Assembly (NCBI GenBank): GCA_964247055.1
Contig: OZ176052.1
Location: 310,001 to 374,000 of the forward strand
From: Paragordius varius
Taxonomy: Eukaryota > Animalia > Nematomorpha
Length of the DNA stretch: 64,000 nucleotides
Direction: 5' to 3'
Under the pieces are notes generated by a model that was not told the DNA's origin, ran no database searches, and saw nothing but the letters and a program-made list of their open reading frames with translations. Every line of letters starts with the position of its first letter. Position 1 is the first letter of the stretch. This document shows positions 1-64,000 of this stretch, piece after piece. Both the position numbers and the translations under genes were made by a program.

Positions 1-59
1 GAGTAGTGTGGTAAAATAATAGAGAGTATTTTAAGAGCGAATGGTATCATCAACTTAAT

Positions 60-390
60 AATTATTAACGGGCTTAATATGTAGAAAAATCTATGATATT
101 AAATAAGATACGTATTAAAGAGTTTGAGAAACTTCAATAAATGCATATTGTATTAATTGTTTATCTTTTGGTGCCTTATTTTATATTGTTTGGCTGAAAA
201 TCATCAAAATAATTTCGGCAAAATTCGAACGGGTGGCAAAAAAATGTTACATTCATAAGCAAAAGACTTGACTTAAGTGTATTTTTTTTTCACTGATCTT
301 CAAGTATACACTTGCTGGCTTAAATAAACATGCTCAACTTAGCACACTTGACTTACAAGTCAAGTGCGACTATTTTATCACCCCACCCAT
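60..390. repeat. Interspersed repeat, paralogous to ~34040-34355 and (inverted, partial) ~16880-17050
   Basis: Shared blocks such as tcaataaatgcatatt...gtgccttattt and cttcaagtatacacttgctggcttaaataaac occur at both loci. Confidence 0.6.
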
Positions 391-564
391 AATATTTTAT
401 GAAAAATTTAGCTATATTTTATGAATGAAGATTTAGCTTTAACCAAAAAAAATTTAATATATTCGCAAATTTTTCTATTTTCTGATATAGAACTCTTGCC
501 ACAAAAGTGTAACTACACGTGTAAGCCTATCATTCCTGCATTTTACTATCGTAATATAAATATT

Positions 565-1720
565 TCATCATTTTATCCTTATAATACTAGACAATGTTTG
601 ATAATTATAATAAAATAGGTTTAAAACCAGTATTATAGTTAAAAAATTGAGCTCTAAGATATGTAACTTCCCAAATATGTCATCGCGGACAAAAAAGTTA
701 AACAGGTCATAAAGTGCTAATTCAAGCAAAAATTCATGAGGCTTGAATGCACTGGCAAAATTAGACAAAAATATAAATCTATAATTTTCAAATTAATATA
801 TTATGTTATACTTTAAATGCTGTTCGTAATCCACATGGTTTTATTTTAATTTATTTTACAAATAGATATTTTTTAAATACTACATATTTTCGACATGCTT
901 CCACCATTTTTTTATTATCGCGCATTTCTTCTAGTGTTTAACACTTGGATACAACACATTCATTTTAGTCCTTCGATTTAAATCGGGGTAGTTAAATACC
1001 CCAGGACTGTTTAAAATTATCTTTAAAAATTATGGAAGGAATCGAAACCACGGCGTTTTGCACTTATAATAAACCGAAATATATAAAAAAATAATACTTG
1101 ATATTACATATTTTAAGGGAAAAACGAAATAAAAAATTTAGTCAGCGTGACATGTCTGCAATGGTAAAATTGAAAAATAATATAAAATAAACCGCTTTTT
1201 TAAATTCTAATGTTAGATGTAATTTAAATAATAAATTAGCTTTAATTACTCTTAAAATTAAATGGACGATATTTTGCAAATATTTTGTAAAAAAATGGCG
1301 TCAAAGTTGACATGAAACTTTTTTCTCCAAAACAATATTTTATTTGGATACTTTGGCATATTTATATAATTTTTATTAGAATAGGAGCATAAATTTAAAT
1401 TGGAACCGTTTCGTACAGTAGTTTTTTAAAAATCCTAACTCAAATTTGATCTGGGGTATTTAGATACCCCAATTTGAATCGAAGTGTTAAATCAATTATT
1501 ATTATCCCTATTTTTTAAATAAATGTTTATATTCACTAGATTTATTTTAAACTTTTAATGGTTAAATAGGTTCATGAGGGCCTTCATTGTATTATTTCTA
1601 TCTATTGATTTTTAGACGCCATAAAACATTAAAATTTAGTAATAATTTGTCTAATGACATTTGTTTTCCATTTTTAATAATACTACTTAATTAATATTCA
1701 CTCAAGTATGTTTTCAATCA
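565..1720. repeat. Diverged copy of the U2 downstream-flank segment
   Basis: gacaatgtttgataat...gattgagctct..gatatgtaacttccc and ttattcactcaagtatgttt also occur at ~30870-32215, ~37970-38580 and ~48310-48920. Confidence 0.7.
942..1486 (-). mobile_element. piggyBac-type MITE with TTAA target duplication
   Basis: TTAA at 938-941 and 1487-1490; ends CACTTGGATACAACAC... and ...TTTGAATCGAAGTG; paralogous flanks at ~31270 and ~48710 lack the insert. Confidence 0.8.
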
Positions 1721-1739
1721 CATTATCTCATATAAATTA

Positions 1740-3920
1740 GATATGGAAATGTCAGAAAAGAATAAAAGTAAATAATGAGAAAAGAACGAATTTAAATGCT
1801 GTGTTTGTTTAATACTAGAGCAATAATTTATTCATATTTGTTAATGTTTTTTTGATGTGGGGGATTAGATCCAATATAATCATTGGATACAAATGAGCTC
1901 CATAGTTCAGAGCTATAAAAAATGGTACTGCTTACCATTTGCTCGATGATCGTGGATGGTTCTTGTGCTAGTCATAAATTATTAATGATTAAGTCATTTT
2001 TTGGATGCCAAACACCAAGTCCGACCACCAGCGGTAGTATTTCTATACTTTTGTATCGCGTTTGCAATATAGCTATCAATCGCATGTATTTGTCAAATTT
2101 ATTTTGAAAGGCATCGTTCAAGGATTGGGATTTGTTTTCGAATTGGCAAATCACATCGATTATATAGCAGTTATTTTTATTGGTTAGTATCAGGTCGGGT
2201 TTCAAGCGCAATTGGGTTAGGGAAGGAATTTTCTTGTAATATTCTTGTGCCCTCGTTAATATGAGTTTTCAGAATTTGCAGACATGCATTGTGGCGTTTA
2301 ATCCAATGCGGAGAGTATTGGAGGCAATGATTTAACATATGGGGGGGGTTTATATGCCCTCCCACATCTCCTGCACAATGGATTTCTAGCCGACCCTGGA
2401 CGGCTATTCACAGGCAGATGATTAAGGCGAGCTTTGTGAATAAACCGCCAGGTTTTGAACGATGTATATGTTCCTGTCAGGGTAAAGTGAGATGAGGTAG
2501 GATGATGTTGAATGGCCTCAATCACTTTACCCTGATTAGGACAATCAGTTTAGGATTGTAAGCTATGTTTAACTTTTCTTTTGGATAGGGTTGCCATAAT
2601 AATTTTTCGTGCGTTCGGGTCGATGTTTACCAAGTGCCCTTTTATGAGGTATGAAATTTTTAAATTCCCATGTCAGGTCAAGTCTTTTAGAGGCTTACCT
2701 GTTTGTATATAGGGATGAGCATCCTCTAGTTTTAATTTGTATTTCATTATTGAAGTATTGGTTTAATTGAATATCGTTAGTGGAGGTTGAGTTTGTATGT
2801 TTAGCTATTGTATGTTTAAGATGGATTTTGGTTTGGTCTGCTAATTTTTCATCGGGAGAAGTGAGGAGTTTGTAAGTTGAGTCAATTAAATATGTATCAT
2901 GTAGAATGCCAAGCTGAGATAAACCGAGATCGCCAGCTTTTGTGGGTGCGTAGAAATAATTGGTATTGGCACTGGCGGGTAAGGCTGTAATTTTTTTGAT
3001 CAGAGATCGAATCTTATTATCAGATTTAGTTAGATCGGTTTTTTTCAATGCTCCCACTCTGAGGGAGTGGATAATGGTAGGAAATATGAATGTTTCAAGG
3101 CAGTCTAATTTCTGCCACGGTGCCAGATTGGATTGGATTATATTGTCAACCAGGTTATCCAGTTCTTGGATTTTAAGGGGGTGCTAAGGGCGAAATTGGT
3201 TTGCCAAGGTATGAAATGGATTTTCCTTCAGAGATTTGCTCGATGATTTGATTATGTATGGTTATTGTAGGATTTGGCGAGTTAATACTAAGAAGAGCAG
3301 ATTTGTTGGCATTTATTGTTATGTTATGTGATTGAAGCCAATGCTCTGCAGTGAGGATGGTTTTTTGGAGAGCATCGCCTTGGTGCGCGATAATTACCAA
3401 ATCATCGGCATACGCAAGGGATGTGGAGGATGTGTTTAACAACTCTAAGAGAGGGTTGATCGCCAAGTTGAATAACGATCCGGAGACAGGACAGCCCTGT
3501 TTAATGCCCTTGTGAAAAGGAATAGGATCTGTGAGTCCGGCTTGCGTATATATTTGGGTTTTAGAGTTGGTTATATTTTGAATGATGATATTTTTAATGT
3601 TGTGTTTATTGGAATTTGACAAATTGTATTAATAAGTATGTTATGGGGAATTGAATCAAAGGCCTTGTTGATATCGAGAAATGCTATAAATAGTCTATGC
3701 TTATCTTGTTTCGCACTCTTAATTTTTTGTTCAATCACATAGTTGTGCTCTAATACCCCACCAAAGGGCATAAAGCCTTTTTGAATAGAGTAAATTAAGG
3801 TTTTGTCTATTATGGTTTTGAGTAAGGTTTGGTTCACATATTTAAAGAAAATTCTATAGTTTATTAAATATAGTTATGGGTCTAAAAATTTTTATGTGGT
3901 TTATGTTACCCTTTTTGTGC
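1740..3920 (-). mobile_element. Utopia-like RLE non-LTR retrotransposon, lineage A, 5'-truncated and degenerate
   Basis: Pieces with QKGFMPFGGVLEHN, KQGCPVSG, LAYADD, RFIHKARLN, CRRC and LKPDLIL...IIDVICQFEN; 3' UTR similar to 5341-5440; the U2 3' half is deleted and the element joins flank sequence at ~1720. Confidence 0.85.
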
Positions 3921-5447
3921 CTCGAGCAAATCTCTGAAGGAAAATCCATCTCATACCTTGGCAAACCAATTTCGCTCTTAGCACCCCCCAAAAATACCCA
4001 AGAACTGGATAACCTGGTTGACAATATAATACAATCCAATCTGGCACCGTGACAGAAATTAGACTGCCTTAAAACATTCATTTTTCCTACCATTATCCAC
4101 TCCCTCAGAGTGGGAGCATTGAAAAAAACCGATCTAACTAAATCTTATAATAAGATTCGATCTCTGATCAAAAAAATTACAGCCTTACCCGCCAGTGCCA
4201 ATACCAATTATTTCTACGCACCCACAAAAGCTGGCGATCTCGGTTTATCTCAGCTTGGCATTCTACATGATACATATTTAATTGACTCAACTTACAAACT
4301 CCTCACTTCTCCCGATGAAAAATTAGCAGACCAAACCAAAATCCATCTTAAACATACAATAGCTAAACATACAAACTCAACCTCCACTAACGATACTGAG
4401 TTAAACCAATACTTCAATAATGAAATACAGATCAAAACTACTGGATGCTCATCCTTCCAAAGCCAGGCAAGCCTCTAAAAGGCTTGACCTGGCATGGGAA
4501 TTTCAAAATTCGATACCTTTCATAAAAGGGCAATCGGTAAATTGAGCCCAATGCCAGAAAAATTATTGTATCCTCAATATGCAAAAGAAATGCGAAAAAC
4601 CACCTAAAATCCCTAATTGATTGCCCGAATCAGGGTAAAGTGATTGAAGCCATACAACAACATCCAGCCTCATCCCACTTTACCCTTTCAGGCACATATA
4701 CATATATTTAAATGCTGGCGGTTTATTCATAAAGCACGCCTTAATCTCCTGCCCGTGAATAGCCGTCCAGGATCAGCCAAAAATCCAATGTGCAGGAGAT
4801 GTAGGAAGACTAATGAAACACTCCCACATGTGTTAAATCGTTGCCTCCAATACTCTCCGCACTGGATTAGGCGACACAACGCTTGTTTGGATATTTTAGA
4901 AAAACAAAGGATACAACAATAATGAATGAAAACACCTACTCGACACATCTATTATTATAACCTGGCCTAATATTATTCAACAAAAATATCTGTTATATAA
5001 TAGATGCCGTCTGTCCATTTAAAAACAGATATCAGTCCCTACGGAGGCACATAACAAAAAATTGACAAATACAACCCCCTAATATCTATAATGCAAACGC
5101 ATTAAAAGGTTGAAATAGTTCCTCTGGTATTGTTGGTGCTTGGCATCCAAAAAGTCATTTTATCATCAAAGTATTGCCCAGCCCAAGATGCTTCCACAAT
5201 CCGGAAAATGATGACAAGCTGCACCATTTTCTATAGCTCAGAACTATGGAGCTCATTTAATCTGAATATTGGATTTAATCCTCTCCATACATCAAAAAAT
5301 CTTAACAAATATGAATAAATTATTACTATAGTATTAAACAAACACATCATTTATATTCGTTCTTTTTTTCCTTCTTCGCGACATTTTCTTCCATATCTAA
5401 TTATATGATATAATTGTGATAAAACCTAAACATATTTAATAAAATCA
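3921..5447 (+). mobile_element. Utopia-like element, lineage A, 5'-truncated (thumb, CCHC, RLE, 3' UTR)
   Basis: ORFs 4110-4478 and 4644-4922 match the 996-aa ORF at 49994-52984; the element runs directly into a U2 3' half at 5448. Confidence 0.85.
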
Positions 5448-5598
5448 TTCTATTCTTATCAGCCTAATACCTGATACGACCTCTAAAGAGGTCCGTGATA
5501 TTAATTTTTTTGGAGATTTGGTGAAGGCGCTCTGGCCTTGCCTATCTCTTCCCATCGGGTCAACCTGGCAGTGCAGTATCTCCAGATGTCGCCCAAAC
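5448..5598 (+). pseudogene. U2: U2 snRNA 3' half (from ~nt 39), degenerate
   Basis: ttctattcttatcagcctaatacctgatacgacctctaaagaggtcc...ttttttggag...caacctggcagtgcagtatctccag shows SLIIa/IIb, Sm site and SLIV. Confidence 0.9.
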
Positions 5599-6002
5599 AA
5601 TCATCACCAATTGAATTTTTTTAAACAAAATAGATAAAATCAGTTTTAATAATGTGTATCTATATCAAGCCACTTCTGTATATCCCAGGGATCACTAAAA
5701 CTCCAAAAAAAAACAACATTAGGGATTGAACAAACTTAAGTAAGTGATGAATTACACTATAACAAAATGATAAACATACCTGCGTGAATAACAATTAATG
5801 TTAAAATGGGTGACCAACGTAAAAAATATCACTATTGTTTACTGAGAATTACGAATTCAATGCCTAAAAAGTAAATTTTTTTAGCGTTAAAAAAACAATA
5901 AATACAAATGTTACATGAAAGGGCGTCAAGAAAATAAATAATATTAAAAAATTTAAAATAAATTTAGCAAACAAATATAAAATTTAAATTTCTTGAATGG
6001 TG

Positions 6003-6600
6003 ATCAAAGTGTTACAAAAAAAAGGATGTAGCATATCCACTTTGCCACTGTCCACAAAAGACGTCCCTTGCTGCCCTTCCATGCACCAGTCAATGGTGGT
6101 TCAGTGATAGCCGTCTAGTTACGTGGGGGTTCGGGTTGACTTCTAGGGTTTTATATATAAAACATGTATAAACTAAAATAAAGAAATATTTGATATTTTA
6201 CAGGTAAAATAAATCTTATCGACTATATCCTATATATTTATACTAATAGAATTTTATAGCATAACATTCTTAAAAATATAACGTATGTATACTCTAACTT
6301 AATTTAACCGAGTCCCTATTTATCATACTGTTACAGTATTTATCTGCTTAATACGATTTTGAATCATTATTTAATTTTGATTACTGTGTTTTGTTAATAT
6401 ATAATTCCGTTTTTAATGTTTGGATTTTTTTAGATCTTAAATTCAAATTTTCTTTTTGTAGATCATGTTAATATGCCGCATTCGTAATCATTATCTTTTA
6501 TCTATAAATTTCAATAATTTACTTTTTATAATTGCTGCATTTAAAATTCCGCATTAAGTCCTAAGATTTATCTTTGGCATACGCCTATATAAAATTAATG
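6003..6600 (+). repeat. Repeat with GC-rich head containing a tRNA-Gly-like segment (SINE-like?); second copy at 31287-32007
   Basis: gccactgtccacaaaagacgtcccttgctgcccttcc...tggtggttcagtgatag...cgggttgacttctagg and the following AT-rich tail are shared with the minus-strand copy. Confidence 0.55.
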
Positions 6601-6619
6601 TTGATCCGGCATAATTTTA

Positions 6620-6976
6620 TTATTTTTTTTGCAAAATATCGTGTTTTACATCAAACTAAAATAAGTATACGTTTTTAGTAAAATCATATTTGAAATTAAT
6701 ATAAACAGAAAAAATGGTATATTCACTATTTTTATATTTAGCTTATGCACACATGTCATGTTGGCTAAATTTTTACCTTTGGGTTTTACCTCTGAATAAG
6801 TAATATCAAGTATTTTTGAATAAATATTTTATTATATTTCTAGTCATTGATGCTATATAAGTGCAAATTTTACTAGGTTATCAATTTATTCCATATTTTA
6901 AAATATTTAATTTAAACAAGCCATGGTAACTAACTACCCCAATTGAATCGAAGGTCTAAAATGAAATACTCAAGTG
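6620..6976 (+). mobile_element. Partial piggyBac-type MITE
   Basis: Right end ctaccccaattgaatcgaaggtctaaaatg...caagtg followed by TTAA. Confidence 0.6.
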
Positions 6977-7355
6977 TTAATCCATCCCTTTATTAAGATT
7001 AATGATCATTACAATATATTTGTATTTTATTTTTTTTGTCCACTGAGTACTTATTAAACCTTTTATAGCAATTTTAATTAGTACATTCTAATCGACATAT
7101 TTTATGATCAGTTAATTACGCCTTTTTTATTTTTTGGATTCGATCTCGTTTACAGCAAAAATTTATCCATTTATCATACTATATGCACATTTGTTTTGGC
7201 CTAATCACTCTATTGTTGGCTAATTGGTAATAGAGTGCTTGTGTTAAACAAATTTTGTTTATTAAAAATGTTATAAAAATACAAAAAAATTGTATAATTT
7301 CGATCATTTCAATGTTATATTGTTTAAAAGTTTCCGAATTGTTTTCAATGATTGT

Positions 7356-7498
7356 GTTTGCGCCACTCCTGGAGGTACTGCAATACCAAGGTGACGGGAG
7401 GGATAGGCAAGCCCAGAGCGCTTCACCAAAATCTTCAAAAAAAAATATCATGGACCTCTTTAGAGGTCGTATCAGATAATAAACTTATAAGAACATAT
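7356..7498 (-). pseudogene. U2: U2 snRNA 3' half (from nt 39)
   Basis: Minus strand reads atatgttcttataag...tctgatacgacctctaaagaggtccatg...ggtattgcagtacctccaggagtggcgcaaac. Confidence 0.9.
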
Positions 7499-9738
7499 TT
7501 TTATTTATTATATATATGTGTGATTAATTATAACATATTTTTCAATAGATTGATCAATGCTGGCTATGAAATGAAGACTTGCGAATTTAAATATAATATT
7601 TTTAATGAATTTTGAAATAAAAATATTTTACGTTAAAAAAATAGGAAAGAAAAACCCCGGACGGGATTGAAAAAAACTATTCCAAAGCAATCTTTGGTTG
7701 ATCCTGTTGGTTTGTTTCTCGCACAATTCCGTTTCCATTCGACGACTGTTGATTTGTTGAGGAATTAACCAAAGTTTCATTGCTGAGTCATAATTGATTG
7801 ATAATGATAACCATTGGTTGGGTTCTAGGTAGATGTTTCGGCAGACGCAAAGAATTGGTCGGAATCTCTTTCGGGAAGTTCCTCCATTTTTAAACCCGTA
7901 CCAGAGCCGTGATGAGTGTCGTATTGTAAAACTCATCATCAGGCTTCCGAGCCAAAAAAATAGAGGAACTGAGTGTAATATGCTTCAACTATTTGTCGTT
8001 TTTTCGTATACCATGATCCTAACCGACGACTAGCGTAAATATCTTGACTCTGTTTGAGTTATCAGATAATAAGGACATTAAAGGGGTATATTTTTCCACC
8101 TTATTTTCCAGAAGACCGCCAACCGATCATCTAAAGAACAGTTCACGTAGATGATATAGATTATCCTTAGAGTATTTAACCACTAGATCCGGTTTAAGGG
8201 GGAGGGAGGCTGGGTAGGAGTTCTCGGATATGATTTCAACGCCACAAGAAAAATGTGTTTTAATTATATTGACGATGAAATCGCCGAGCTCTCTATGCGC
8301 GGGATAATCTTAAACAATGAATAAAAATAAGGGGTAAACTTTCCAGATGACGCCCGCATCGTCGACAGGGTTATGGGAAGAACCTGGAGGCGCGTTCGTA
8401 GGAAGTAGATTTAGTCGGGCTCGATGGATTGATTGCCCGAAAAGAAATACCTGATCCGGAGGTTATGAATGAGGAGCTGGCTTTGTGGAAGAAAATTACC
8501 TGGATAGCACGGCCTTGGGAGGGACACGCGATAAGGCTGTTTAAAAACGAACAAGTATATTTAGAATAAATTGGATGAACAAGTACGCGACAGGAGAACA
8601 AGACAATATTAAACTTTCTTTTATAAAGGGCTGGGAATTGAAGTATTTGGATTGGAGGCCAAGGCATTTGGATGCCAAGCGAGATTGGTTGAAGATGTTG
8701 AAGGTTTAGATTGTTTGAACCTGGGAAAAATTCAAAGGTCTTGGATTCAAATATTGTCCTTAAAGAAATGGTGGCTAGAAGAGTAGAATAGGCGTGTTCA
8801 GAATGAACGGATCAGAGCTAGTTAGGAGCCTGAGTATAGTCTCTGTATATATCGGGAAGAAAGAATGTTTCAGAGACGCCTAGACCCTCTTTAAAGACTG
8901 GAATGTAATAGTTTGTGGAGGTTCATTGGGAAAGCGATGTGATTTTCTTTATAGTATGCAGACACCGAGCCCATACGAAATTTATGGATCAGTGTACAAA
9001 CGTTTTAAAGCATCCAGCATCTGCCTTCAGGTTGGATGAACTTTCATAAGTTGTCGGGAGGAACCACAATCCTATCTGGCTTATCATGAGTCTGGCCTTG
9101 CTGCAGAGTGGGAACCACGTGTCCATCTATCTCTATATGAGTGGATAAACTCCCTATGTAAGATAGATGTTTAATAATTTTTATTTAAACGGGGGTATTG
9201 CAAACTGGCCCAAGAAAAGAGTGGGCCACGAATGCACCATTAATCATTTTTATATGATTAAAGTCATCTGCAAGCGAGACAAGTGGTGTAATGAGTGTTG
9301 TTCAGGGAGGATATCAGAAGATTGATGACTGAATCAAAAGAAGTGGGGACAGAGGACATCCTTGGCAAGTTCCTCTTTTAAGAAAAATGAAGAAGGGCTT
9401 GCTCGTTTGAAATGCGAGTGGAGGAATTAAAGAAAAGAGTAAACAGAATTGAAAACAAATTATCAGATCTAACTATATCGCGAAGGAAATGGCGGAGGAA
9501 ATCAAAAGAAGCAGCATCGAGCCCCAGAAGGAAGAATGGGTGTCGATGATGCCGAGACAATTTGTGAATGAGAAATGTTCGAGAATTCCATTATAAAGTA
9601 TGAATCCTTTCTGATGGGGAAAACAATAATTTTAGAAAGATAGGTGGAGAGGGACTTTTAAATAATGATAGAGATATTCCGTAGCTGTTATCTAAAAGTG
9701 AAATGGGCCTAAAGTTGGCGGAATTAGCAGCGTCACCC
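7499..9738 (-). mobile_element. Utopia-like element, lineage B, 5'-truncated and degenerate
   Basis: Starts at GDAANSANFRPISL (RT); contains LIACPSQGRAI...KASSSFITSGSGISFR; the 3' UTR abuts the U2 3' half at 7498. Confidence 0.75.
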
Positions 9739-10884
9739 AACTTGTTTCGTACAATTTATTCTAATACTTGGTCGTTTTTAAACACCCTTATCGCGTGTCC
9801 TTCGCAAGGCCGTGCAATCGAAGCAGCCTCCCTACACAAAGCTAGCTCCTCATTTATTACAGCCGGATCAGGCATTTCTTTTCGAGATTTGAGATTTATC
9901 CATCGGGCCCGCCTTAACTTACTTCCAACAAACACGCGACCCGGCTCTTCGCATAACCCCTCCTGTCGGCGATGCGGGCGCCATCCTGAAACACTACCCC
10001 ATTTTTTTAACCATTGTTTAAGATATTCGCGTTCATGGAGATCTCGGCATGATTCCATCGTCACTATACTAAAAACACATTAATCTTGTGGCGCTGAAAT
10101 CATGTAAGAGAACTCCTACCCAGCCTCCCTCCCCCTGAAACCTGACTTAGTAATTAAATTCCGCGGCATTATATACATCATCGACGTGACCTGTCCTTTC
10201 GATGATCGGTTGGCGGCCTTGGCTGGAACAATAAGGTGGAAAATTATCTCTTTAATTCCCTTATTTTCTAATAACTCAAACGAAGTCAAGATACTCCCAT
10301 TGGTGGTCGGAAGTTTAGGATCATGGTACCCAAAAAACGACGAAGGTTAAAGAATATTACATCTAGTTCCTCTATTTCTCGGCTCAGAAGCCTGATGATA
10401 AGTTCAACAATACGACACTCATCACGGCTCTGGTATTAAAAATAAAGAAACTTCCCGACAGAGATATAACCTCTAACCCGGCCGTCATTTCTCCAGCCAC
10501 TGTTGAAACATGTACTTAGAACACAACCAATAGTGATCTTTTTCAATCAACATCACAAATGATACCAAAACTTAGCCCTATTACTTTGGTCAATCTTTCA
10601 ACAATACAACAATTGAGTGAAAACGAAATTGTGCGAGATCAAATCAACCAACAGGATCAAACAAAGATTATTTTGGGAGAGTTTTTTTAACCACGTCCGG
10701 GGTTTTTTTTTCCTATTTTTTTCCTCAATTGGTAGTTAATTTTTTACACGTAAAATATTTTTATGACAAAATTTATTATAAATTTTAAATATAAATTCGT
10801 AAGTCTTCATTTCATAGCCAACAATGATCAATATATTGAAAAATACATTAAAACTTATATTATACATATATTAAATATGTAAAA
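9739..10884 (+). mobile_element. Utopia-like element, lineage B, 3' portion
   Basis: RFIHRARLNLLP, CRRC...H..NHC knuckle and LPLKPDLV...IIDVTCPFD (RLE); the 3' UTR abuts the U2 3' half at 10885. Confidence 0.85.
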
Positions 10885-11036
10885 ATCTGTTCCTATAAGT
10901 TTAATATCTAATACGACCTCTAAAGAGGTCTATGATACTAAATTATTTTTTGGCAATTTTGGGGAGGCGCTCTGGGCTTGCCTATCCCTCCCCATCGGGT
11001 CAACCTGGTATTGCAGTACCTCCAGGAGTCCAAAGA
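10885..11036 (+). pseudogene. U2: U2 snRNA 3' half (from nt 39)
   Basis: atctgttcctataagtttaatatctaatacgacctctaaagaggtc...atttttttggc...cctggtattgcagtacctccagg. Confidence 0.9.
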
Positions 11037-11231
11037 CAATCATTAAAACCATTTTTAAAACCTTTTTGAAACAAATAATTTTTAAAAAATGATGATAGAA
11101 AAATGAAAAGTTTATAAGGATCATAATGTTGTGTATGTTTAAGTTTTAAACAAATCAGTTTTTATAGACTCTATAAATATCGGGCCACTTTTCTATTTAT
11201 ACCAGGATCCAAAACTCCAAAAACAAAAAAA

Positions 11232-11560
11232 TATTTTATTCCTCAATTACAATCCCAATTTAAAACAGTCTGGAATCTTCCACTAGTCGTAGGAGCATTA
11301 GGTGCATGGCACCCGAAAAATATTATTCTTAATAAACTCTGCTCATCGCTAGATGCTCAGATAATTCGCAAATAAATGGTAAGCAATACCATTTTCTATA
11401 GCTTAGAAATATGAAGATCCTTTATAATCTCAAATAATTATGTAGGAAATATAGGACCACCTTATTTTAAATAATCTATAAAATAATCAATTTATTCTCG
11501 TACTATAACAAGTATAGCATTTACATATTTGCTTCGATATCTAATCCATATAGTATTATG
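11232..11560 (+). mobile_element. Lineage A Utopia 3'-end remnant
   Basis: Translates to IPQLQSQFKTVWNLPLVVGALGAWHPK...KLCSSLDAQ, matching ORF 49497-49934. Confidence 0.7.
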
Positions 11561-12122
11561 TAATAACACACATATATATTTAACACTTTACAAACTTTCC
11601 CCTTTTTGAATTTACATTTTGGTGTAGTTTTATAACCTAGAGCTAAATTTTGTAAATAAATTACAGTTTTGAAAGTTATTTTAATTAAAATTTAATTATC
11701 AATTTTTCATCTTTTAGATAGAAAAGCTTGTATATTTATTAAGTGACTTCTAGAGATTTAAATTGGAACACCCCCAAAAGCGTATTTAAACGAACAGCTG
11801 ATATTAAAACCAAAATATATCAAGTAAATTTAGCTTGAAAGTTTTTTAAAGTTAATTATATACATTGGCCAACTATAATATACATTAATTTGCCTGTTGC
11901 ATTGGCGAATAAAAATTATAGAAAAAATGGCAGTAAAAATTGAGATGAGAATTATATACAATTTTAGATTGTAAAATTTTTTTTTATAATGCGCACCATA
12001 AAAACTAAAGCGAGCATTTTTTATTTTTGGCTTAATACTTTAAATACTTTTAAAATATTCAAATTTAAAATGGCTTTAAGACATAAAACTACCCCAAAAG
12101 GTATGGAGTGTAAAATAAATTA

Positions 12123-12232
12123 AATCTAACTTTTCAGCTTAATATCAATACGACCTATAAAGAGGTCCATATTAACCTTATTTTTTTGGAGTAGCGTTTC
12201 TGAACTTGCCTATCCATCCCCACCGAATCAAT
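12123..12232 (+). pseudogene. U2: Highly degenerate U2 3' half
   Basis: atctaacttttcagcttaatatcaatacgacctataaagaggtccat...tttttttggag; preceded by AATAAATTAA, like the lineage C 3' tail. Confidence 0.7.
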
Positions 12233-13999
12233 TTTTACAATAAAATATAGATATTAAATATAAATTTCGTGTTTTAACGAATATCTTGAATTTGTTTTAA
12301 TATTTTTAAATGTGTATCGATAAGAGGCTACCCCAAAAAATAACATTATGGATACAAAAATATAAGTATGTATTTAAAAATATTATGTCTAAATGACAAA
12401 CATAGTTGAGGGTATGGAGATATGATTAAAATATAAAAATGTATGCCAATTTATAGGAACTCATCGTGTTTTTGTTATATCGTTAATTAGTTTGTAAATT
12501 TTATTATATTTACACATTTTTGCTAATCATATATTTAGTATTATACATTTCATTGCGTTAAAAGCCTTTAACAATGATATGGCATCTTTCCTACACTAAG
12601 GCGTTCAAAGGCTTAGGAAGGCGGTAAGGGTCGTCCTGTGTGGACTTGGGAAAAAACCCTTTTAAAAATTTTGCTACTAAAATTTTTATGATTGCAAATT
12701 TTTGCATATATATTTATAAATATTATTATGTTTTAATATTTATTTACTGTAAAATAGTGTTATTAAATTTGATTATTATATCAAAAGAAGGAATTAAAAA
12801 ATACCGTACATAAGCTGCGCTTTGAAAAGGACATTGTTTGATTTTTGACCAGTGGTTTGTTATTGATTGAGCTGTTGATTATTCGTGTTAATTAAATAAA
12901 ACGTTAACGAAAAAAACAATAATATTTTTACCGATAGACAATAACCCAAATAAAAAATATTAATTTAATATAAAAATTAACTTTTATTATATAAATATCC
13001 ATTTCCGAGTTACCGTAAAACTTCATCACCTTTAAATTGCATTTTTTACAAATGGAGTTATCCATATCCCTAAAGTATAAATAAAAAAATGTACATGGCT
13101 TTGGTGTGTACCTCTCATATTTAAAAGGCAGACGATCTTGACTGAATCGCCGGATTAATCCACGTGGTTTTGTCGATTTCAGCTGTCAACATCGATATAT
13201 ACCGCAAGGTTAAATGAATGTAAATTTTAAAAAGTCGGATACTTGAATAGTTAAAGAAACACGCGATAATAAAAAATGGTGGGCGAAAATAAGATGATAA
13301 AGAGCTGTAAAAGTGCGAAAAAAACTAGTGAGAAAAACACCAATAAAACTATCAAAAAAATTAATTCTGAAAAAAAGTTTCATATCAAACTCCTCAACGA
13401 AATTTTTTTTACAACTTTGCAAGATATGTTTATTTGGTTCTATCACTAAAAGTAAAGTTTTTTTTGTTATTTTTTTTATATTTTGGTTTAATGTATGTAG
13501 TGGATTCCTTTTTTAAAATATTTTATTTTGGCAGGCATTACTAACCCCAAATGGACTAAAAGAAATCATATTAAATATATATATAATTTTTGCGTTGCCA
13601 TATGCATATATATTTTTCAAATTTTGCAGCGCTCCAGACATTATAACTAGTGCAAACATTTCTTTACCTATTTATTGGTTCGACCAATTTTTGAGGAATT
13701 TCTATAATCCAGAGAAACTTGAAAAAACTATTGATATGAAAGTTGTTTTGGTTAAGATTTAAAATTGTTTTGTATTATAGCATCTTGTATTTTTTTAGTT
13801 TTTGAGATATAAGTTTGGACAGCTTGAAAACACGATTATAAATATCTATTTAAATTTTTGTAAATAATATATAAAATTTCCCATATTTAATTGAGTTAAA
13901 TTAAAACTAAGTGCTTTGTGGCTGCACTGTTTTATTTTCAAATGGATATTGGTAATTATTTAAATTAGAAGGTCATTTGTATTATATATATTCAGATTA

Positions 14000-14760
14000 T
14001 GTAAGGTACTGCTGAAGTCATGGATGTAAAGTACGTCCTGTTATCAGTCACCATAAGATCCAAATCTCGCCATATTTTTGTGGCAATTCAATATTTGTTG
14101 TGATATTGATTTTAGTAGATCCACTTTAACCAATCTGAAAGCACTATCAATCGTGACTAACCAAAATACCCGTCTATGGGCCCGGCTATGTCAAGGTCAA
14201 TCATCTCCCACAACGTAGTGTTGGGTTTCATTCTCACTTATAGGATTTTCTCTTATATTGGGCTTTTTATTTTACACGGTTCACATGATTCTTCAAATTT
14301 TTTTTGTTTCTAAGCATGGCCAATATACGGAATATCTCGCTTATTGTTCATCATTTGATCCGTCATGCCTAGTATGTGCAAGGAGGTCGGTATTGGTAAT
14401 CTATCATTCACAAATCTAAGATTATAGTATATTTAGTTTTAAATTTTATTTAAAGGATTTCATATTTGAATAACTCCAATCATTTGTTTTTACTGTTGAT
14501 TAAGGTTTGTTTGCAAGTGGATCTAATTATTTTCCACTAATTCCATGCTTAGGTTAAATTTTTACCGTTGATACCTCATCACCTTCGTCTAGCACATTAA
14601 TCGATCATCGTTATTTAATAATCTGGATAAGGCGTCAGCTAAATTGTTTTACCCTTTCTGATATTCATTTTATAATCGTATCCCAATTTATATACCTAAG
14701 TTTATATTTCTTTGAATTGCACCGTCCAGTCTATAAATTTTTATATGTACAGGATATCTT
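14000..14760 (-). mobile_element. Ty3/Gypsy pol remnant (RNase H end plus integrase)
   Basis: Minus-strand fragments read YDYK..RKG..(N)LADALSRL, CEPC, WEMIDLDIAGPIDG and ARFG...VTDN..YFTS, with several frameshifts. Confidence 0.65.
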
Positions 14761-15299
14761 CGCGATATTTTAAGCCTTGTTTTTCTAAGTTATTTATAAT
14801 ATTGCGGATGGTTAATGGTATAAAATTATTTTCTAACCTTTATTGACTTGGATTTTTAGGTTATTAACTTCGTTGGATACTACATGCCGAATTTTGCCAC
14901 CTTCTATCAATTTAAACATTTTGAAAGAGAGACGCTTGATTATGTAGGAACTCTAACCATATTTTTGAAGAATCACTTTCAAAAAACTTTTCCAAAGTTG
15001 TAGGACATTGTCCTGTGAAAAATAGGATTTATATCATACATTTTTAAAAAAAATTTAATAAATGGTAGAAGAGTTAACCAACGAGTTTTACAATATCCAA
15101 GAATTTTTTGATATTGAACTTCTGCATACAGATTTCCTTAAGCGTATCAACGCGTATCGTGTATATATAAAAATAGGAATATATTTTAACAACTATATTT
15201 TCCACATCTAGGACTAACAAATCAGCAGCTGTTTTGAACAGCGTTGTGTATTATATGCGCTGCACACCCAACGCCAATAATTTTTTGAATAAGATTATC

Positions 15300-16015
15300 T
15301 GCTAATTTATGAAAAATATTTTTTGTTCCCCTCCTTGCTTTCCCACCGAAGTTCGTATTGGTGTTGTCAGCGCAATATGCGATAATTTTATCATTTAAAT
15401 TATTTTATTAGTATAATCATTATTGAATCAAAAATTATGACGGAATTTTTACGGGAAGCAAAATGAAATCTAAAATTTTATTTTTTACTCCGGTTCCTCG
15501 ATAAAAATATCTTATTAAAGTGGGAAATAATTTTGTTTCCTTGTGATTTGATGCATCAGAGTATAGCGATATGAAATTTATTTTCAGCAAATCGTTTTGT
15601 ATTTCAGAAAATGCATGTGGCGAAAGGACATTGCATATGGCTTTTGCCTTTGTACGGGCACAATTTATTAAATATGGTACGAATAACCTGTGAGGTAAAT
15701 CCATAGATCTAATGGAATGATTGTGATTAACGGCCTGAAAAGATAAAACGCCTCGGCTAGTGCCAAATTCTTTTCTTTCTGTCCAAAAGCGGTTTATCGA
15801 TAAAAATCGCTCATTTTGTAAGATGATGCCGCCATATCTAAACATTTTTTATGTTTCTGTGTTTCCATATGCGTTGTAATATCATGCTTGCCGCCATGTG
15901 CTAGGGTGAATTTCCCATCGCATAAAGAACATTTAACAGATTCATTCTTTTTTTGATAAAAGGAAATCCTTTCATTAATTTACCGTTGAATTTACAACCT
16001 CTTTTTGTATTCATA
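15300..16015 (-). mobile_element. hAT transposase remnant (BED-type zinc finger plus start of the catalytic domain)
   Basis: CSLCDGKFTLAHGGKHDITTH near 15880-15950; ORF 15435-15845 contains CARTKAKAI...SLYSDASNHKETKLFPTLIRYF...KILDF. Confidence 0.7.
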
Positions 16016-17267
16016 TTTTTTAACTAATATTAGTATAAAAAATATTATATTACCATATACCGATTTGTGGTATTAATTTGTCTTTTTTATAATGTTAGCA
16101 GGTAATATAACTAAAATGTTAGTATTATAAATTATTTTATTACCTTATTCTGGTGTAAACGTATAAGCTACCGATTTGTGGTATAAATTTGTCTTTTTGA
16201 TAATGTTGGCAGTAGGAGTAGGAAGCAAAGTGTATAATCATATGATAAAAATTTGAAAAAAATTAATATTTTTAATTTAAAAATAAATAAATTTAATTTA
16301 AAATTGATATAGATTTTGGAGATAACTGATGATAAAAAATTTAAACGGATAAAAAAATTTTTTTATAAAAAATTTAAATGTATTTAAAAATAATTTTTTT
16401 TTATATAATCGTGATTCATCTCGTCTATTGTGATCAGTTAATTGATTCATCAATAAATATAATATTAAAAATGTCTCGGTAATCTTCCCAAATAAAATTG
16501 CTAACTAAAGAGAAATTAAACGAACAAATTTTCAAATTCATACAGTCTGTGTCACACATATTAATGATCAAATTTCTTTTGATAAATTAACAGTAAATAT
16601 GTTATTACCAAAAAAATACTTGATTTTAATATTAAAAATACAGTCTTAATATATTAGTGATTTTTGCGAATGTGGGGGTTCACGGAATAGTGGAACTTAA
16701 TACTTTCTGATGTATCTTAAATACATTTAACAAAGCTTTTCCAAAAATTTATCCTCGCTTTTATTCATCCGATTATCCAAAGTATATTATAACACAACCA
16801 AAGATTTCAATTATAAAATCTAAATTATACATACAAATAATTTCCGAATAATATCTATATTTTTAAACCTGTCAAGTGTGCCCTACACCACACTTGCAAA
16901 ATCTTCAAGTTTAATTTGATCATATGATTTTTTATCACCTCCTAATCAATTTTACTTGCTGGACAACTCCTCTAATGGTAAAATTATTTTATTGAAAGGG
17001 ATGACTTAAAAAATTTGCACGTCAAGTCAAGAAATTTTTTATCACCATCCATAATTTGGCTTTTTATATTTAGTTTATTATGTATTTTGGTGATATTTTT
17101 TGGAACGAAGCATTTAGTTTCATAAATTAATTTTTCTTAAAAAAAATGTGCGCAAATTTTGCCATTCTTTTATATGGAGCATTTATCATAAATAAATAAT
17201 TATCTTAATATCCTAAGGGCCAAACCGAAAGCGCTACGATAATCCTATGTATTTTTCTCTGAGAATA

Positions 17268-17320
<53 letters not shown>

Positions 17321-17628
17321 TCAGGATATTTTTATTTACTGCGTAGTGATTTTTTTGAAATGAAACATCTTATCATAATTTGATATGATATTCCATTTTC
17401 TTATATAAGCAGTTAGCACAATAGTAAAAATTCTTAAAATACTCACAGGCATCAGTATATTTCATCAAAATATTTTTAACTCTGTGTAATATTTTTTATC
17501 CAGGGCTCTTGTAGCTTAATTATGAGCCTATAAAAATCGAACGTAATGTAAAAATAAATTGCACTATTCATCTTCTAATTTGCCTATCAAAACATAACTT
17601 TCGGAAATATTATCTTATTCATAATTAA

Positions 17629-18076
17629 CACTTTGATTCAAATTAGGTTATTTAAATACCCTAGACAATATTTAAAATTATAAAAAACTACTGAAAGAAA
17701 TGGTTTAAATTTAAATTCATGCTTTTATCCTAATTAAATTATATAAATAAGCCAAAATATCTAATTTAACTTTTGTTTTAGAAAAAAAATTCCGTATCAA
17801 TCTACTTGGATGCCATATAAAATTTAGCCAACATGACATGTGTGCATAAGCTATAGTTAAATGCGATTTTAATAAAAAAGTAAACTTAATTCTAGGCTTA
17901 GAAAACTTTGGGTTTTGCCCCTAATTTTTTTAGTTCAGTAATGTTATAAAGTGCAAACTTTTGCCATGGTTCCAATTTATTCCATATTTTTTGAAATATT
18001 TAATTTTAAAGAAGCCTGGGGTATTTAACTACTCCAATTTGAATAAGGGCTGAAATGAATATGTTGTATCCAAGTG
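17629..18076 (+). mobile_element. piggyBac-type MITE
   Basis: TTAA at 17625-17628 and 18077-18080 with the family ends. Confidence 0.8.
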
Positions 18077-18249
18077 TTAATTTCAAATAGTTTGTTTAAC
18101 TAAATACAGTGAAATTAAAATTTGAAAACTTTAAACAAATAATTGTTTAAAACTATTTAAATAGATATTATTTTTAAAATTCAACTAGAATATTTAAATA
18201 AAACACCAGAATTTTCTAAGTCTCTCTCCACTTATATTATTCCCCCCCC

Positions 18250-20438
18250 CCTCCAACAGAAAGGATTGATGCCTTACTATGGGGTCCTCGTAATTTTCTC
18301 CTTTTGCAAAAATTGACTTCGGCCAGGCAACACCAACGTTTATGCATTTCTATGTGGCTCGATGTTGAGGCTGCTTTTAATTCCCCTCATTTCGATATTT
18401 CGGCAGTTATCCGTGGTATTAGAATCACTGTTAACTTATTTTTAATTTTGTCTAAGCTCTTCATTTCTTTTACTCGAATTCTAAGTGAGCGAAACCTGTC
18501 CGACCCTCTTTATCTTAAGAGCTGAACTCTCCAAGAATATCCACTCTCCCCTCTTCTTTTTATTTTAATCACCCTTAATCCCTTAACTGCACTCAATACA
18601 CCACCTGTCACCCCTAAGCCGACGACTTGCTGAATTATGTTTGATAACTCTAAAAAAAGTCTGGCGCAAACTTGGCAAGTTCATTGGTATGCTTTATATA
18701 TATACTTATAGATTAGACACAGCGTTAGCTGCTAACTAGCTCCACAGCCACCGAACATGCACGTTCCTTCTATGCAAAAAACAAAGCTTAGGATTACTTT
18801 GGAAAACCGATATAATCTGATCTCACCCAACAACATATCAGATCTGCTGCTAGCCCTGGTAGAGCCATAGCAAATGCTAGATTCTTTAAAAGTGTTTGTA
18901 TTCCCAACGTACCATAAATTTCATATTGGGTCGGTGTCTGAATCAGGCCGAACTTAAAAGGACTAGCGCATTCGTAATAAAAGAAGAATTACATCGCTTC
19001 TCCAAGGGACCCACTAACTATTTCTACATCCCGGTTTCTAAAGGGGGCCTTGGCGTTTCTAAAACATCTCTTCTTTCATATATATACCGACTAAACTCAG
19101 CATTTAAGCTGCGAACTACCACGGATCCGGCCCCAAACTTGCGCTTTCTACCCTTTTAACCACCATTTATCAGAGGATTAAACTCAACTTTCCTCTGACT
19201 CCGATATTTCTAAATTTCCATCAAATAATTTGAAATCATTAATGTCTCCAATATTTCAGCTAATTTGTACGGCATCGTGCTTCTCGGTCTACTCTATAGG
19301 ACTATTCCAATTAGCACTTTTTTATAAAAGGGTAACAACCTTAACATTGACCCATCCTCCCGCCGCCTTGTTCGAACTATTTAGTCTAAAATTATTCACC
19401 GTTTTTACATAGCCTTATCGCGCGTCATTCCCAAGCTCGCATCAAGGCGGCTCCCGTCCCCTAGACCAGTTCCTCTTTCAAAACATCAGGGGTAGGATTC
19501 AAAATTGAAGATTCATTGAATTAACTCAAATTTAAAACCCTACAAACACTCGTCCAGGTTCCCGCATCATCACAATAGTGATGCGAGCGGCACCCACTTT
19601 ACTACATATATTTAATCAGTGCTAAGATTTATTACGAATAAATAGCTCACTATTACATCGTCTTTATGATTACTTTAAACATTTTTATGTTGCGTTGAAG
19701 CTTTGTACGACTACTCTTATCCGGCTACCCTTCGTTTTTATTATATTTAGTAATAAATATCACGGCATTCATTTTCTAATTGACGTGACCTGCCTTGATG
19801 AACGCGGGGGGCTTTGGTCTCAACCTGTATCAATAAGGTGGACAAATACATTCAGCTGCATTGTCTTAAAACCCAAACGATGTCAAGATACTTCCGCTGA
19901 TCTACGGAAGTTTATGATCACGGTATTCCAAAAACGACCAACATCCGAAATATTTAACACCTTGTTACTTGATTTTCTGCCATAACTAAGTTATCACAGA
20001 ATCGTTTTAACAAGCCAATGCTAATTAAGTTAATTCATTAGCCACAGCTTAAACATCAACACAGCCAATCATTGCCTATCATCTCCAATCAACAACACAA
20101 ATGCTACTTGAACATAGCTCTGTTACGGTGATCTAGCCTTGAACAAAATAGCAGTCATCGAATCAAAACGAATGTGGTGCAATCAGATCAACTAACAAGA
20201 TCAAACATAAATTCCCTTGAAATATTTTAACTCCTTTCGGAATCTTTAAATTCAATTCTTTATTACTGAGGGTTATTTAAATCGTTAAATATTTTTCTAA
20301 AATTTATTATAAAATAATCATAAATTCATGTGTAATCATCTCATAACCCAGCATTCACCAATCAATATATAAAAAAAACTATATTAACCACACGGACCTT
20401 TTTTAGTTTTAATGTATACTACATTGTAAATTAAATAT
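18250..20438 (+). mobile_element. Utopia-like element, lineage B, old and degenerate
   Basis: PQQKG..., MWLDVEAAFNS, TNYFYIPVSKGGLG and FLIDVTC remnants; the 3' UTR resembles 10500-10880 and abuts U2 at 20439. Confidence 0.7.
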
Positions 20439-20528
20439 ATCTGCTCTTATCATCTTGATATCTGAAGCGACCATTAAAGAGATCTTATATAAAAATAAAT
20501 TTATTTTTGGAGATTTCGGGGAGATGCC
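20439..20528 (+). pseudogene. U2: Degenerate U2 3' half (from nt 39), 3'-truncated
   Basis: atctgctcttatcatcttgatatctgaagcgaccattaaagagatc...aaatttatttttggagatttcgggg. Confidence 0.8.
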
Positions 20529-20831
20529 TACTTTGATTACTATATATATATATATATATATATATACACCATTTACAGTTCGAATCCACCCTAAAAATAA
20601 ATTATAAATTTTCGGGCAAACAGTCATCATTAATATAAAACATATCTTTATGGCATAGTTTATTATTTTTAAGTAATTCATTTTTTTCAATATAGAAAAT
20701 TTTTACTCTAAAAAAACACATATTTCATTTTAGAGAGATTTGAATGTTCGAAGGTGAATAAGGGCGAATTTAAATTGTAAATGGTATAAATATTGGATTT
20801 AAGAGATGAAGCTTATATTTAAGAGCACATA

Positions 20832-20870
20832 ATAGAGATCGTATCAAATATTAAGCTGATAAGAAGAAAT
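20832..20870 (-). pseudogene. U2: Short U2 3'-half remnant (nt 39 to ~77)
   Basis: Minus strand ataaattca|atttcttcttatcagcttaatatttgatacgatctct has the same junction as 49364/49363. Confidence 0.75.
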
Positions 20871-21720
20871 TGAATTTATATAAATGTGTTTAAGTGTTGC
20901 CACATTATTATATATAAATGGAAGAATATGTCAAGAAAAAGGAACCAATATAAATGCTATATTTATTTGTTTAATGCTAAAATAAATTTAATGTTTGGAT
21001 GTACAGTAAAATTTGAAATTATACGGACAAAACGTAAAATATTTTTTACATTTTGCAATTTAAAACAACGAGTTATATTCAAGAAAATCAAGATTTAAAA
21101 ACTATGGTTGTCTTTTGGAAATATTTGTCTTTAAATTATTACGTTTTGTCCGTATAATTTGTTTTTTACTGTAATGTGCGTTTTTAAGTATAATCTTTTA
21201 TGAATCTGTTCCATACTTTTGAGTTATAAAAGATGGTGCTGCTTCCCATTTGTTTGGAAACTGTAGAAAATTCTTGTGCTGGTCAGATTTTGTTTGCATA
21301 AGCCATTCTTTATATATCATCATCAATATTTTTGTTTATTGTGCTTGCAGTAGGGGTAGTATATTGTTGGTATTTATCTAATTTTTTTATTACAGTGAAA
21401 ATTTTCAAAAGGACAATGCATCTAATTTAAAGCAATTACCTTTAATATATTAATTATATAAGGGTTGTTGTGTTGAGAAGGTGAGTTTTCATAAACTAAT
21501 TTGGTGTTTTTTAAAATTTCAGGCATGCTTATGCTTTTTTGTCCATTGTGGAGAGTATTGAAGGCAATGGTTAAGCTGATGGAGAGTTTCATTTGCCTTG
21601 TCACTTTATTACCAGGGGTTTTCAGGGGAGTCTAGGTGACTATTCACAGGTAACAGTTTTCGGCGATCTTTGTGAGTAAATCAGCCAGCCGGTTTTGAAA
21701 GATGTATTTTCGTCTGCATG
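20871..21720 (-). mobile_element. Lineage A Utopia 3' remnant, degenerate
   Basis: Minus-strand remnants of NETL...LNHCLQYSP and a lineage A-type 3' tail abutting U2. Confidence 0.6.
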
Positions 21721-22409
21721 AGTGTAATTTAATCTTTCTGTATTAAAAGAAATTTGTTTTAAAAATATAAAAAGATATTGGTAATTTTAATATTGAAACG
21801 CACATAATTTATTTTAGGGAATTTAAAATGTTCAGGGGGTCAATTTGTATTGTTCAAAGGTGAAATTGAATTATTCACGGGTGAATTTGAGGTGTAAATG
21901 GTATATCACTGCAAGAAGAAAGAGGTTGGAAAGGAAGGGCATTTATTGACTATGTAATACCATACTACTACGATATTCTTTCCCTTCATTAGTAAATAGT
22001 AAAAATAATTATTATTTGATGGGCATGGTAATGCTTACTCGTGCACCATGGCCCTTTGCTTTTTATTTTCACTAATATTTATTTTTTACTCCTAATATTA
22101 ATTTCTTTACTACAAATATTCTTTTATTCAATCCACTGTAATTCACCAGAATCGGTGTCACTATAGAAATTAGCATTAGTTTCACCTTGCGGGAGAAATG
22201 TAAGGAACTTAAGATTTATGCGAAGATGAGTCAATCAAAGATATATCTGATTATAGAACGATTTTCAAACAAAGCTTTTGATGATTAATCAGCATAATAA
22301 ACAGCTGTCGCACTTTTGCCAAGTAGTCATGGAAGAAAGGATACTATTTTATCGATAAAATGAACAAAGCTCAACAAATTTATCCAAGAAATAACGGGAC
22401 TTATCGAAC

Positions 22410-23088
22410 AGGTGGGTTAGGTGATCGTTGATACATAATTGAATGGATTCTAAGTCATTGGAGTGCGATTCATAATTAGGATTATTTTTATATCAATAGA
22501 AGAAAAGAAGGAGTGGGTTAGGGCAAATGCAGTTTTTATGGCGTGAGAGCTATCTGTTAGTAAGGTCATCCGCGAAGGCCAAGCATGAGATAAGGGGTTG
22601 ATTGTTAAGGGCTACGATAATGGGATTAATGCAAAGGTTAAAAATTAGACCTGAAAGTGGGCACCCTTGCCTAATTCTTTTAAGATAGTGGATCGGGTGT
22701 CCGTCAGATTTTTGTCAATTAAAAATTGGGTTGATGAATTAAGTAAAATAAAGGTTAAAAGGCATTCAACCGGTGAGGGCAGGCACCAAGGGAACTTACA
22801 AGTTTGGTGCAGACAGGGTGGGGAATGAAGTCGAAAGCGGCGGAGATGTCTAATCATAAGAAAATGGATTGATGGTTCGCTGTTCGGGCTTTCGACAAGC
22901 GGTTGGAATTGTAGTAATTATGTTTCAACACGCCGTCAAAGGGGGAGAACCTTTTTGTTGGGGGGCGATGAGATTGTGGAGAGAAACGTGGTGGCTAATG
23001 TGTTTATGGATGATTTTAGCAAAGATTCGATAGATTATGCTAGTGATCGCGATGGGGTGAAAGTTGGCCGGGTCAGAGGTGTCGCCTT
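22410..23088 (-). mobile_element. Lineage C Utopia RT fragment
   Basis: Begins KGDTSDPANFHPIAIT; closely follows ORF 45276-46481 through KG..LSGL and LAFADD. Confidence 0.75.
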
Positions 23089-23149
23089 ACTCTGAAAAAT
23101 TCGCAGTAAAATCAATAATGTTGTATATATGAAGTCAAAAAAGATAATT

Positions 23150-24450
23150 TGGATGGATATCCCGCTACAACCGTTATTCTATCCCTCCTAAACAACTTAA
23201 AAAATGTTTTTGAAATTTTATTTAAAAACAAATTTGTGGATCCTTTTCCATAAAGCCTGACGTGGTGGTGTTAAGATCTTCGAATGCCTTATACATAATC
23301 GAGGCCAGAGTTACTTTTTGAGAAAGAATCAACAGATCTTATTCATTACCAAAGAGAAATTAAGAAAGAACGCCTCTCAAGTTTCGACCTTTGAATCAAA
23401 CCAATCATCACTACATTAAATATCAAACCCCTTACTTCGGGTTTGGGTCTCGCAGATGACCTTATCATCGCAGATAGCCCCCTGACACCATGAAAGCAGC
23501 AATTTCCCTGACTCGCTCGGTAATTTCAATTGATATAAAAAAATGTTCAAGTGTTGGATCCTTAATTATAAATCGTACACGACAACGACTTGCAAACCAT
23601 ACAATTATTTAACGGCGACCATAGGATTCCATACCTCGATGATGGTGAGTCCCATATTTGCGAAAACGCGTCGTTGTGATTATTTCCAAGATTTTTGAAA
23701 GACTGCCCGATATTCCAGACTTCCAATCCTTTTCTATTTTAATCCATAAAAAAGGTGACACATCCGACTCCTCCAATTTTCGCCCTATCGCTATTACTAA
23801 CATAATTTATCGAATCTTTTCTAAAATCCTTCATAAACACATTAGCCACCATGTGTCCCTCCACAATCTCATCGCCCCTCAACAAAAAGGGTTTTTCCCC
23901 TTTGACGGCGTGTTGGAACATAATTATTACATTTCCAACCGCTTGTCGAAGGCCCGAACAGCGAACCACCAGACCATCTTTCTATGGCTGGACGTTTCCG
24001 CCGCCTTCGACTCGATTCCCCTGCCCGTCTGCACCAAACTTTTAAGGTCACTTGGCTTGCCCCCACCACTTGAAAGCCTTTTAAATTTTATTTTACTTAA
24101 CTCTTCGACGCAATTTTTAATCGATAAAAACCTTACCGACCCCATCCCCTATCTTAAAGGAATCAAGCAGGGGTGCCCTCTTTCCGGCCTAATCTTTAAA
24201 CTGTGTATTAACCCCATTATCGTAGCCCTTAACAATCGACCCCTCACCTCATGCTTGGCCTTAGCGGATGACCTTACTATCATCACAGATAGCTCCGACT
24301 CTATGAAAGGCGCAGTTGCCCTAACCCTTTCCTTCTTATCTTCTATTGGCATAAAAATAATCCTAATTATAAATCGCTCTCCAATGACTTAGGACCCATT
24401 CAATTAGGTATCGACAACCATTCAATCCTTGATGGTGAGCCCCATAATTT
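23150..24450 (+). mobile_element. Scrambled lineage C fragments: RLE piece, RT5-7 piece, then RT1-7 (ORF 23658-24392)
   Basis: KPDVVVLRSSNALYII at ~23250; LGLADDL at ~23445; ORF with HKKGDTSDSSNFRPIAI, KQGCPLSG and LALADD. Confidence 0.8.
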
Positions 24451-24719
24451 GGCAAACCTGTCAGGTTACTGATTGCTAGATATAAACTCTCAAGCTTTAT
24501 TCTTTTTAATCAATTTAATAACTCAGCCTATATCATATAAACAAAAAAAGTGCTAGCATATACAATTATCAAAAATAAAACGGTTTTGAAAAAATATTAT
24601 AGTCCCGGTTCTAAAATAAATATTGTTTAAAACCACAATATTTAATAGCCAAAAGTTACAAGTATCTTGCCTAGTGTATACCAGAGACCGAGTCGAAAAT
24701 TAATTTATGAACAAAATAC

Positions 24720-24800
24720 CATTTAAAAGATACAAAAATAAAATATACTTAGGTGTATTCCTCACAAAGATAAACAACTTGGCTTTCAAAATCAGAGTTC
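24720..24800 (+). mobile_element. Possible L1/Tx1-like RT remnant
   Basis: Translates to KIPFKRYKNKIYLGVFLTK, reminiscent of the L1 ORF2 IPF...IKYLG..LT motif; short and weak. Confidence 0.3.
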
Positions 24801-25134
24801 ATTATCTTAATGCATTCATAGCGATGTGTAAGAGTAACAACTCAACATTGAGAATGATTCTCAAAACAATCTAGGTGATAAGATATTTGATTCACATTCC
24901 ATGAAAGATTTTGATTGTGTTGGGACAAAATTTAACTAAAGGATTCAATTACACTCTTCGTTCATGTATATAACTAAAATATAACTAACATAAAAATTTA
25001 CCGGATGTTAAAATATTCCAAAATTTAAAACATGCGCGTTATAACCATATGATCCAGATTCTTAAACACTTGGATACAACACATTCATTTTAGTCCTTCG
25101 ATAAGGGGTCGTTGGATACCCCAGGCCTGTTTAA

Positions 25135-25697
25135 CACTTCGATTCAAATTGGGGTATCTAAATACCCCAGACTAAATTTAAATTATTATTTTTAAAAAAC
25201 TACTGAAGGAAACAGTCCCAATTTAAATTTATGCTTCTATCCTGATAAATATTATATAAATATGCCAAAACATCTTAATAAAATTTTGTTTGAAAAAAAA
25301 GCTCCATCTCAAACTATTTCGACGCCATTTTGATTTTACAAAATTTTTGCAAAATATCGTCTTTATTTAAATATAAGGGTAAAACTAAAGCTAATTTTTT
25401 CTATAATTTATATCTAACATTGATAGAAATAGAAAAAGCGGTTTAGTTTGTATAATTTTTTGATTTTACAATTTGACACATGTCAAGTTGACGAAATTTT
25501 TATCTTTCGGTTTTAGCTTAAAATAAGTAATATAAAGTATTTTTGAATAAAATTTTTTGTATATTTCGGTTTATTAATGTTATGTAAGTGCAAAATTTTG
25601 CCATGGTTTCGATTCCTTCCATACTTTTTAAAGCATTCAGGCCTGGGGTATCCAACTACCCCAATTTGAATCGAAGGACTAAAATGAGTGTGTAGTG
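25135..25697 (+). mobile_element. Nested piggyBac-type MITE
   Basis: TTAA at 25131-25134 and 25698-25701 with the family ends. Confidence 0.8.
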
Positions 25698-25764
25698 TTA
25701 AATACAAATAATCACGATATTTTGCAAAAATGTAAAATAAAAATGGCGTCGAAGTAGTTTGACA

Positions 25765-26539
25765 CAGGGGCGTACCGAGGGGGGTAAGGGGGTGAATCAT
25801 GCCCCGGGCGCCGGTGCCTAAATGATTTTTTAAAATTAAATTTTAATTATGCAAAAATAATAAGAACTTTTAAATGAGATTTTTTACCAATTTAGGTAAT
25901 AATCCCTAAAATATATACTCTATTATTCACCTAATTAATACGATAAAACGAGAATGACTTAACATTGTTGAGAGAGGAAAAAAAAATTTTATATGATAGA
26001 TTTTAATGATATAATTGATAATTTTGCAATATCAAAAGCCAGAAAATTTTTTACATAAAAGATATTTTCTCTCTTGGTTGCTTTTTTCATTTCCAAAAGA
26101 TAAAATCTTTATATAATTAATATTTTATTAAATAAATTGCATTATTCTGTTGAAATTGTATTGTTAAATTCACCTAGATTTACAATTATTTTTTAAAACA
26201 TTATTGTTCCCTATTATCATAAGATCAATTTAATATATGCAACAAAAACATTATTTTTAGATATAATTTCTATATTATAGAATTATTAGAATATTTATTT
26301 ATTTATATATTTAAAAATGAATAAATTTAGTATCATATAAATATATATATATATATATATTTAAAATTTATATGACTCTGCTGTCTTATCTATGGTGTTT
26401 AGGTTAAAACGTTTGTATTTACTAAATTGTTTTATTGGCTTATTAAAAAAGAAAAAAAAAAGGGGGGGGGGGGGGGAAGGGAGGGGGGCACCATAAAAGT
26501 TTTATGCCCCGGGCGCCGCAAATGCTCGGTACCCCACTG
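25765..26539. mobile_element. hAT-type MITE with 8-bp TSD
   Basis: TIRs CAGGGGCGTACCGAG / CTCGGTACCCCACTG; perfect TSD gtttgaca at 25757-25764 and 26540-26547. Confidence 0.85.
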
Positions 26540-27625
26540 GTTTGACATGAAACTTTTTTTTTCAAAACAAAATTGTATTTAGATATTTTGGCATATTTAT
26601 ATAATTTTTAATAAATAGAAAATTTTAAGTGGGAACGTTTCATTTAGTAGTAAAAATCCCAACTCAAAGGGTATTTAGATACCTCAAATTGAATCGAAGT
26701 GTTAATCTAGTCGGTTATTTACAACTTTACAAGATTTATAATCTTTTAGCATTCTTATGTTATCAGAAATATAAAGGGTGTTCTTCAATTTCTAATTTTA
26801 GTTATGTACATCACAACATGATTACGTGTTGAAAAAAATGTTTAAACAATGAAAACAAAAATAACATCATGTAAGTTTTTAAACATTCTTTTCCCTAAAG
26901 TCTATATATTTATAACAATAGAAAGTGGTGGCTTTGTGATCTGTTTCCGAAAACCGGTAGACCCATTCAAATCCAAATGTCTAAAAATAATCATAATTGC
27001 ATACCTCGACAATACCTTGGTCTTTTATTGAATTATGCCCCCAGTTCGGGCCCACCGAGATGTTAAAAACAATTTTTTTTGAAAAAGAAGTCCACAAAAA
27101 TCATGTCTTTAAGATCATATTCCGGAAAACGTGTTGGACCATTTGATTTTTTTGATTTTTTTTGATAGCGCTGATCATAGTCGGCTCGCTTTTTTAATTT
27201 ATACCCTCTTTTTACCCGGTCCCCTGTAAAATGCCATTTTTTCAAAATAATTGTCCACAAAAATAATTTTTTGAAACTATTTTTCGCCCAAAGTATGAGA
27301 CCGGAAAAATTGAAGAAGGATACCAGGTATTCCCTGTTAAAAGGCAGAAATTCTGGTTAAGCGTTTCTTCTTTGATGATAGCTGCTGGCTAAGGAGTTAT
27401 CCCCTAAAAACTGACCCATCATATCTAAATAGCGAGCTTTTGGGGCTAAATTTCAGAAAACCTATCACGCCATATGAGTACAATTCGTGCTTAAAATATT
27501 ACCCGTAACCAGGCAAAAATTAAGGTTGTGAGTTTTTTTAAAATTTCCCTTTATTATGTATGCTATTTGGAAATAATTTATGACTTTCTAGCGATGTATA
27601 CTTATTCATACTGTACCGTCTATGT

Positions 27626-29236
27626 CAGGGCTTCTTAAACTTATGTAGTTCACGACCCCATTTATGATTGCGAGTGTCTTAACGACCCTAACAAATTTAA
27701 AAGAAAAATAATAGTTTCTTCAAAATTACACTTAGAAATTTAGTTAATAATAATATTATATAGGATTATTTCGGTTTTAAGAGATTGACAAAAATAAATC
27801 TACATTTTTATAAATTTCTATAATATTTTCTGATTCATAGTAAATTTATACAAGATACTAGCTGGCTTTGTCACGCTTCGGTGTGGCGAAGTCTCACCGA
27901 TAATTATTCTTAATAATTTGCAATAAGAGTTAATGGAGATAAAAAATAATAATAAACATATTCAATAAAAACAATATCTTTAATCATTCTTTTACGGGTT
28001 TTGCATAAGCTGAAATATTGTGTACTCGAAATTGACCATATTTAATCTGCCCTTATTAATGTTTTCTACTATCATTGGATTTATTTAAAATATTAGTTTT
28101 ACGAAATCATGGTTAAAAATTCTAATTTAAAATTGTGTTCACACAGCTGGGATCAAAGGATATGAAAAGTAAATCATTTGTGGTTGCCTTTTTGAAGGAA
28201 AGAATGATATTATACAACCCCAGAAATGCATTTAACTGAACTCGTATAGCTTATTAGTTTTGTAAAAATTAGCTCCAATACTGCGCCCATTTTGTATTTC
28301 GTCTCAGTTTTAAACAGGTAGTTCCTGCCCATAGCCTATATGGAAAAAGCGGTAATTTCAATTTTTTGCCTTTATAAAGATGGAATCATCTTTGAGACCA
28401 TCGTCTCATGGGTAATTCAAAAAAATATCTTAACAATAAATAATCGTTATATGATGGCGTGTTATGGCATAAAGGCCCCAAATTAACGAATAAAAACCCG
28501 GCCTTAATTACCTAGTTACGGGTAATATTTCAAGCTATTAATTAGCTCATATGGCTTCATAAATTTTCTATAAAATAGCTCCAAAACAATGCAATTTCTA
28601 TACAGTGGCGCAGTTTTAGCCCCTATCTGTTTACCCTGCAGCCAATATTAAAAAAAGCAAGACTAAAAATCTTGCTTTTTAACAGAGCATAAGTCGAATC
28701 CTCAGTGAAACCGTCTCACACACTGGGCAAAAAATTATTTAATTTTTTTGATAAAAAATGGCATTTTACTGAAGGAACGGGTAAAAAGTGAGCCTAAATT
28801 AAAAAAGAGCCGACGCCGAAAAAAAATAATAATAATCATATTTTAAATGAAATGGTTTAACACGTTTAACGGAAAATTGTCTCAAAGACACGTTTTTTCT
28901 GGACTTCTGTTTTCAAAAAACCCGTTTTTTACAATGGGGTGGGCCCGAACTGGGAGCCTAATTCAAAAAAAGGGCGAAGCTATTGTCGAGGCATTCATCA
29001 TTTATTATATTTTTTGACATTTGGATTTGAATGGGTCCGGGTTTCCTTAAACATATCACAAAACCAGCATTTTCCATTTTTATAAATTTATAAATTATAA
29101 TGATCGGAATAAAAATGCTGGTATAAACAGTACGATAATTGTTATTTTTCTTTATAACAATAATATTACAAATGAAAAAACATTTTTTATTAAATTTTAT
29201 TTTTATCACTCGCGACCCATAGTTTAAGAAGCCCTG
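27626..29236. mobile_element. Non-autonomous hAT (Charlie/Buster-like) element
   Basis: TIRs CAGGGCTTCTTAAACT / AGTTTAAGAAGCCCTG; TSD gtctatgt / gtctatat (7 of 8 match). Confidence 0.75.
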
Positions 29237-29877
29237 GTCTATATAAAAAAATGGAAAGTGGTGGCTTTGTGATTTATTTCCGGAAAACCGGTAGACCCAT
29301 TTAAATCCAATTGTCAAAAAAGTTTAATCATTAATGAATGCCCCGACAATAGCCTCGCCTTTTTTTGAATTAGTCCCACAGTACGGGCCCACCCCGTGTG
29401 AAAAACGGATTTTTTTGAAAACAAGTTTACAAAAATCCTGTCTTTGATTTTCCAGAGAACGTGTTAGACCATTCGATTTCAAATATGATTTTTTTTTATT
29501 TTCGATTGCGCCAAATAGTCGGCTTTTTTAGACCCTCTTTTTACCCGCTTACACTTTTTAAAACTTGGCAAAGTATTATTGCAGCCTACTTGATACGATT
29601 TTGAGGCTTTTTGGAAAGGGTATAAAAAAACTTTTAATTCATTACAAAACACTTTTTATTTATAATATGATGATTATGAACCACATTATCACCACAGTTT
29701 TAATTGTAAGCTTCGTTTGTTAATAATTTGGGTAATTTTCGGTAAAAAAACACATATTTAACCTAATCATGAAGACGAAAGAATTTATTCTAAAATCTGA
29801 TGTGATAGAAATGTTCAGCGTCATCGAATTATAGAAAAAGTGTATTAATGTCTTCAAGCGTTACACAGTTTTCTTAA

Positions 29878-30369
29878 CACTTCGATTCAAATTGGGGTAT
29901 CTAAATACGCCAGATTAAATTTAAATTAATAATTTTAAAAAACTACTGAAGGAAACGGCCCAATTTAAATTTATGCTTCTATCCTCGACGCCATTTTTAT
30001 TTTACAAAATTTTTGCAAAATATCGTCTTCATTTAATTTTAAGGGTAAAACTAAAGCTAATTTTTTATGTAAATTACAACTAACATCGATAGAAATAGAA
30101 AAAGTGGTTTTTTTATATTATTTTTTAATTTTACAATTTGCGTGTCACGTTGACGAAATTTTTGTCTTTGGGTTTTAGGTTAAAATAAGTAATATCAAGT
30201 ATTTTTGAATAAAATTTTTTATACGGTATATTAATGTTATATAAGTGCAAAATTTTGCCATGGTTTCGATCCCTTCCATACCTTTTAAAGTATTTGATTT
30301 TAAACAGGCCTGGGGTCAACTACCCCAATTTGAATTGAAGGACTAAAATGAATGTGTTGTATCCAAGTG
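29878..30369 (+). mobile_element. piggyBac-type MITE
   Basis: TTAA at 29874-29877 and 30370-30373; empty paralogous site gttttcTTAAtgcaaaatagc at 47841-47844. Confidence 0.9.
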
Positions 30370-30821
30370 TTAATGCAAAATAGCATGAAGTACGCTTCAA
30401 CAAAATTTTGCAAAATTATAATTTTAAAAATGTATGCATTTTTTAATTTTTAGCTGATTAGCATATATGAATATTTTATACAGCAAGCTGCATGTTTGCG
30501 TTTATAAGAAACTCCCATTTACATAATTCCAAAAATGGGACTTTCGGAGTTCACATCAAAAAATTAAATGCCTATAATATTTTGCATTTTATTAGTTTAT
30601 TTTAAATTTTAGTGATATGTTTTGGAAGCATTTATCTTTCATAAAAAAATTTTTTACTAATATTTTTCGCGATTGCCATTTTATGACCTGAAACTCTTGC
30701 CATAAAAGTGTAAACGAACTTAAAAACGTGTAACTCCTAAAACCAAAAACACCGTTCCTGATATATTCTATCGGAATATATAAAAAATAAAAATACTTTC
30801 TTTTGAAGACGAAATTACAAG

Positions 30822-30869
<48 letters not shown>

Positions 30870-31286
30870 TCAGCTTATCTTATGATACAGGACAATGTTT
30901 GATAATCATATTTTAACTAAAATAGGTCTTAAAACAGTATTATAGTTAAAAGATTGAGCTCTGGGATATGTAACTTCCCTAATACATGGCGGAAAAAAGT
31001 GAAAACGTCATAAAGTGCAAATTAATGCACAATTTATAAGGTTTAAATGCGCTGGCAAAATCAAACATAAAATTTATATATCTATATTTTGCAAAATAAA
31101 ATTTCATGTTTTAGCAATTATATATTTTTTTAACGTTAAATGCTGTTGTAGTACTTTACTCCACATCATGGTTTTATTTTTTATATCTAAATTTATTTTA
31201 CAAATAATACATATTTTCAACATGCCTACACCATTTTTATATTATCGCGCATTTCTTTCAGTATTCAGTTATTAAAATCAATCATT

Positions 31287-32007
31287 ACACATTTATTATT
31301 TATATAAAAAAAGTCATTAAAAAATATGTTAAATCTTAACCATTTGCTACTGTTAATTTGCTTGTAAAAATTAAAAAGATTAATGCGGTATTTTAAATGT
31401 ATTATAAAGGCAAATAACAACTGGAATTTATAGATTAAAGATAACGAATGCGGTATCTTAAGAGGACTTTACAAAGGGAAAAAATTGTTTTAATTAAGAG
31501 ATTGATTAAAGAAAATTTAATTTATTGGTCTATAAATGTTAGATTTACATATAAAAGGAGAAAAATTGATTTAAATATCAGACACTTTATGAATACCAAC
31601 TGGAATTTATAGACTATAAAAAAACATGGACTAAAAACGGAAATACACACTAGCAAAAGTTAAATATTGGTTTATAAAATCGTATCAAACAAGATAAATA
31701 CTGTTACAGTATGAAAATATGCATTCGATTGAATTAAGCTTAAAGAATATTAGATCTATTAAACATTAGTATAAATATATAGGACATAGTCGATTGGATT
31801 TATTTTACCAGGAAATGTCAAATATATCTTCATTTTATTTCATACATATCTTTATATAAACTTATCATTATATCCCTAGAAGTCAACCCGACCCCCGACG
31901 CAACTAGACGGCTGTCACTGAACCACCATTGACTGGTGTTTGGAAGGGCAGCAAGGGACGTCTTTTGTGGACAGTGGCGACGTGGGTCTGCTACACCCTT
32001 TTCTTGA
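31287..32007 (-). repeat. Second copy of the tRNA-like-head repeat, inserted only in duplication unit 1
   Basis: Absent from the paralogous site tcaatcactattatccctattttt at ~38372 and ~48715. Confidence 0.6.
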
Positions 32008-32533
32008 TACACCTTGATCCCTATTTTTATAATAAATTTATTGTTTCGCTAAATTTATTTTAAATTTTTCAAGTAAGTTCATGCAATCGTTGTAATATTT
32101 GATTATATTGATTTTTATACGCCATTAAAAATAAGTTTTATTTCAATTTTTCAACGGATATTAGTTGTAATTCCATTTCACCTAATTTTATTATTCACTC
32201 AAGTATGTTTGTCATTTTTTTACCATATTTTACATCACAACTTATATTTTTTGGTCCATAATGTTATTTTTATTTTTGGAGATTTGGTTCGGTTCCTGGT
32301 ATAAGTACAAAAGTGCCCTGATATCGATATAATTACTGGATTTGTTTAAATTTTTTTGACATATACCCCCTTTTCATAACTTTATAATATTAAATTGACA
32401 ACCTTAACATTAATTTATAAACTTTTCAAATAATTTTTTTTATAAAATTTGTAAAAATTTTACTTTTAAAATTTGTTAAAATTTTATCTTTCTGTTTGAA
32501 TAAAAAGGTTTCTAAATTGATTTTTATGATTGT

Positions 32534-32687
32534 GTTTGGGCCACTCCTGGAGGTACTGCAATACAGGGTTGACCCGATGGGGAGGGATAGGCAAGCCCAG
32601 AGCGACTCTCCAAAATCTCCAAAAATAAATTTAATATCATGGACCTCTTTAGAGGTCGTATCAGATATTAAGCTGATAAGAACAGAT
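32534..32687 (-). pseudogene. U2: U2 snRNA 3' half (nt 39 to end)
   Basis: ATCTGTTCTTATCAGCTTAATATCTGATACGACCTCTAAAGAGGTCC...ATTTTTGGAG...TATTGCAGTACCTCCAGGAGTGGCCCAAAC. Confidence 0.95.
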
Positions 32688-32895
32688 TTTAATTTATTAA
32701 TGAACAAAAAAAAATATATATTCATGTTTTAATATATGATTGTGATTTGTATATAGGTAAATATGAAGAAATGCAATGTAAAGTTCATAATTTAAAATGA
32801 TTATATGTTAATGATTTTAATAAATGTTTATAATTTTAGTTTTTATTTTATGCTTCTCTTTTACTAGTTCACCCAAAAAAACTCATCAGTGAGTA
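32688..32895 (-). mobile_element. Lineage C Utopia 3' UTR only (~200 bp)
   Basis: Matches 39035-39250 up to ctcatcagtgag, then breaks into a MITE end. Confidence 0.8.
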
Positions 32896-34698
32896 CCCCA
32901 ATTTAAATCGAAGGATTAAAATGAGTGTATTGATCCAAGAATTTAAAGGTTGGTTTGCTTGCAAATGGTTAATTTTTGTAAAAAACACAATTTTTATCAA
33001 ACCTTAATTTTAAAAACGAACAATATTTTAAAATTCTGATAAGAAAAATGTATAGCATTATCGTATATATATAAAGTTAACATCTTAACCGTTTATATCG
33101 TTTCCATCATGCTGAAAATAGTATGAAATACGCTTCAACAAAATTTGGCTAATAATTAATTATTTGAAAGAATATTTAAAAAATATATTTATTTGATATA
33201 AAAATTTAGCATATAAAAAGAATTGCACAATGTCGGAATTTTTGCGTTAGCTTTGAGAGAACAGCCAATTTTAAAAGAGCCAAAAAATTTGGGACTTTCA
33301 GAGACCACATCTAACAATTAATTATTTTTAAAAATATTTTTCTTTTTCCATGTTATATTATAGTGATATTTTTGAAATAAAGCATTTGGTTTTCACCATA
33401 AAATGTATTTGCAAAAATTGCGCATCTTTTGCAATTTTATACGGAGCACCTGCCACAAAATTGTAAATTTTCTTTAATAATTCGTAATGGTTAAACCAAA
33501 AGCAGTATGTTAATCTAGTAATTATCCTAATATAAATATATATATATATAAATCATCAGAATACTTTGTGGAAACTGTGTAATATACCACACCGATGGTG
33601 TAAAAACATTCAAAGTATGTTTTAATTTTGTATTTGATAAATTCTGGCTAATCAATCTATTCATTGGGTGGATACAAAAGAGTAAATTAGAAAAACTCTG
33701 CTAATATTTAATAACATGGTATATAAAAATATACTAAACATATCAATTCCGTGACCGCAAAAAAAATTGGATTCTCGGAAATTTCTTAAAATTGATAATG
33801 AAATATTATGTAAAATTTCAAATCTTCGTTTATTAAAGGCAAAAGGTTACTTCACTATTAACCAATGTAAAGAATTTATTTCATCATAAATTTATTTCGA
33901 ATGTAATGTTTATAATCAATTAAAAATAATTATATTATATTGTATAAACATCTTCTCATTATATCAAATGGACTCCAAATAAAATGTAGTGTGATAAAGA
34001 AGTGGAAAGTGATTTAAATTTAAATGGTTTCATCAATCTAAAAATTATTACCAGGCTCAATATTTAAAAACTATAATATTAAATAATATACTTGCGAGTT
34101 AGCTTGAAAAACGTCAATAAATGCATATTCTATTAATTTTTTATCTTTTTGTGCCTTATTTCATAAATTTGGCTGAAAATGATCAAAATAGTTTCCATAA
34201 AATTCGAATCGGGTGGCAAAAAAATGTTACATTCATAAGCAAAAAACTTGACTTAAGTGTTTTTTTATCACCGATCTTCAAGTATACACTTGCTGGCTTA
34301 AATAAACTTGCCAGGCTTGACTTACAAGTCAGTGCGACTTTTTATCACCCCACCCTATTTTTCGCCCAAAGTATGAGACCGGAAAAATTGAATAAGTATT
34401 CCAGGTATTCCCTGTTTAAAGGCAAAAATTTTAGTTAAGCGTTTCTTTGATGATAGCTGCTGGGTAAGGAGTTACCCGCTAAAAACTGACCCGTCACATC
34501 TAAATAGCGAGCTTTTGGGGCTAAATTTCAGAAAACATATCTATATGAGTACAATTTGTGCTTAAAATATTACCCGTGACCAGGCAAAAATTAAGGTTGT
34601 GAGATTTTTTTTTAAATTTCCCTTTATTATGTATGCTATTTGGAAATAATTTATGACTTTCTAGCGATGTATACTTATTCATACTGTACCGTCTATGT

Positions 34699-36264
34699 CA
34701 GGCTTCTTAAACTTTTGTAGTTCACGACCCCATTTATGATTGCGAGTGTCTTAACGACCCTAACAAATTAAAAAAAATAATAGTTTCTTCAAAATAACAC
34801 TTAGAAATTTAGTTGTTAATATTATTAGGATTATTTCGGTTTTAAGAGATTGACAAAAATAAATCTACATTTTTTATAAATTTCTATAATATATTCTGAT
34901 TCATAGTAAATTTATACAAGATACTAGCTGTTGTCAGGCTTCGGTGTGGCGTAGTCTCACCGATAATTATTCTTAATAATTTGCAATAAATAGAGTTAAT
35001 GGAGATAAAAAATAATAATAAACATATTCAATAAAAAGAATATCTTTAATCATTCTTTTACGGGTTTTGCATAAGCTGAAATATTGTGTACTCGAAATTG
35101 ACCATATTTAATCTGCTCTTATTTATGTGGATTTAATTAAAATATTAGTTTTACGAAATCATGGTAAAAATTCTAATTTAAAATTGTGTTCATACAGCTG
35201 GGATCAAAGGATATGAAAAGTAAATCATTTGTGGTTGCCTTTTTGAAGGAAAGAATGATATTATACAACCCCAGAAATGCATTTAACTCAACTCGTATAG
35301 CTTCTTAGTTTTTTGAAAATTAGCTCCAATACTGCGCCCATTTTGTATTTCGTCTCAATTTTAAACCATAGACCCCTACCCATAGGCCTATATGGAAAAA
35401 GCGGTAGTTAAATTTTTTGCCTTTATAAGAAAATATTTGGAATCATCTTTGAGACCATCTTCTCATGGGTAATTCGAAAAAATATCTCAACAGTAAATAA
35501 TCGTTATATGATGGCGTGTTAGGGCATAAAGGCCCCAAATTAACGAATAAAAACCCGGCCTTAATTACCTAATTACGGATAATATTTCAAGCTATCATAA
35601 ATTTTCTATAAAATAGCTCCAAAACAATGCAATTTCTATACAGTGGCGCAGTTTTAGCCCCTATCTGTTTACCCTGCAGCCAATATTAAAAAAAGCAAGA
35701 CTAAAAATCTTGCTTTTTAACAGAGCATAAGTCGAATCCTCAGTGAAACCGTCTCACACACTGGGCAAAAAATTATTTAATTTTTTTGATAAAAAATGGC
35801 ATTTTATGGAGGGAACGGGTAAAAAGTGAGCCCAAATTAAAAAAGAGCCGACGCCGAAAAAAAATAATAATAATCATATTTTAAATGAAATGGTTTAACA
35901 CGTTTACCGGAAAATTGTCTCAAAGACACGTTTTTTCTGGACTTATGTTTTCAAAAAACCCGTTTTTTACAATGGGGTGGGCCCGAACTGGGAGCCTAAT
36001 TCAAAAAAAGGGCGAAGCTATTGTCGAGGCATTCATCATTGATTATTTTTTAACATTTGGATTTGAATGGGTCCCGGTTTCCTTAAACATATCACAAAAT
36101 CTTTTCCATTTTTATAAATATATAAATTATAATGATCGGAATAAGAATGCTAGTATAAACTGTACGATAATTGTTATTTTTCTTTATAACAATAATATTA
36201 CAAGTAAAAAAACATTTTTTATTAATTTTTTTATCACTCGCGACCCATAGTTTAAGAAGCCCTG
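34699..36264. mobile_element. Paralogous non-autonomous hAT element
   Basis: CAGGCTTCTTAAACT ... AGTTTAAGAAGCCCTG with gtctatgt / gtctatat flanks. Confidence 0.75.
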
Positions 36265-36898
36265 GTCTATATAAAAAAATGGAAAGTGGTGGCTTTGTAT
36301 TTCCGGAAAACCGGTAGACCCATTCAAATCCAATTGTCAAAAAAGTTTAATCATTAATGAATGCCCCGACAATAGCCTCGCCTTTTTTTGAATTAGTCCC
36401 ACAGTACGGGCTCACCCCGTGTGAAAAACGGATTTTTTTGAAAACAAGTTTACAAAAATCCTGTCTTTGATTTTCCAGAGAACGTGTTAGACCATTCGAT
36501 TTCAAATATGATTTTTTTTTTATTTTCGATTGCGCCAAATAGTCGGCTTTTTTAGACCCTCTTTTTACCCGCTTACACTTTTTAAAACTTGGCAAAGTAT
36601 TATTGTAGCCTACTTGATACGATTTTGAGGCTTTTTGGAAAGGGTATAAAAAAACTTTTAATTCATTACAAAACACTTTTTATTTATAATATTATGATTA
36701 TGAACCACATTATCACCACAGTTTTAATTGTAAGCTTCGTTTGTTAATGGGTAATTTTCGGTAAAAAAACACATAATTAACCTAATCATGAAGACGAAAG
36801 AATTTATTCTAAATTTTTCTGATGTGATAGAAATGTTCAGCATCATCGAATTATATAAAAATGTATTAATGTCTTAAAGCGTTACACAGTTTTCTTAA

Positions 36899-37472
36899 CA
36901 CTTCGATTCAAATTGGGGTATCTAAATACCCCAGACTAAAATTAAATTAATAATTTTAAAAAACTACTGAAGGAAACGGGCCCAATATAAATTTATGCTT
37001 CTATCCTGATAAAAATTTTATAAATATGCCAAAATATCTTAATAAAATTTTGTTTTGAAAAAAAAGTTCCATCTCAAACTACTACGACGCCATTTTTATT
37101 TTGCAAAATTTTTGCAAAATATCGTCTTCATTTAATTTTAAAGGTAAAACTAAAGCTAATTTTTTATGTAAATTACAACTAACATCGATAGAAATAGAAA
37201 AAATGGTTTTTTTATATTATTTTTTAATTTTACAATTTGACACGTGTCACGTTGACGAAATTTTTGCCTTTCTGTTTTAGGTTAAAATAAGTAATACCTA
37301 GTATTTTTGAATAAAATTTGTTATATATTTCGGTTTATTAATGTTATATAAGTGCAAAATTTTGCCATGGTTTCGATCCCTTCCATACTTTTTAAAGTAT
37401 TTGATTACAGGCCTGGGGTCAACTACCCCAATTTGAATCGAAGGACTAAAATGAGTGTGTTGTATCCAAGTG
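36899..37472 (+). mobile_element. piggyBac-type MITE
   Basis: TTAA at 36895-36898 and 37473-37476. Confidence 0.9.
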
Positions 37473-37928
37473 TTAATGCAAAATAGCATGAAGTACGCTT
37501 CAACAAAATTTTGCAAAATTATAATTTTAAAAATGTATGCATTTTTTAATTTTTAGCTGATTAGCATATATTTTGAATATTTTATACAGCAAGCTGCATG
37601 TTTGCGTTTATAAGAAACTTCCATTTACATAATTCCAAAAATGGGACTCTCGGAGTTCACATCAAAAAATTAAATACCTATAATATTTTGCATTTTATTA
37701 GTTTATTAAAAATTTTAGTGATATGGTTTGGAAGCATTTATCTTTCATAAAAAAATTTTTTTACTAATATTTTTTGCGATTTTGCCATTTTATGACCTGA
37801 AACTCTTGCCATAAAAGTGTAAACCATCTTAAACACGTGTAATTCATAAAACCAAAAACACCGTTCCTGATATATTCTATTATGTAAAAATCAAAAAATA
37901 CTTTCTTTTGAAGACGAAATTACGAGCG

Positions 37929-37966
<38 letters not shown>

Positions 37967-38880
37967 CATCAGCTTATCTTATGATAAAGGACAATGTTTG
38001 ATAATCATATTTTAACTAAAATAGGTCTTAAAACAGTATTATAGTTAAAAGATTGAGCTCTGGGATATGTAACTTCCCTAATACATGGCGGAAAAAAAGT
38101 GAAAACCTCATAAAGTGCAAATTAATGCACAATTTATAAGGTTTAGCGCTGGCAAAATCATACATAAAATTTATATATCTATATTTTGCAAATTAAAATT
38201 TCATTTTATAGCAATTATATTTTTTTTTTAACGTTAAATGCTGTTGTAGTACTTTACTCCACATCATGGTTTTATTTTTTAATTCTAAATTTATTTTACA
38301 AATAATACATATTAACATTACACCATTTTTATATTATCGCGCATTTCTTTCAGTATTCAGTTATGAAAATCAATCACTATTATCCCTATTTTTATAATAA
38401 ATTTATTGTTTCGCTAGTTTTATTTTAAATTTTTCAAGTAAGTTCATGAAATCGTTGTATTTGATTATATTGATTTTTATACGCCATAAAAAATAAGTTT
38501 TAATTTCAATTTTTCAACGGATATTAGTTGTAATTCCATTTTTATTACCACCTAATTTTATTATTCACTCAAGTATGTTTGTCATTTTGTTACCATATTT
38601 TACATGACAACTTATATTTTTTGGTCCATAATGTTATTTTTATTTTTGGAGATTTGGTTCCTGGTATAACAAAAGTGGCCTGATATTGATACACATTACT
38701 AAAATTGTTTAAAATTCTTAAACATACACCACATTTTCATAACTTTATAATATCAAATTCACAACTTTAACATGATTTTAAAAACTTTACAAATTTTTTT
38801 CTATCATAAACTTTTTAAATTTTTTTTTAAAAATATTTATTCTGTTTGAAAAAAGTTTCTAAATTGATTTTAATGATTGT

Positions 38881-39034
38881 GTTTGGGCCACTCCTGGAGG
38901 TACTGCAATACCAGGTTGACCCGATGGGGAGGGATAGGCAAGCCCAGAGCGCCTCCCCAAAATCTCCAAAAATAAATTTAATATCATGGACCTCTTTAGA
39001 GGTCGTATCAGATATTAAGCTGATAAGAACAGAT
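38881..39034 (-). pseudogene. U2: U2 snRNA 3' half (nt 39 to end)
   Basis: 154 nt nearly identical to 32534-32687 and 49210-49363, with SLIIb GACCTCTAAAGAGGTC, the Sm site and SLIV. Confidence 0.95.
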
Positions 39035-42000
39035 TTTAATTTATTAATAAACAAAAAAAAAAAAATATATATATACATGTTTTAATATATGATTGCGGTT
39101 TGTATACAGGTAAATATGAAGAAGTGCAATGCAAAGTTCACAATTTGATATGATTATATGTTAATGATTTTAATAAATGTTTATTATTTTAGTTTTTATT
39201 TTATGCTACTCTTTTACTAGTTCACCCAAAAAAAACTCCTCAGTGAGGAGAAAAAATTTGAAGGAAGGTGGGGTGAACTGGAAACCGAAGAAAAATCTCG
39301 AAGAGAGATTAAAAAACTTCGGAAGAAACCAAAGAAAAGGGGGCGCTGGAGGTTGTAGGCTCTTGGCTAGGAGCAGAAGTCGGGGTCAGAAAGGGGGGAT
39401 TTGGTTGGGGCCGGATGGTTCCGGATTTGAATTCGTGCCACAGTTCCGAGGACAAATGGATGGTAGAACTAATCATGAATCTGCGGAGGCGCGGGATATC
39501 GTTCGCACGGCATAATTTTTTTAGAACAAGGTCGTTAGGAGGATACCAAGCCCCAAGGGCTCCGACAATTAACGGTAAAACTTCGACAGTATCGTTTTCT
39601 TTTTCGAAAAAGGATATTAGGGGAGAGTATTTTGATATTTTCGCTTCATGGGAACGGGTCAGACTAGCAAACTGGTTTTCAAAAGGGACACTGGCGTCGA
39701 TAATATATAAAGCATTAGAAGATTTTAATACCAAGTCAGGCTTTAGGGGAAGGGGCGCACAAATTCGTCTTCAAATAAAATTTCAAAACCGTATTTTAAG
39801 TTATTTTTGAGGAGGGTTAGAATTCGATTATGGCGGAATCTCCACGATTGGGAATATTGGAGGCAGTGGTTAAGGATATGGGGGAGGGTCTCTGGAAACT
39901 TACCACATCGCCGACAGGAAGGGTTTTTTTGTGAGCCTGGCCTACAGTTTATTGGGAGTAGGTTAAGTCGGGCACGGTGAATGAAATTCCAATCGCTAAA
40001 GGATGTATAAAGACCAGAAGAAAGGAAATGGGAACTGGCTTTGTGATGGTGGACAGCGTCAAGGACTTTACCTTGGCTGGGTGAGTTAAGGATTTCTTTT
40101 AGGTCTTCACTTTTTATTTGGGAGGAAATGGATTTAACGATGGCTTTCCGGGAGTTGGGGTAGATGCGAAAGTTTGAGCCTTCGATGAAGATAAGATTAT
40201 CAGTAAAAACCCATTTTATATGAAGACGCGAAGAGGCCAGTCTGGATATTGAAAAAAGATTGGAAACGCCAGATGCGGGCAGGTTGGAAACGCCGGATAG
40301 GAATTCGGATAGGTCAGCTGCATTAGGAGAAGGAGTTTTAAAGCGCTGGCTAACCGTGAGTTTGAGTTCCTCTTTTGCCATTTCTGCAATAAGGGGGTCG
40401 GGACTAGTTAGGATTTTGTATGTGGAATCTATTTTATAGATATCGCATAGCGAAGAAAGGCGATTGAAACCTAGTCCCCCGGACTTTGTGTCGATATAAA
40501 AGTAAGAAGTCACTGCACCTTGGGGAAGTGAAGTCAATGATTTAAGGTTTGCGCGAAGGTGAGTGTCGATTGAGGAAAGGTCGGATTTTAGTACCGATCC
40601 CGGACGAAGTTTGTGATGGGTGGTTGGCATAATAAAAAGTTTTAAGGCGTCGCATTTTTGCCATGGAGTCAGGGAAGATGATATAATTTTGTCAATTAAA
40701 AGGTTAAAGTTTGAAAGTTTGTCTGAAGCTATCAGGAACCCAACAGGTTTTCCCAGAAAATCATGGGATTCACCATCGAGGAGGCATGGGATAGGGTGGT
40801 CGTCAATAGATAAATGAAGGGGCGCAACCCGTTGGGGTGGGGTTCGTAATTAAGGATTCGGGACTTTGATGGGTTAATTTTAATGCCAATAGAAGATAGG
40901 AAGGAGTGGGTAAGGGCAATTGCGCCTTTCAGAGAGTCGGGGCTATCAGTGATGATAGTTAGGTCGTCAGCGAAGGCCAAGGAGGTGAGGGGTCGATTGT
41001 TTAGGGCTATGATAATGGGGTTAATACACAAATTAAAGATTAGGCCGGAAAGGGGGCACCCCTGCTTGATTCCTTTAAGATAGGGGATGGGGTCGGTAAG
41101 GTTTTTATCGATTAAAAATTGGGTAGAAGAAGTAAGTAAAATAAAATTTAGAAGGCTTTCAAGGGGTGGGGGCAGGCCAAGGGACGTTAAAATTTGGGTG
41201 CAGACAGGCAGGGGAATCGAGTCGAAGACGGCGGAAACGTCCAGCCATAGAAAGATGGTCTGGTGGTTCGCTGTACGGGCCTTCGACAAGCGGTTGGAAA
41301 TGTAATAATTATGTTCCAACACGCCGTCGAAGGACCCTTTTTGTTGGGGGGCGATGAGATTGTGGAGGGCTACATGGTGGCTGAGGAATTTATAGATAAT
41401 TTTAGCAAAGATTCGATAAATTATATTAGAAATGGCGATGGGGCGAAAATTGGAGGGGTCGGAAGTGTCGCCTTTTTTATGAATTAAGATGGAAAAAGAT
41501 TGAAGCCATGCTTTGGGGACGGTTTGGAGTAGAAGGCATGTTTCAAAGACCTTGGAAATAATCAGGAAGTTGGGGTCTATAAGGCGCCAATGAGAGGCGG
41601 ACATACGGTCAGGGCCGGGCGTAGAATTTAAGCAGGCGTTGAGAGAGCTACTTATTAACTCTTTAGAGAATTCTGGAAATGGCATAGTTGGAGGGGGAGT
41701 GATATTGGGTATAGAATCAGGGGTATAATCAGAGGGGCCAAACCGGTTTTTAAAAAAGGAAAAAACATCATTTAAGGAACCACTGCACCTAGATGGATTG
41801 GGATCAATTATGGAGCGGATGGCTTTCTTTTTATTTTTATTATACAAGCGGCGGAGATTAAGTTGGGGCATGCCATGGGATATAGGGTTTTCGAGTTTGA
41901 GACTGACTCTTGCTTCAAAGATTAGTTCGTCGTACACAGAGTTGAATTCCTGGGCATTTGTGACGGAGGAAAGACGTTCAATTAATTAAGTGAGTGACGA

Positions 42001-42594
42001 TCTGATGTTGTTGTAGTCAGGTCTGTTAGATGGCCGACTAGAAGAATTGGTGGAGACTCTTGTGGGTTCATCAGGTGTATTATCAGCAGTAGGAGGGTGA
42101 GTGAGTGACGATCTGATGTTGTTGTAGTCAGGTCTGTTAGATGGCCGACTAGAAGAATTGGTGGAGACTCTTGTGGGTTCATCAGGTGTATTATCAGCAG
42201 TAGGAGGGTGTTGATTGGTGGGGGGTAGTTGTTTGATATTCGTCTTTGTTCTCTTCATCGTACGTTTGGGTGGTAAACGGCTGTTGTTTGGGAGGATTAG
42301 ACTCATCAGTGGGATTGGATCTGCATTGGTTTGGTTATTATTGTTACGATTGGCGTGAGGACTATCTGAGATGTTTTTAGTATTACTATTGTTGTGTTCT
42401 CGCCTGATGGTATTGAGTTTTTCTTGATGGTGGATAATACGCGGATACCTGTTGTTGGGGACATCAGAATTGGTACGATTGTGGAAGTTATCATTAGGGG
42501 TGTCAACGTGGCTGTTATCTTTGTGTCCATTGGTTGTTTTGTTCACAGATAAAACCTCGTAACGGTTGCTCAAATCAATCGTTGGGTTGTTCAT
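39035..42594 (-). mobile_element. Utopia-like lineage C, left (inverted) arm: linker, RT, CCHC, RLE, 3' UTR
   Basis: ORFs 41986-42630, 40732-41937, 39743-40630 and 39309-39734 mirror the plus-strand ORFs at 44727-47736. Confidence 0.9.
41990..42210. repeat. 111-bp in-frame tandem duplication (two copies)
   Basis: gtgagtgacgatctgatg...aggagggtg starts at 41990 and 42101; the right arm has a single copy. Confidence 0.95.
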
Positions 42595-42624
42595 CTCGGC
42601 CTCTTGGCTAAGATCAAAGTGTCG
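42594..42624 (+). pseudogene. U2: U2 snRNA 5' fragment (nt 7-37)
   Basis: TCTCGGCCTCTTGGCTAAGATCAAAGTGTcG; identical to 53705-53735 (minus) except at nt 36. Confidence 0.9.
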
Positions 42625-43703
42625 AAGCAAATTCTTTATATTACATCCATCTATTATATTATTAAATTCAAATTATCATATCTCATTTAATCCAATCACT
42701 ATACATATTACATCATCGATCATTATCTTAATCATCATCTAATTCCCTTCGGCTATATCGCATAAGCTACACACTTTTCGCGCGGTCTCGTGACCCATCC
42801 TTCCGCCCTTACTTCTGTGTTTATTCTTTTGAAACTTTGTTATTCCTTCGAAACTTTGTATATATCCTTGGAAAATTTTTATTAAATATTATTCTTTACA
42901 TTCATTAGTTTGATTATATCCGTCTTAATTCAATTCATAAATTTTATTAATTCTCAAAACTTTAATTTGGAAAACTTACCAATTTTATCTTTAACCCTAC
43001 TCCTATCACATTCTGTCAACTCCCTCTAAAAACAGCATATTTGCGGAAATTTTAACGAATTCATTATTCCACTTTTTTGCATCGGATCTCTGATTGTCAA
43101 TCTTCTGCATCTCATACAATCCGGATTAATTAATCCTCGCAACTTTAACTTGGAAAGCCTACCAATTTTATCTTTAACCTCTCACCTAATACATTTTCTC
43201 AACTCTCCAAAAGCAAACTCGCGGAAATCTTAACTAATTTACTTGAAAATTTATCCCTGGTTGTCACACCTCTGTTTTATCTGTCTCCTATACAATCCGG
43301 AAAATTTCTTCGTGAAAATAACAACACACTCAAGCCCGAAATCTAATGAATTCAAAATTTTATTTACACCACCCATCACTTGGTTCTTTAATAAGCTCAC
43401 TTTTATATGGTATACATAACGCTATTTAATCTATGGTAAATGATATTTTATTAATTTTCCTTACTTTTTTTTATTATAATTCCTACTTAATCACCTTTGT
43501 TATTGATTTTTATATATACCCATCATCTGTACACACTTTATTTTGAAATCTCTAATTATACATATCGCTCATTTTTATTTATTTTTTTTTAATGGATATT
43601 TTATACTTTATCACATATCTCCCCCTTTTTTTGATATTCTTACCCCGACTCCTTCCCACAACATACATATTTATCTTAATGTCATTTTAATTTAATTACT
43701 CAA

Positions 43704-45227
43704 ATGTCCAAACCGGAAAGAGACAATAATTCTTTATTTATTTCATTCCCGATCCCCCAAACGTTTTTTTGCTCGGAAACAGGATGCCCTGCATCTTTCT
43801 CGGGCCATGAATGGTACATCTCGCGTCACTCTCTTCTGCCCCATTTAAGAATAAATCATAATATTTTTATTACAAAAGTTTTCAAATTCTGCTCGCTTTG
43901 TAGACAGTATATATCTTCTAAACCGTCTCGCCACCCCTGTCTTAAGGATAGAGTTATGTTAAAAAATTCTAATAACCCTTTCAAATGCCGTCTCTGTCCT
44001 GAATCCTTCCCCAGCAATCAAGGTTTGGCAAACCATACTTACATGCATAAAAAGGCTTCTCTCGGTTTTAACAGCTACCTTAATCGACAATCCCAGCAGC
44101 AACCTTGGCGTATCCACCCAGTCTCTCCACTCATATCCCGTGCCCCTTTTCACTGGTCACCCCCACTGAGGCGGTCCCCCGTTCTTATACCATGGAGTCC
44201 CCATCCTCCGAACGCCAGACCAACTTACGCTCAGGCCTTAAATTCACAACTTCCAACAACATCTAATCTCCAGCTCTACTCTCCAAATTCACTTTCAGTC
44301 ACTCCGACTAATTCATCGCACTTGGTTTCACATGCTCATCACACCCCTCCCAGCCAACGAATATCTCACAATCTAGGTCACCTACCTTCCTCACGCAGTC
44401 AATATCCTCCACTTGTCACTCGCAATCCCCAATCCTCAAAAAATTTTACTCCAATCCAACGAGTTCCAATAGCATCCTTTAATAATCTCATGATGACCCC
44501 ACCAAGAAATCCACGAAATATTCCCTCACTCATGAGTCTATCACTTCCACCTCTCTACAAGTATCGCGAATCTCCATACATGTCATCACCCGTCAAAAAC
44601 CATCCATCAAGCTGTCCTCCTAAACCTTGTCTCATGACATCAGCTCCCAGTTTACACAATCAATCCTCACCCAAAACTCCACCGGCTAAAAGAGCTAGAC
44701 ACTCTCCAGCTTGGTTAAAACGGCGCATGAACAACTTAACCTTGATTGATTTGAGCAACCGTTACGAGGTTTTATCTGTGAACAAAACAACCAATGGACA
44801 CAAAGATAACAGCCACGTTGACACCCCTAATGATAACTTCCACAATCGTACCAATTCTGATGTCCCCAACAACAGGTATCCGCGTATTATCCACCATCAA
44901 GAAAAACTCAATACCATCAGGCGAGAACACAACAATAGTAATACTAAAAACATCTCAGATAGTCCTCACGCCAATCGTAACAATAATAACCAAACCAATG
45001 CAGATCCAATCCCACTGATGAGTCTAATCCTCCCAAACAACAGCCGTTTACCACCCAAACGTACGATGAAGAGAACAAAGACGAATATCAAACAACTACC
45101 CCCCACCAATCAACACCCTCCTACTGCTGATAATACACCTGATGAACCCACAAGAGTCTCCACCAATTCTTCTAGTCGGCCATCTAACAGACCTGACTAC
45201 AACAACATCAGATCGTCACTCACTTAA
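43704..45227 (+). CDS. Lineage C polyprotein N-terminus: three zinc fingers plus a long P/S/N/T-rich linker; ends at an in-frame TAA
   Basis: CSETGC...HLRINH, CSLC...HPC and CRLC...HTYMH; the next ORF (45276) continues in the same frame. Confidence 0.8.
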   Translation: MSKPERDNNSLFISFPIPQTFFCSETGCPASFSGHEWYISRHSLLPHLRINHNIFITKVFKFCSLCRQYISSKPSRHPCLKDRVMLKNSNNPFKCRLCPESFPSNQGLANHTYMHKKASLGFNSYLNRQSQQQPWRIHPVSPLISRAPFHWSPPLRRSPVLIPWSPHPPNARPTYAQALNSQLPTTSNLQLYSPNSLSVTPTNSSHLVSHAHHTPPSQRISHNLGHLPSSRSQYPPLVTRNPQSSKNFTPIQRVPIASFNNLMMTPPRNPRNIPSLMSLSLPPLYKYRESPYMSSPVKNHPSSCPPKPCLMTSAPSLHNQSSPKTPPAKRARHSPAWLKRRMNNLTLIDLSNRYEVLSVNKTTNGHKDNSHVDTPNDNFHNRTNSDVPNNRYPRIIHHQEKLNTIRREHNNSNTKNISDSPHANRNNNNQTNADPIPLMSLILPNNSRLPPKRTMKRTKTNIKQLPPTNQHPPTADNTPDEPTRVSTNSSSRPSNRPDYNNIRSSLT

Positions 45228-45275
45228 TTAATTGAACGTCTTTCCTCCGTCACAAATGCCCAGGAATTCAACTCT

Positions 45276-46481
45276 GTGTACGACGAACTAATCTTTGAAG
45301 CAAGAGTCAGTCTCAAACTCGAAAACCCTATATCCCATGGCATGCCCCAACTTAATCTCCGCCGCTTGTATAATAAAAATAAAAAGAAAGCCATCCGCTC
45401 CATAATTGATCCCAATCCATCTAGGTGCAGTGCTTCCTTAAATGATGTTTTTTCCTTTTTTAAAAACCGGTTTGGCCCCTCTGATTATACCCCTGATTCT
45501 ATACCCAATATCACTCCCCCTCCAACTATGCCATTTCCAGAATTCTCTAAAGAGTTAATAAGTAGCTCTCTCAACGCCTGCTTAAATTCTACGCCCGGCC
45601 CTGACCGTATGTCCGCCTCTCATTGGCGCCTTATAGACCCCAACTTCCTGATTATTTCCAAGGTCTTTGAAACATGCCTTCTACTCCAAACCGTCCCCAA
45701 AGCATGGCTTCAATCTTTTTCCATCTTAATTCATAAAAAAGGCGACACTTCCGACCCCTCCAATTTTCGCCCCATCGCCATTTCTAATATAATTTATCGA
45801 ATCTTTGCTAAAATTATCTATAAATTCCTCAGCCACCATGTAGCCCTCCACAATCTCATCGCCCCCCAACAAAAAGGGTCCTTCGACGGCGTGTTGGAAC
45901 ATAATTATTACATTTCCAACCGCTTGTCGAAGGCCCGTACAGCGAACCACCAGACCATCTTTCTATGGCTGGACGTTTCCGCCGTCTTCGACTCGATTCC
46001 CCTGCCTGTCTGCACCCAAATTTTAACGTCCCTTGGCCTGCCCCCACCCCTTGAAAGCCTTCTAAATTTTATTTTACTTACTTCTTCTACCCAATTTTTA
46101 ATCGATAAAAACCTTACCGACCCCATCCCCTATCTTAAAGGAATCAAGCAGGGGTGCCCCCTTTCCGGCCTAATCTTTAATTTGTGTATTAACCCCATTA
46201 TCATAGCCCTAAACAATCGACCCCTCACCTCCTTGGCCTTCGCTGACGACCTAACTATCATCACTGATAGCCCCGACTCTCTGAAAGGCGCAATTGCCCT
46301 TACCCACTCCTTCCTATCTTCTATTGGCATTAAAATTAACCCATCAAAGTCCCGAATCCTTAATTACGAACCCCACCCCAACGGGTTGCGCCCCTTCATT
46401 TATCTATTGACGACCACCCTATCCCATGCCTCCTCGATGGTGAATCCCATGATTTTCTGGGAAAACCTGTTGGGTTCCTGA
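45276..46481 (+). CDS. Lineage C reverse transcriptase (frameshifted near its end)
   Basis: TPGPD, KKGDTSDPSNFRPIAI, WLDVSAVFDSI, KQGCPLS and LAFADD. Confidence 0.9.
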   Translation: MYDELIFEARVSLKLENPISHGMPQLNLRRLYNKNKKKAIRSIIDPNPSRCSASLNDVFSFFKNRFGPSDYTPDSIPNITPPPTMPFPEFSKELISSSLNACLNSTPGPDRMSASHWRLIDPNFLIISKVFETCLLLQTVPKAWLQSFSILIHKKGDTSDPSNFRPIAISNIIYRIFAKIIYKFLSHHVALHNLIAPQQKGSFDGVLEHNYYISNRLSKARTANHQTIFLWLDVSAVFDSIPLPVCTQILTSLGLPPPLESLLNFILLTSSTQFLIDKNLTDPIPYLKGIKQGCPLSGLIFNLCINPIIIALNNRPLTSLAFADDLTIITDSPDSLKGAIALTHSFLSSIGIKINPSKSRILNYEPHPNGLRPFIYLLTTTLSHASSMVNPMIFWENLLGS

Positions 46482-46582
46482 TAGCTTCAGACAAACTTTC
46501 AAACTTTAACCTTTTAATTGACAAAATTATATCATCTTCCCTGACTCCATGGCAAAAATGCGACGCCTTAAAACTTTTTATT

Positions 46583-47467
46583 ATGCCAACCACCCATCAC
46601 AAACTTCGTCCGGGATCGGTACTAAAATCCGACCTTTCCATCGACACTCACCTTCGCGCAAACCTTAAATCATTGACTTCACTTCCCCAAGGTGCAGCGA
46701 CTGCTTACTTTTATATCGACACAAATTCCGGGGGACTAGGTTTCAATCGCCTTTCTTCCCTATGCGATATCTATAAAATAGATTCCACATACAAAATCCT
46801 AACTAGTCCCGACCCCCTTATTGCAGAAATGGCAAAAGAGGAACTTAAACTCACGGTTAGCCAGCGCTTTAAAACTCCTTCTCCTAATGCAGCTGACCTA
46901 TCCGAATTCCTATCCGGCGTTTCCAACCTGCCCGCATCTGGCGTTTCCAATCTTTTTTCAATATCCAGACTGGCCTCTTCGCGTCTTCATATAAAATGGG
47001 TTTTTACTGATAATCTTATCTTCATCGAAGGCTCAAACTTTCGCATCTACCCCAACTCCCGGAAAGCCATCGTTAAATCCATTTCCTCCCAAATAAAAAG
47101 TGAAGACCTAAAAGAAATCCTTAACTCACCCAGCCAAGGTAAAGTCCTTGACGCTGTCCACCATCACAAAGCCAGTTCCCATTTCCTTTCTTCTGGTCTT
47201 TATACATCCTTTAGCGATTGGAATTTCATTCACCGTGCCCGACTTAACCTACTCCCAATAAACTGTAGGCCAGGCTCACAAAAAAACCCTTCCTGTCGGC
47301 GATGTGGTAAGTTTCCAGAGACCCTCCCCCATATCCTTAACCACTGCCTCCAATATTCCCAATCGTGGAGATTCCGCCATAATCGAATTCTAACCCTCCT
47401 CAAAAATAACTTAAAATACGGTTTTGAAATTTTATTTGAAGACGAATTTGTGCGCCCCTTCCCCTAA
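46583..47467 (+). CDS. Lineage C thumb plus CCHC knuckle
   Basis: YFYIDTNSGGLG, FIHRARLNLL and CRRCGKFPETLPHILNHC. Confidence 0.85.
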   Translation: MPTTHHKLRPGSVLKSDLSIDTHLRANLKSLTSLPQGAATAYFYIDTNSGGLGFNRLSSLCDIYKIDSTYKILTSPDPLIAEMAKEELKLTVSQRFKTPSPNAADLSEFLSGVSNLPASGVSNLFSISRLASSRLHIKWVFTDNLIFIEGSNFRIYPNSRKAIVKSISSQIKSEDLKEILNSPSQGKVLDAVHHHKASSHFLSSGLYTSFSDWNFIHRARLNLLPINCRPGSQKNPSCRRCGKFPETLPHILNHCLQYSQSWRFRHNRILTLLKNNLKYGFEILFEDEFVRPFP

Positions 47468-47475
47468 AGCCTGAC

Positions 47476-47736
47476 TTGGTATTAAAATCTTCTAATGCTT
47501 TATATATTATCGACGCCAGTGTCCCTTTTGAAAACCAGTTTGCTAGTCTGACCCGTTCCCATGAAGCGAAAATATCAAAATACTCTCCCCTAATACCCTT
47601 TTTCGAAAAAGAAAACGATACTGTCGAAGTTTTACCGTTAATTGTCGGAACCCTTGGGGCTTGGTATCCTCCTAACGACCTTGTTCAAAAAAAATATGCC
47701 GTGCGAACGATATTCCGCGACACATATTTTACCTAA
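47476..47736 (+). CDS. Lineage C restriction-like endonuclease fragment
   Basis: (K)PDL...YIIDASVPFE...KISKY...LPLIVGTLGAW. Confidence 0.8.
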   Translation: MVLKSSNALYIIDASVPFENQFASLTRSHEAKISKYSPLIPFFEKENDTVEVLPLIVGTLGAWYPPNDLVQKKYAVRTIFRDTYFT

Positions 47737-49209
47737 TCATGAAGACAAAAGAATTTATTCTAAATTCTGATGTGATAGAAATGTTCAGCATGATCGAATT
47801 ATAGAAAAAGTATATTAATGTCTTAAAGCGTTCAGTTTTCTTAATGCAAAATAGCTTGAAGTACCCATCAACAAAATTTTGCAAAATTATAATTTTAAAA
47901 ATGTATGCGTTTTTTAATTTTTAGCTAATTAGCATATATTTTGAATATTTTATACAGCAGCATGTTTGCGTTTATAAGAAACTCCCATTTACCTAATTCC
48001 AAAAATGAGACTTTCGGAGTTCACATCAAAAAATTAAATGCCTATAATATTTTGCATTTTATTAGTTTATTATATATTTTAGTGATATGTTTTGGAAGCA
48101 TTTATCTTTCATAAAAAAATTTTTTTAGCAATATTTTTAGCGAATTTTGCCATTTTATGACCTGAAACTCTTGCCATAAAAGTGTAAACCATCTTAAACA
48201 CGTGTAAATCCTAAAACCAACCGTTCCTGATACATTATTCTATCGGAATATATAAAAAATAAAAATACTTTCTTTTGAAGACGAAATTACAGGCGATATA
48301 TATATTTCATCAGCTTATCTTATAATACAGGACAATGTTTGATTTAATTTTTTAACTAAAATAGTTTTTAAAACATTATAGTTAAAAGATTGAGCTCTGG
48401 GATATGTAACGTCCCTTATACATCGCGGACAAAAAAGTTAAAACGTCATAAGTTCAAATTTAATTTATAAGGTTTAAATGCGCTGACAAAATTAACCAAA
48501 AATATATAAATCTATATTTAACAAAATTAAATATTATTTTATGGCAATTATATATATTTTAAACGTTAAATGCTGTTGTGGTACTTTACTCCACATCATG
48601 ATTTTATTTTTATTTTTTAATTCTAAATTTATTTTACAAATAATACATATTTTCAACACCTTATACCATTTTTTTATCATCGCGCATTTCTTTCAATATT
48701 TAATTATTTAAATCAATCACTATTATCCCTATTTTTATAATAAATTTATTGTTTCGCTAGATTTATTAAATTTATCAAGTAAGTTCATGAGATACATCGT
48801 TGTAATATTTGTTTATATTTATTTTTAAACCCCATAAAAATTTAATTTCAATTTTTCTACGAATATTATTTGCATTTTATTTTTTAGTACTACTTAATTA
48901 TTATTCACTCAAGTATGTTTGTCATTTTGTTACCATATTTAACATCACAACTTATATTTTTTGGTCCATAATGTTATTTTTATTTTTGGAGATTTGGTTC
49001 GGTTCCTGGTATAAGTACAATAGTGGCCTGATATCGATACATATTACTAAAATTGTTTAAACATTTTTAACATATACCCTCTTTTCATTACTCTATAATA
49101 TCAAATTCACAACCTTATCATTATTTTATAAACTTTTCAATTTTTTTATAAAATTTGTTCAAATTATCTGTTTAAATAAAAAGGTTTCTAAATTGATTTT
49201 AATGATTGT
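47720..49209. repeat. Third copy of the U2 downstream flank (paralog of ~36770-38880, without the MITE)
   Basis: Begins acacatattttacctaatcatgaagac as at ~29750 and ~36770; carries the empty TTAA site. Confidence 0.85.
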
Positions 49210-49363
49210 GTTTGGGCCACTCCTGGAGGTACTGCAATACCAGGTTGACCCGATGGGGAGGGATAGGCAAGCCCAGAGCGCCTCTCCAAAATCTCCAAAA
49301 ATAAATTTAATATCATGGACCTCTTTAGAGGTCGTATCAGATATTAAGCTGATAAGAACAGAT
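49210..49363 (-). pseudogene. U2: U2 snRNA 3' half (nt 39 to end), right junction of the full-length element
   Basis: taaataaattca|ATCTGTTCTTATCAGCTTAATATCTGATACG...CCAGGAGTGGCCCAAAC. Confidence 0.95.
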
Positions 49364-49496
49364 TGAATTTATTTAAATATATATTTGTGTGACATCACAT
49401 TATATTATATAATTATAGAAAAAGAAGATTGCAAACACGAAAATACTGCAAATTGAGTGTATGTTATAATACTGAAAATAAATTCTTTATATAATT

Positions 49497-49934
49497 TTAA
49501 GATTTTTTGATAAAAGGGGGTGGTGTATTACCTACATAGTCATTTGAGATAAAAGAACTCCATATTTCAGAACTATAGAATATAGTAGTGCTCACCATTT
49601 GCTTGCGAATTCTCTGTGCATCTATGGATGAGCAAAGTTTATTAAGTATGATATCATTTTTGGGGTACCATGCACCTAAAGCTCCGACGACTAGTGGGAG
49701 AATTTGGACCGTTTTATATTGGAATTCTAATTGAGGAATGAGAGCTTCATATTTATCAATTTTTTTGTTATAAGCATCTGTCAGGGACTGATATCTGTTT
49801 TCGAAGGGACAGACAGCATCTACTATGTAGCAGTTGCCTTTGTTAATTAGGATTAAGTCTGGTTTTAATGGTAAGTGTGTTATGTAAGTGTTTTCATGTT
49901 GTATTATGGTGTCGCTTGTTAAATGATTTTTCAA
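49497..49934 (-). CDS. RLE endonuclease domain of the lineage A element
   Basis: LKPDLILINKGNCYIVDAVCPFE...KKIDKYE...LPLVVGALGAW; separated from the main ORF by a 1-nt loss (~50005) and TGG>TAA (~49965). Confidence 0.88.
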   Translation of the reverse strand: MKNHLTSDTIIQHENTYITHLPLKPDLILINKGNCYIVDAVCPFENRYQSLTDAYNKKIDKYEALIPQLEFQYKTVQILPLVVGALGAWYPKNDIILNKLCSSIDAQRIRKQMVSTTIFYSSEIWSSFISNDYVGNTPPPFIKKS

Positions 49935-49993
49935 TATGTCTAAACAAGCGTTGTGTCGCCTAATTTAGTGTGGAGAGTATCGAAGGCAATGAT

Positions 49994-52984
49994 TTAATAC
50001 ATGGGGAGAGTTTCATTTGCCTTCCCACATCTCCTGCACAGTGGATTTTTGGCTGATCCTGGACGGCTATTCACAGGGAGCAGATTAAGGCGTGCCTTAT
50101 GAATAAAGCGCCAGCATTTAAAAGATGTATATGTGCCCGAAAGGGTAAAGTGGGATGAGGCTGGATGTTGTTGTATGGCTTCAATCACTTTACCCTGATT
50201 CGGGCAATCAATTAGGGATTTTAGGTGGTTTTTCGCATTTCTTTTGCATATTGAGGATACAATAATTTTTCTGGCATTGGGGTCAATGTTTACCGATTGC
50301 CCTTTTATAAAAGGTATCGAATTTTGAAATTCCCATGCCAGGTCAAGCCTTTTAGAAGCTTGCCTGGCTTTGGTGTATAAAGATGAACATCCAGTAGTTT
50401 TGATCTGTATTTGATTATTGAAGTATTGATTTAAGTCAGTATCATTTGTGGCGGTTGAGTTGGTATGTTTAGATATTGTATGTTTAAGATGGATTTTGGC
50501 TTGGTCTGCTAATTTTTCATCGGGAGAGGTGAGTAGTTTGTATGTAGAGTCAATCAAATATGCATCGTGTAGAATGCCAAGCTGGGGTAACCCGAGACCG
50601 CCAGCTTTTGTGGGTGCGTAGAAATAATTGGTATTGGCACTGGCGGGTAAGGCTGTAATTTTTTTGATAAGGGATCGCACTTTATTATCAGATTTATTTA
50701 GATCGGTTTTTTTCAAGGCTCCCATTCTGAGAGAGTGGATAATGGTAGGAAAAATGAATGTTTTGAGACAGTCTAATTTCTGCCATGGTGCGAGATTGGA
50801 TTGTATTATGTTGTCGACCAGATTATCCAGTTCTTGTGTATTTTTGGGGGGTGCTAAGGGCGAAATAGGTTTGCCCAGGTATGATATGGATTTACCTTCA
50901 CAGATTTGCTCGAGGAGTTGATTGTGTATAGTGATTGATGGATTTGGCGAGTTAATAGTAAGAAGGGCTGATTTGCTGACATTTATTGTGATGTTATGTG
51001 CTTGAAGCCAATGCTCTGCAGTGAGGATGTTTTTTTGGAGAGCATCGGCTTGGTGCGCGATGATTACCAAATCATCGGCATATGCAAGGGATGTTGAAGA
51101 TGTGTTTAGTAACTCCAGGAGTGGATTGATGGACAGGTTAAATAAAGTTCCGGAGACTGGGCAGCCCTGTTTAATGCCCTTTTGAAATGCAATCGGGTCT
51201 GTCAGTCCGCCTTGTGCATAGATTTGTGTTTTAGAACTGGATATATTTTGGATGATGATCTTTTTTAGTGTTGTATTTATTGGAAGATGACAAACTGTAT
51301 TAATAAGTAGGTTATGCGGAATTGAATCAAACGCCTTATTTATATCGAGAAAGGCTATGAAAAGTTTCTGCTTATCTTGTTTGGCTCTCTTAATTGTTTG
51401 TTCAATGACATAGTTATGCTCTAATACCCCATCAAAGGGCATAAAGCCTTTTTGATTAGGGTGAATTAGAGATTTGTCAATTATGGATTTTAATAGAGTT
51501 TGGTTAACATATTTAAAAAAGATTCTATATAGTGTGTTGGAAATAGTTATTGGTCTAAAATTTTTTATTTCATTAATGTTACCGGATTTGTGTATTAGGA
51601 TTGTTTTGGAAGAGAGCCAGTCATCAGGTAATGTCCCTAGCTGAATTATTTTATCAAATATTGTTTTTATGATTGGTGAATGTGTCTCTATTTTTAGCCA
51701 GGTGGTAGGTGTAATACCGTTTGGGCCTGGTGAGGTTGATTTAGACCTTAGGAGCTGTTTGGTCACTTCATTATATGATATTGAAAATGGGGGAAATGGT
51801 AAAGGTTGTGGTTGAGGTAGATCGGATGGTATAGAGGTATCTGTGAATAAATTTTGAAAGTAGGGAAAAATAATATCTTTATCGATCGGACAATAAGTAG
51901 GATTGCCGTCTATAATGAGACGTGTTGCTCGCTTTGGATTCAATTTATATAGTCTTTGTATCTTAGAGGGATTATTTGGTATGTTATGAGGTGTGGTAGA
52001 TGGTGTTTTAAGTGGTTGAATTTTGTAGTGTGTTTGAATCATAATTATTAATTTGTTATATATAGCATTAAATTCAGTAGAGTTGTTACAATTCTCTATG
52101 TCCTGTTTGATATGTAAAAGTGCGTCAGAGAATGGATCGGTATTTGTTTTCGATGTGGTATAGGTATTTACAGGCTCAATGTTATCTGATGTATTATTGT
52201 TCATGTCGGTTGTAACTATTTCAGTTTCGGAATGTTCACCTGGTTCAGTCCAGTCTTTGGATGTAGTAGGAAGTAAATCGATATTTGGTTCGTTTATGGT
52301 AGATGTATTTTGCTTTGAGGTGATGATAGAGTTTGATTCATTAATGGTGTAGGGGGATTCATTTTCCGTTTCTGATGGTTCGCTTAGATCAATCCAGTCT
52401 CTAGAAGTGGTAGGGAGTGGACTGTTATTATTGGATATTTTTCGCCTTTTTTGATTATGAGTTTCTTCTTTTTGGATAATGGGTGACCAAGGGATTATTT
52501 GGGGAGTTTGTCGTAATAATGGGGATCGATGTAATCTGGGGGCTCTGTGGATTCTTGGAGAAATGGTTGTTAACTTCCAATTTGGGGGTTTATTAAATTT
52601 ATTTTCATTAGAGAGGTAAGTCTTAAATCCAAGAGTATGCTTTTTGTGAGTAAAAGTGTGATTGTTAAGCCCTTGTTTTGTTGTAAATGTTTGATTACAT
52701 AGAGTACATTTTATAGGATTGGTTTCTGGTAATATCATTTTATTTTTAAGACAAGGGTGTCGCGAGGGTTTACTTTGAATATATTGTTTACATATTGCAC
52801 AAAATTTAATGATATGTTTGATTGATATATTGTGTATGTTTTGGATATGCCTTTGGAGAGATATTCTAGAGAGGTACCATTCATGCCCAGCAAAGGAGGA
52901 GTGACAATCAGGCTCGGGACAGTGGAATGTTTGTGATAATGGGAATGATATAAATAGAGTGTCATTGTCTCTTGTAAGTTTCAT
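49994..52984 (-). CDS. Lineage A polyprotein (996 aa): three zinc fingers, RT, thumb, start of CCHC
   Basis: CPEPDC...HIQNIH, CAIC...HPC, CTLC...HTFTH; SPGPNG, NFRPITI, QKGFMPFDGVLEHN, FLDINKAFDSI, KQGCPVSG, LAYADD and CRRCG. Confidence 0.92.
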   Translation of the reverse strand: MKLTRDNDTLFISFPLSQTFHCPEPDCHSSFAGHEWYLSRISLQRHIQNIHNISIKHIIKFCAICKQYIQSKPSRHPCLKNKMILPETNPIKCTLCNQTFTTKQGLNNHTFTHKKHTLGFKTYLSNENKFNKPPNWKLTTISPRIHRAPRLHRSPLLRQTPQIIPWSPIIQKEETHNQKRRKISNNNSPLPTTSRDWIDLSEPSETENESPYTINESNSIITSKQNTSTINEPNIDLLPTTSKDWTEPGEHSETEIVTTDMNNNTSDNIEPVNTYTTSKTNTDPFSDALLHIKQDIENCNNSTEFNAIYNKLIIMIQTHYKIQPLKTPSTTPHNIPNNPSKIQRLYKLNPKRATRLIIDGNPTYCPIDKDIIFPYFQNLFTDTSIPSDLPQPQPLPFPPFSISYNEVTKQLLRSKSTSPGPNGITPTTWLKIETHSPIIKTIFDKIIQLGTLPDDWLSSKTILIHKSGNINEIKNFRPITISNTLYRIFFKYVNQTLLKSIIDKSLIHPNQKGFMPFDGVLEHNYVIEQTIKRAKQDKQKLFIAFLDINKAFDSIPHNLLINTVCHLPINTTLKKIIIQNISSSKTQIYAQGGLTDPIAFQKGIKQGCPVSGTLFNLSINPLLELLNTSSTSLAYADDLVIIAHQADALQKNILTAEHWLQAHNITINVSKSALLTINSPNPSITIHNQLLEQICEGKSISYLGKPISPLAPPKNTQELDNLVDNIIQSNLAPWQKLDCLKTFIFPTIIHSLRMGALKKTDLNKSDNKVRSLIKKITALPASANTNYFYAPTKAGGLGLPQLGILHDAYLIDSTYKLLTSPDEKLADQAKIHLKHTISKHTNSTATNDTDLNQYFNNQIQIKTTGCSSLYTKARQASKRLDLAWEFQNSIPFIKGQSVNIDPNARKIIVSSICKRNAKNHLKSLIDCPNQGKVIEAIQQHPASSHFTLSGTYTSFKCWRFIHKARLNLLPVNSRPGSAKNPLCRRCGKANETLPMY

Positions 52985-53704
52985 GATAAATGGTCAGGAT
53001 ATTTGGATGTTCGCTTGTTTAAAAAAAAATTTGGAGTTATAAGAGTAATAAATGCAGGGAGTGGAGAGAAAATAAGTTGGATGGATATAAAACGAATGTA
53101 ATATATTAAATGGATGGTAAAAGGCGAGAAAAATAGTGTAAATGCCGGAAAAAAAAATTAATTGCCAGAAGAGAAAAAAAAATGTAAATGCCCAGAATAT
53201 AAATATAGTGTATCTGCGAAATGTAAGAGGGCTAAGGATCAAAGATACATTAGAATAAGGATAGCGAATATGAATGGGATAAGGAGACCGGGTATAATTT
53301 GAATATAGGATATAAATAGGATAAAGGATATTAGCGGGATAAGGATAACGGATATATGGTAAAGATGGATATATAATAAGGATAACTGATATGAATAGCA
53401 TAAGGGATAATACTGGGATAGGGCTAATTGAGATAAATAGGATATGGGATATATGGTAAAGATGGATATAAATGTGATAAGGATAATTGATATGAATAGC
53501 ATATGGGATATACTGGGATATGGATAACGGATATAAATGGGATAAGGATAACGGATATATGATATAAATTGGAAGAATAGGCCAAATAAGTTATGTAATT
53601 ATAAAGGGATAATGGGATGAATATATGATAGGATAAAAAGGATATTATAGGGATAGTTAATTGTATTTTTTAAATATGAAGTGGAATAATATAAAAGGAA
53701 GCTC

Positions 53705-53741
53705 CTACACTTTGATCTTAGCCAAGAGGCCGAGAACCGAT
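53705..53741 (-). pseudogene. U2: U2 snRNA 5' fragment (nt 1-37), left junction of the full-length element
   Basis: ATCGGTTCTCGGCCTCTTGGCTAAGATCAAAGTGTAG|gagcttcc. Confidence 0.95.
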
Positions 53742-53785
53742 AACCACATACAAATTTTCATTCTTCAATATAAATTTATTTCCTT

Positions 53786-53803
53786 CCGAGAATCGAGACA
53801 TTA
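53786..53803 (-). promoter_or_regulatory. Candidate snRNA proximal sequence element
   Basis: TAATGTCTCGATTCTCGG at -62 to -45 from U2 +1, where the insect PSEA sits; sequence similarity is loose and only one instance is available. Confidence 0.35.
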
Positions 53804-56800
53804 TTCTCACCTTTTTATCCCTTTTTTTAACGGAAATAGTTGAAAAAAGCATTTTTTTAGCTATCGAATGATACCAAATACTCTATATTTTGTTTCAAAT
53901 TGTGATGTTTTTACAATGTTGCTCTCACATTTTCACCATTTTTATATAGATGCTTTCTATCCACATTATATCCATTTGTTTTAGAATTTTATTTGTATAT
54001 ACATTATCTCTCTGTGTTAATTTACCTGTATATTATCTATATCCAGCATTTATATTGTAAATATCATACAATAAATTTATTATTATAATAATTCTAAACA
54101 AATGTTTTGGGTGAATGTAACAAACTTTTCAAATATAGTAAATAAATTTTTAATGGGATTCTAGAATAATTTCTAGTGTTTTTCAAATAAAACAATCTCT
54201 AAAAGAATATGTAATTTGCATTAATTTTCTAAGGTAAAGAAATATTTTATGGTAACGATATATAACAATTTATTTGTACTAATACAAGAATATAATGATA
54301 AATCGTAAATTTGATAATGAGAGAAAAAATATAGCTTTAGATACTGTTTTATATTTATAGCGCGAAGAATATAGGTTTAATCGTGCAGAAATGAAATGAG
54401 GGTTAATGTTTTGAGATCTCTACTAGTATAAGATAGATTCAAATTTGGATTTAAACGATATATAACGGCGTAAAATTATAAATAAATGATTTTATAAAAT
54501 CAAATATAAAATGGAAAAAAAACTTTGTGGCAGATGCCGCGAAAATATGTATAATAAAATTGCAGATAATAAAATCATTTGTAATTTATGCAGAATGTAA
54601 ATTAAAAAATACTATTTTATCAATAAATTACCATATAAAAATAAGCGAAAAATAAAGCCGGTAATTCTTTTCTTTTAGAAGGGAGAAAAATATCATTTGA
54701 AAATAATTTTATGCCACCAAATGTGTTTTTAATTTTTTCTTTCAAGATGTAAAATACTTAAAAGGAAAAAATTTCTACACTTATAATCAAATTACTCTTT
54801 TCCATGTGTGCGAATTTCATATTGTACACTATTTTTATGGGCATGCTTTCTCTTCATTAGAATATTTTAGGGAAAAGAAAAATGTATAAACGTAATTGAA
54901 ACTTAAAATATGTTTTTGTTTTCATTGTTCAATCGTTTTTATCAACACGTAATCAACTTATAATGCATAACTAACATTACAAAATTGAAGAGCACTATAT
55001 TTTCGATAACATAAGAAAAGCTAAAAGATTATAAAAAAGATCTTGTGGAGTTGTAACCCACCCAATATTATACAACATATTAGGCTGTTAAAAAACTCAT
55101 TTCCTCATATTTTTTGTTTAGATCTAAATTAAATCAAGATTTTATTGAAAAATCGCTAAAATGCAATAAATAAATTTATGCTTTAAGTTTTGTTGAAAAT
55201 TTATAAATGATTTGTTAAAATTTAAAATGTAGTCCATCTAAAGCGTTACATTGTATTCCAAATACCGTCATTACAAGTATGTTTCACCGATTACTTTTAA
55301 TTTAATTTTTACAAACTATCAAGATTATCAATATCTGTCCTAGCAAATTATAATTGTAAGAAATTAATATTTTTGAATATTAAGAAGCCATTAAACGTAC
55401 AATTTAAAATCGTCAGACTATAATTTTTGTATAAATCACATCGTATGATTAAATAAAAAGACATCTTTAATTTATATTGAAAATGGTTATTAGTATTTAA
55501 ATTTTAAGCGATTTGAGTGAGGTAGACTCTGAACTTAAGACAAGTTTGGATCTTCATGTCCACTGGTTTTTATTATTTTCATTGCCTAATTTTTTGTTGT
55601 TTAGCCCGTTTATGAAATATAATTTTCTTTCACGCTGATTTTCAATTACTTTAAAACGACAATAAAATATTTATATAGGCATTAAAATATGCAAATTAGT
55701 GTAACGCAATGAATTGTTTTTTAAGATTGATGCTCCATAAAACAATATCTTTATTTCTTTCTGATGCATGATACGGTCTGGAAAAATTTCTTACGTTATT
55801 CACATAATAAAATTATTAATTTGCGATATATCTGCCTAAATCGAATTCAGAATCTTTAAATCTGGGATGCAGTCCAATGTTGATTTTATAAATCGGATTT
55901 TCAACTTTCTTTAGATTTGTTTCAAAAGAGAAAAATTTATGTTTGAATATCGTTGATGTCAAACGATTTTGCTGCAACAAAATTAGAGCCACTTTAAAAA
56001 ACAAACATAAATTTCCATATGTAAGATTTAATAAATATCTCAATAATTTTCGCATATCTCCCCAAATTATTTTGTTATATTTCTGGGATACCCACTTTGG
56101 CGATACCTCTTTAAAAATCTCATATTAACCAATTAATAAACACTTTTGACGGGTGCCTAACCTCAAAATACATGCCAATAAAATTATATATTTATTTGGT
56201 AATCAATAATGTTGTGATGTTAAGCTTACGTAATAGTGTGTCAATTTTTTAGGATTCACCAATAATATCCAAACCTAAATAATATTTTCAGGATTCAACA
56301 ATAATTTCCCAATACTAAAACTAACAAAATAACCCGGTCCAAAGATTGCTCACCCTCGGACCTTAAGTTTTAAATGCTTATGAAAAGGACGCTTAAATAT
56401 AATACAGTTGATGTAACCAATGTTATTGTTAACACAAATAAATGGAAAAAAAACTTTTTATTTGATTTGTGCGAAAAAACTTAAAACGTGATATGCAATA
56501 TATAACTCAATTATTGAAAAATGGTAAAAAGAGCTACCTCACAAAAAAGTAAGCTTAAAAAGGTTTAACTGTATTTACAATTCCTCGGATCTTTATTAAT
56601 CATTTGAAAGTACGCTTAAAAAGGTTTAACTGTATTTACAATTCCTCGGATTATTAATCATTTAGTACTAGGAAAATGTCAGTAACAAATAAATTATATG
56701 TATTATCCTCATACACTTTAGGGCATTTTTTACCCCTGAATATCAAATATCAATAACTTGATAGTAATGGAATAAATGTCTATGGATCATTATTTCAAAC

Positions 56801-57387
56801 TTTCGGTATAAAAATAATTAAAATATTTTTAATTACATTATGACAATTAATAATTATTTTAAAATTAGTCATTTGTTTAATTATCGATTATACTTGTACG
56901 TAAATATCTTTAAAATAATTTCCTGTCTTAATGTTTATGGTTTGAAACAATAACAAACAAGTTTATAGCAATCGGAATACCTTCTTATGTTATTAAGCGT
57001 TAATAATGTAAGGCAGTGAGTGATATTGAAACTTTCTACTAATGATTTTAGTACTAAGACAATGTGATATAATTTACAGCAATTTTATTACTAACCAGAA
57101 TTTTTTAAAAGAAACCCCGTGATTTGAAATCTGATAAATTTATTAATATTTTTAAATATATACAATGTAAATTAGTAAGGATTCCATCTATTCTAAATTA
57201 TAATATATATTTAAAAAATAAAATATCGTTTTAAATAAACATTTAGGGTGAATTTTTGCGCGAGGGTGAATTTAAATTGTAAATGGTATAGTATATTATA
57301 TATATATATGAATCGAGTGTGACCAGCATGATTTCTTAAGAAATTTATTCCTGAAATAAATTTTAATTATAAATACAATGTTTTCAT

Positions 57388-57762
57388 TCAAATTTGCATA
57401 TATGTTTTATGAAAATCGTAAATTTCAGATTGTGGCAACAGAGTCCTGTTGTTATTGAAATAATAAAAGTCTTGATGAAATGTAGACGAGTCGATTGTAA
57501 TGTTATAATTTGAGTTTGTCGATTGATAACCTTGACAAAATAGTGTATTTGAAACGTTCGGATTTTGATTCCATATTAATTTGGGATTTTTTATGGAAGT
57601 AGTATTTGCATTGGTTGTTGGTTCTAAAACTTTTCCAGTTAAAGATAATTTATGAGATTTGGATAATGCATTATTTGAGTGCTTTTGCTTACTGCCAGAT
57701 TTTATGGCGAGCAAATTGTGATCGTTTTTACGATATTTTGCTCTCCGGTTTTGAAACCATAT
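57388..57762 (-). CDS. Paired-class homeobox gene, 3' exon (IWFQNRRAKYRK plus C-terminal tail)
   Basis: aattttag|ATATGGTTTCAAAACCGGAGAGCAAAATAT; open for 125 codons to the stop at 57388. Confidence 0.85.
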   Translation of the reverse strand: MWFQNRRAKYRKNDHNLLAIKSGSKQKHSNNALSKSHKLSLTGKVLEPTTNANTTSIKNPKLIWNQNPNVSNTLFCQGYQSTNSNYNITIDSSTFHQDFYYFNNNRTLLPQSEIYDFHKTYMQI

Positions 57763-57996
57763 CTAAAATTGGATATGACATTATAATTTATTTAATAAAT
57801 TATATAATTAATTGATTTAATCTAAATGTCAAATCATCATATAATTTTCAAAGTTAAATTAATTAATTATGAAAAATAAATAGAATGAAAACCACTAATT
57901 AATTACTAGTGGTACATAAAAATACGCTCTAATTTCTATTACATTATATTGTTTTCGTGGTATAATTAATTTAATTAATTTTAAAAATATATTAAC

Positions 57997-58165
57997 CTGA
58001 ATTTTGGCTTCGTTTAAGTGAATAAGCTTGGCCAAGTCCTCACGAGCATAAACATCTGGATAATGGGATTCTGAGAATGCATTTTCCAATATTTTCAATT
58101 GATGTGGAGTTAAAGATGTCCTTTGTCTCCGATTTGGACAACTATGTTTCTCATAAAGAGTGGCC
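57997..58165 (-). CDS. Paired-class (Q50) homeobox gene, homeodomain exon (helices 1-2)
   Basis: [45 protein letters not shown]|gt; GT-AG intron 57763-57996 at the typical PRD-class position 46/47. Upstream exon not located. Confidence 0.88.
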
Positions 58166-59529
58166 CTTTTTAACATTAAACAAAATATATATATATTGGA
58201 TCAATCATCAATAAATTTATGTATTATCTAATTTTTTTACGTGTAATATACAGTAGTTTAAGTATAAAAATAAAGTTTGCCCATAACTAAATAAACAAAC
58301 TTACTGTTAAAATATAGGAATAAAATAGTAAAATTTCTACAATTCGTTGTTTTTTACCATACACTACTGTATTTTTTCTATAAATGCTAAAAATATTAAA
58401 AATCTCACTTTTCAAGAGTTCATATGTCACTCAAACTTTTACATAACTTATTTTCTATCTACATATATACCAAGTGGTAAAATTACCCCTTTTGCCTTTT
58501 CAAAACTGTCATTTTTAATTAACAACTTCCATTAATAGGAACGTTATTTTTTTAACATCCAAATGAACTTTTAAAAAATTTTATGTAAAAAATTTATATA
58601 AACTTTTTTTTAAAAACAATTTGACAGGTCTATTAATTAGGGTTTTAAATTTTGTCTGATAACTATTTTGAAACGTTAGAAAAAGATTAAATGACCACGT
58701 ATAAAGATAAGCATACAGAACTTGAAAGGTTTTTATTTAACTTTTTACTGCAAACTTCAAAGGAATCGTCACCGGAATTTGATTAGTCAAACTATTTCAG
58801 CCGCTAGTGAAGTCCCCAATCTTGTCGTAAATGGACAATCGCGGGCTACTATGGTTTTTCTTCCTAAAAAATAATTATATAGGGAAGTGCATGTAAATTT
58901 GTTCATGAATACATTGATTTCCTATGTCATCTCAGAAGTATTTCAATCCATGAAAACGATTATTTGTTTAAAATGCTGGAAAAGGGAACTCAAAATAATT
59001 CTCAAGATAGTACGGCTAATACTAATGAGAATGCTGCTAATTTGCATCTCATAGATATGAAGCGAGATTACAATTTGAATCAAGTTGATTGAGTTTTTAA
59101 ACTCTCTTAGATTTCAATTGGCTACAGTTACGAAAATTATGTGAAAGAATTTGAATGGTGAATTCAGTTATCCTATGCCTCTAATTGAGAGAATAAATTT
59201 ATTTTCCTTTATTTTATTGTCAAATTTATTTATATTATTGCTTTTATGTTAAACGATCAACGAAATTATATTGTTTCTTTTAAAGCAATAATTATTATGG
59301 TAGCAAAGATGCGTCATTTTCAAGGTACAATAATTGTATAAAATAAAATTACTATATAATTATAACAAAGGCAAAATAATATTTACTGTCTTGCGTACTA
59401 TATCAGCTAAAAAAACTTTCACTAAAAATTTTTCTTTCGTTTTATTTCTCATTTTTTCGTTTCCAAATTTGGCAACATTGTTGTACACATACATTGTTTT
59501 TATTCTTTGTTGCGAAAATTGTGATAAAA

Positions 59530-59820
59530 ATGCAACCAAATTATAATTCTTGCCCACATTCATTGCATGCACATTGTTTTACAAATCCGGCTTTTTGTGA
59601 TTTTTGCGGTTCCATGATTTTTGGTCTTATTCTCCAAGGACTAAAGTGCAGTGGATGTGGAAGGCCGTTCCATAAAAGGTGCGCCACAAAAGTGCCAAAC
59701 GATTGTGCCCAAAGCCAATTGTTTAAGCAAAGGAATAATTATTCGAGAAATAACCAGGAGGATTCAAATAATTTGGGAGAAACAACAGCTGGTCGAATTA
59801 TATCTAATCCTGTCGGCAAG
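59530..59820 (+). CDS. C1 (DAG/phorbol-binding) domain exon, protein kinase D-like
   Basis: [51 protein letters not shown] resembles PKD C1a; donor aag|gtttag at 59820/59821; 5' boundary uncertain. Confidence 0.75.
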
Positions 59821-60334
59821 GTTTAGTTATTTAAAATTTTCAATCAATTTGACCGCTGATAAGATATTTTATGGTTTTTGGATTTTTAATTGTACTTTAT
59901 TATGCATATAACATAAAAGTAAAACGGTAGATCCGGTTTTGCATTGCTTAATAGATGAACGCTTATTAATTTGGCAAAAATACCATTATATAACGTTTAA
60001 TTACAGTTGTATGACAATAAAAATAATTTAATATTTATTTTTTTTAACAATAAAAATTGAAATTATATTGATAACAGTAAAAACTAAAAGACAATTATTT
60101 TCAAAACGATAACAAACATACCTTTTCAAACCTTCATTTTACCAATATAAATAACTTGATTATATTTTTGTAATTTAGGGTTTGGTGTAACTTATTTCCC
60201 CTTAGGTTTAAAAATATGACCTTCAAATTCATTAAACATTTTGTCTCTATAATTTCCATTTTTATTCTAATTAACCATTGCTGTTTTAAACACACACTAT
60301 CAGTAAAACAACACAATTATTTATATTATTATAG

Positions 60335-60380
60335 AGTGATTTTGGAATAAAATCTGCAACTGCCCCAGAAGACATAATTG
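60335..60380 (+). CDS. Possible next exon of the C1-domain gene
   Basis: ttatag|AGTGATTTT...ATAATTG|gtaaat; phase-compatible with the preceding exon and open. Confidence 0.4.
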
Positions 60381-61029
60381 GTAAATTTATTTACACATTG
60401 TATTTTACAAAACGCTTTAATTTGATAATTTTTTTAAAATATCTCTCAAGATTCTGAAAAACGAACGCGTGGAATAAGTATTAAGTTCCGACCATTTGCC
60501 TTTCCTGTATAAAAATTACTTTTAGGTCTCAGAAGACATGGATTACAATGTACAGGTTGGTTAAAACAGTTTTCAAAATATTGTAAAAAAATTCATTTTT
60601 CAAATAATGTAATTACTCCGGTATAGTGGCCGATAAAATATTGTTTAACACTCACAGTAATATGTTTAATGTTTATACCCATCATATATCAGTTTTTTTA
60701 AGTTTAATGATTTATTTATGGTTATTTCTTAAAATAGATGCCTTTCCTATTAAAAATAAACATAAAATGCAAACAAATTAACCACAAAATTACATGTCAT
60801 TTTACTTGTCTAAAAAATATACTTTTTGATTCGAATAAAATAGAAAACAAACGTTAAACATGTATTAAAAATTAGTAAGGTTTCTTGAAAAGCTATATAC
60901 AATTAACGAAAAGTTTTTTATAATTGAGTTTTAAATGCATGTCAATAATTTTAATTTTTTACCAGCATTTTAGTTTTCAAACCGTCTTTGTTTGGTGTTA
61001 CACCAACCATTCATGTTTCATTGAAAATA

Positions 61030-62400
61030 CTTTTAATATTCCAATTCAGTGAAACAACGTTCCCGGCGGACTGGAACAAATCACTAGCGGTCCCTATATT
61101 TAAAAAGAGCGATCCTAAATTATGTGAAAACTACCGCACAATAGCATTAATCTATCAAACCTCAAAAGTGTTTTTAAAAATAATACAAAACCGTCTACAA
61201 ACATATGTCAACCCGGAAATCTCAATGACGCAGGCAGGCTTTAAAGAAAAAAGAGGATGCCGAGACATGATCTCAAACATTAGATGGATAAAAGAAAAAA
61301 ACTGTAAATTCTAAAATGAGCTACACCTATGCTTCGTGGATTTCTCTAAAGCCTTCGATACCGTTCAACATGACATTCTCTGGAAGGCCCTTAAACAAAT
61401 AGGAGTTTCCAATCACTTAATCATATTAATTAAATCCATATACTCCAACTCCTACTATCACTTAACACCCCCATGGCCCGACCTCTTGGAGTCTAATGAA
61501 CATAGGTCTGCGTCAAGGCTGCATTTTATCCCCCATGTTGTTCAACATATATTTGGAATGTATTATAAGGGATCTGAATCTGCCAATAAAAGTAAGGGGT
61601 CACACTCTGACGACTCTCCACTACGAAGACGACACGGTAATCTTAGCCAAACGAATCTCAAAAACAGTCTCCGAACTTTTATAAATGTGTGCAAAAAATA
61701 TAATCTTACATTAAACCTCGACAAAACTAAAATATTGCATATCAACTCCCCTCATTCCTATGACTCACTTTGGATTAATAACGAAACAATTCAAGTAGTC
61801 AACGAATACACATACCTTGGAAGCATTATCAACGACTCAAGCTCCAGTTCCAAAGAAATAAGAAGACGCATAGCTATCGCTAAATGCGATCTAGCCTCAC
61901 ACTACAAGATATGGAAATCTCATGACATAAACATAAAAACAAAAATCCGACTAGTAAACGCATTAATCTTTCCTATCATGTTATACGGATGTGATGGCTG
62001 GAATATCAAAAGAGACGAAAAAAGAATAAACGCTTTTGAAATGTTTTGCTGGAGAAAAATACTTGGTATAACATGAAGGACAAAATAAAGAACATCGACA
62101 TCGTAAATAAAATTAATGCACAAACAACGCTTCGGGGTAAAATAATAAAACAAAAATTCGGTTACTTTGGACACATTATTCGGGGACATTCTTTGGAAAA
62201 GGATATTATGTTAGAAAAAGTTAATGGCAAGATAGGAAGAGGACGAATACGTATTCGCTGGATAGACGAAATCTTATCACTTTCCAAATTGTCACTGCAA
62301 AAACTATCTCAAAAAGCTCACGACAGAACCGAGTGGAGGAAGTTTTCCTACAAAATCGCTAATGGTCGATAACTGACTACAAGCTCAACAACAATAATAA
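61030..62400 (+). mobile_element. RTE-clade LINE, 5'-truncated and degenerate
   Basis: PIFKK..CENYRTIAL, DFSKAFD, GLRQGCILSP, YEDD, IRRRIAIAK, MLYGC..W, FGYFGHIIR and GRIRIRWID; ends caacaacaataataa. Confidence 0.88.
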
Positions 62401-63109
62401 AATTATAATTTAAATATAACATTAACAACTATGCATTTTAATAATTTATGCTTAATATTTAAATTAAAAATATTTTAGCGTGCCATTTAATTGTTGCAGG
62501 AAATGCGCCCCGAACTTTTAACCCGATTGCATCGGAATTCAATCCGAAAACCCAACTTTAATTCATTCTTAATTTTAATCAAATTCGCTATACAATTTTA
62601 TATTTTATTGTCTATACAAATCGATCTATGCACTTTAACGAAAATACGAATTTATTTATCATTTTTTTGAAGAGCACATCGGAAATTTCTATTTTGCTAA
62701 AGGATTTGCATCAATGTTGTAAATGGTATTTTATACATGCAACATTCTGGATTATTCTATTATATGATAAATAAAAAGTAAGAATTCCAAGAAAAACCTG
62801 ATTGTGATATATTAAAACTTCGTTTAAATTGTAAAAACCCTCCTAAAAGTAAAAAACGAATTTAAAACGGCTAAATAGAATAATAACGGTGTGCCAAGCT
62901 ATCATGATGCTTTTAAAAAATGTGCTAAACTGAAGCTTATCACAAATTAAATTTACCAACTATCTTTATTTCTGGAAAAACCTTTTTTGTATCTTTTTGG
63001 TTAGAATCCTTTAACATTAAAAAATAGTATTTATAGAACATGATGTATATGACTGGTTGCAGTTCAAATTCTGAAAGGGTTTGCAAATTTTCATATGATT
63101 TCTACTTAA

Positions 63110-63472
63110 AAGCCATTTTTATTTTACAAAAAATTTGCAAAATATCATGTTTATTTGATTCTAACGTTAAAATTAAAGCTTATTATTATTGATAGAATTA
63201 GCAAGAATGGTTTATTATGTATTATTATTCAATTTATTCAATGCACGTTACATTGATTATATTTTTACCTTTGAGTTTTACATAAAAAAAATATTGAGTA
63301 TTTTTGAATAAAATTTATTATTTATTTCGCTTTATCAATGTTATATAGGTGCAAAATTTTGCCAGTTTCAATTCCTTCTGTATAATTTAAATTATTTAAT
63401 TTTAAACAGGCATGGGGTATCCAACTACCCCAATTTAAATCGAAAAACTGATGAATGTCTTGTATCCAAGTG
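63110..63472 (+). mobile_element. Partial piggyBac-type MITE
   Basis: Right end ctaccccaatttaaatcg...ttgtatccaagtg. Confidence 0.6.
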
Positions 63473-64000
63473 ATAAATATTGATTACAAATTTGGACTTT
63501 ATTGAACGGATGCATATTTTTGTATTATTTGTCTCAAAATTCACTTATTCAATAAACCCTATTTTTATAAGTGTATGGCTAAACGTGAGGGGATAATTAT
63601 CAAAAAGGGCTTAGTAAATACACAAAGTGCTTTATTAAACCTGGCCTACACGTTTTTCGGAAACGTCGTTCAAACTTAAAATTGCACTTCTATTTTTTGA
63701 AAAAACCCGATTTTTACACGAGGTGGAACTAAACAGAAGGCCTAATATAAAGTCGGCGTATTGATTGATTGAATAATTTTCACTTTTGCAATCGGAATGG
63801 GCATACGTTTTCTCCAAGCTTTAAGCTAACACCTCTTATTTTTATTAATATATAGATTACTTTGGAAAACTTTTAACTTACTATTTATTTTATATTTTTT
63901 GAGTTTTATACGAGGTATTTGTTATTATCTAATTTCATAGCACAAATTTTCGATAAAGTTAAAAAATGTCCAAATGATAAGTTTTTATATTTTCAGGAAA

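Follow-up and report, generated by a model that had tools for sequence, protein, structure and literature searches.

The window, by which we mean the whole 64,000-nt stretch of Paragordius varius DNA analysed here, contains nine 3' halves of the U2 snRNA gene in 50 kb, located by BLASTN with the best copy (38878-39034, minus strand) as query. Exactly two U2 5' halves are present, located by Rfam and pattern matching. The U2 features are as follows.

5448-5604, +: U2 3' half after a family A 3' end; Rfam 64.6 bits; BLASTN 87%, query start 2; junction ...aaaatca followed by TTCTA
7353-7498, -: U2 3' half after a family C 3' end; Rfam 62.9 bits; BLASTN 86.6%, query start 1
10885-11043, +: U2 3' half after a family C 3' end; Rfam 88.3 bits; BLASTN 91%
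12123-12231, +: degenerate U2 3' half; BLASTN 76% over 113 nt; start offset and blurred; upstream sequence ...aaaataaatta
20439-20523, +: U2 3' half, 85 nt remaining, after family D; BLASTN 81%
20833-20870, -: U2 3' half, 38 nt remaining, after an A/B-related element; convergent with the 20439 copy
32531-32687, -: U2 3' half after a 200-nt family B 3' end; Rfam 107.9 bits; 97.5% identity
38878-39034, -: U2 3' half after the family B minus-strand copy; Rfam 124.6 bits; 100% (BLASTN query)
49207-49363, -: U2 3' half of the complete family A insertion; Rfam 114.6 bits; 99.4% identity
53704-53741, -: nt 1-37 of U2 (5' half), immediately before the full-length family A copy; Rfam 37.9 bits
42588-42625, +: U2 5' half that has lost nucleotides at either end; the family B plus-strand copy follows; Rfam 29.1 bits

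All nine 3' halves share the start base of ATCTG, nt 39, with a blurred start at 12123; BLASTN alignments begin at query position 1 in seven of the nine, at 2 in one and at 8 in one (12123). The RF00004 gathering score is reached at six window sites, where alignments are solid only from about model position 39 on, and a 29-nt U2 pattern has four matches in the window against zero expected by chance. Both 5' halves stop 1-3 nt before the shared start of the 3' halves: the copy at 53704-53741 terminates in ...AAAGTGTAG, and the copy at 42588-42625, whose first ~7 nt are also gone, in ...AAAGTGT. A pattern search with up to 3 mismatches found no junction-spanning (intact) U2 in the window. An earlier note on this DNA had described 3' halves all starting at nt 39, two 5' halves and no intact gene, and the Rfam, BLASTN and pattern searches bear this out. 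At the complete insertion (49207-53741) the T between ...GTGTAG and ATCTG... is absent, and the junction lies within the GUAGUA branch-point-binding box of U2; sequence reading thus agrees with the earlier description of a missing T38 and a cut inside GUAGUA.

A recognisable element 3' end directly precedes eight of the nine 3' halves, as had been claimed (BLASTN, sequence reading). The half at 12123 was said to carry an A-rich tail only. No element can be recognised there, but the tail resembles the 3' termini of the other elements, so this half probably adjoins a decayed element as well. Six of the 3' halves have ~45 nt of downstream flank in common, which marks them as genomic U2 gene copies. 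Beyond ~45 nt the flanks of most copies diverge, and three units have a downstream spacer of 0.5-1.5 kb in common. The U2 parts of the nine halves differ by 0-24%. The window U2 looks insect-like in sequence, and the string CAGCTTAATATCTGATAC is present in the ant and beetle rows of S1 Fig of Kojima and Jurka (PMC4640811). Its best match to the U2 of the fetched metagenome loci is 76% identical, and a 26-nt window U2 string has no match in the metagenome contigs.

Element copies, decay and duplication

The elements code for a single protein with zinc fingers, a reverse transcriptase (RT), a CCHC knuckle and a restriction-like endonuclease (RLE). The copies in the window are listed below.

1780-3919, -: family A inverted partner, head at aa 465, 3' tip and U2 flank gone; adjoins the plus copy without spacer
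3918-5447, +: family A, 5'-truncated, beginning near aa 691; BLASTN 88.8% to the full copy; HMM matches
7499-9746, -: family C, heavily decayed, inner end approximate; tblastn 29%; collinear weak HMM matches
9709-10884, +: family C, with CCHC, endonuclease and 3' UTR; HMM 8.6e-27; tblastn to P0001 and P0002
11238-11590, +: family A fragment, endonuclease end and 3' UTR; BLASTN 80%; U2 does not follow
18164-20438, +: family D, very decayed, RT-bearing, ending at the 20439 U2 half; tblastn and HMM matches
20871-23088, -: element with a 3' part akin to family A and an RT akin to family B (80% nt identity), running up to the 20870 half; BLAST, HMM
23658-24412, +: B-like RT fragment, inverted partner of 22430-23088; Pfam RVT_1 6.5e-29; 84% inverted repeat
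32688-32893, -: family B 3' end fragment; 89% identical to 39035-39247
39035-42594, -: family B, 5'-truncated, 3' end intact, ORF in three pieces; ORFs, HMM
42626-47719, +: family B with 5' end, last ~455 nt missing, ORF in three pieces; ORFs, Pfam
49364-53703, -: family A, full length, 4340 nt; Pfam RVT_1 2.5e-33 and zf-C2H2; PDB R2 proteins 5.6e-44

In the full-length family A copy, a 996-aa ORF (49994-52984) comprises the C2H2 zinc fingers and RT, while translations place the CCHC and endonuclease in a shifted frame with one further stop. The earlier note called this insertion complete. It is full length and has both U2 halves, but the element itself is not intact, being broken by a frameshift and a stop before the endonuclease. 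The C-terminal motifs of family A are CRRC...H..NHC followed by an endonuclease region with RHN / KPDLIL / IVD / K, and families B and C match the same profile positions (HMM, tblastn). This C-terminal module is visible only in pieces, as every copy is broken. A Pfam scan found neither an Exo_endo_phos (apurinic-type endonuclease) domain nor a protease (Ulp1-like) domain, and Rfam found no rRNA or SL RNA match anywhere in the window. The 996-aa ORF has no Pfam Myb match, although Pfam may miss R2-type Myb and the PDB R2 alignment spans residues 340-822 only. No record of the same 996-aa protein was found in the databases.

Every element copy in the window is dead, so that the term "graveyard" used in the earlier note is apt, and every window U2 is disrupted. 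The elements would nevertheless have been active in the past, to judge by a 996-aa ORF that is almost open and by the youngest U2 halves, which are 97.5-100% identical.

Several units have been duplicated. The segments 27277-32698 and 34355-39045 are a tandem duplication (93.7% identical, family B 3' end included), and a single insertion accounts for the two halves they contain, 32687 and 39034. The half at 10885 lies in a 77% inverted duplication with 7337-8584, which contains the half at 7498, and these two halves have private substitutions in common. The segment 39490-42594 and the family B plus copy form a 99.5% identical inverted repeat; both family B copies have identical ORF breaks, and the minus-strand copy has a private 111-bp tandem duplication at 41989-42210. 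These three cases lend partial truth to the reading that the nine halves go back to one or two real insertions, copied by segmental duplication or misrepresented through collapse or expansion of the assembly, with no real saturation. Taken as a whole, that reading is unlikely: the halves adjoin at least four deeply diverged element lineages (A, B, C and D) with RT identities of only ~26-38% (local protein matches 24-49%), the differences among U2 parts and among most downstream flanks are those given above, and at least six independent insertions remain. The nine halves would represent about six or seven insertion events. The earlier count of nine separate 3' halves is thus correct for the halves but too high for the events, some having been multiplied by tandem and inverted duplications.

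Kinship of the elements

The best database relative is 30% identical, and the scores of the two closest database proteins are 251 and 207 bits. Both sit before U2 3' halves, at the same site as in the window, and one of these loci (L001) also has a U2 5' half, ending GTGTAGT. Among PDB matches, R2 proteins are best with 153 bits (5.6e-44), versus 75 bits for L1. In a maximum-likelihood RT tree, in which relatives were labelled by flanking target and the named Utopia, NeSL, R2 and R4 references are not included, window A, B, B-like and D form one clade with the two closest database proteins (support 95/99). This U2-targeting clade, with family D inside it on a long branch, is separate from another RLE-like group and from APE-type LINEs. 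The flanks of L003-L006, four representatives of the next RLE-like group, gave no Rfam RNA match. On their own, family D and the element before 12123 are too decayed for classification.

The association with U2 extends to metagenomic relatives. In 15 of the 22 with at least 1.3 kb of 3' flank, a U2 3' half lies 0.6-1.3 kb downstream on the same strand, and Rfam confirmed U2 at 15 metagenome loci. The insertion site is the same in the window, in L001, L002 and 24 metagenome loci, and in the S1 Fig rows (PMC4640811). Relatives flanked by U2 on either side also occur, some of them with a 14-bp target-site duplication, and several apparently intact U2 copies at metagenome loci proved to be 5' junctions with this duplication. 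No further close relatives, and no named ones, came from a second word search based on an alignment of A with P0001 and P0002.

Architecture and target point to Utopia (NeSL clade sensu Kojima and Jurka) for the window elements, with clade membership suggested by target labels and bit scores; A, B, C and D are new, deeply diverged families. Domains, junctions and U2-inserted relatives agree with the earlier note in its appeal to U2 targeting by Utopia, the inserted elements being non-LTR retrotransposons with a restriction-like endonuclease. We think it quite improbable that the elements belong to another U2-targeting or RLE lineage, either Keno or an R2-clade offshoot that gained U2 specificity independently, even though R2 proteins are the best solved-structure matches and the RT tree is without a named Utopia reference. 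Keno is excluded by the presence of the CCHC and PD-(D/E)xK module and the lack of Exo_endo_phos. An R2 offshoot is at odds with the higher scores of the U2-inserted relatives and with their supported clade, and may also fit poorly with the lack of a Myb match in the Pfam scan; the Myb domain marks R2 and is absent in Utopia (PMC13580325). Architecture and target, moreover, fit the published definition of Utopia (PMC4640811).

Probable origin of the disrupted cluster

The region is very probably a decayed U2 snRNA gene cluster whose copies were interrupted at one fixed position by Utopia-type site-specific non-LTR retrotransposons. The junctions, domain content, kinship with U2-inserted elements, duplications and decay are direct observations; for the biochemical steps we draw on the Utopia family and its R2 relatives, and these steps and the order of events are what we infer. 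The single element protein would recognise U2 DNA via its N-terminal zinc fingers, and the restriction-like endonuclease would nick the bottom strand at the U2 site. Reverse transcription, primed by the freed 3' OH, would then begin exactly at the 3' end of the element RNA, and the 3' junctions would for this reason be identical. Joining at the 5' end would be imprecise, with 1-3 nt lost at the two copies that have a U2 5' half; at the other copies the element would have been 5'-truncated and the U2 5' half lost. Tandem and inverted duplications would later have multiplied some disrupted units, and frameshifts and stops would have accumulated in all copies. That the region was never a U2 gene cluster, the 3' halves having been carried along by the elements through read-through transcripts (3' transduction), might be suggested by the nine-to-two ratio of 3' to 5' halves and by the position of every half on the 3' side of an element, but is highly improbable, since the complete insertion has both halves of a gene minus a single base, relatives have U2 on both sides, some with a target-site duplication made only by insertion into U2, three units have a common downstream spacer, and published Utopia insertions usually lose the 5' half on integration (PMC4640811).

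Four same-family head-to-head inverted pairs are present in the window and are its only feature for which no description was found in the literature. Two or three of the pairs join a longer copy to a shorter inverted one without spacer, and in different families the breaks lie near the same codon (~aa 465, where the RT domain begins). Conceivably, though this is doubtful, the pairs are a by-product of the integration reaction rather than the outcome of ordinary rearrangement: once the first strand had been made, the end of the cDNA might fold back on itself or change templates, so that the element, together with its U2 3' half, was copied in inverted orientation. If so, Utopia-type elements would make palindromes that help destroy snRNA gene arrays. 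Twin priming was rejected because the element's own 3' end is on both arms. Nested insertion into a pseudo-target in another element was also rejected, the sequence next to the break being the reverse complement of the partner's head, with no element 3' end. Two-sided priming, with both cleaved strands as primers, was likewise rejected, because the minus arm is bordered on its outer side by a U2 3' half and not a 5' half. A resemblance by eye of the coding sequence at the shared break to the U2 target is too weak to claim.

Comparison with known systems

U2 arrays with several Utopia families inserted were described in 2015 by Kojima and Jurka (PMC4640811). Utopia 3' flanks begin at nt 39 and U2 5' halves are missing, and the ratio of disrupted to intact U2 is 41:7 in Phytophthora infestans and 77:15 in Nasonia vitripennis (PMC4640811). 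Like the window elements, Utopia has a single ORF for N-terminal zinc fingers, RT, CCHC and restriction-like endonuclease and a precise 3' junction at nt 39 (ATCTG/TCTG); in both, the 5' junction varies and the U2 5' half is often lost. Both systems have several lineages per U2 array and more disrupted than intact U2, and arthropod Utopia families likewise lack a target-site duplication. The window differs from published Utopia in having no intact U2 in 50 kb, only dead elements and prominent same-family head-to-head inverted pairs. The earlier note had singled out the saturated cluster as the unusual part, but such clusters were already reported (PMC4640811), and two metagenome contigs unrelated to the window are similar: L001 has two split U2 copies in tandem, and L054 has three and no intact copy. 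The window clearly exemplifies biology known since the 2015 description and is not a new kind of thing. It shows cleanly, and with unusual completeness, how a site-specific parasite can end up in an essential gene family of low copy number, with all targets in 50 kb used and several old lineages side by side, all dead. Kojima and Jurka asked how several Utopia lineages persist in so few targets, and the window is relevant to that question. The new families also extend the inventory of RLE elements being mined for site-specific insertion tools, although none here is intact.

Other systems share some of these features. Keno has the same U2 insertion site but an apurinic/apyrimidinic-like endonuclease at its N-terminus, whereas the window elements have a restriction-like endonuclease. 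NeSL-1 of nematodes belongs to the same clade in the published tree and has the same endonuclease type, but it has an Ulp1-like cysteine protease and targets the spliced-leader gene, neither of which is seen in the window. R2 is similar in enzyme architecture and presumably in target-primed reverse transcription, and it too occupies a multicopy RNA gene whose inserted units are dead. However, the R2 target is a site in 28S rDNA, whereas the window flanks are all U2, the copy number of which is far below that of rDNA.

U2 halves and the elements interrupting them

An Rfam scan of the window returned six matches to RF00004 (U2) above the gathering score and two more below it. In every strong alignment, model positions ~1-38 are occupied by unrelated AT-rich sequence, and the U2 match turns solid at AUCUGUUCUU. 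The best copy (38878-39034, minus strand), used as BLASTN query, recovered nine U2 3' halves, beginning at query position 1 (seven copies), 2 (one) or 8 (the copy at 12123), and a 29-nt U2 pattern matched four times in the window versus none in shuffles. Just two U2 5' halves are present in the window.

U2 halves in the window, named by junction coordinate; identities are from BLASTN against 38878-39034
5448 (+), 3' half, 87% identity
7498 (-), 3' half, 86.6% identity
10885 (+), 3' half, 91% identity
12123 (+), degenerate 3' half, 76% identity
20439 (+), 3' half, only 85 nt of U2
20870 (-), 3' half, only 38 nt of U2
32687 (-), 3' half, 97.5% identity
39034 (-), 3' half, 100% identity (copy used as query)
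49363 (-), 3' half, 99.4% identity
53704-53741 (-), 5' half terminating in ...AAAGTGTAG
42588-42625 (+), 5' half terminating in ...AAAGTGT, first ~7 nt also gone

The nine 3' halves with one start and the two 5' halves that the earlier note had described from sequence alone are confirmed. Its claim that the window holds no intact U2 is borne out as well, as a search of the window for junction-spanning U2 sequence with up to 3 mismatches was empty, and the single T reported missing at the complete insertion is indeed absent, both halves there summing to the U2 gene less one T. Six halves have ~45 nt of identical downstream flank in common and are therefore copies of the gene in its genomic setting. 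Weak mir-1277 matches on both strands of an (AT)27 run (17254-17330) were rejected as a low-complexity artefact.

Eight 3' halves lie directly 3' of an AT-rich element terminus on the same strand, as had been noted. The half at 12123 was credited with an A-rich tail only, but the preceding ...aaaataaatta resembles the same kind of terminus. All coding remnants were mapped with a profile built from family A and its two closest relatives, and each piece of a broken ORF was searched separately.

Non-LTR retrotransposon families inserted in U2
49364-53703 (-), family A, longest element, 996-aa ORF with C2H2 fingers and RVT_1
39035-42594 (-) and 42626-47719 (+), family B, ORF split into three pieces
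about 7.5-10.9 kb, family C, more decayed
18.2-20.4 kb, family D, more decayed

The 996-aa ORF of family A ends within the CCHC knuckle; a different reading frame, interrupted by one more stop, encodes what is left of the knuckle and then a restriction-like endonuclease (RHN, KPDLIL, IVD, K). This copy, previously called complete, is consequently full-length but not intact. Its 5' untranslated region carries degenerate 42-59-nt tandem repeats (53308-53559). A family A fragment comprising the endonuclease end and 3' UTR (11238-11590, +) has a 3' flank that is not U2, and arose either by deletion or by insertion off target. Reverse transcriptase identity is 38% between A and the B-related sequence (B-like) and about 26% between D and B; the lineages are widely diverged.

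Other coding remnants include ORFs with a homeodomain (57895-58176, -; 4.9e-13) and a C1 phorbol-ester-binding domain (59494-59826, +; 1.1e-13), probably exons of the host or parts of pseudogenes, lying just beyond the U2 cluster. A different broken reverse transcriptase (60982-62076, +; RVT_1 and DUF6451) shares only some 24% identity with family A, and no U2 piece adjoins it.

Number, age and pairing of the insertions

Units 27277-32698 and 34355-39045 are 93.7% identical in self-comparison, family B terminus included, so the 32687 and 39034 halves represent one insertion that was later duplicated. The 7498 and 10885 halves lie within a 77% inverted duplication and have private substitutions in common. 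The family B copies at 39035-42594 and 42626-47719 form an inverted repeat of 99.5% identity, and their ORFs are broken at the same points. One copy retains the 3' end and U2 3' half and the other the 5' end and U2 5' half; as a pair they resemble a single complete insertion that was rearranged later. A perfect 111-bp tandem duplication (41989-42210) is found in the minus-strand family B copy only and is missing from its inverted partner. The reading of the U2 halves as repeats of one or two loci holds for 32687/39034 and 7498/10885 but not overall, which leaves some six or seven separate insertion events, made by four lineages or more. U2 identity is 76-91% in the left copies (1-25 kb) and 97.5-100% in the right copies (32-54 kb); the former are old and the latter young.

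Four adjacent head-to-head pairs are present, each within one family, with arms 77-99.5% identical.

Head-to-head pairs
1780-5447, A/A
7499-10884, C/C
22430-24412, B-like/B-like
39035-47719, B/B

Four of the 12 adjacencies are head-to-head versus three expected, an excess in orientation that chance could account for. The A pair joins a longer minus copy to a shorter plus copy without a spacer, and the C pair may perhaps be built likewise. The RT domain begins at codon 465, and the breaks of the A copy and of the B-related copy (20871-23088) both lie within a few bases of this codon; two or three longer copies, of different families, break at about this codon. Fold-back or template switch during integration is a possible origin of the pairs, as is ordinary inverted duplication within repeat-rich DNA. 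Misassembly is possible for the 99.5% identical pair only. Three unrelated, termite-associated contigs (L038, L048, L054) contain head-to-head pairs as well.

Relatives and insertion mechanism

Among solved structures, R2 proteins matched first (153 bits; R2Bm 103), with L1 ORF2p at about 75. The closest relatives in a word-indexed protein search were P0001 (251 bits) and P0002 (207 bits), and U2 3' halves follow both genes at the same site as in the window. Of their contigs, L001 has in addition a U2 5' half ending GTGTAGT ahead of a truncated copy, and L002 has an intact U2 upstream. With stops in the D piece set to X, IQ-TREE grouped A, B, B-like, D, P0001 and P0002 as a single clade (ultrafast bootstrap 95, SH-aLRT 99), separate from another endonuclease-bearing group and from APE-type LINEs; the placement of D is less sure because of its long branch. 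A metagenome contig scan with the alignment yielded 71 relatives. Contigs of 22 continue at least 1.3 kb beyond the CCHC region, and in 15 of these 22 a same-strand U2 3' half lies 0.6-1.3 kb downstream. U2 was confirmed by Rfam on 15 of these metagenome loci. Two relatives (L022, 4603-7307; L047, 1800-6651) have Utopia-split U2 within a mixed array of U2, U1, tRNA, U4, U5 and 5S genes, to which L047 adds SRP RNA and U3.

Target-primed reverse transcription, an established mechanism for R2, has been proposed for Utopia too (PMC4640811). In the window the 3' junctions are uniform and the 5' junctions uneven, as this process would leave them when primed from a fixed bottom-strand nick. The 5' join at the two full-length copies lost 1-3 nt, whereas some freshwater-metagenome relatives instead duplicate 14 bp of target. 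In L014, L015, L022, L023 and L040 a 14-bp target-site duplication is seen, with ...TCTGTTCTTATCAG still included in the U2 5' flank and the 3' flank starting again at TCTGTTCTTATCAG. Top-strand cleavage would therefore vary within the clade.

Comparison with known U2-targeting elements

By architecture and U2 target the window's elements fit the published Utopia definition, relatives in the tree being identified by their flanking sequence; the Utopia-type identity proposed earlier stands, and the families are new ones of this type. The same U2 site is used by one other known LINE, Keno (PMC4640811), which has an apurinic-type endonuclease. A Pfam scan found none in the window's elements, and Keno is thereby excluded. 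Arthropods are among the listed Utopia hosts (PMC4640811), and a string in the window's U2 also appears in the S1 Fig rows for ant and beetle (PMC4640811). It is reasonable to suppose that functional U2 is supplied from elsewhere. For Utopia, 3' flanks beginning at nt 39, missing 5' halves and U2 arrays with several Utopia families have been described (Kojima and Jurka 2015, PMC4640811), and disrupted to intact U2 genes number 41:7 in P. infestans and 77:15 in N. vitripennis (PMC4640811). Since such arrays, nt-39 flanks and an excess of disrupted genes are already in that study, the saturated cluster, which the earlier note had singled out as unusual, is the published norm.
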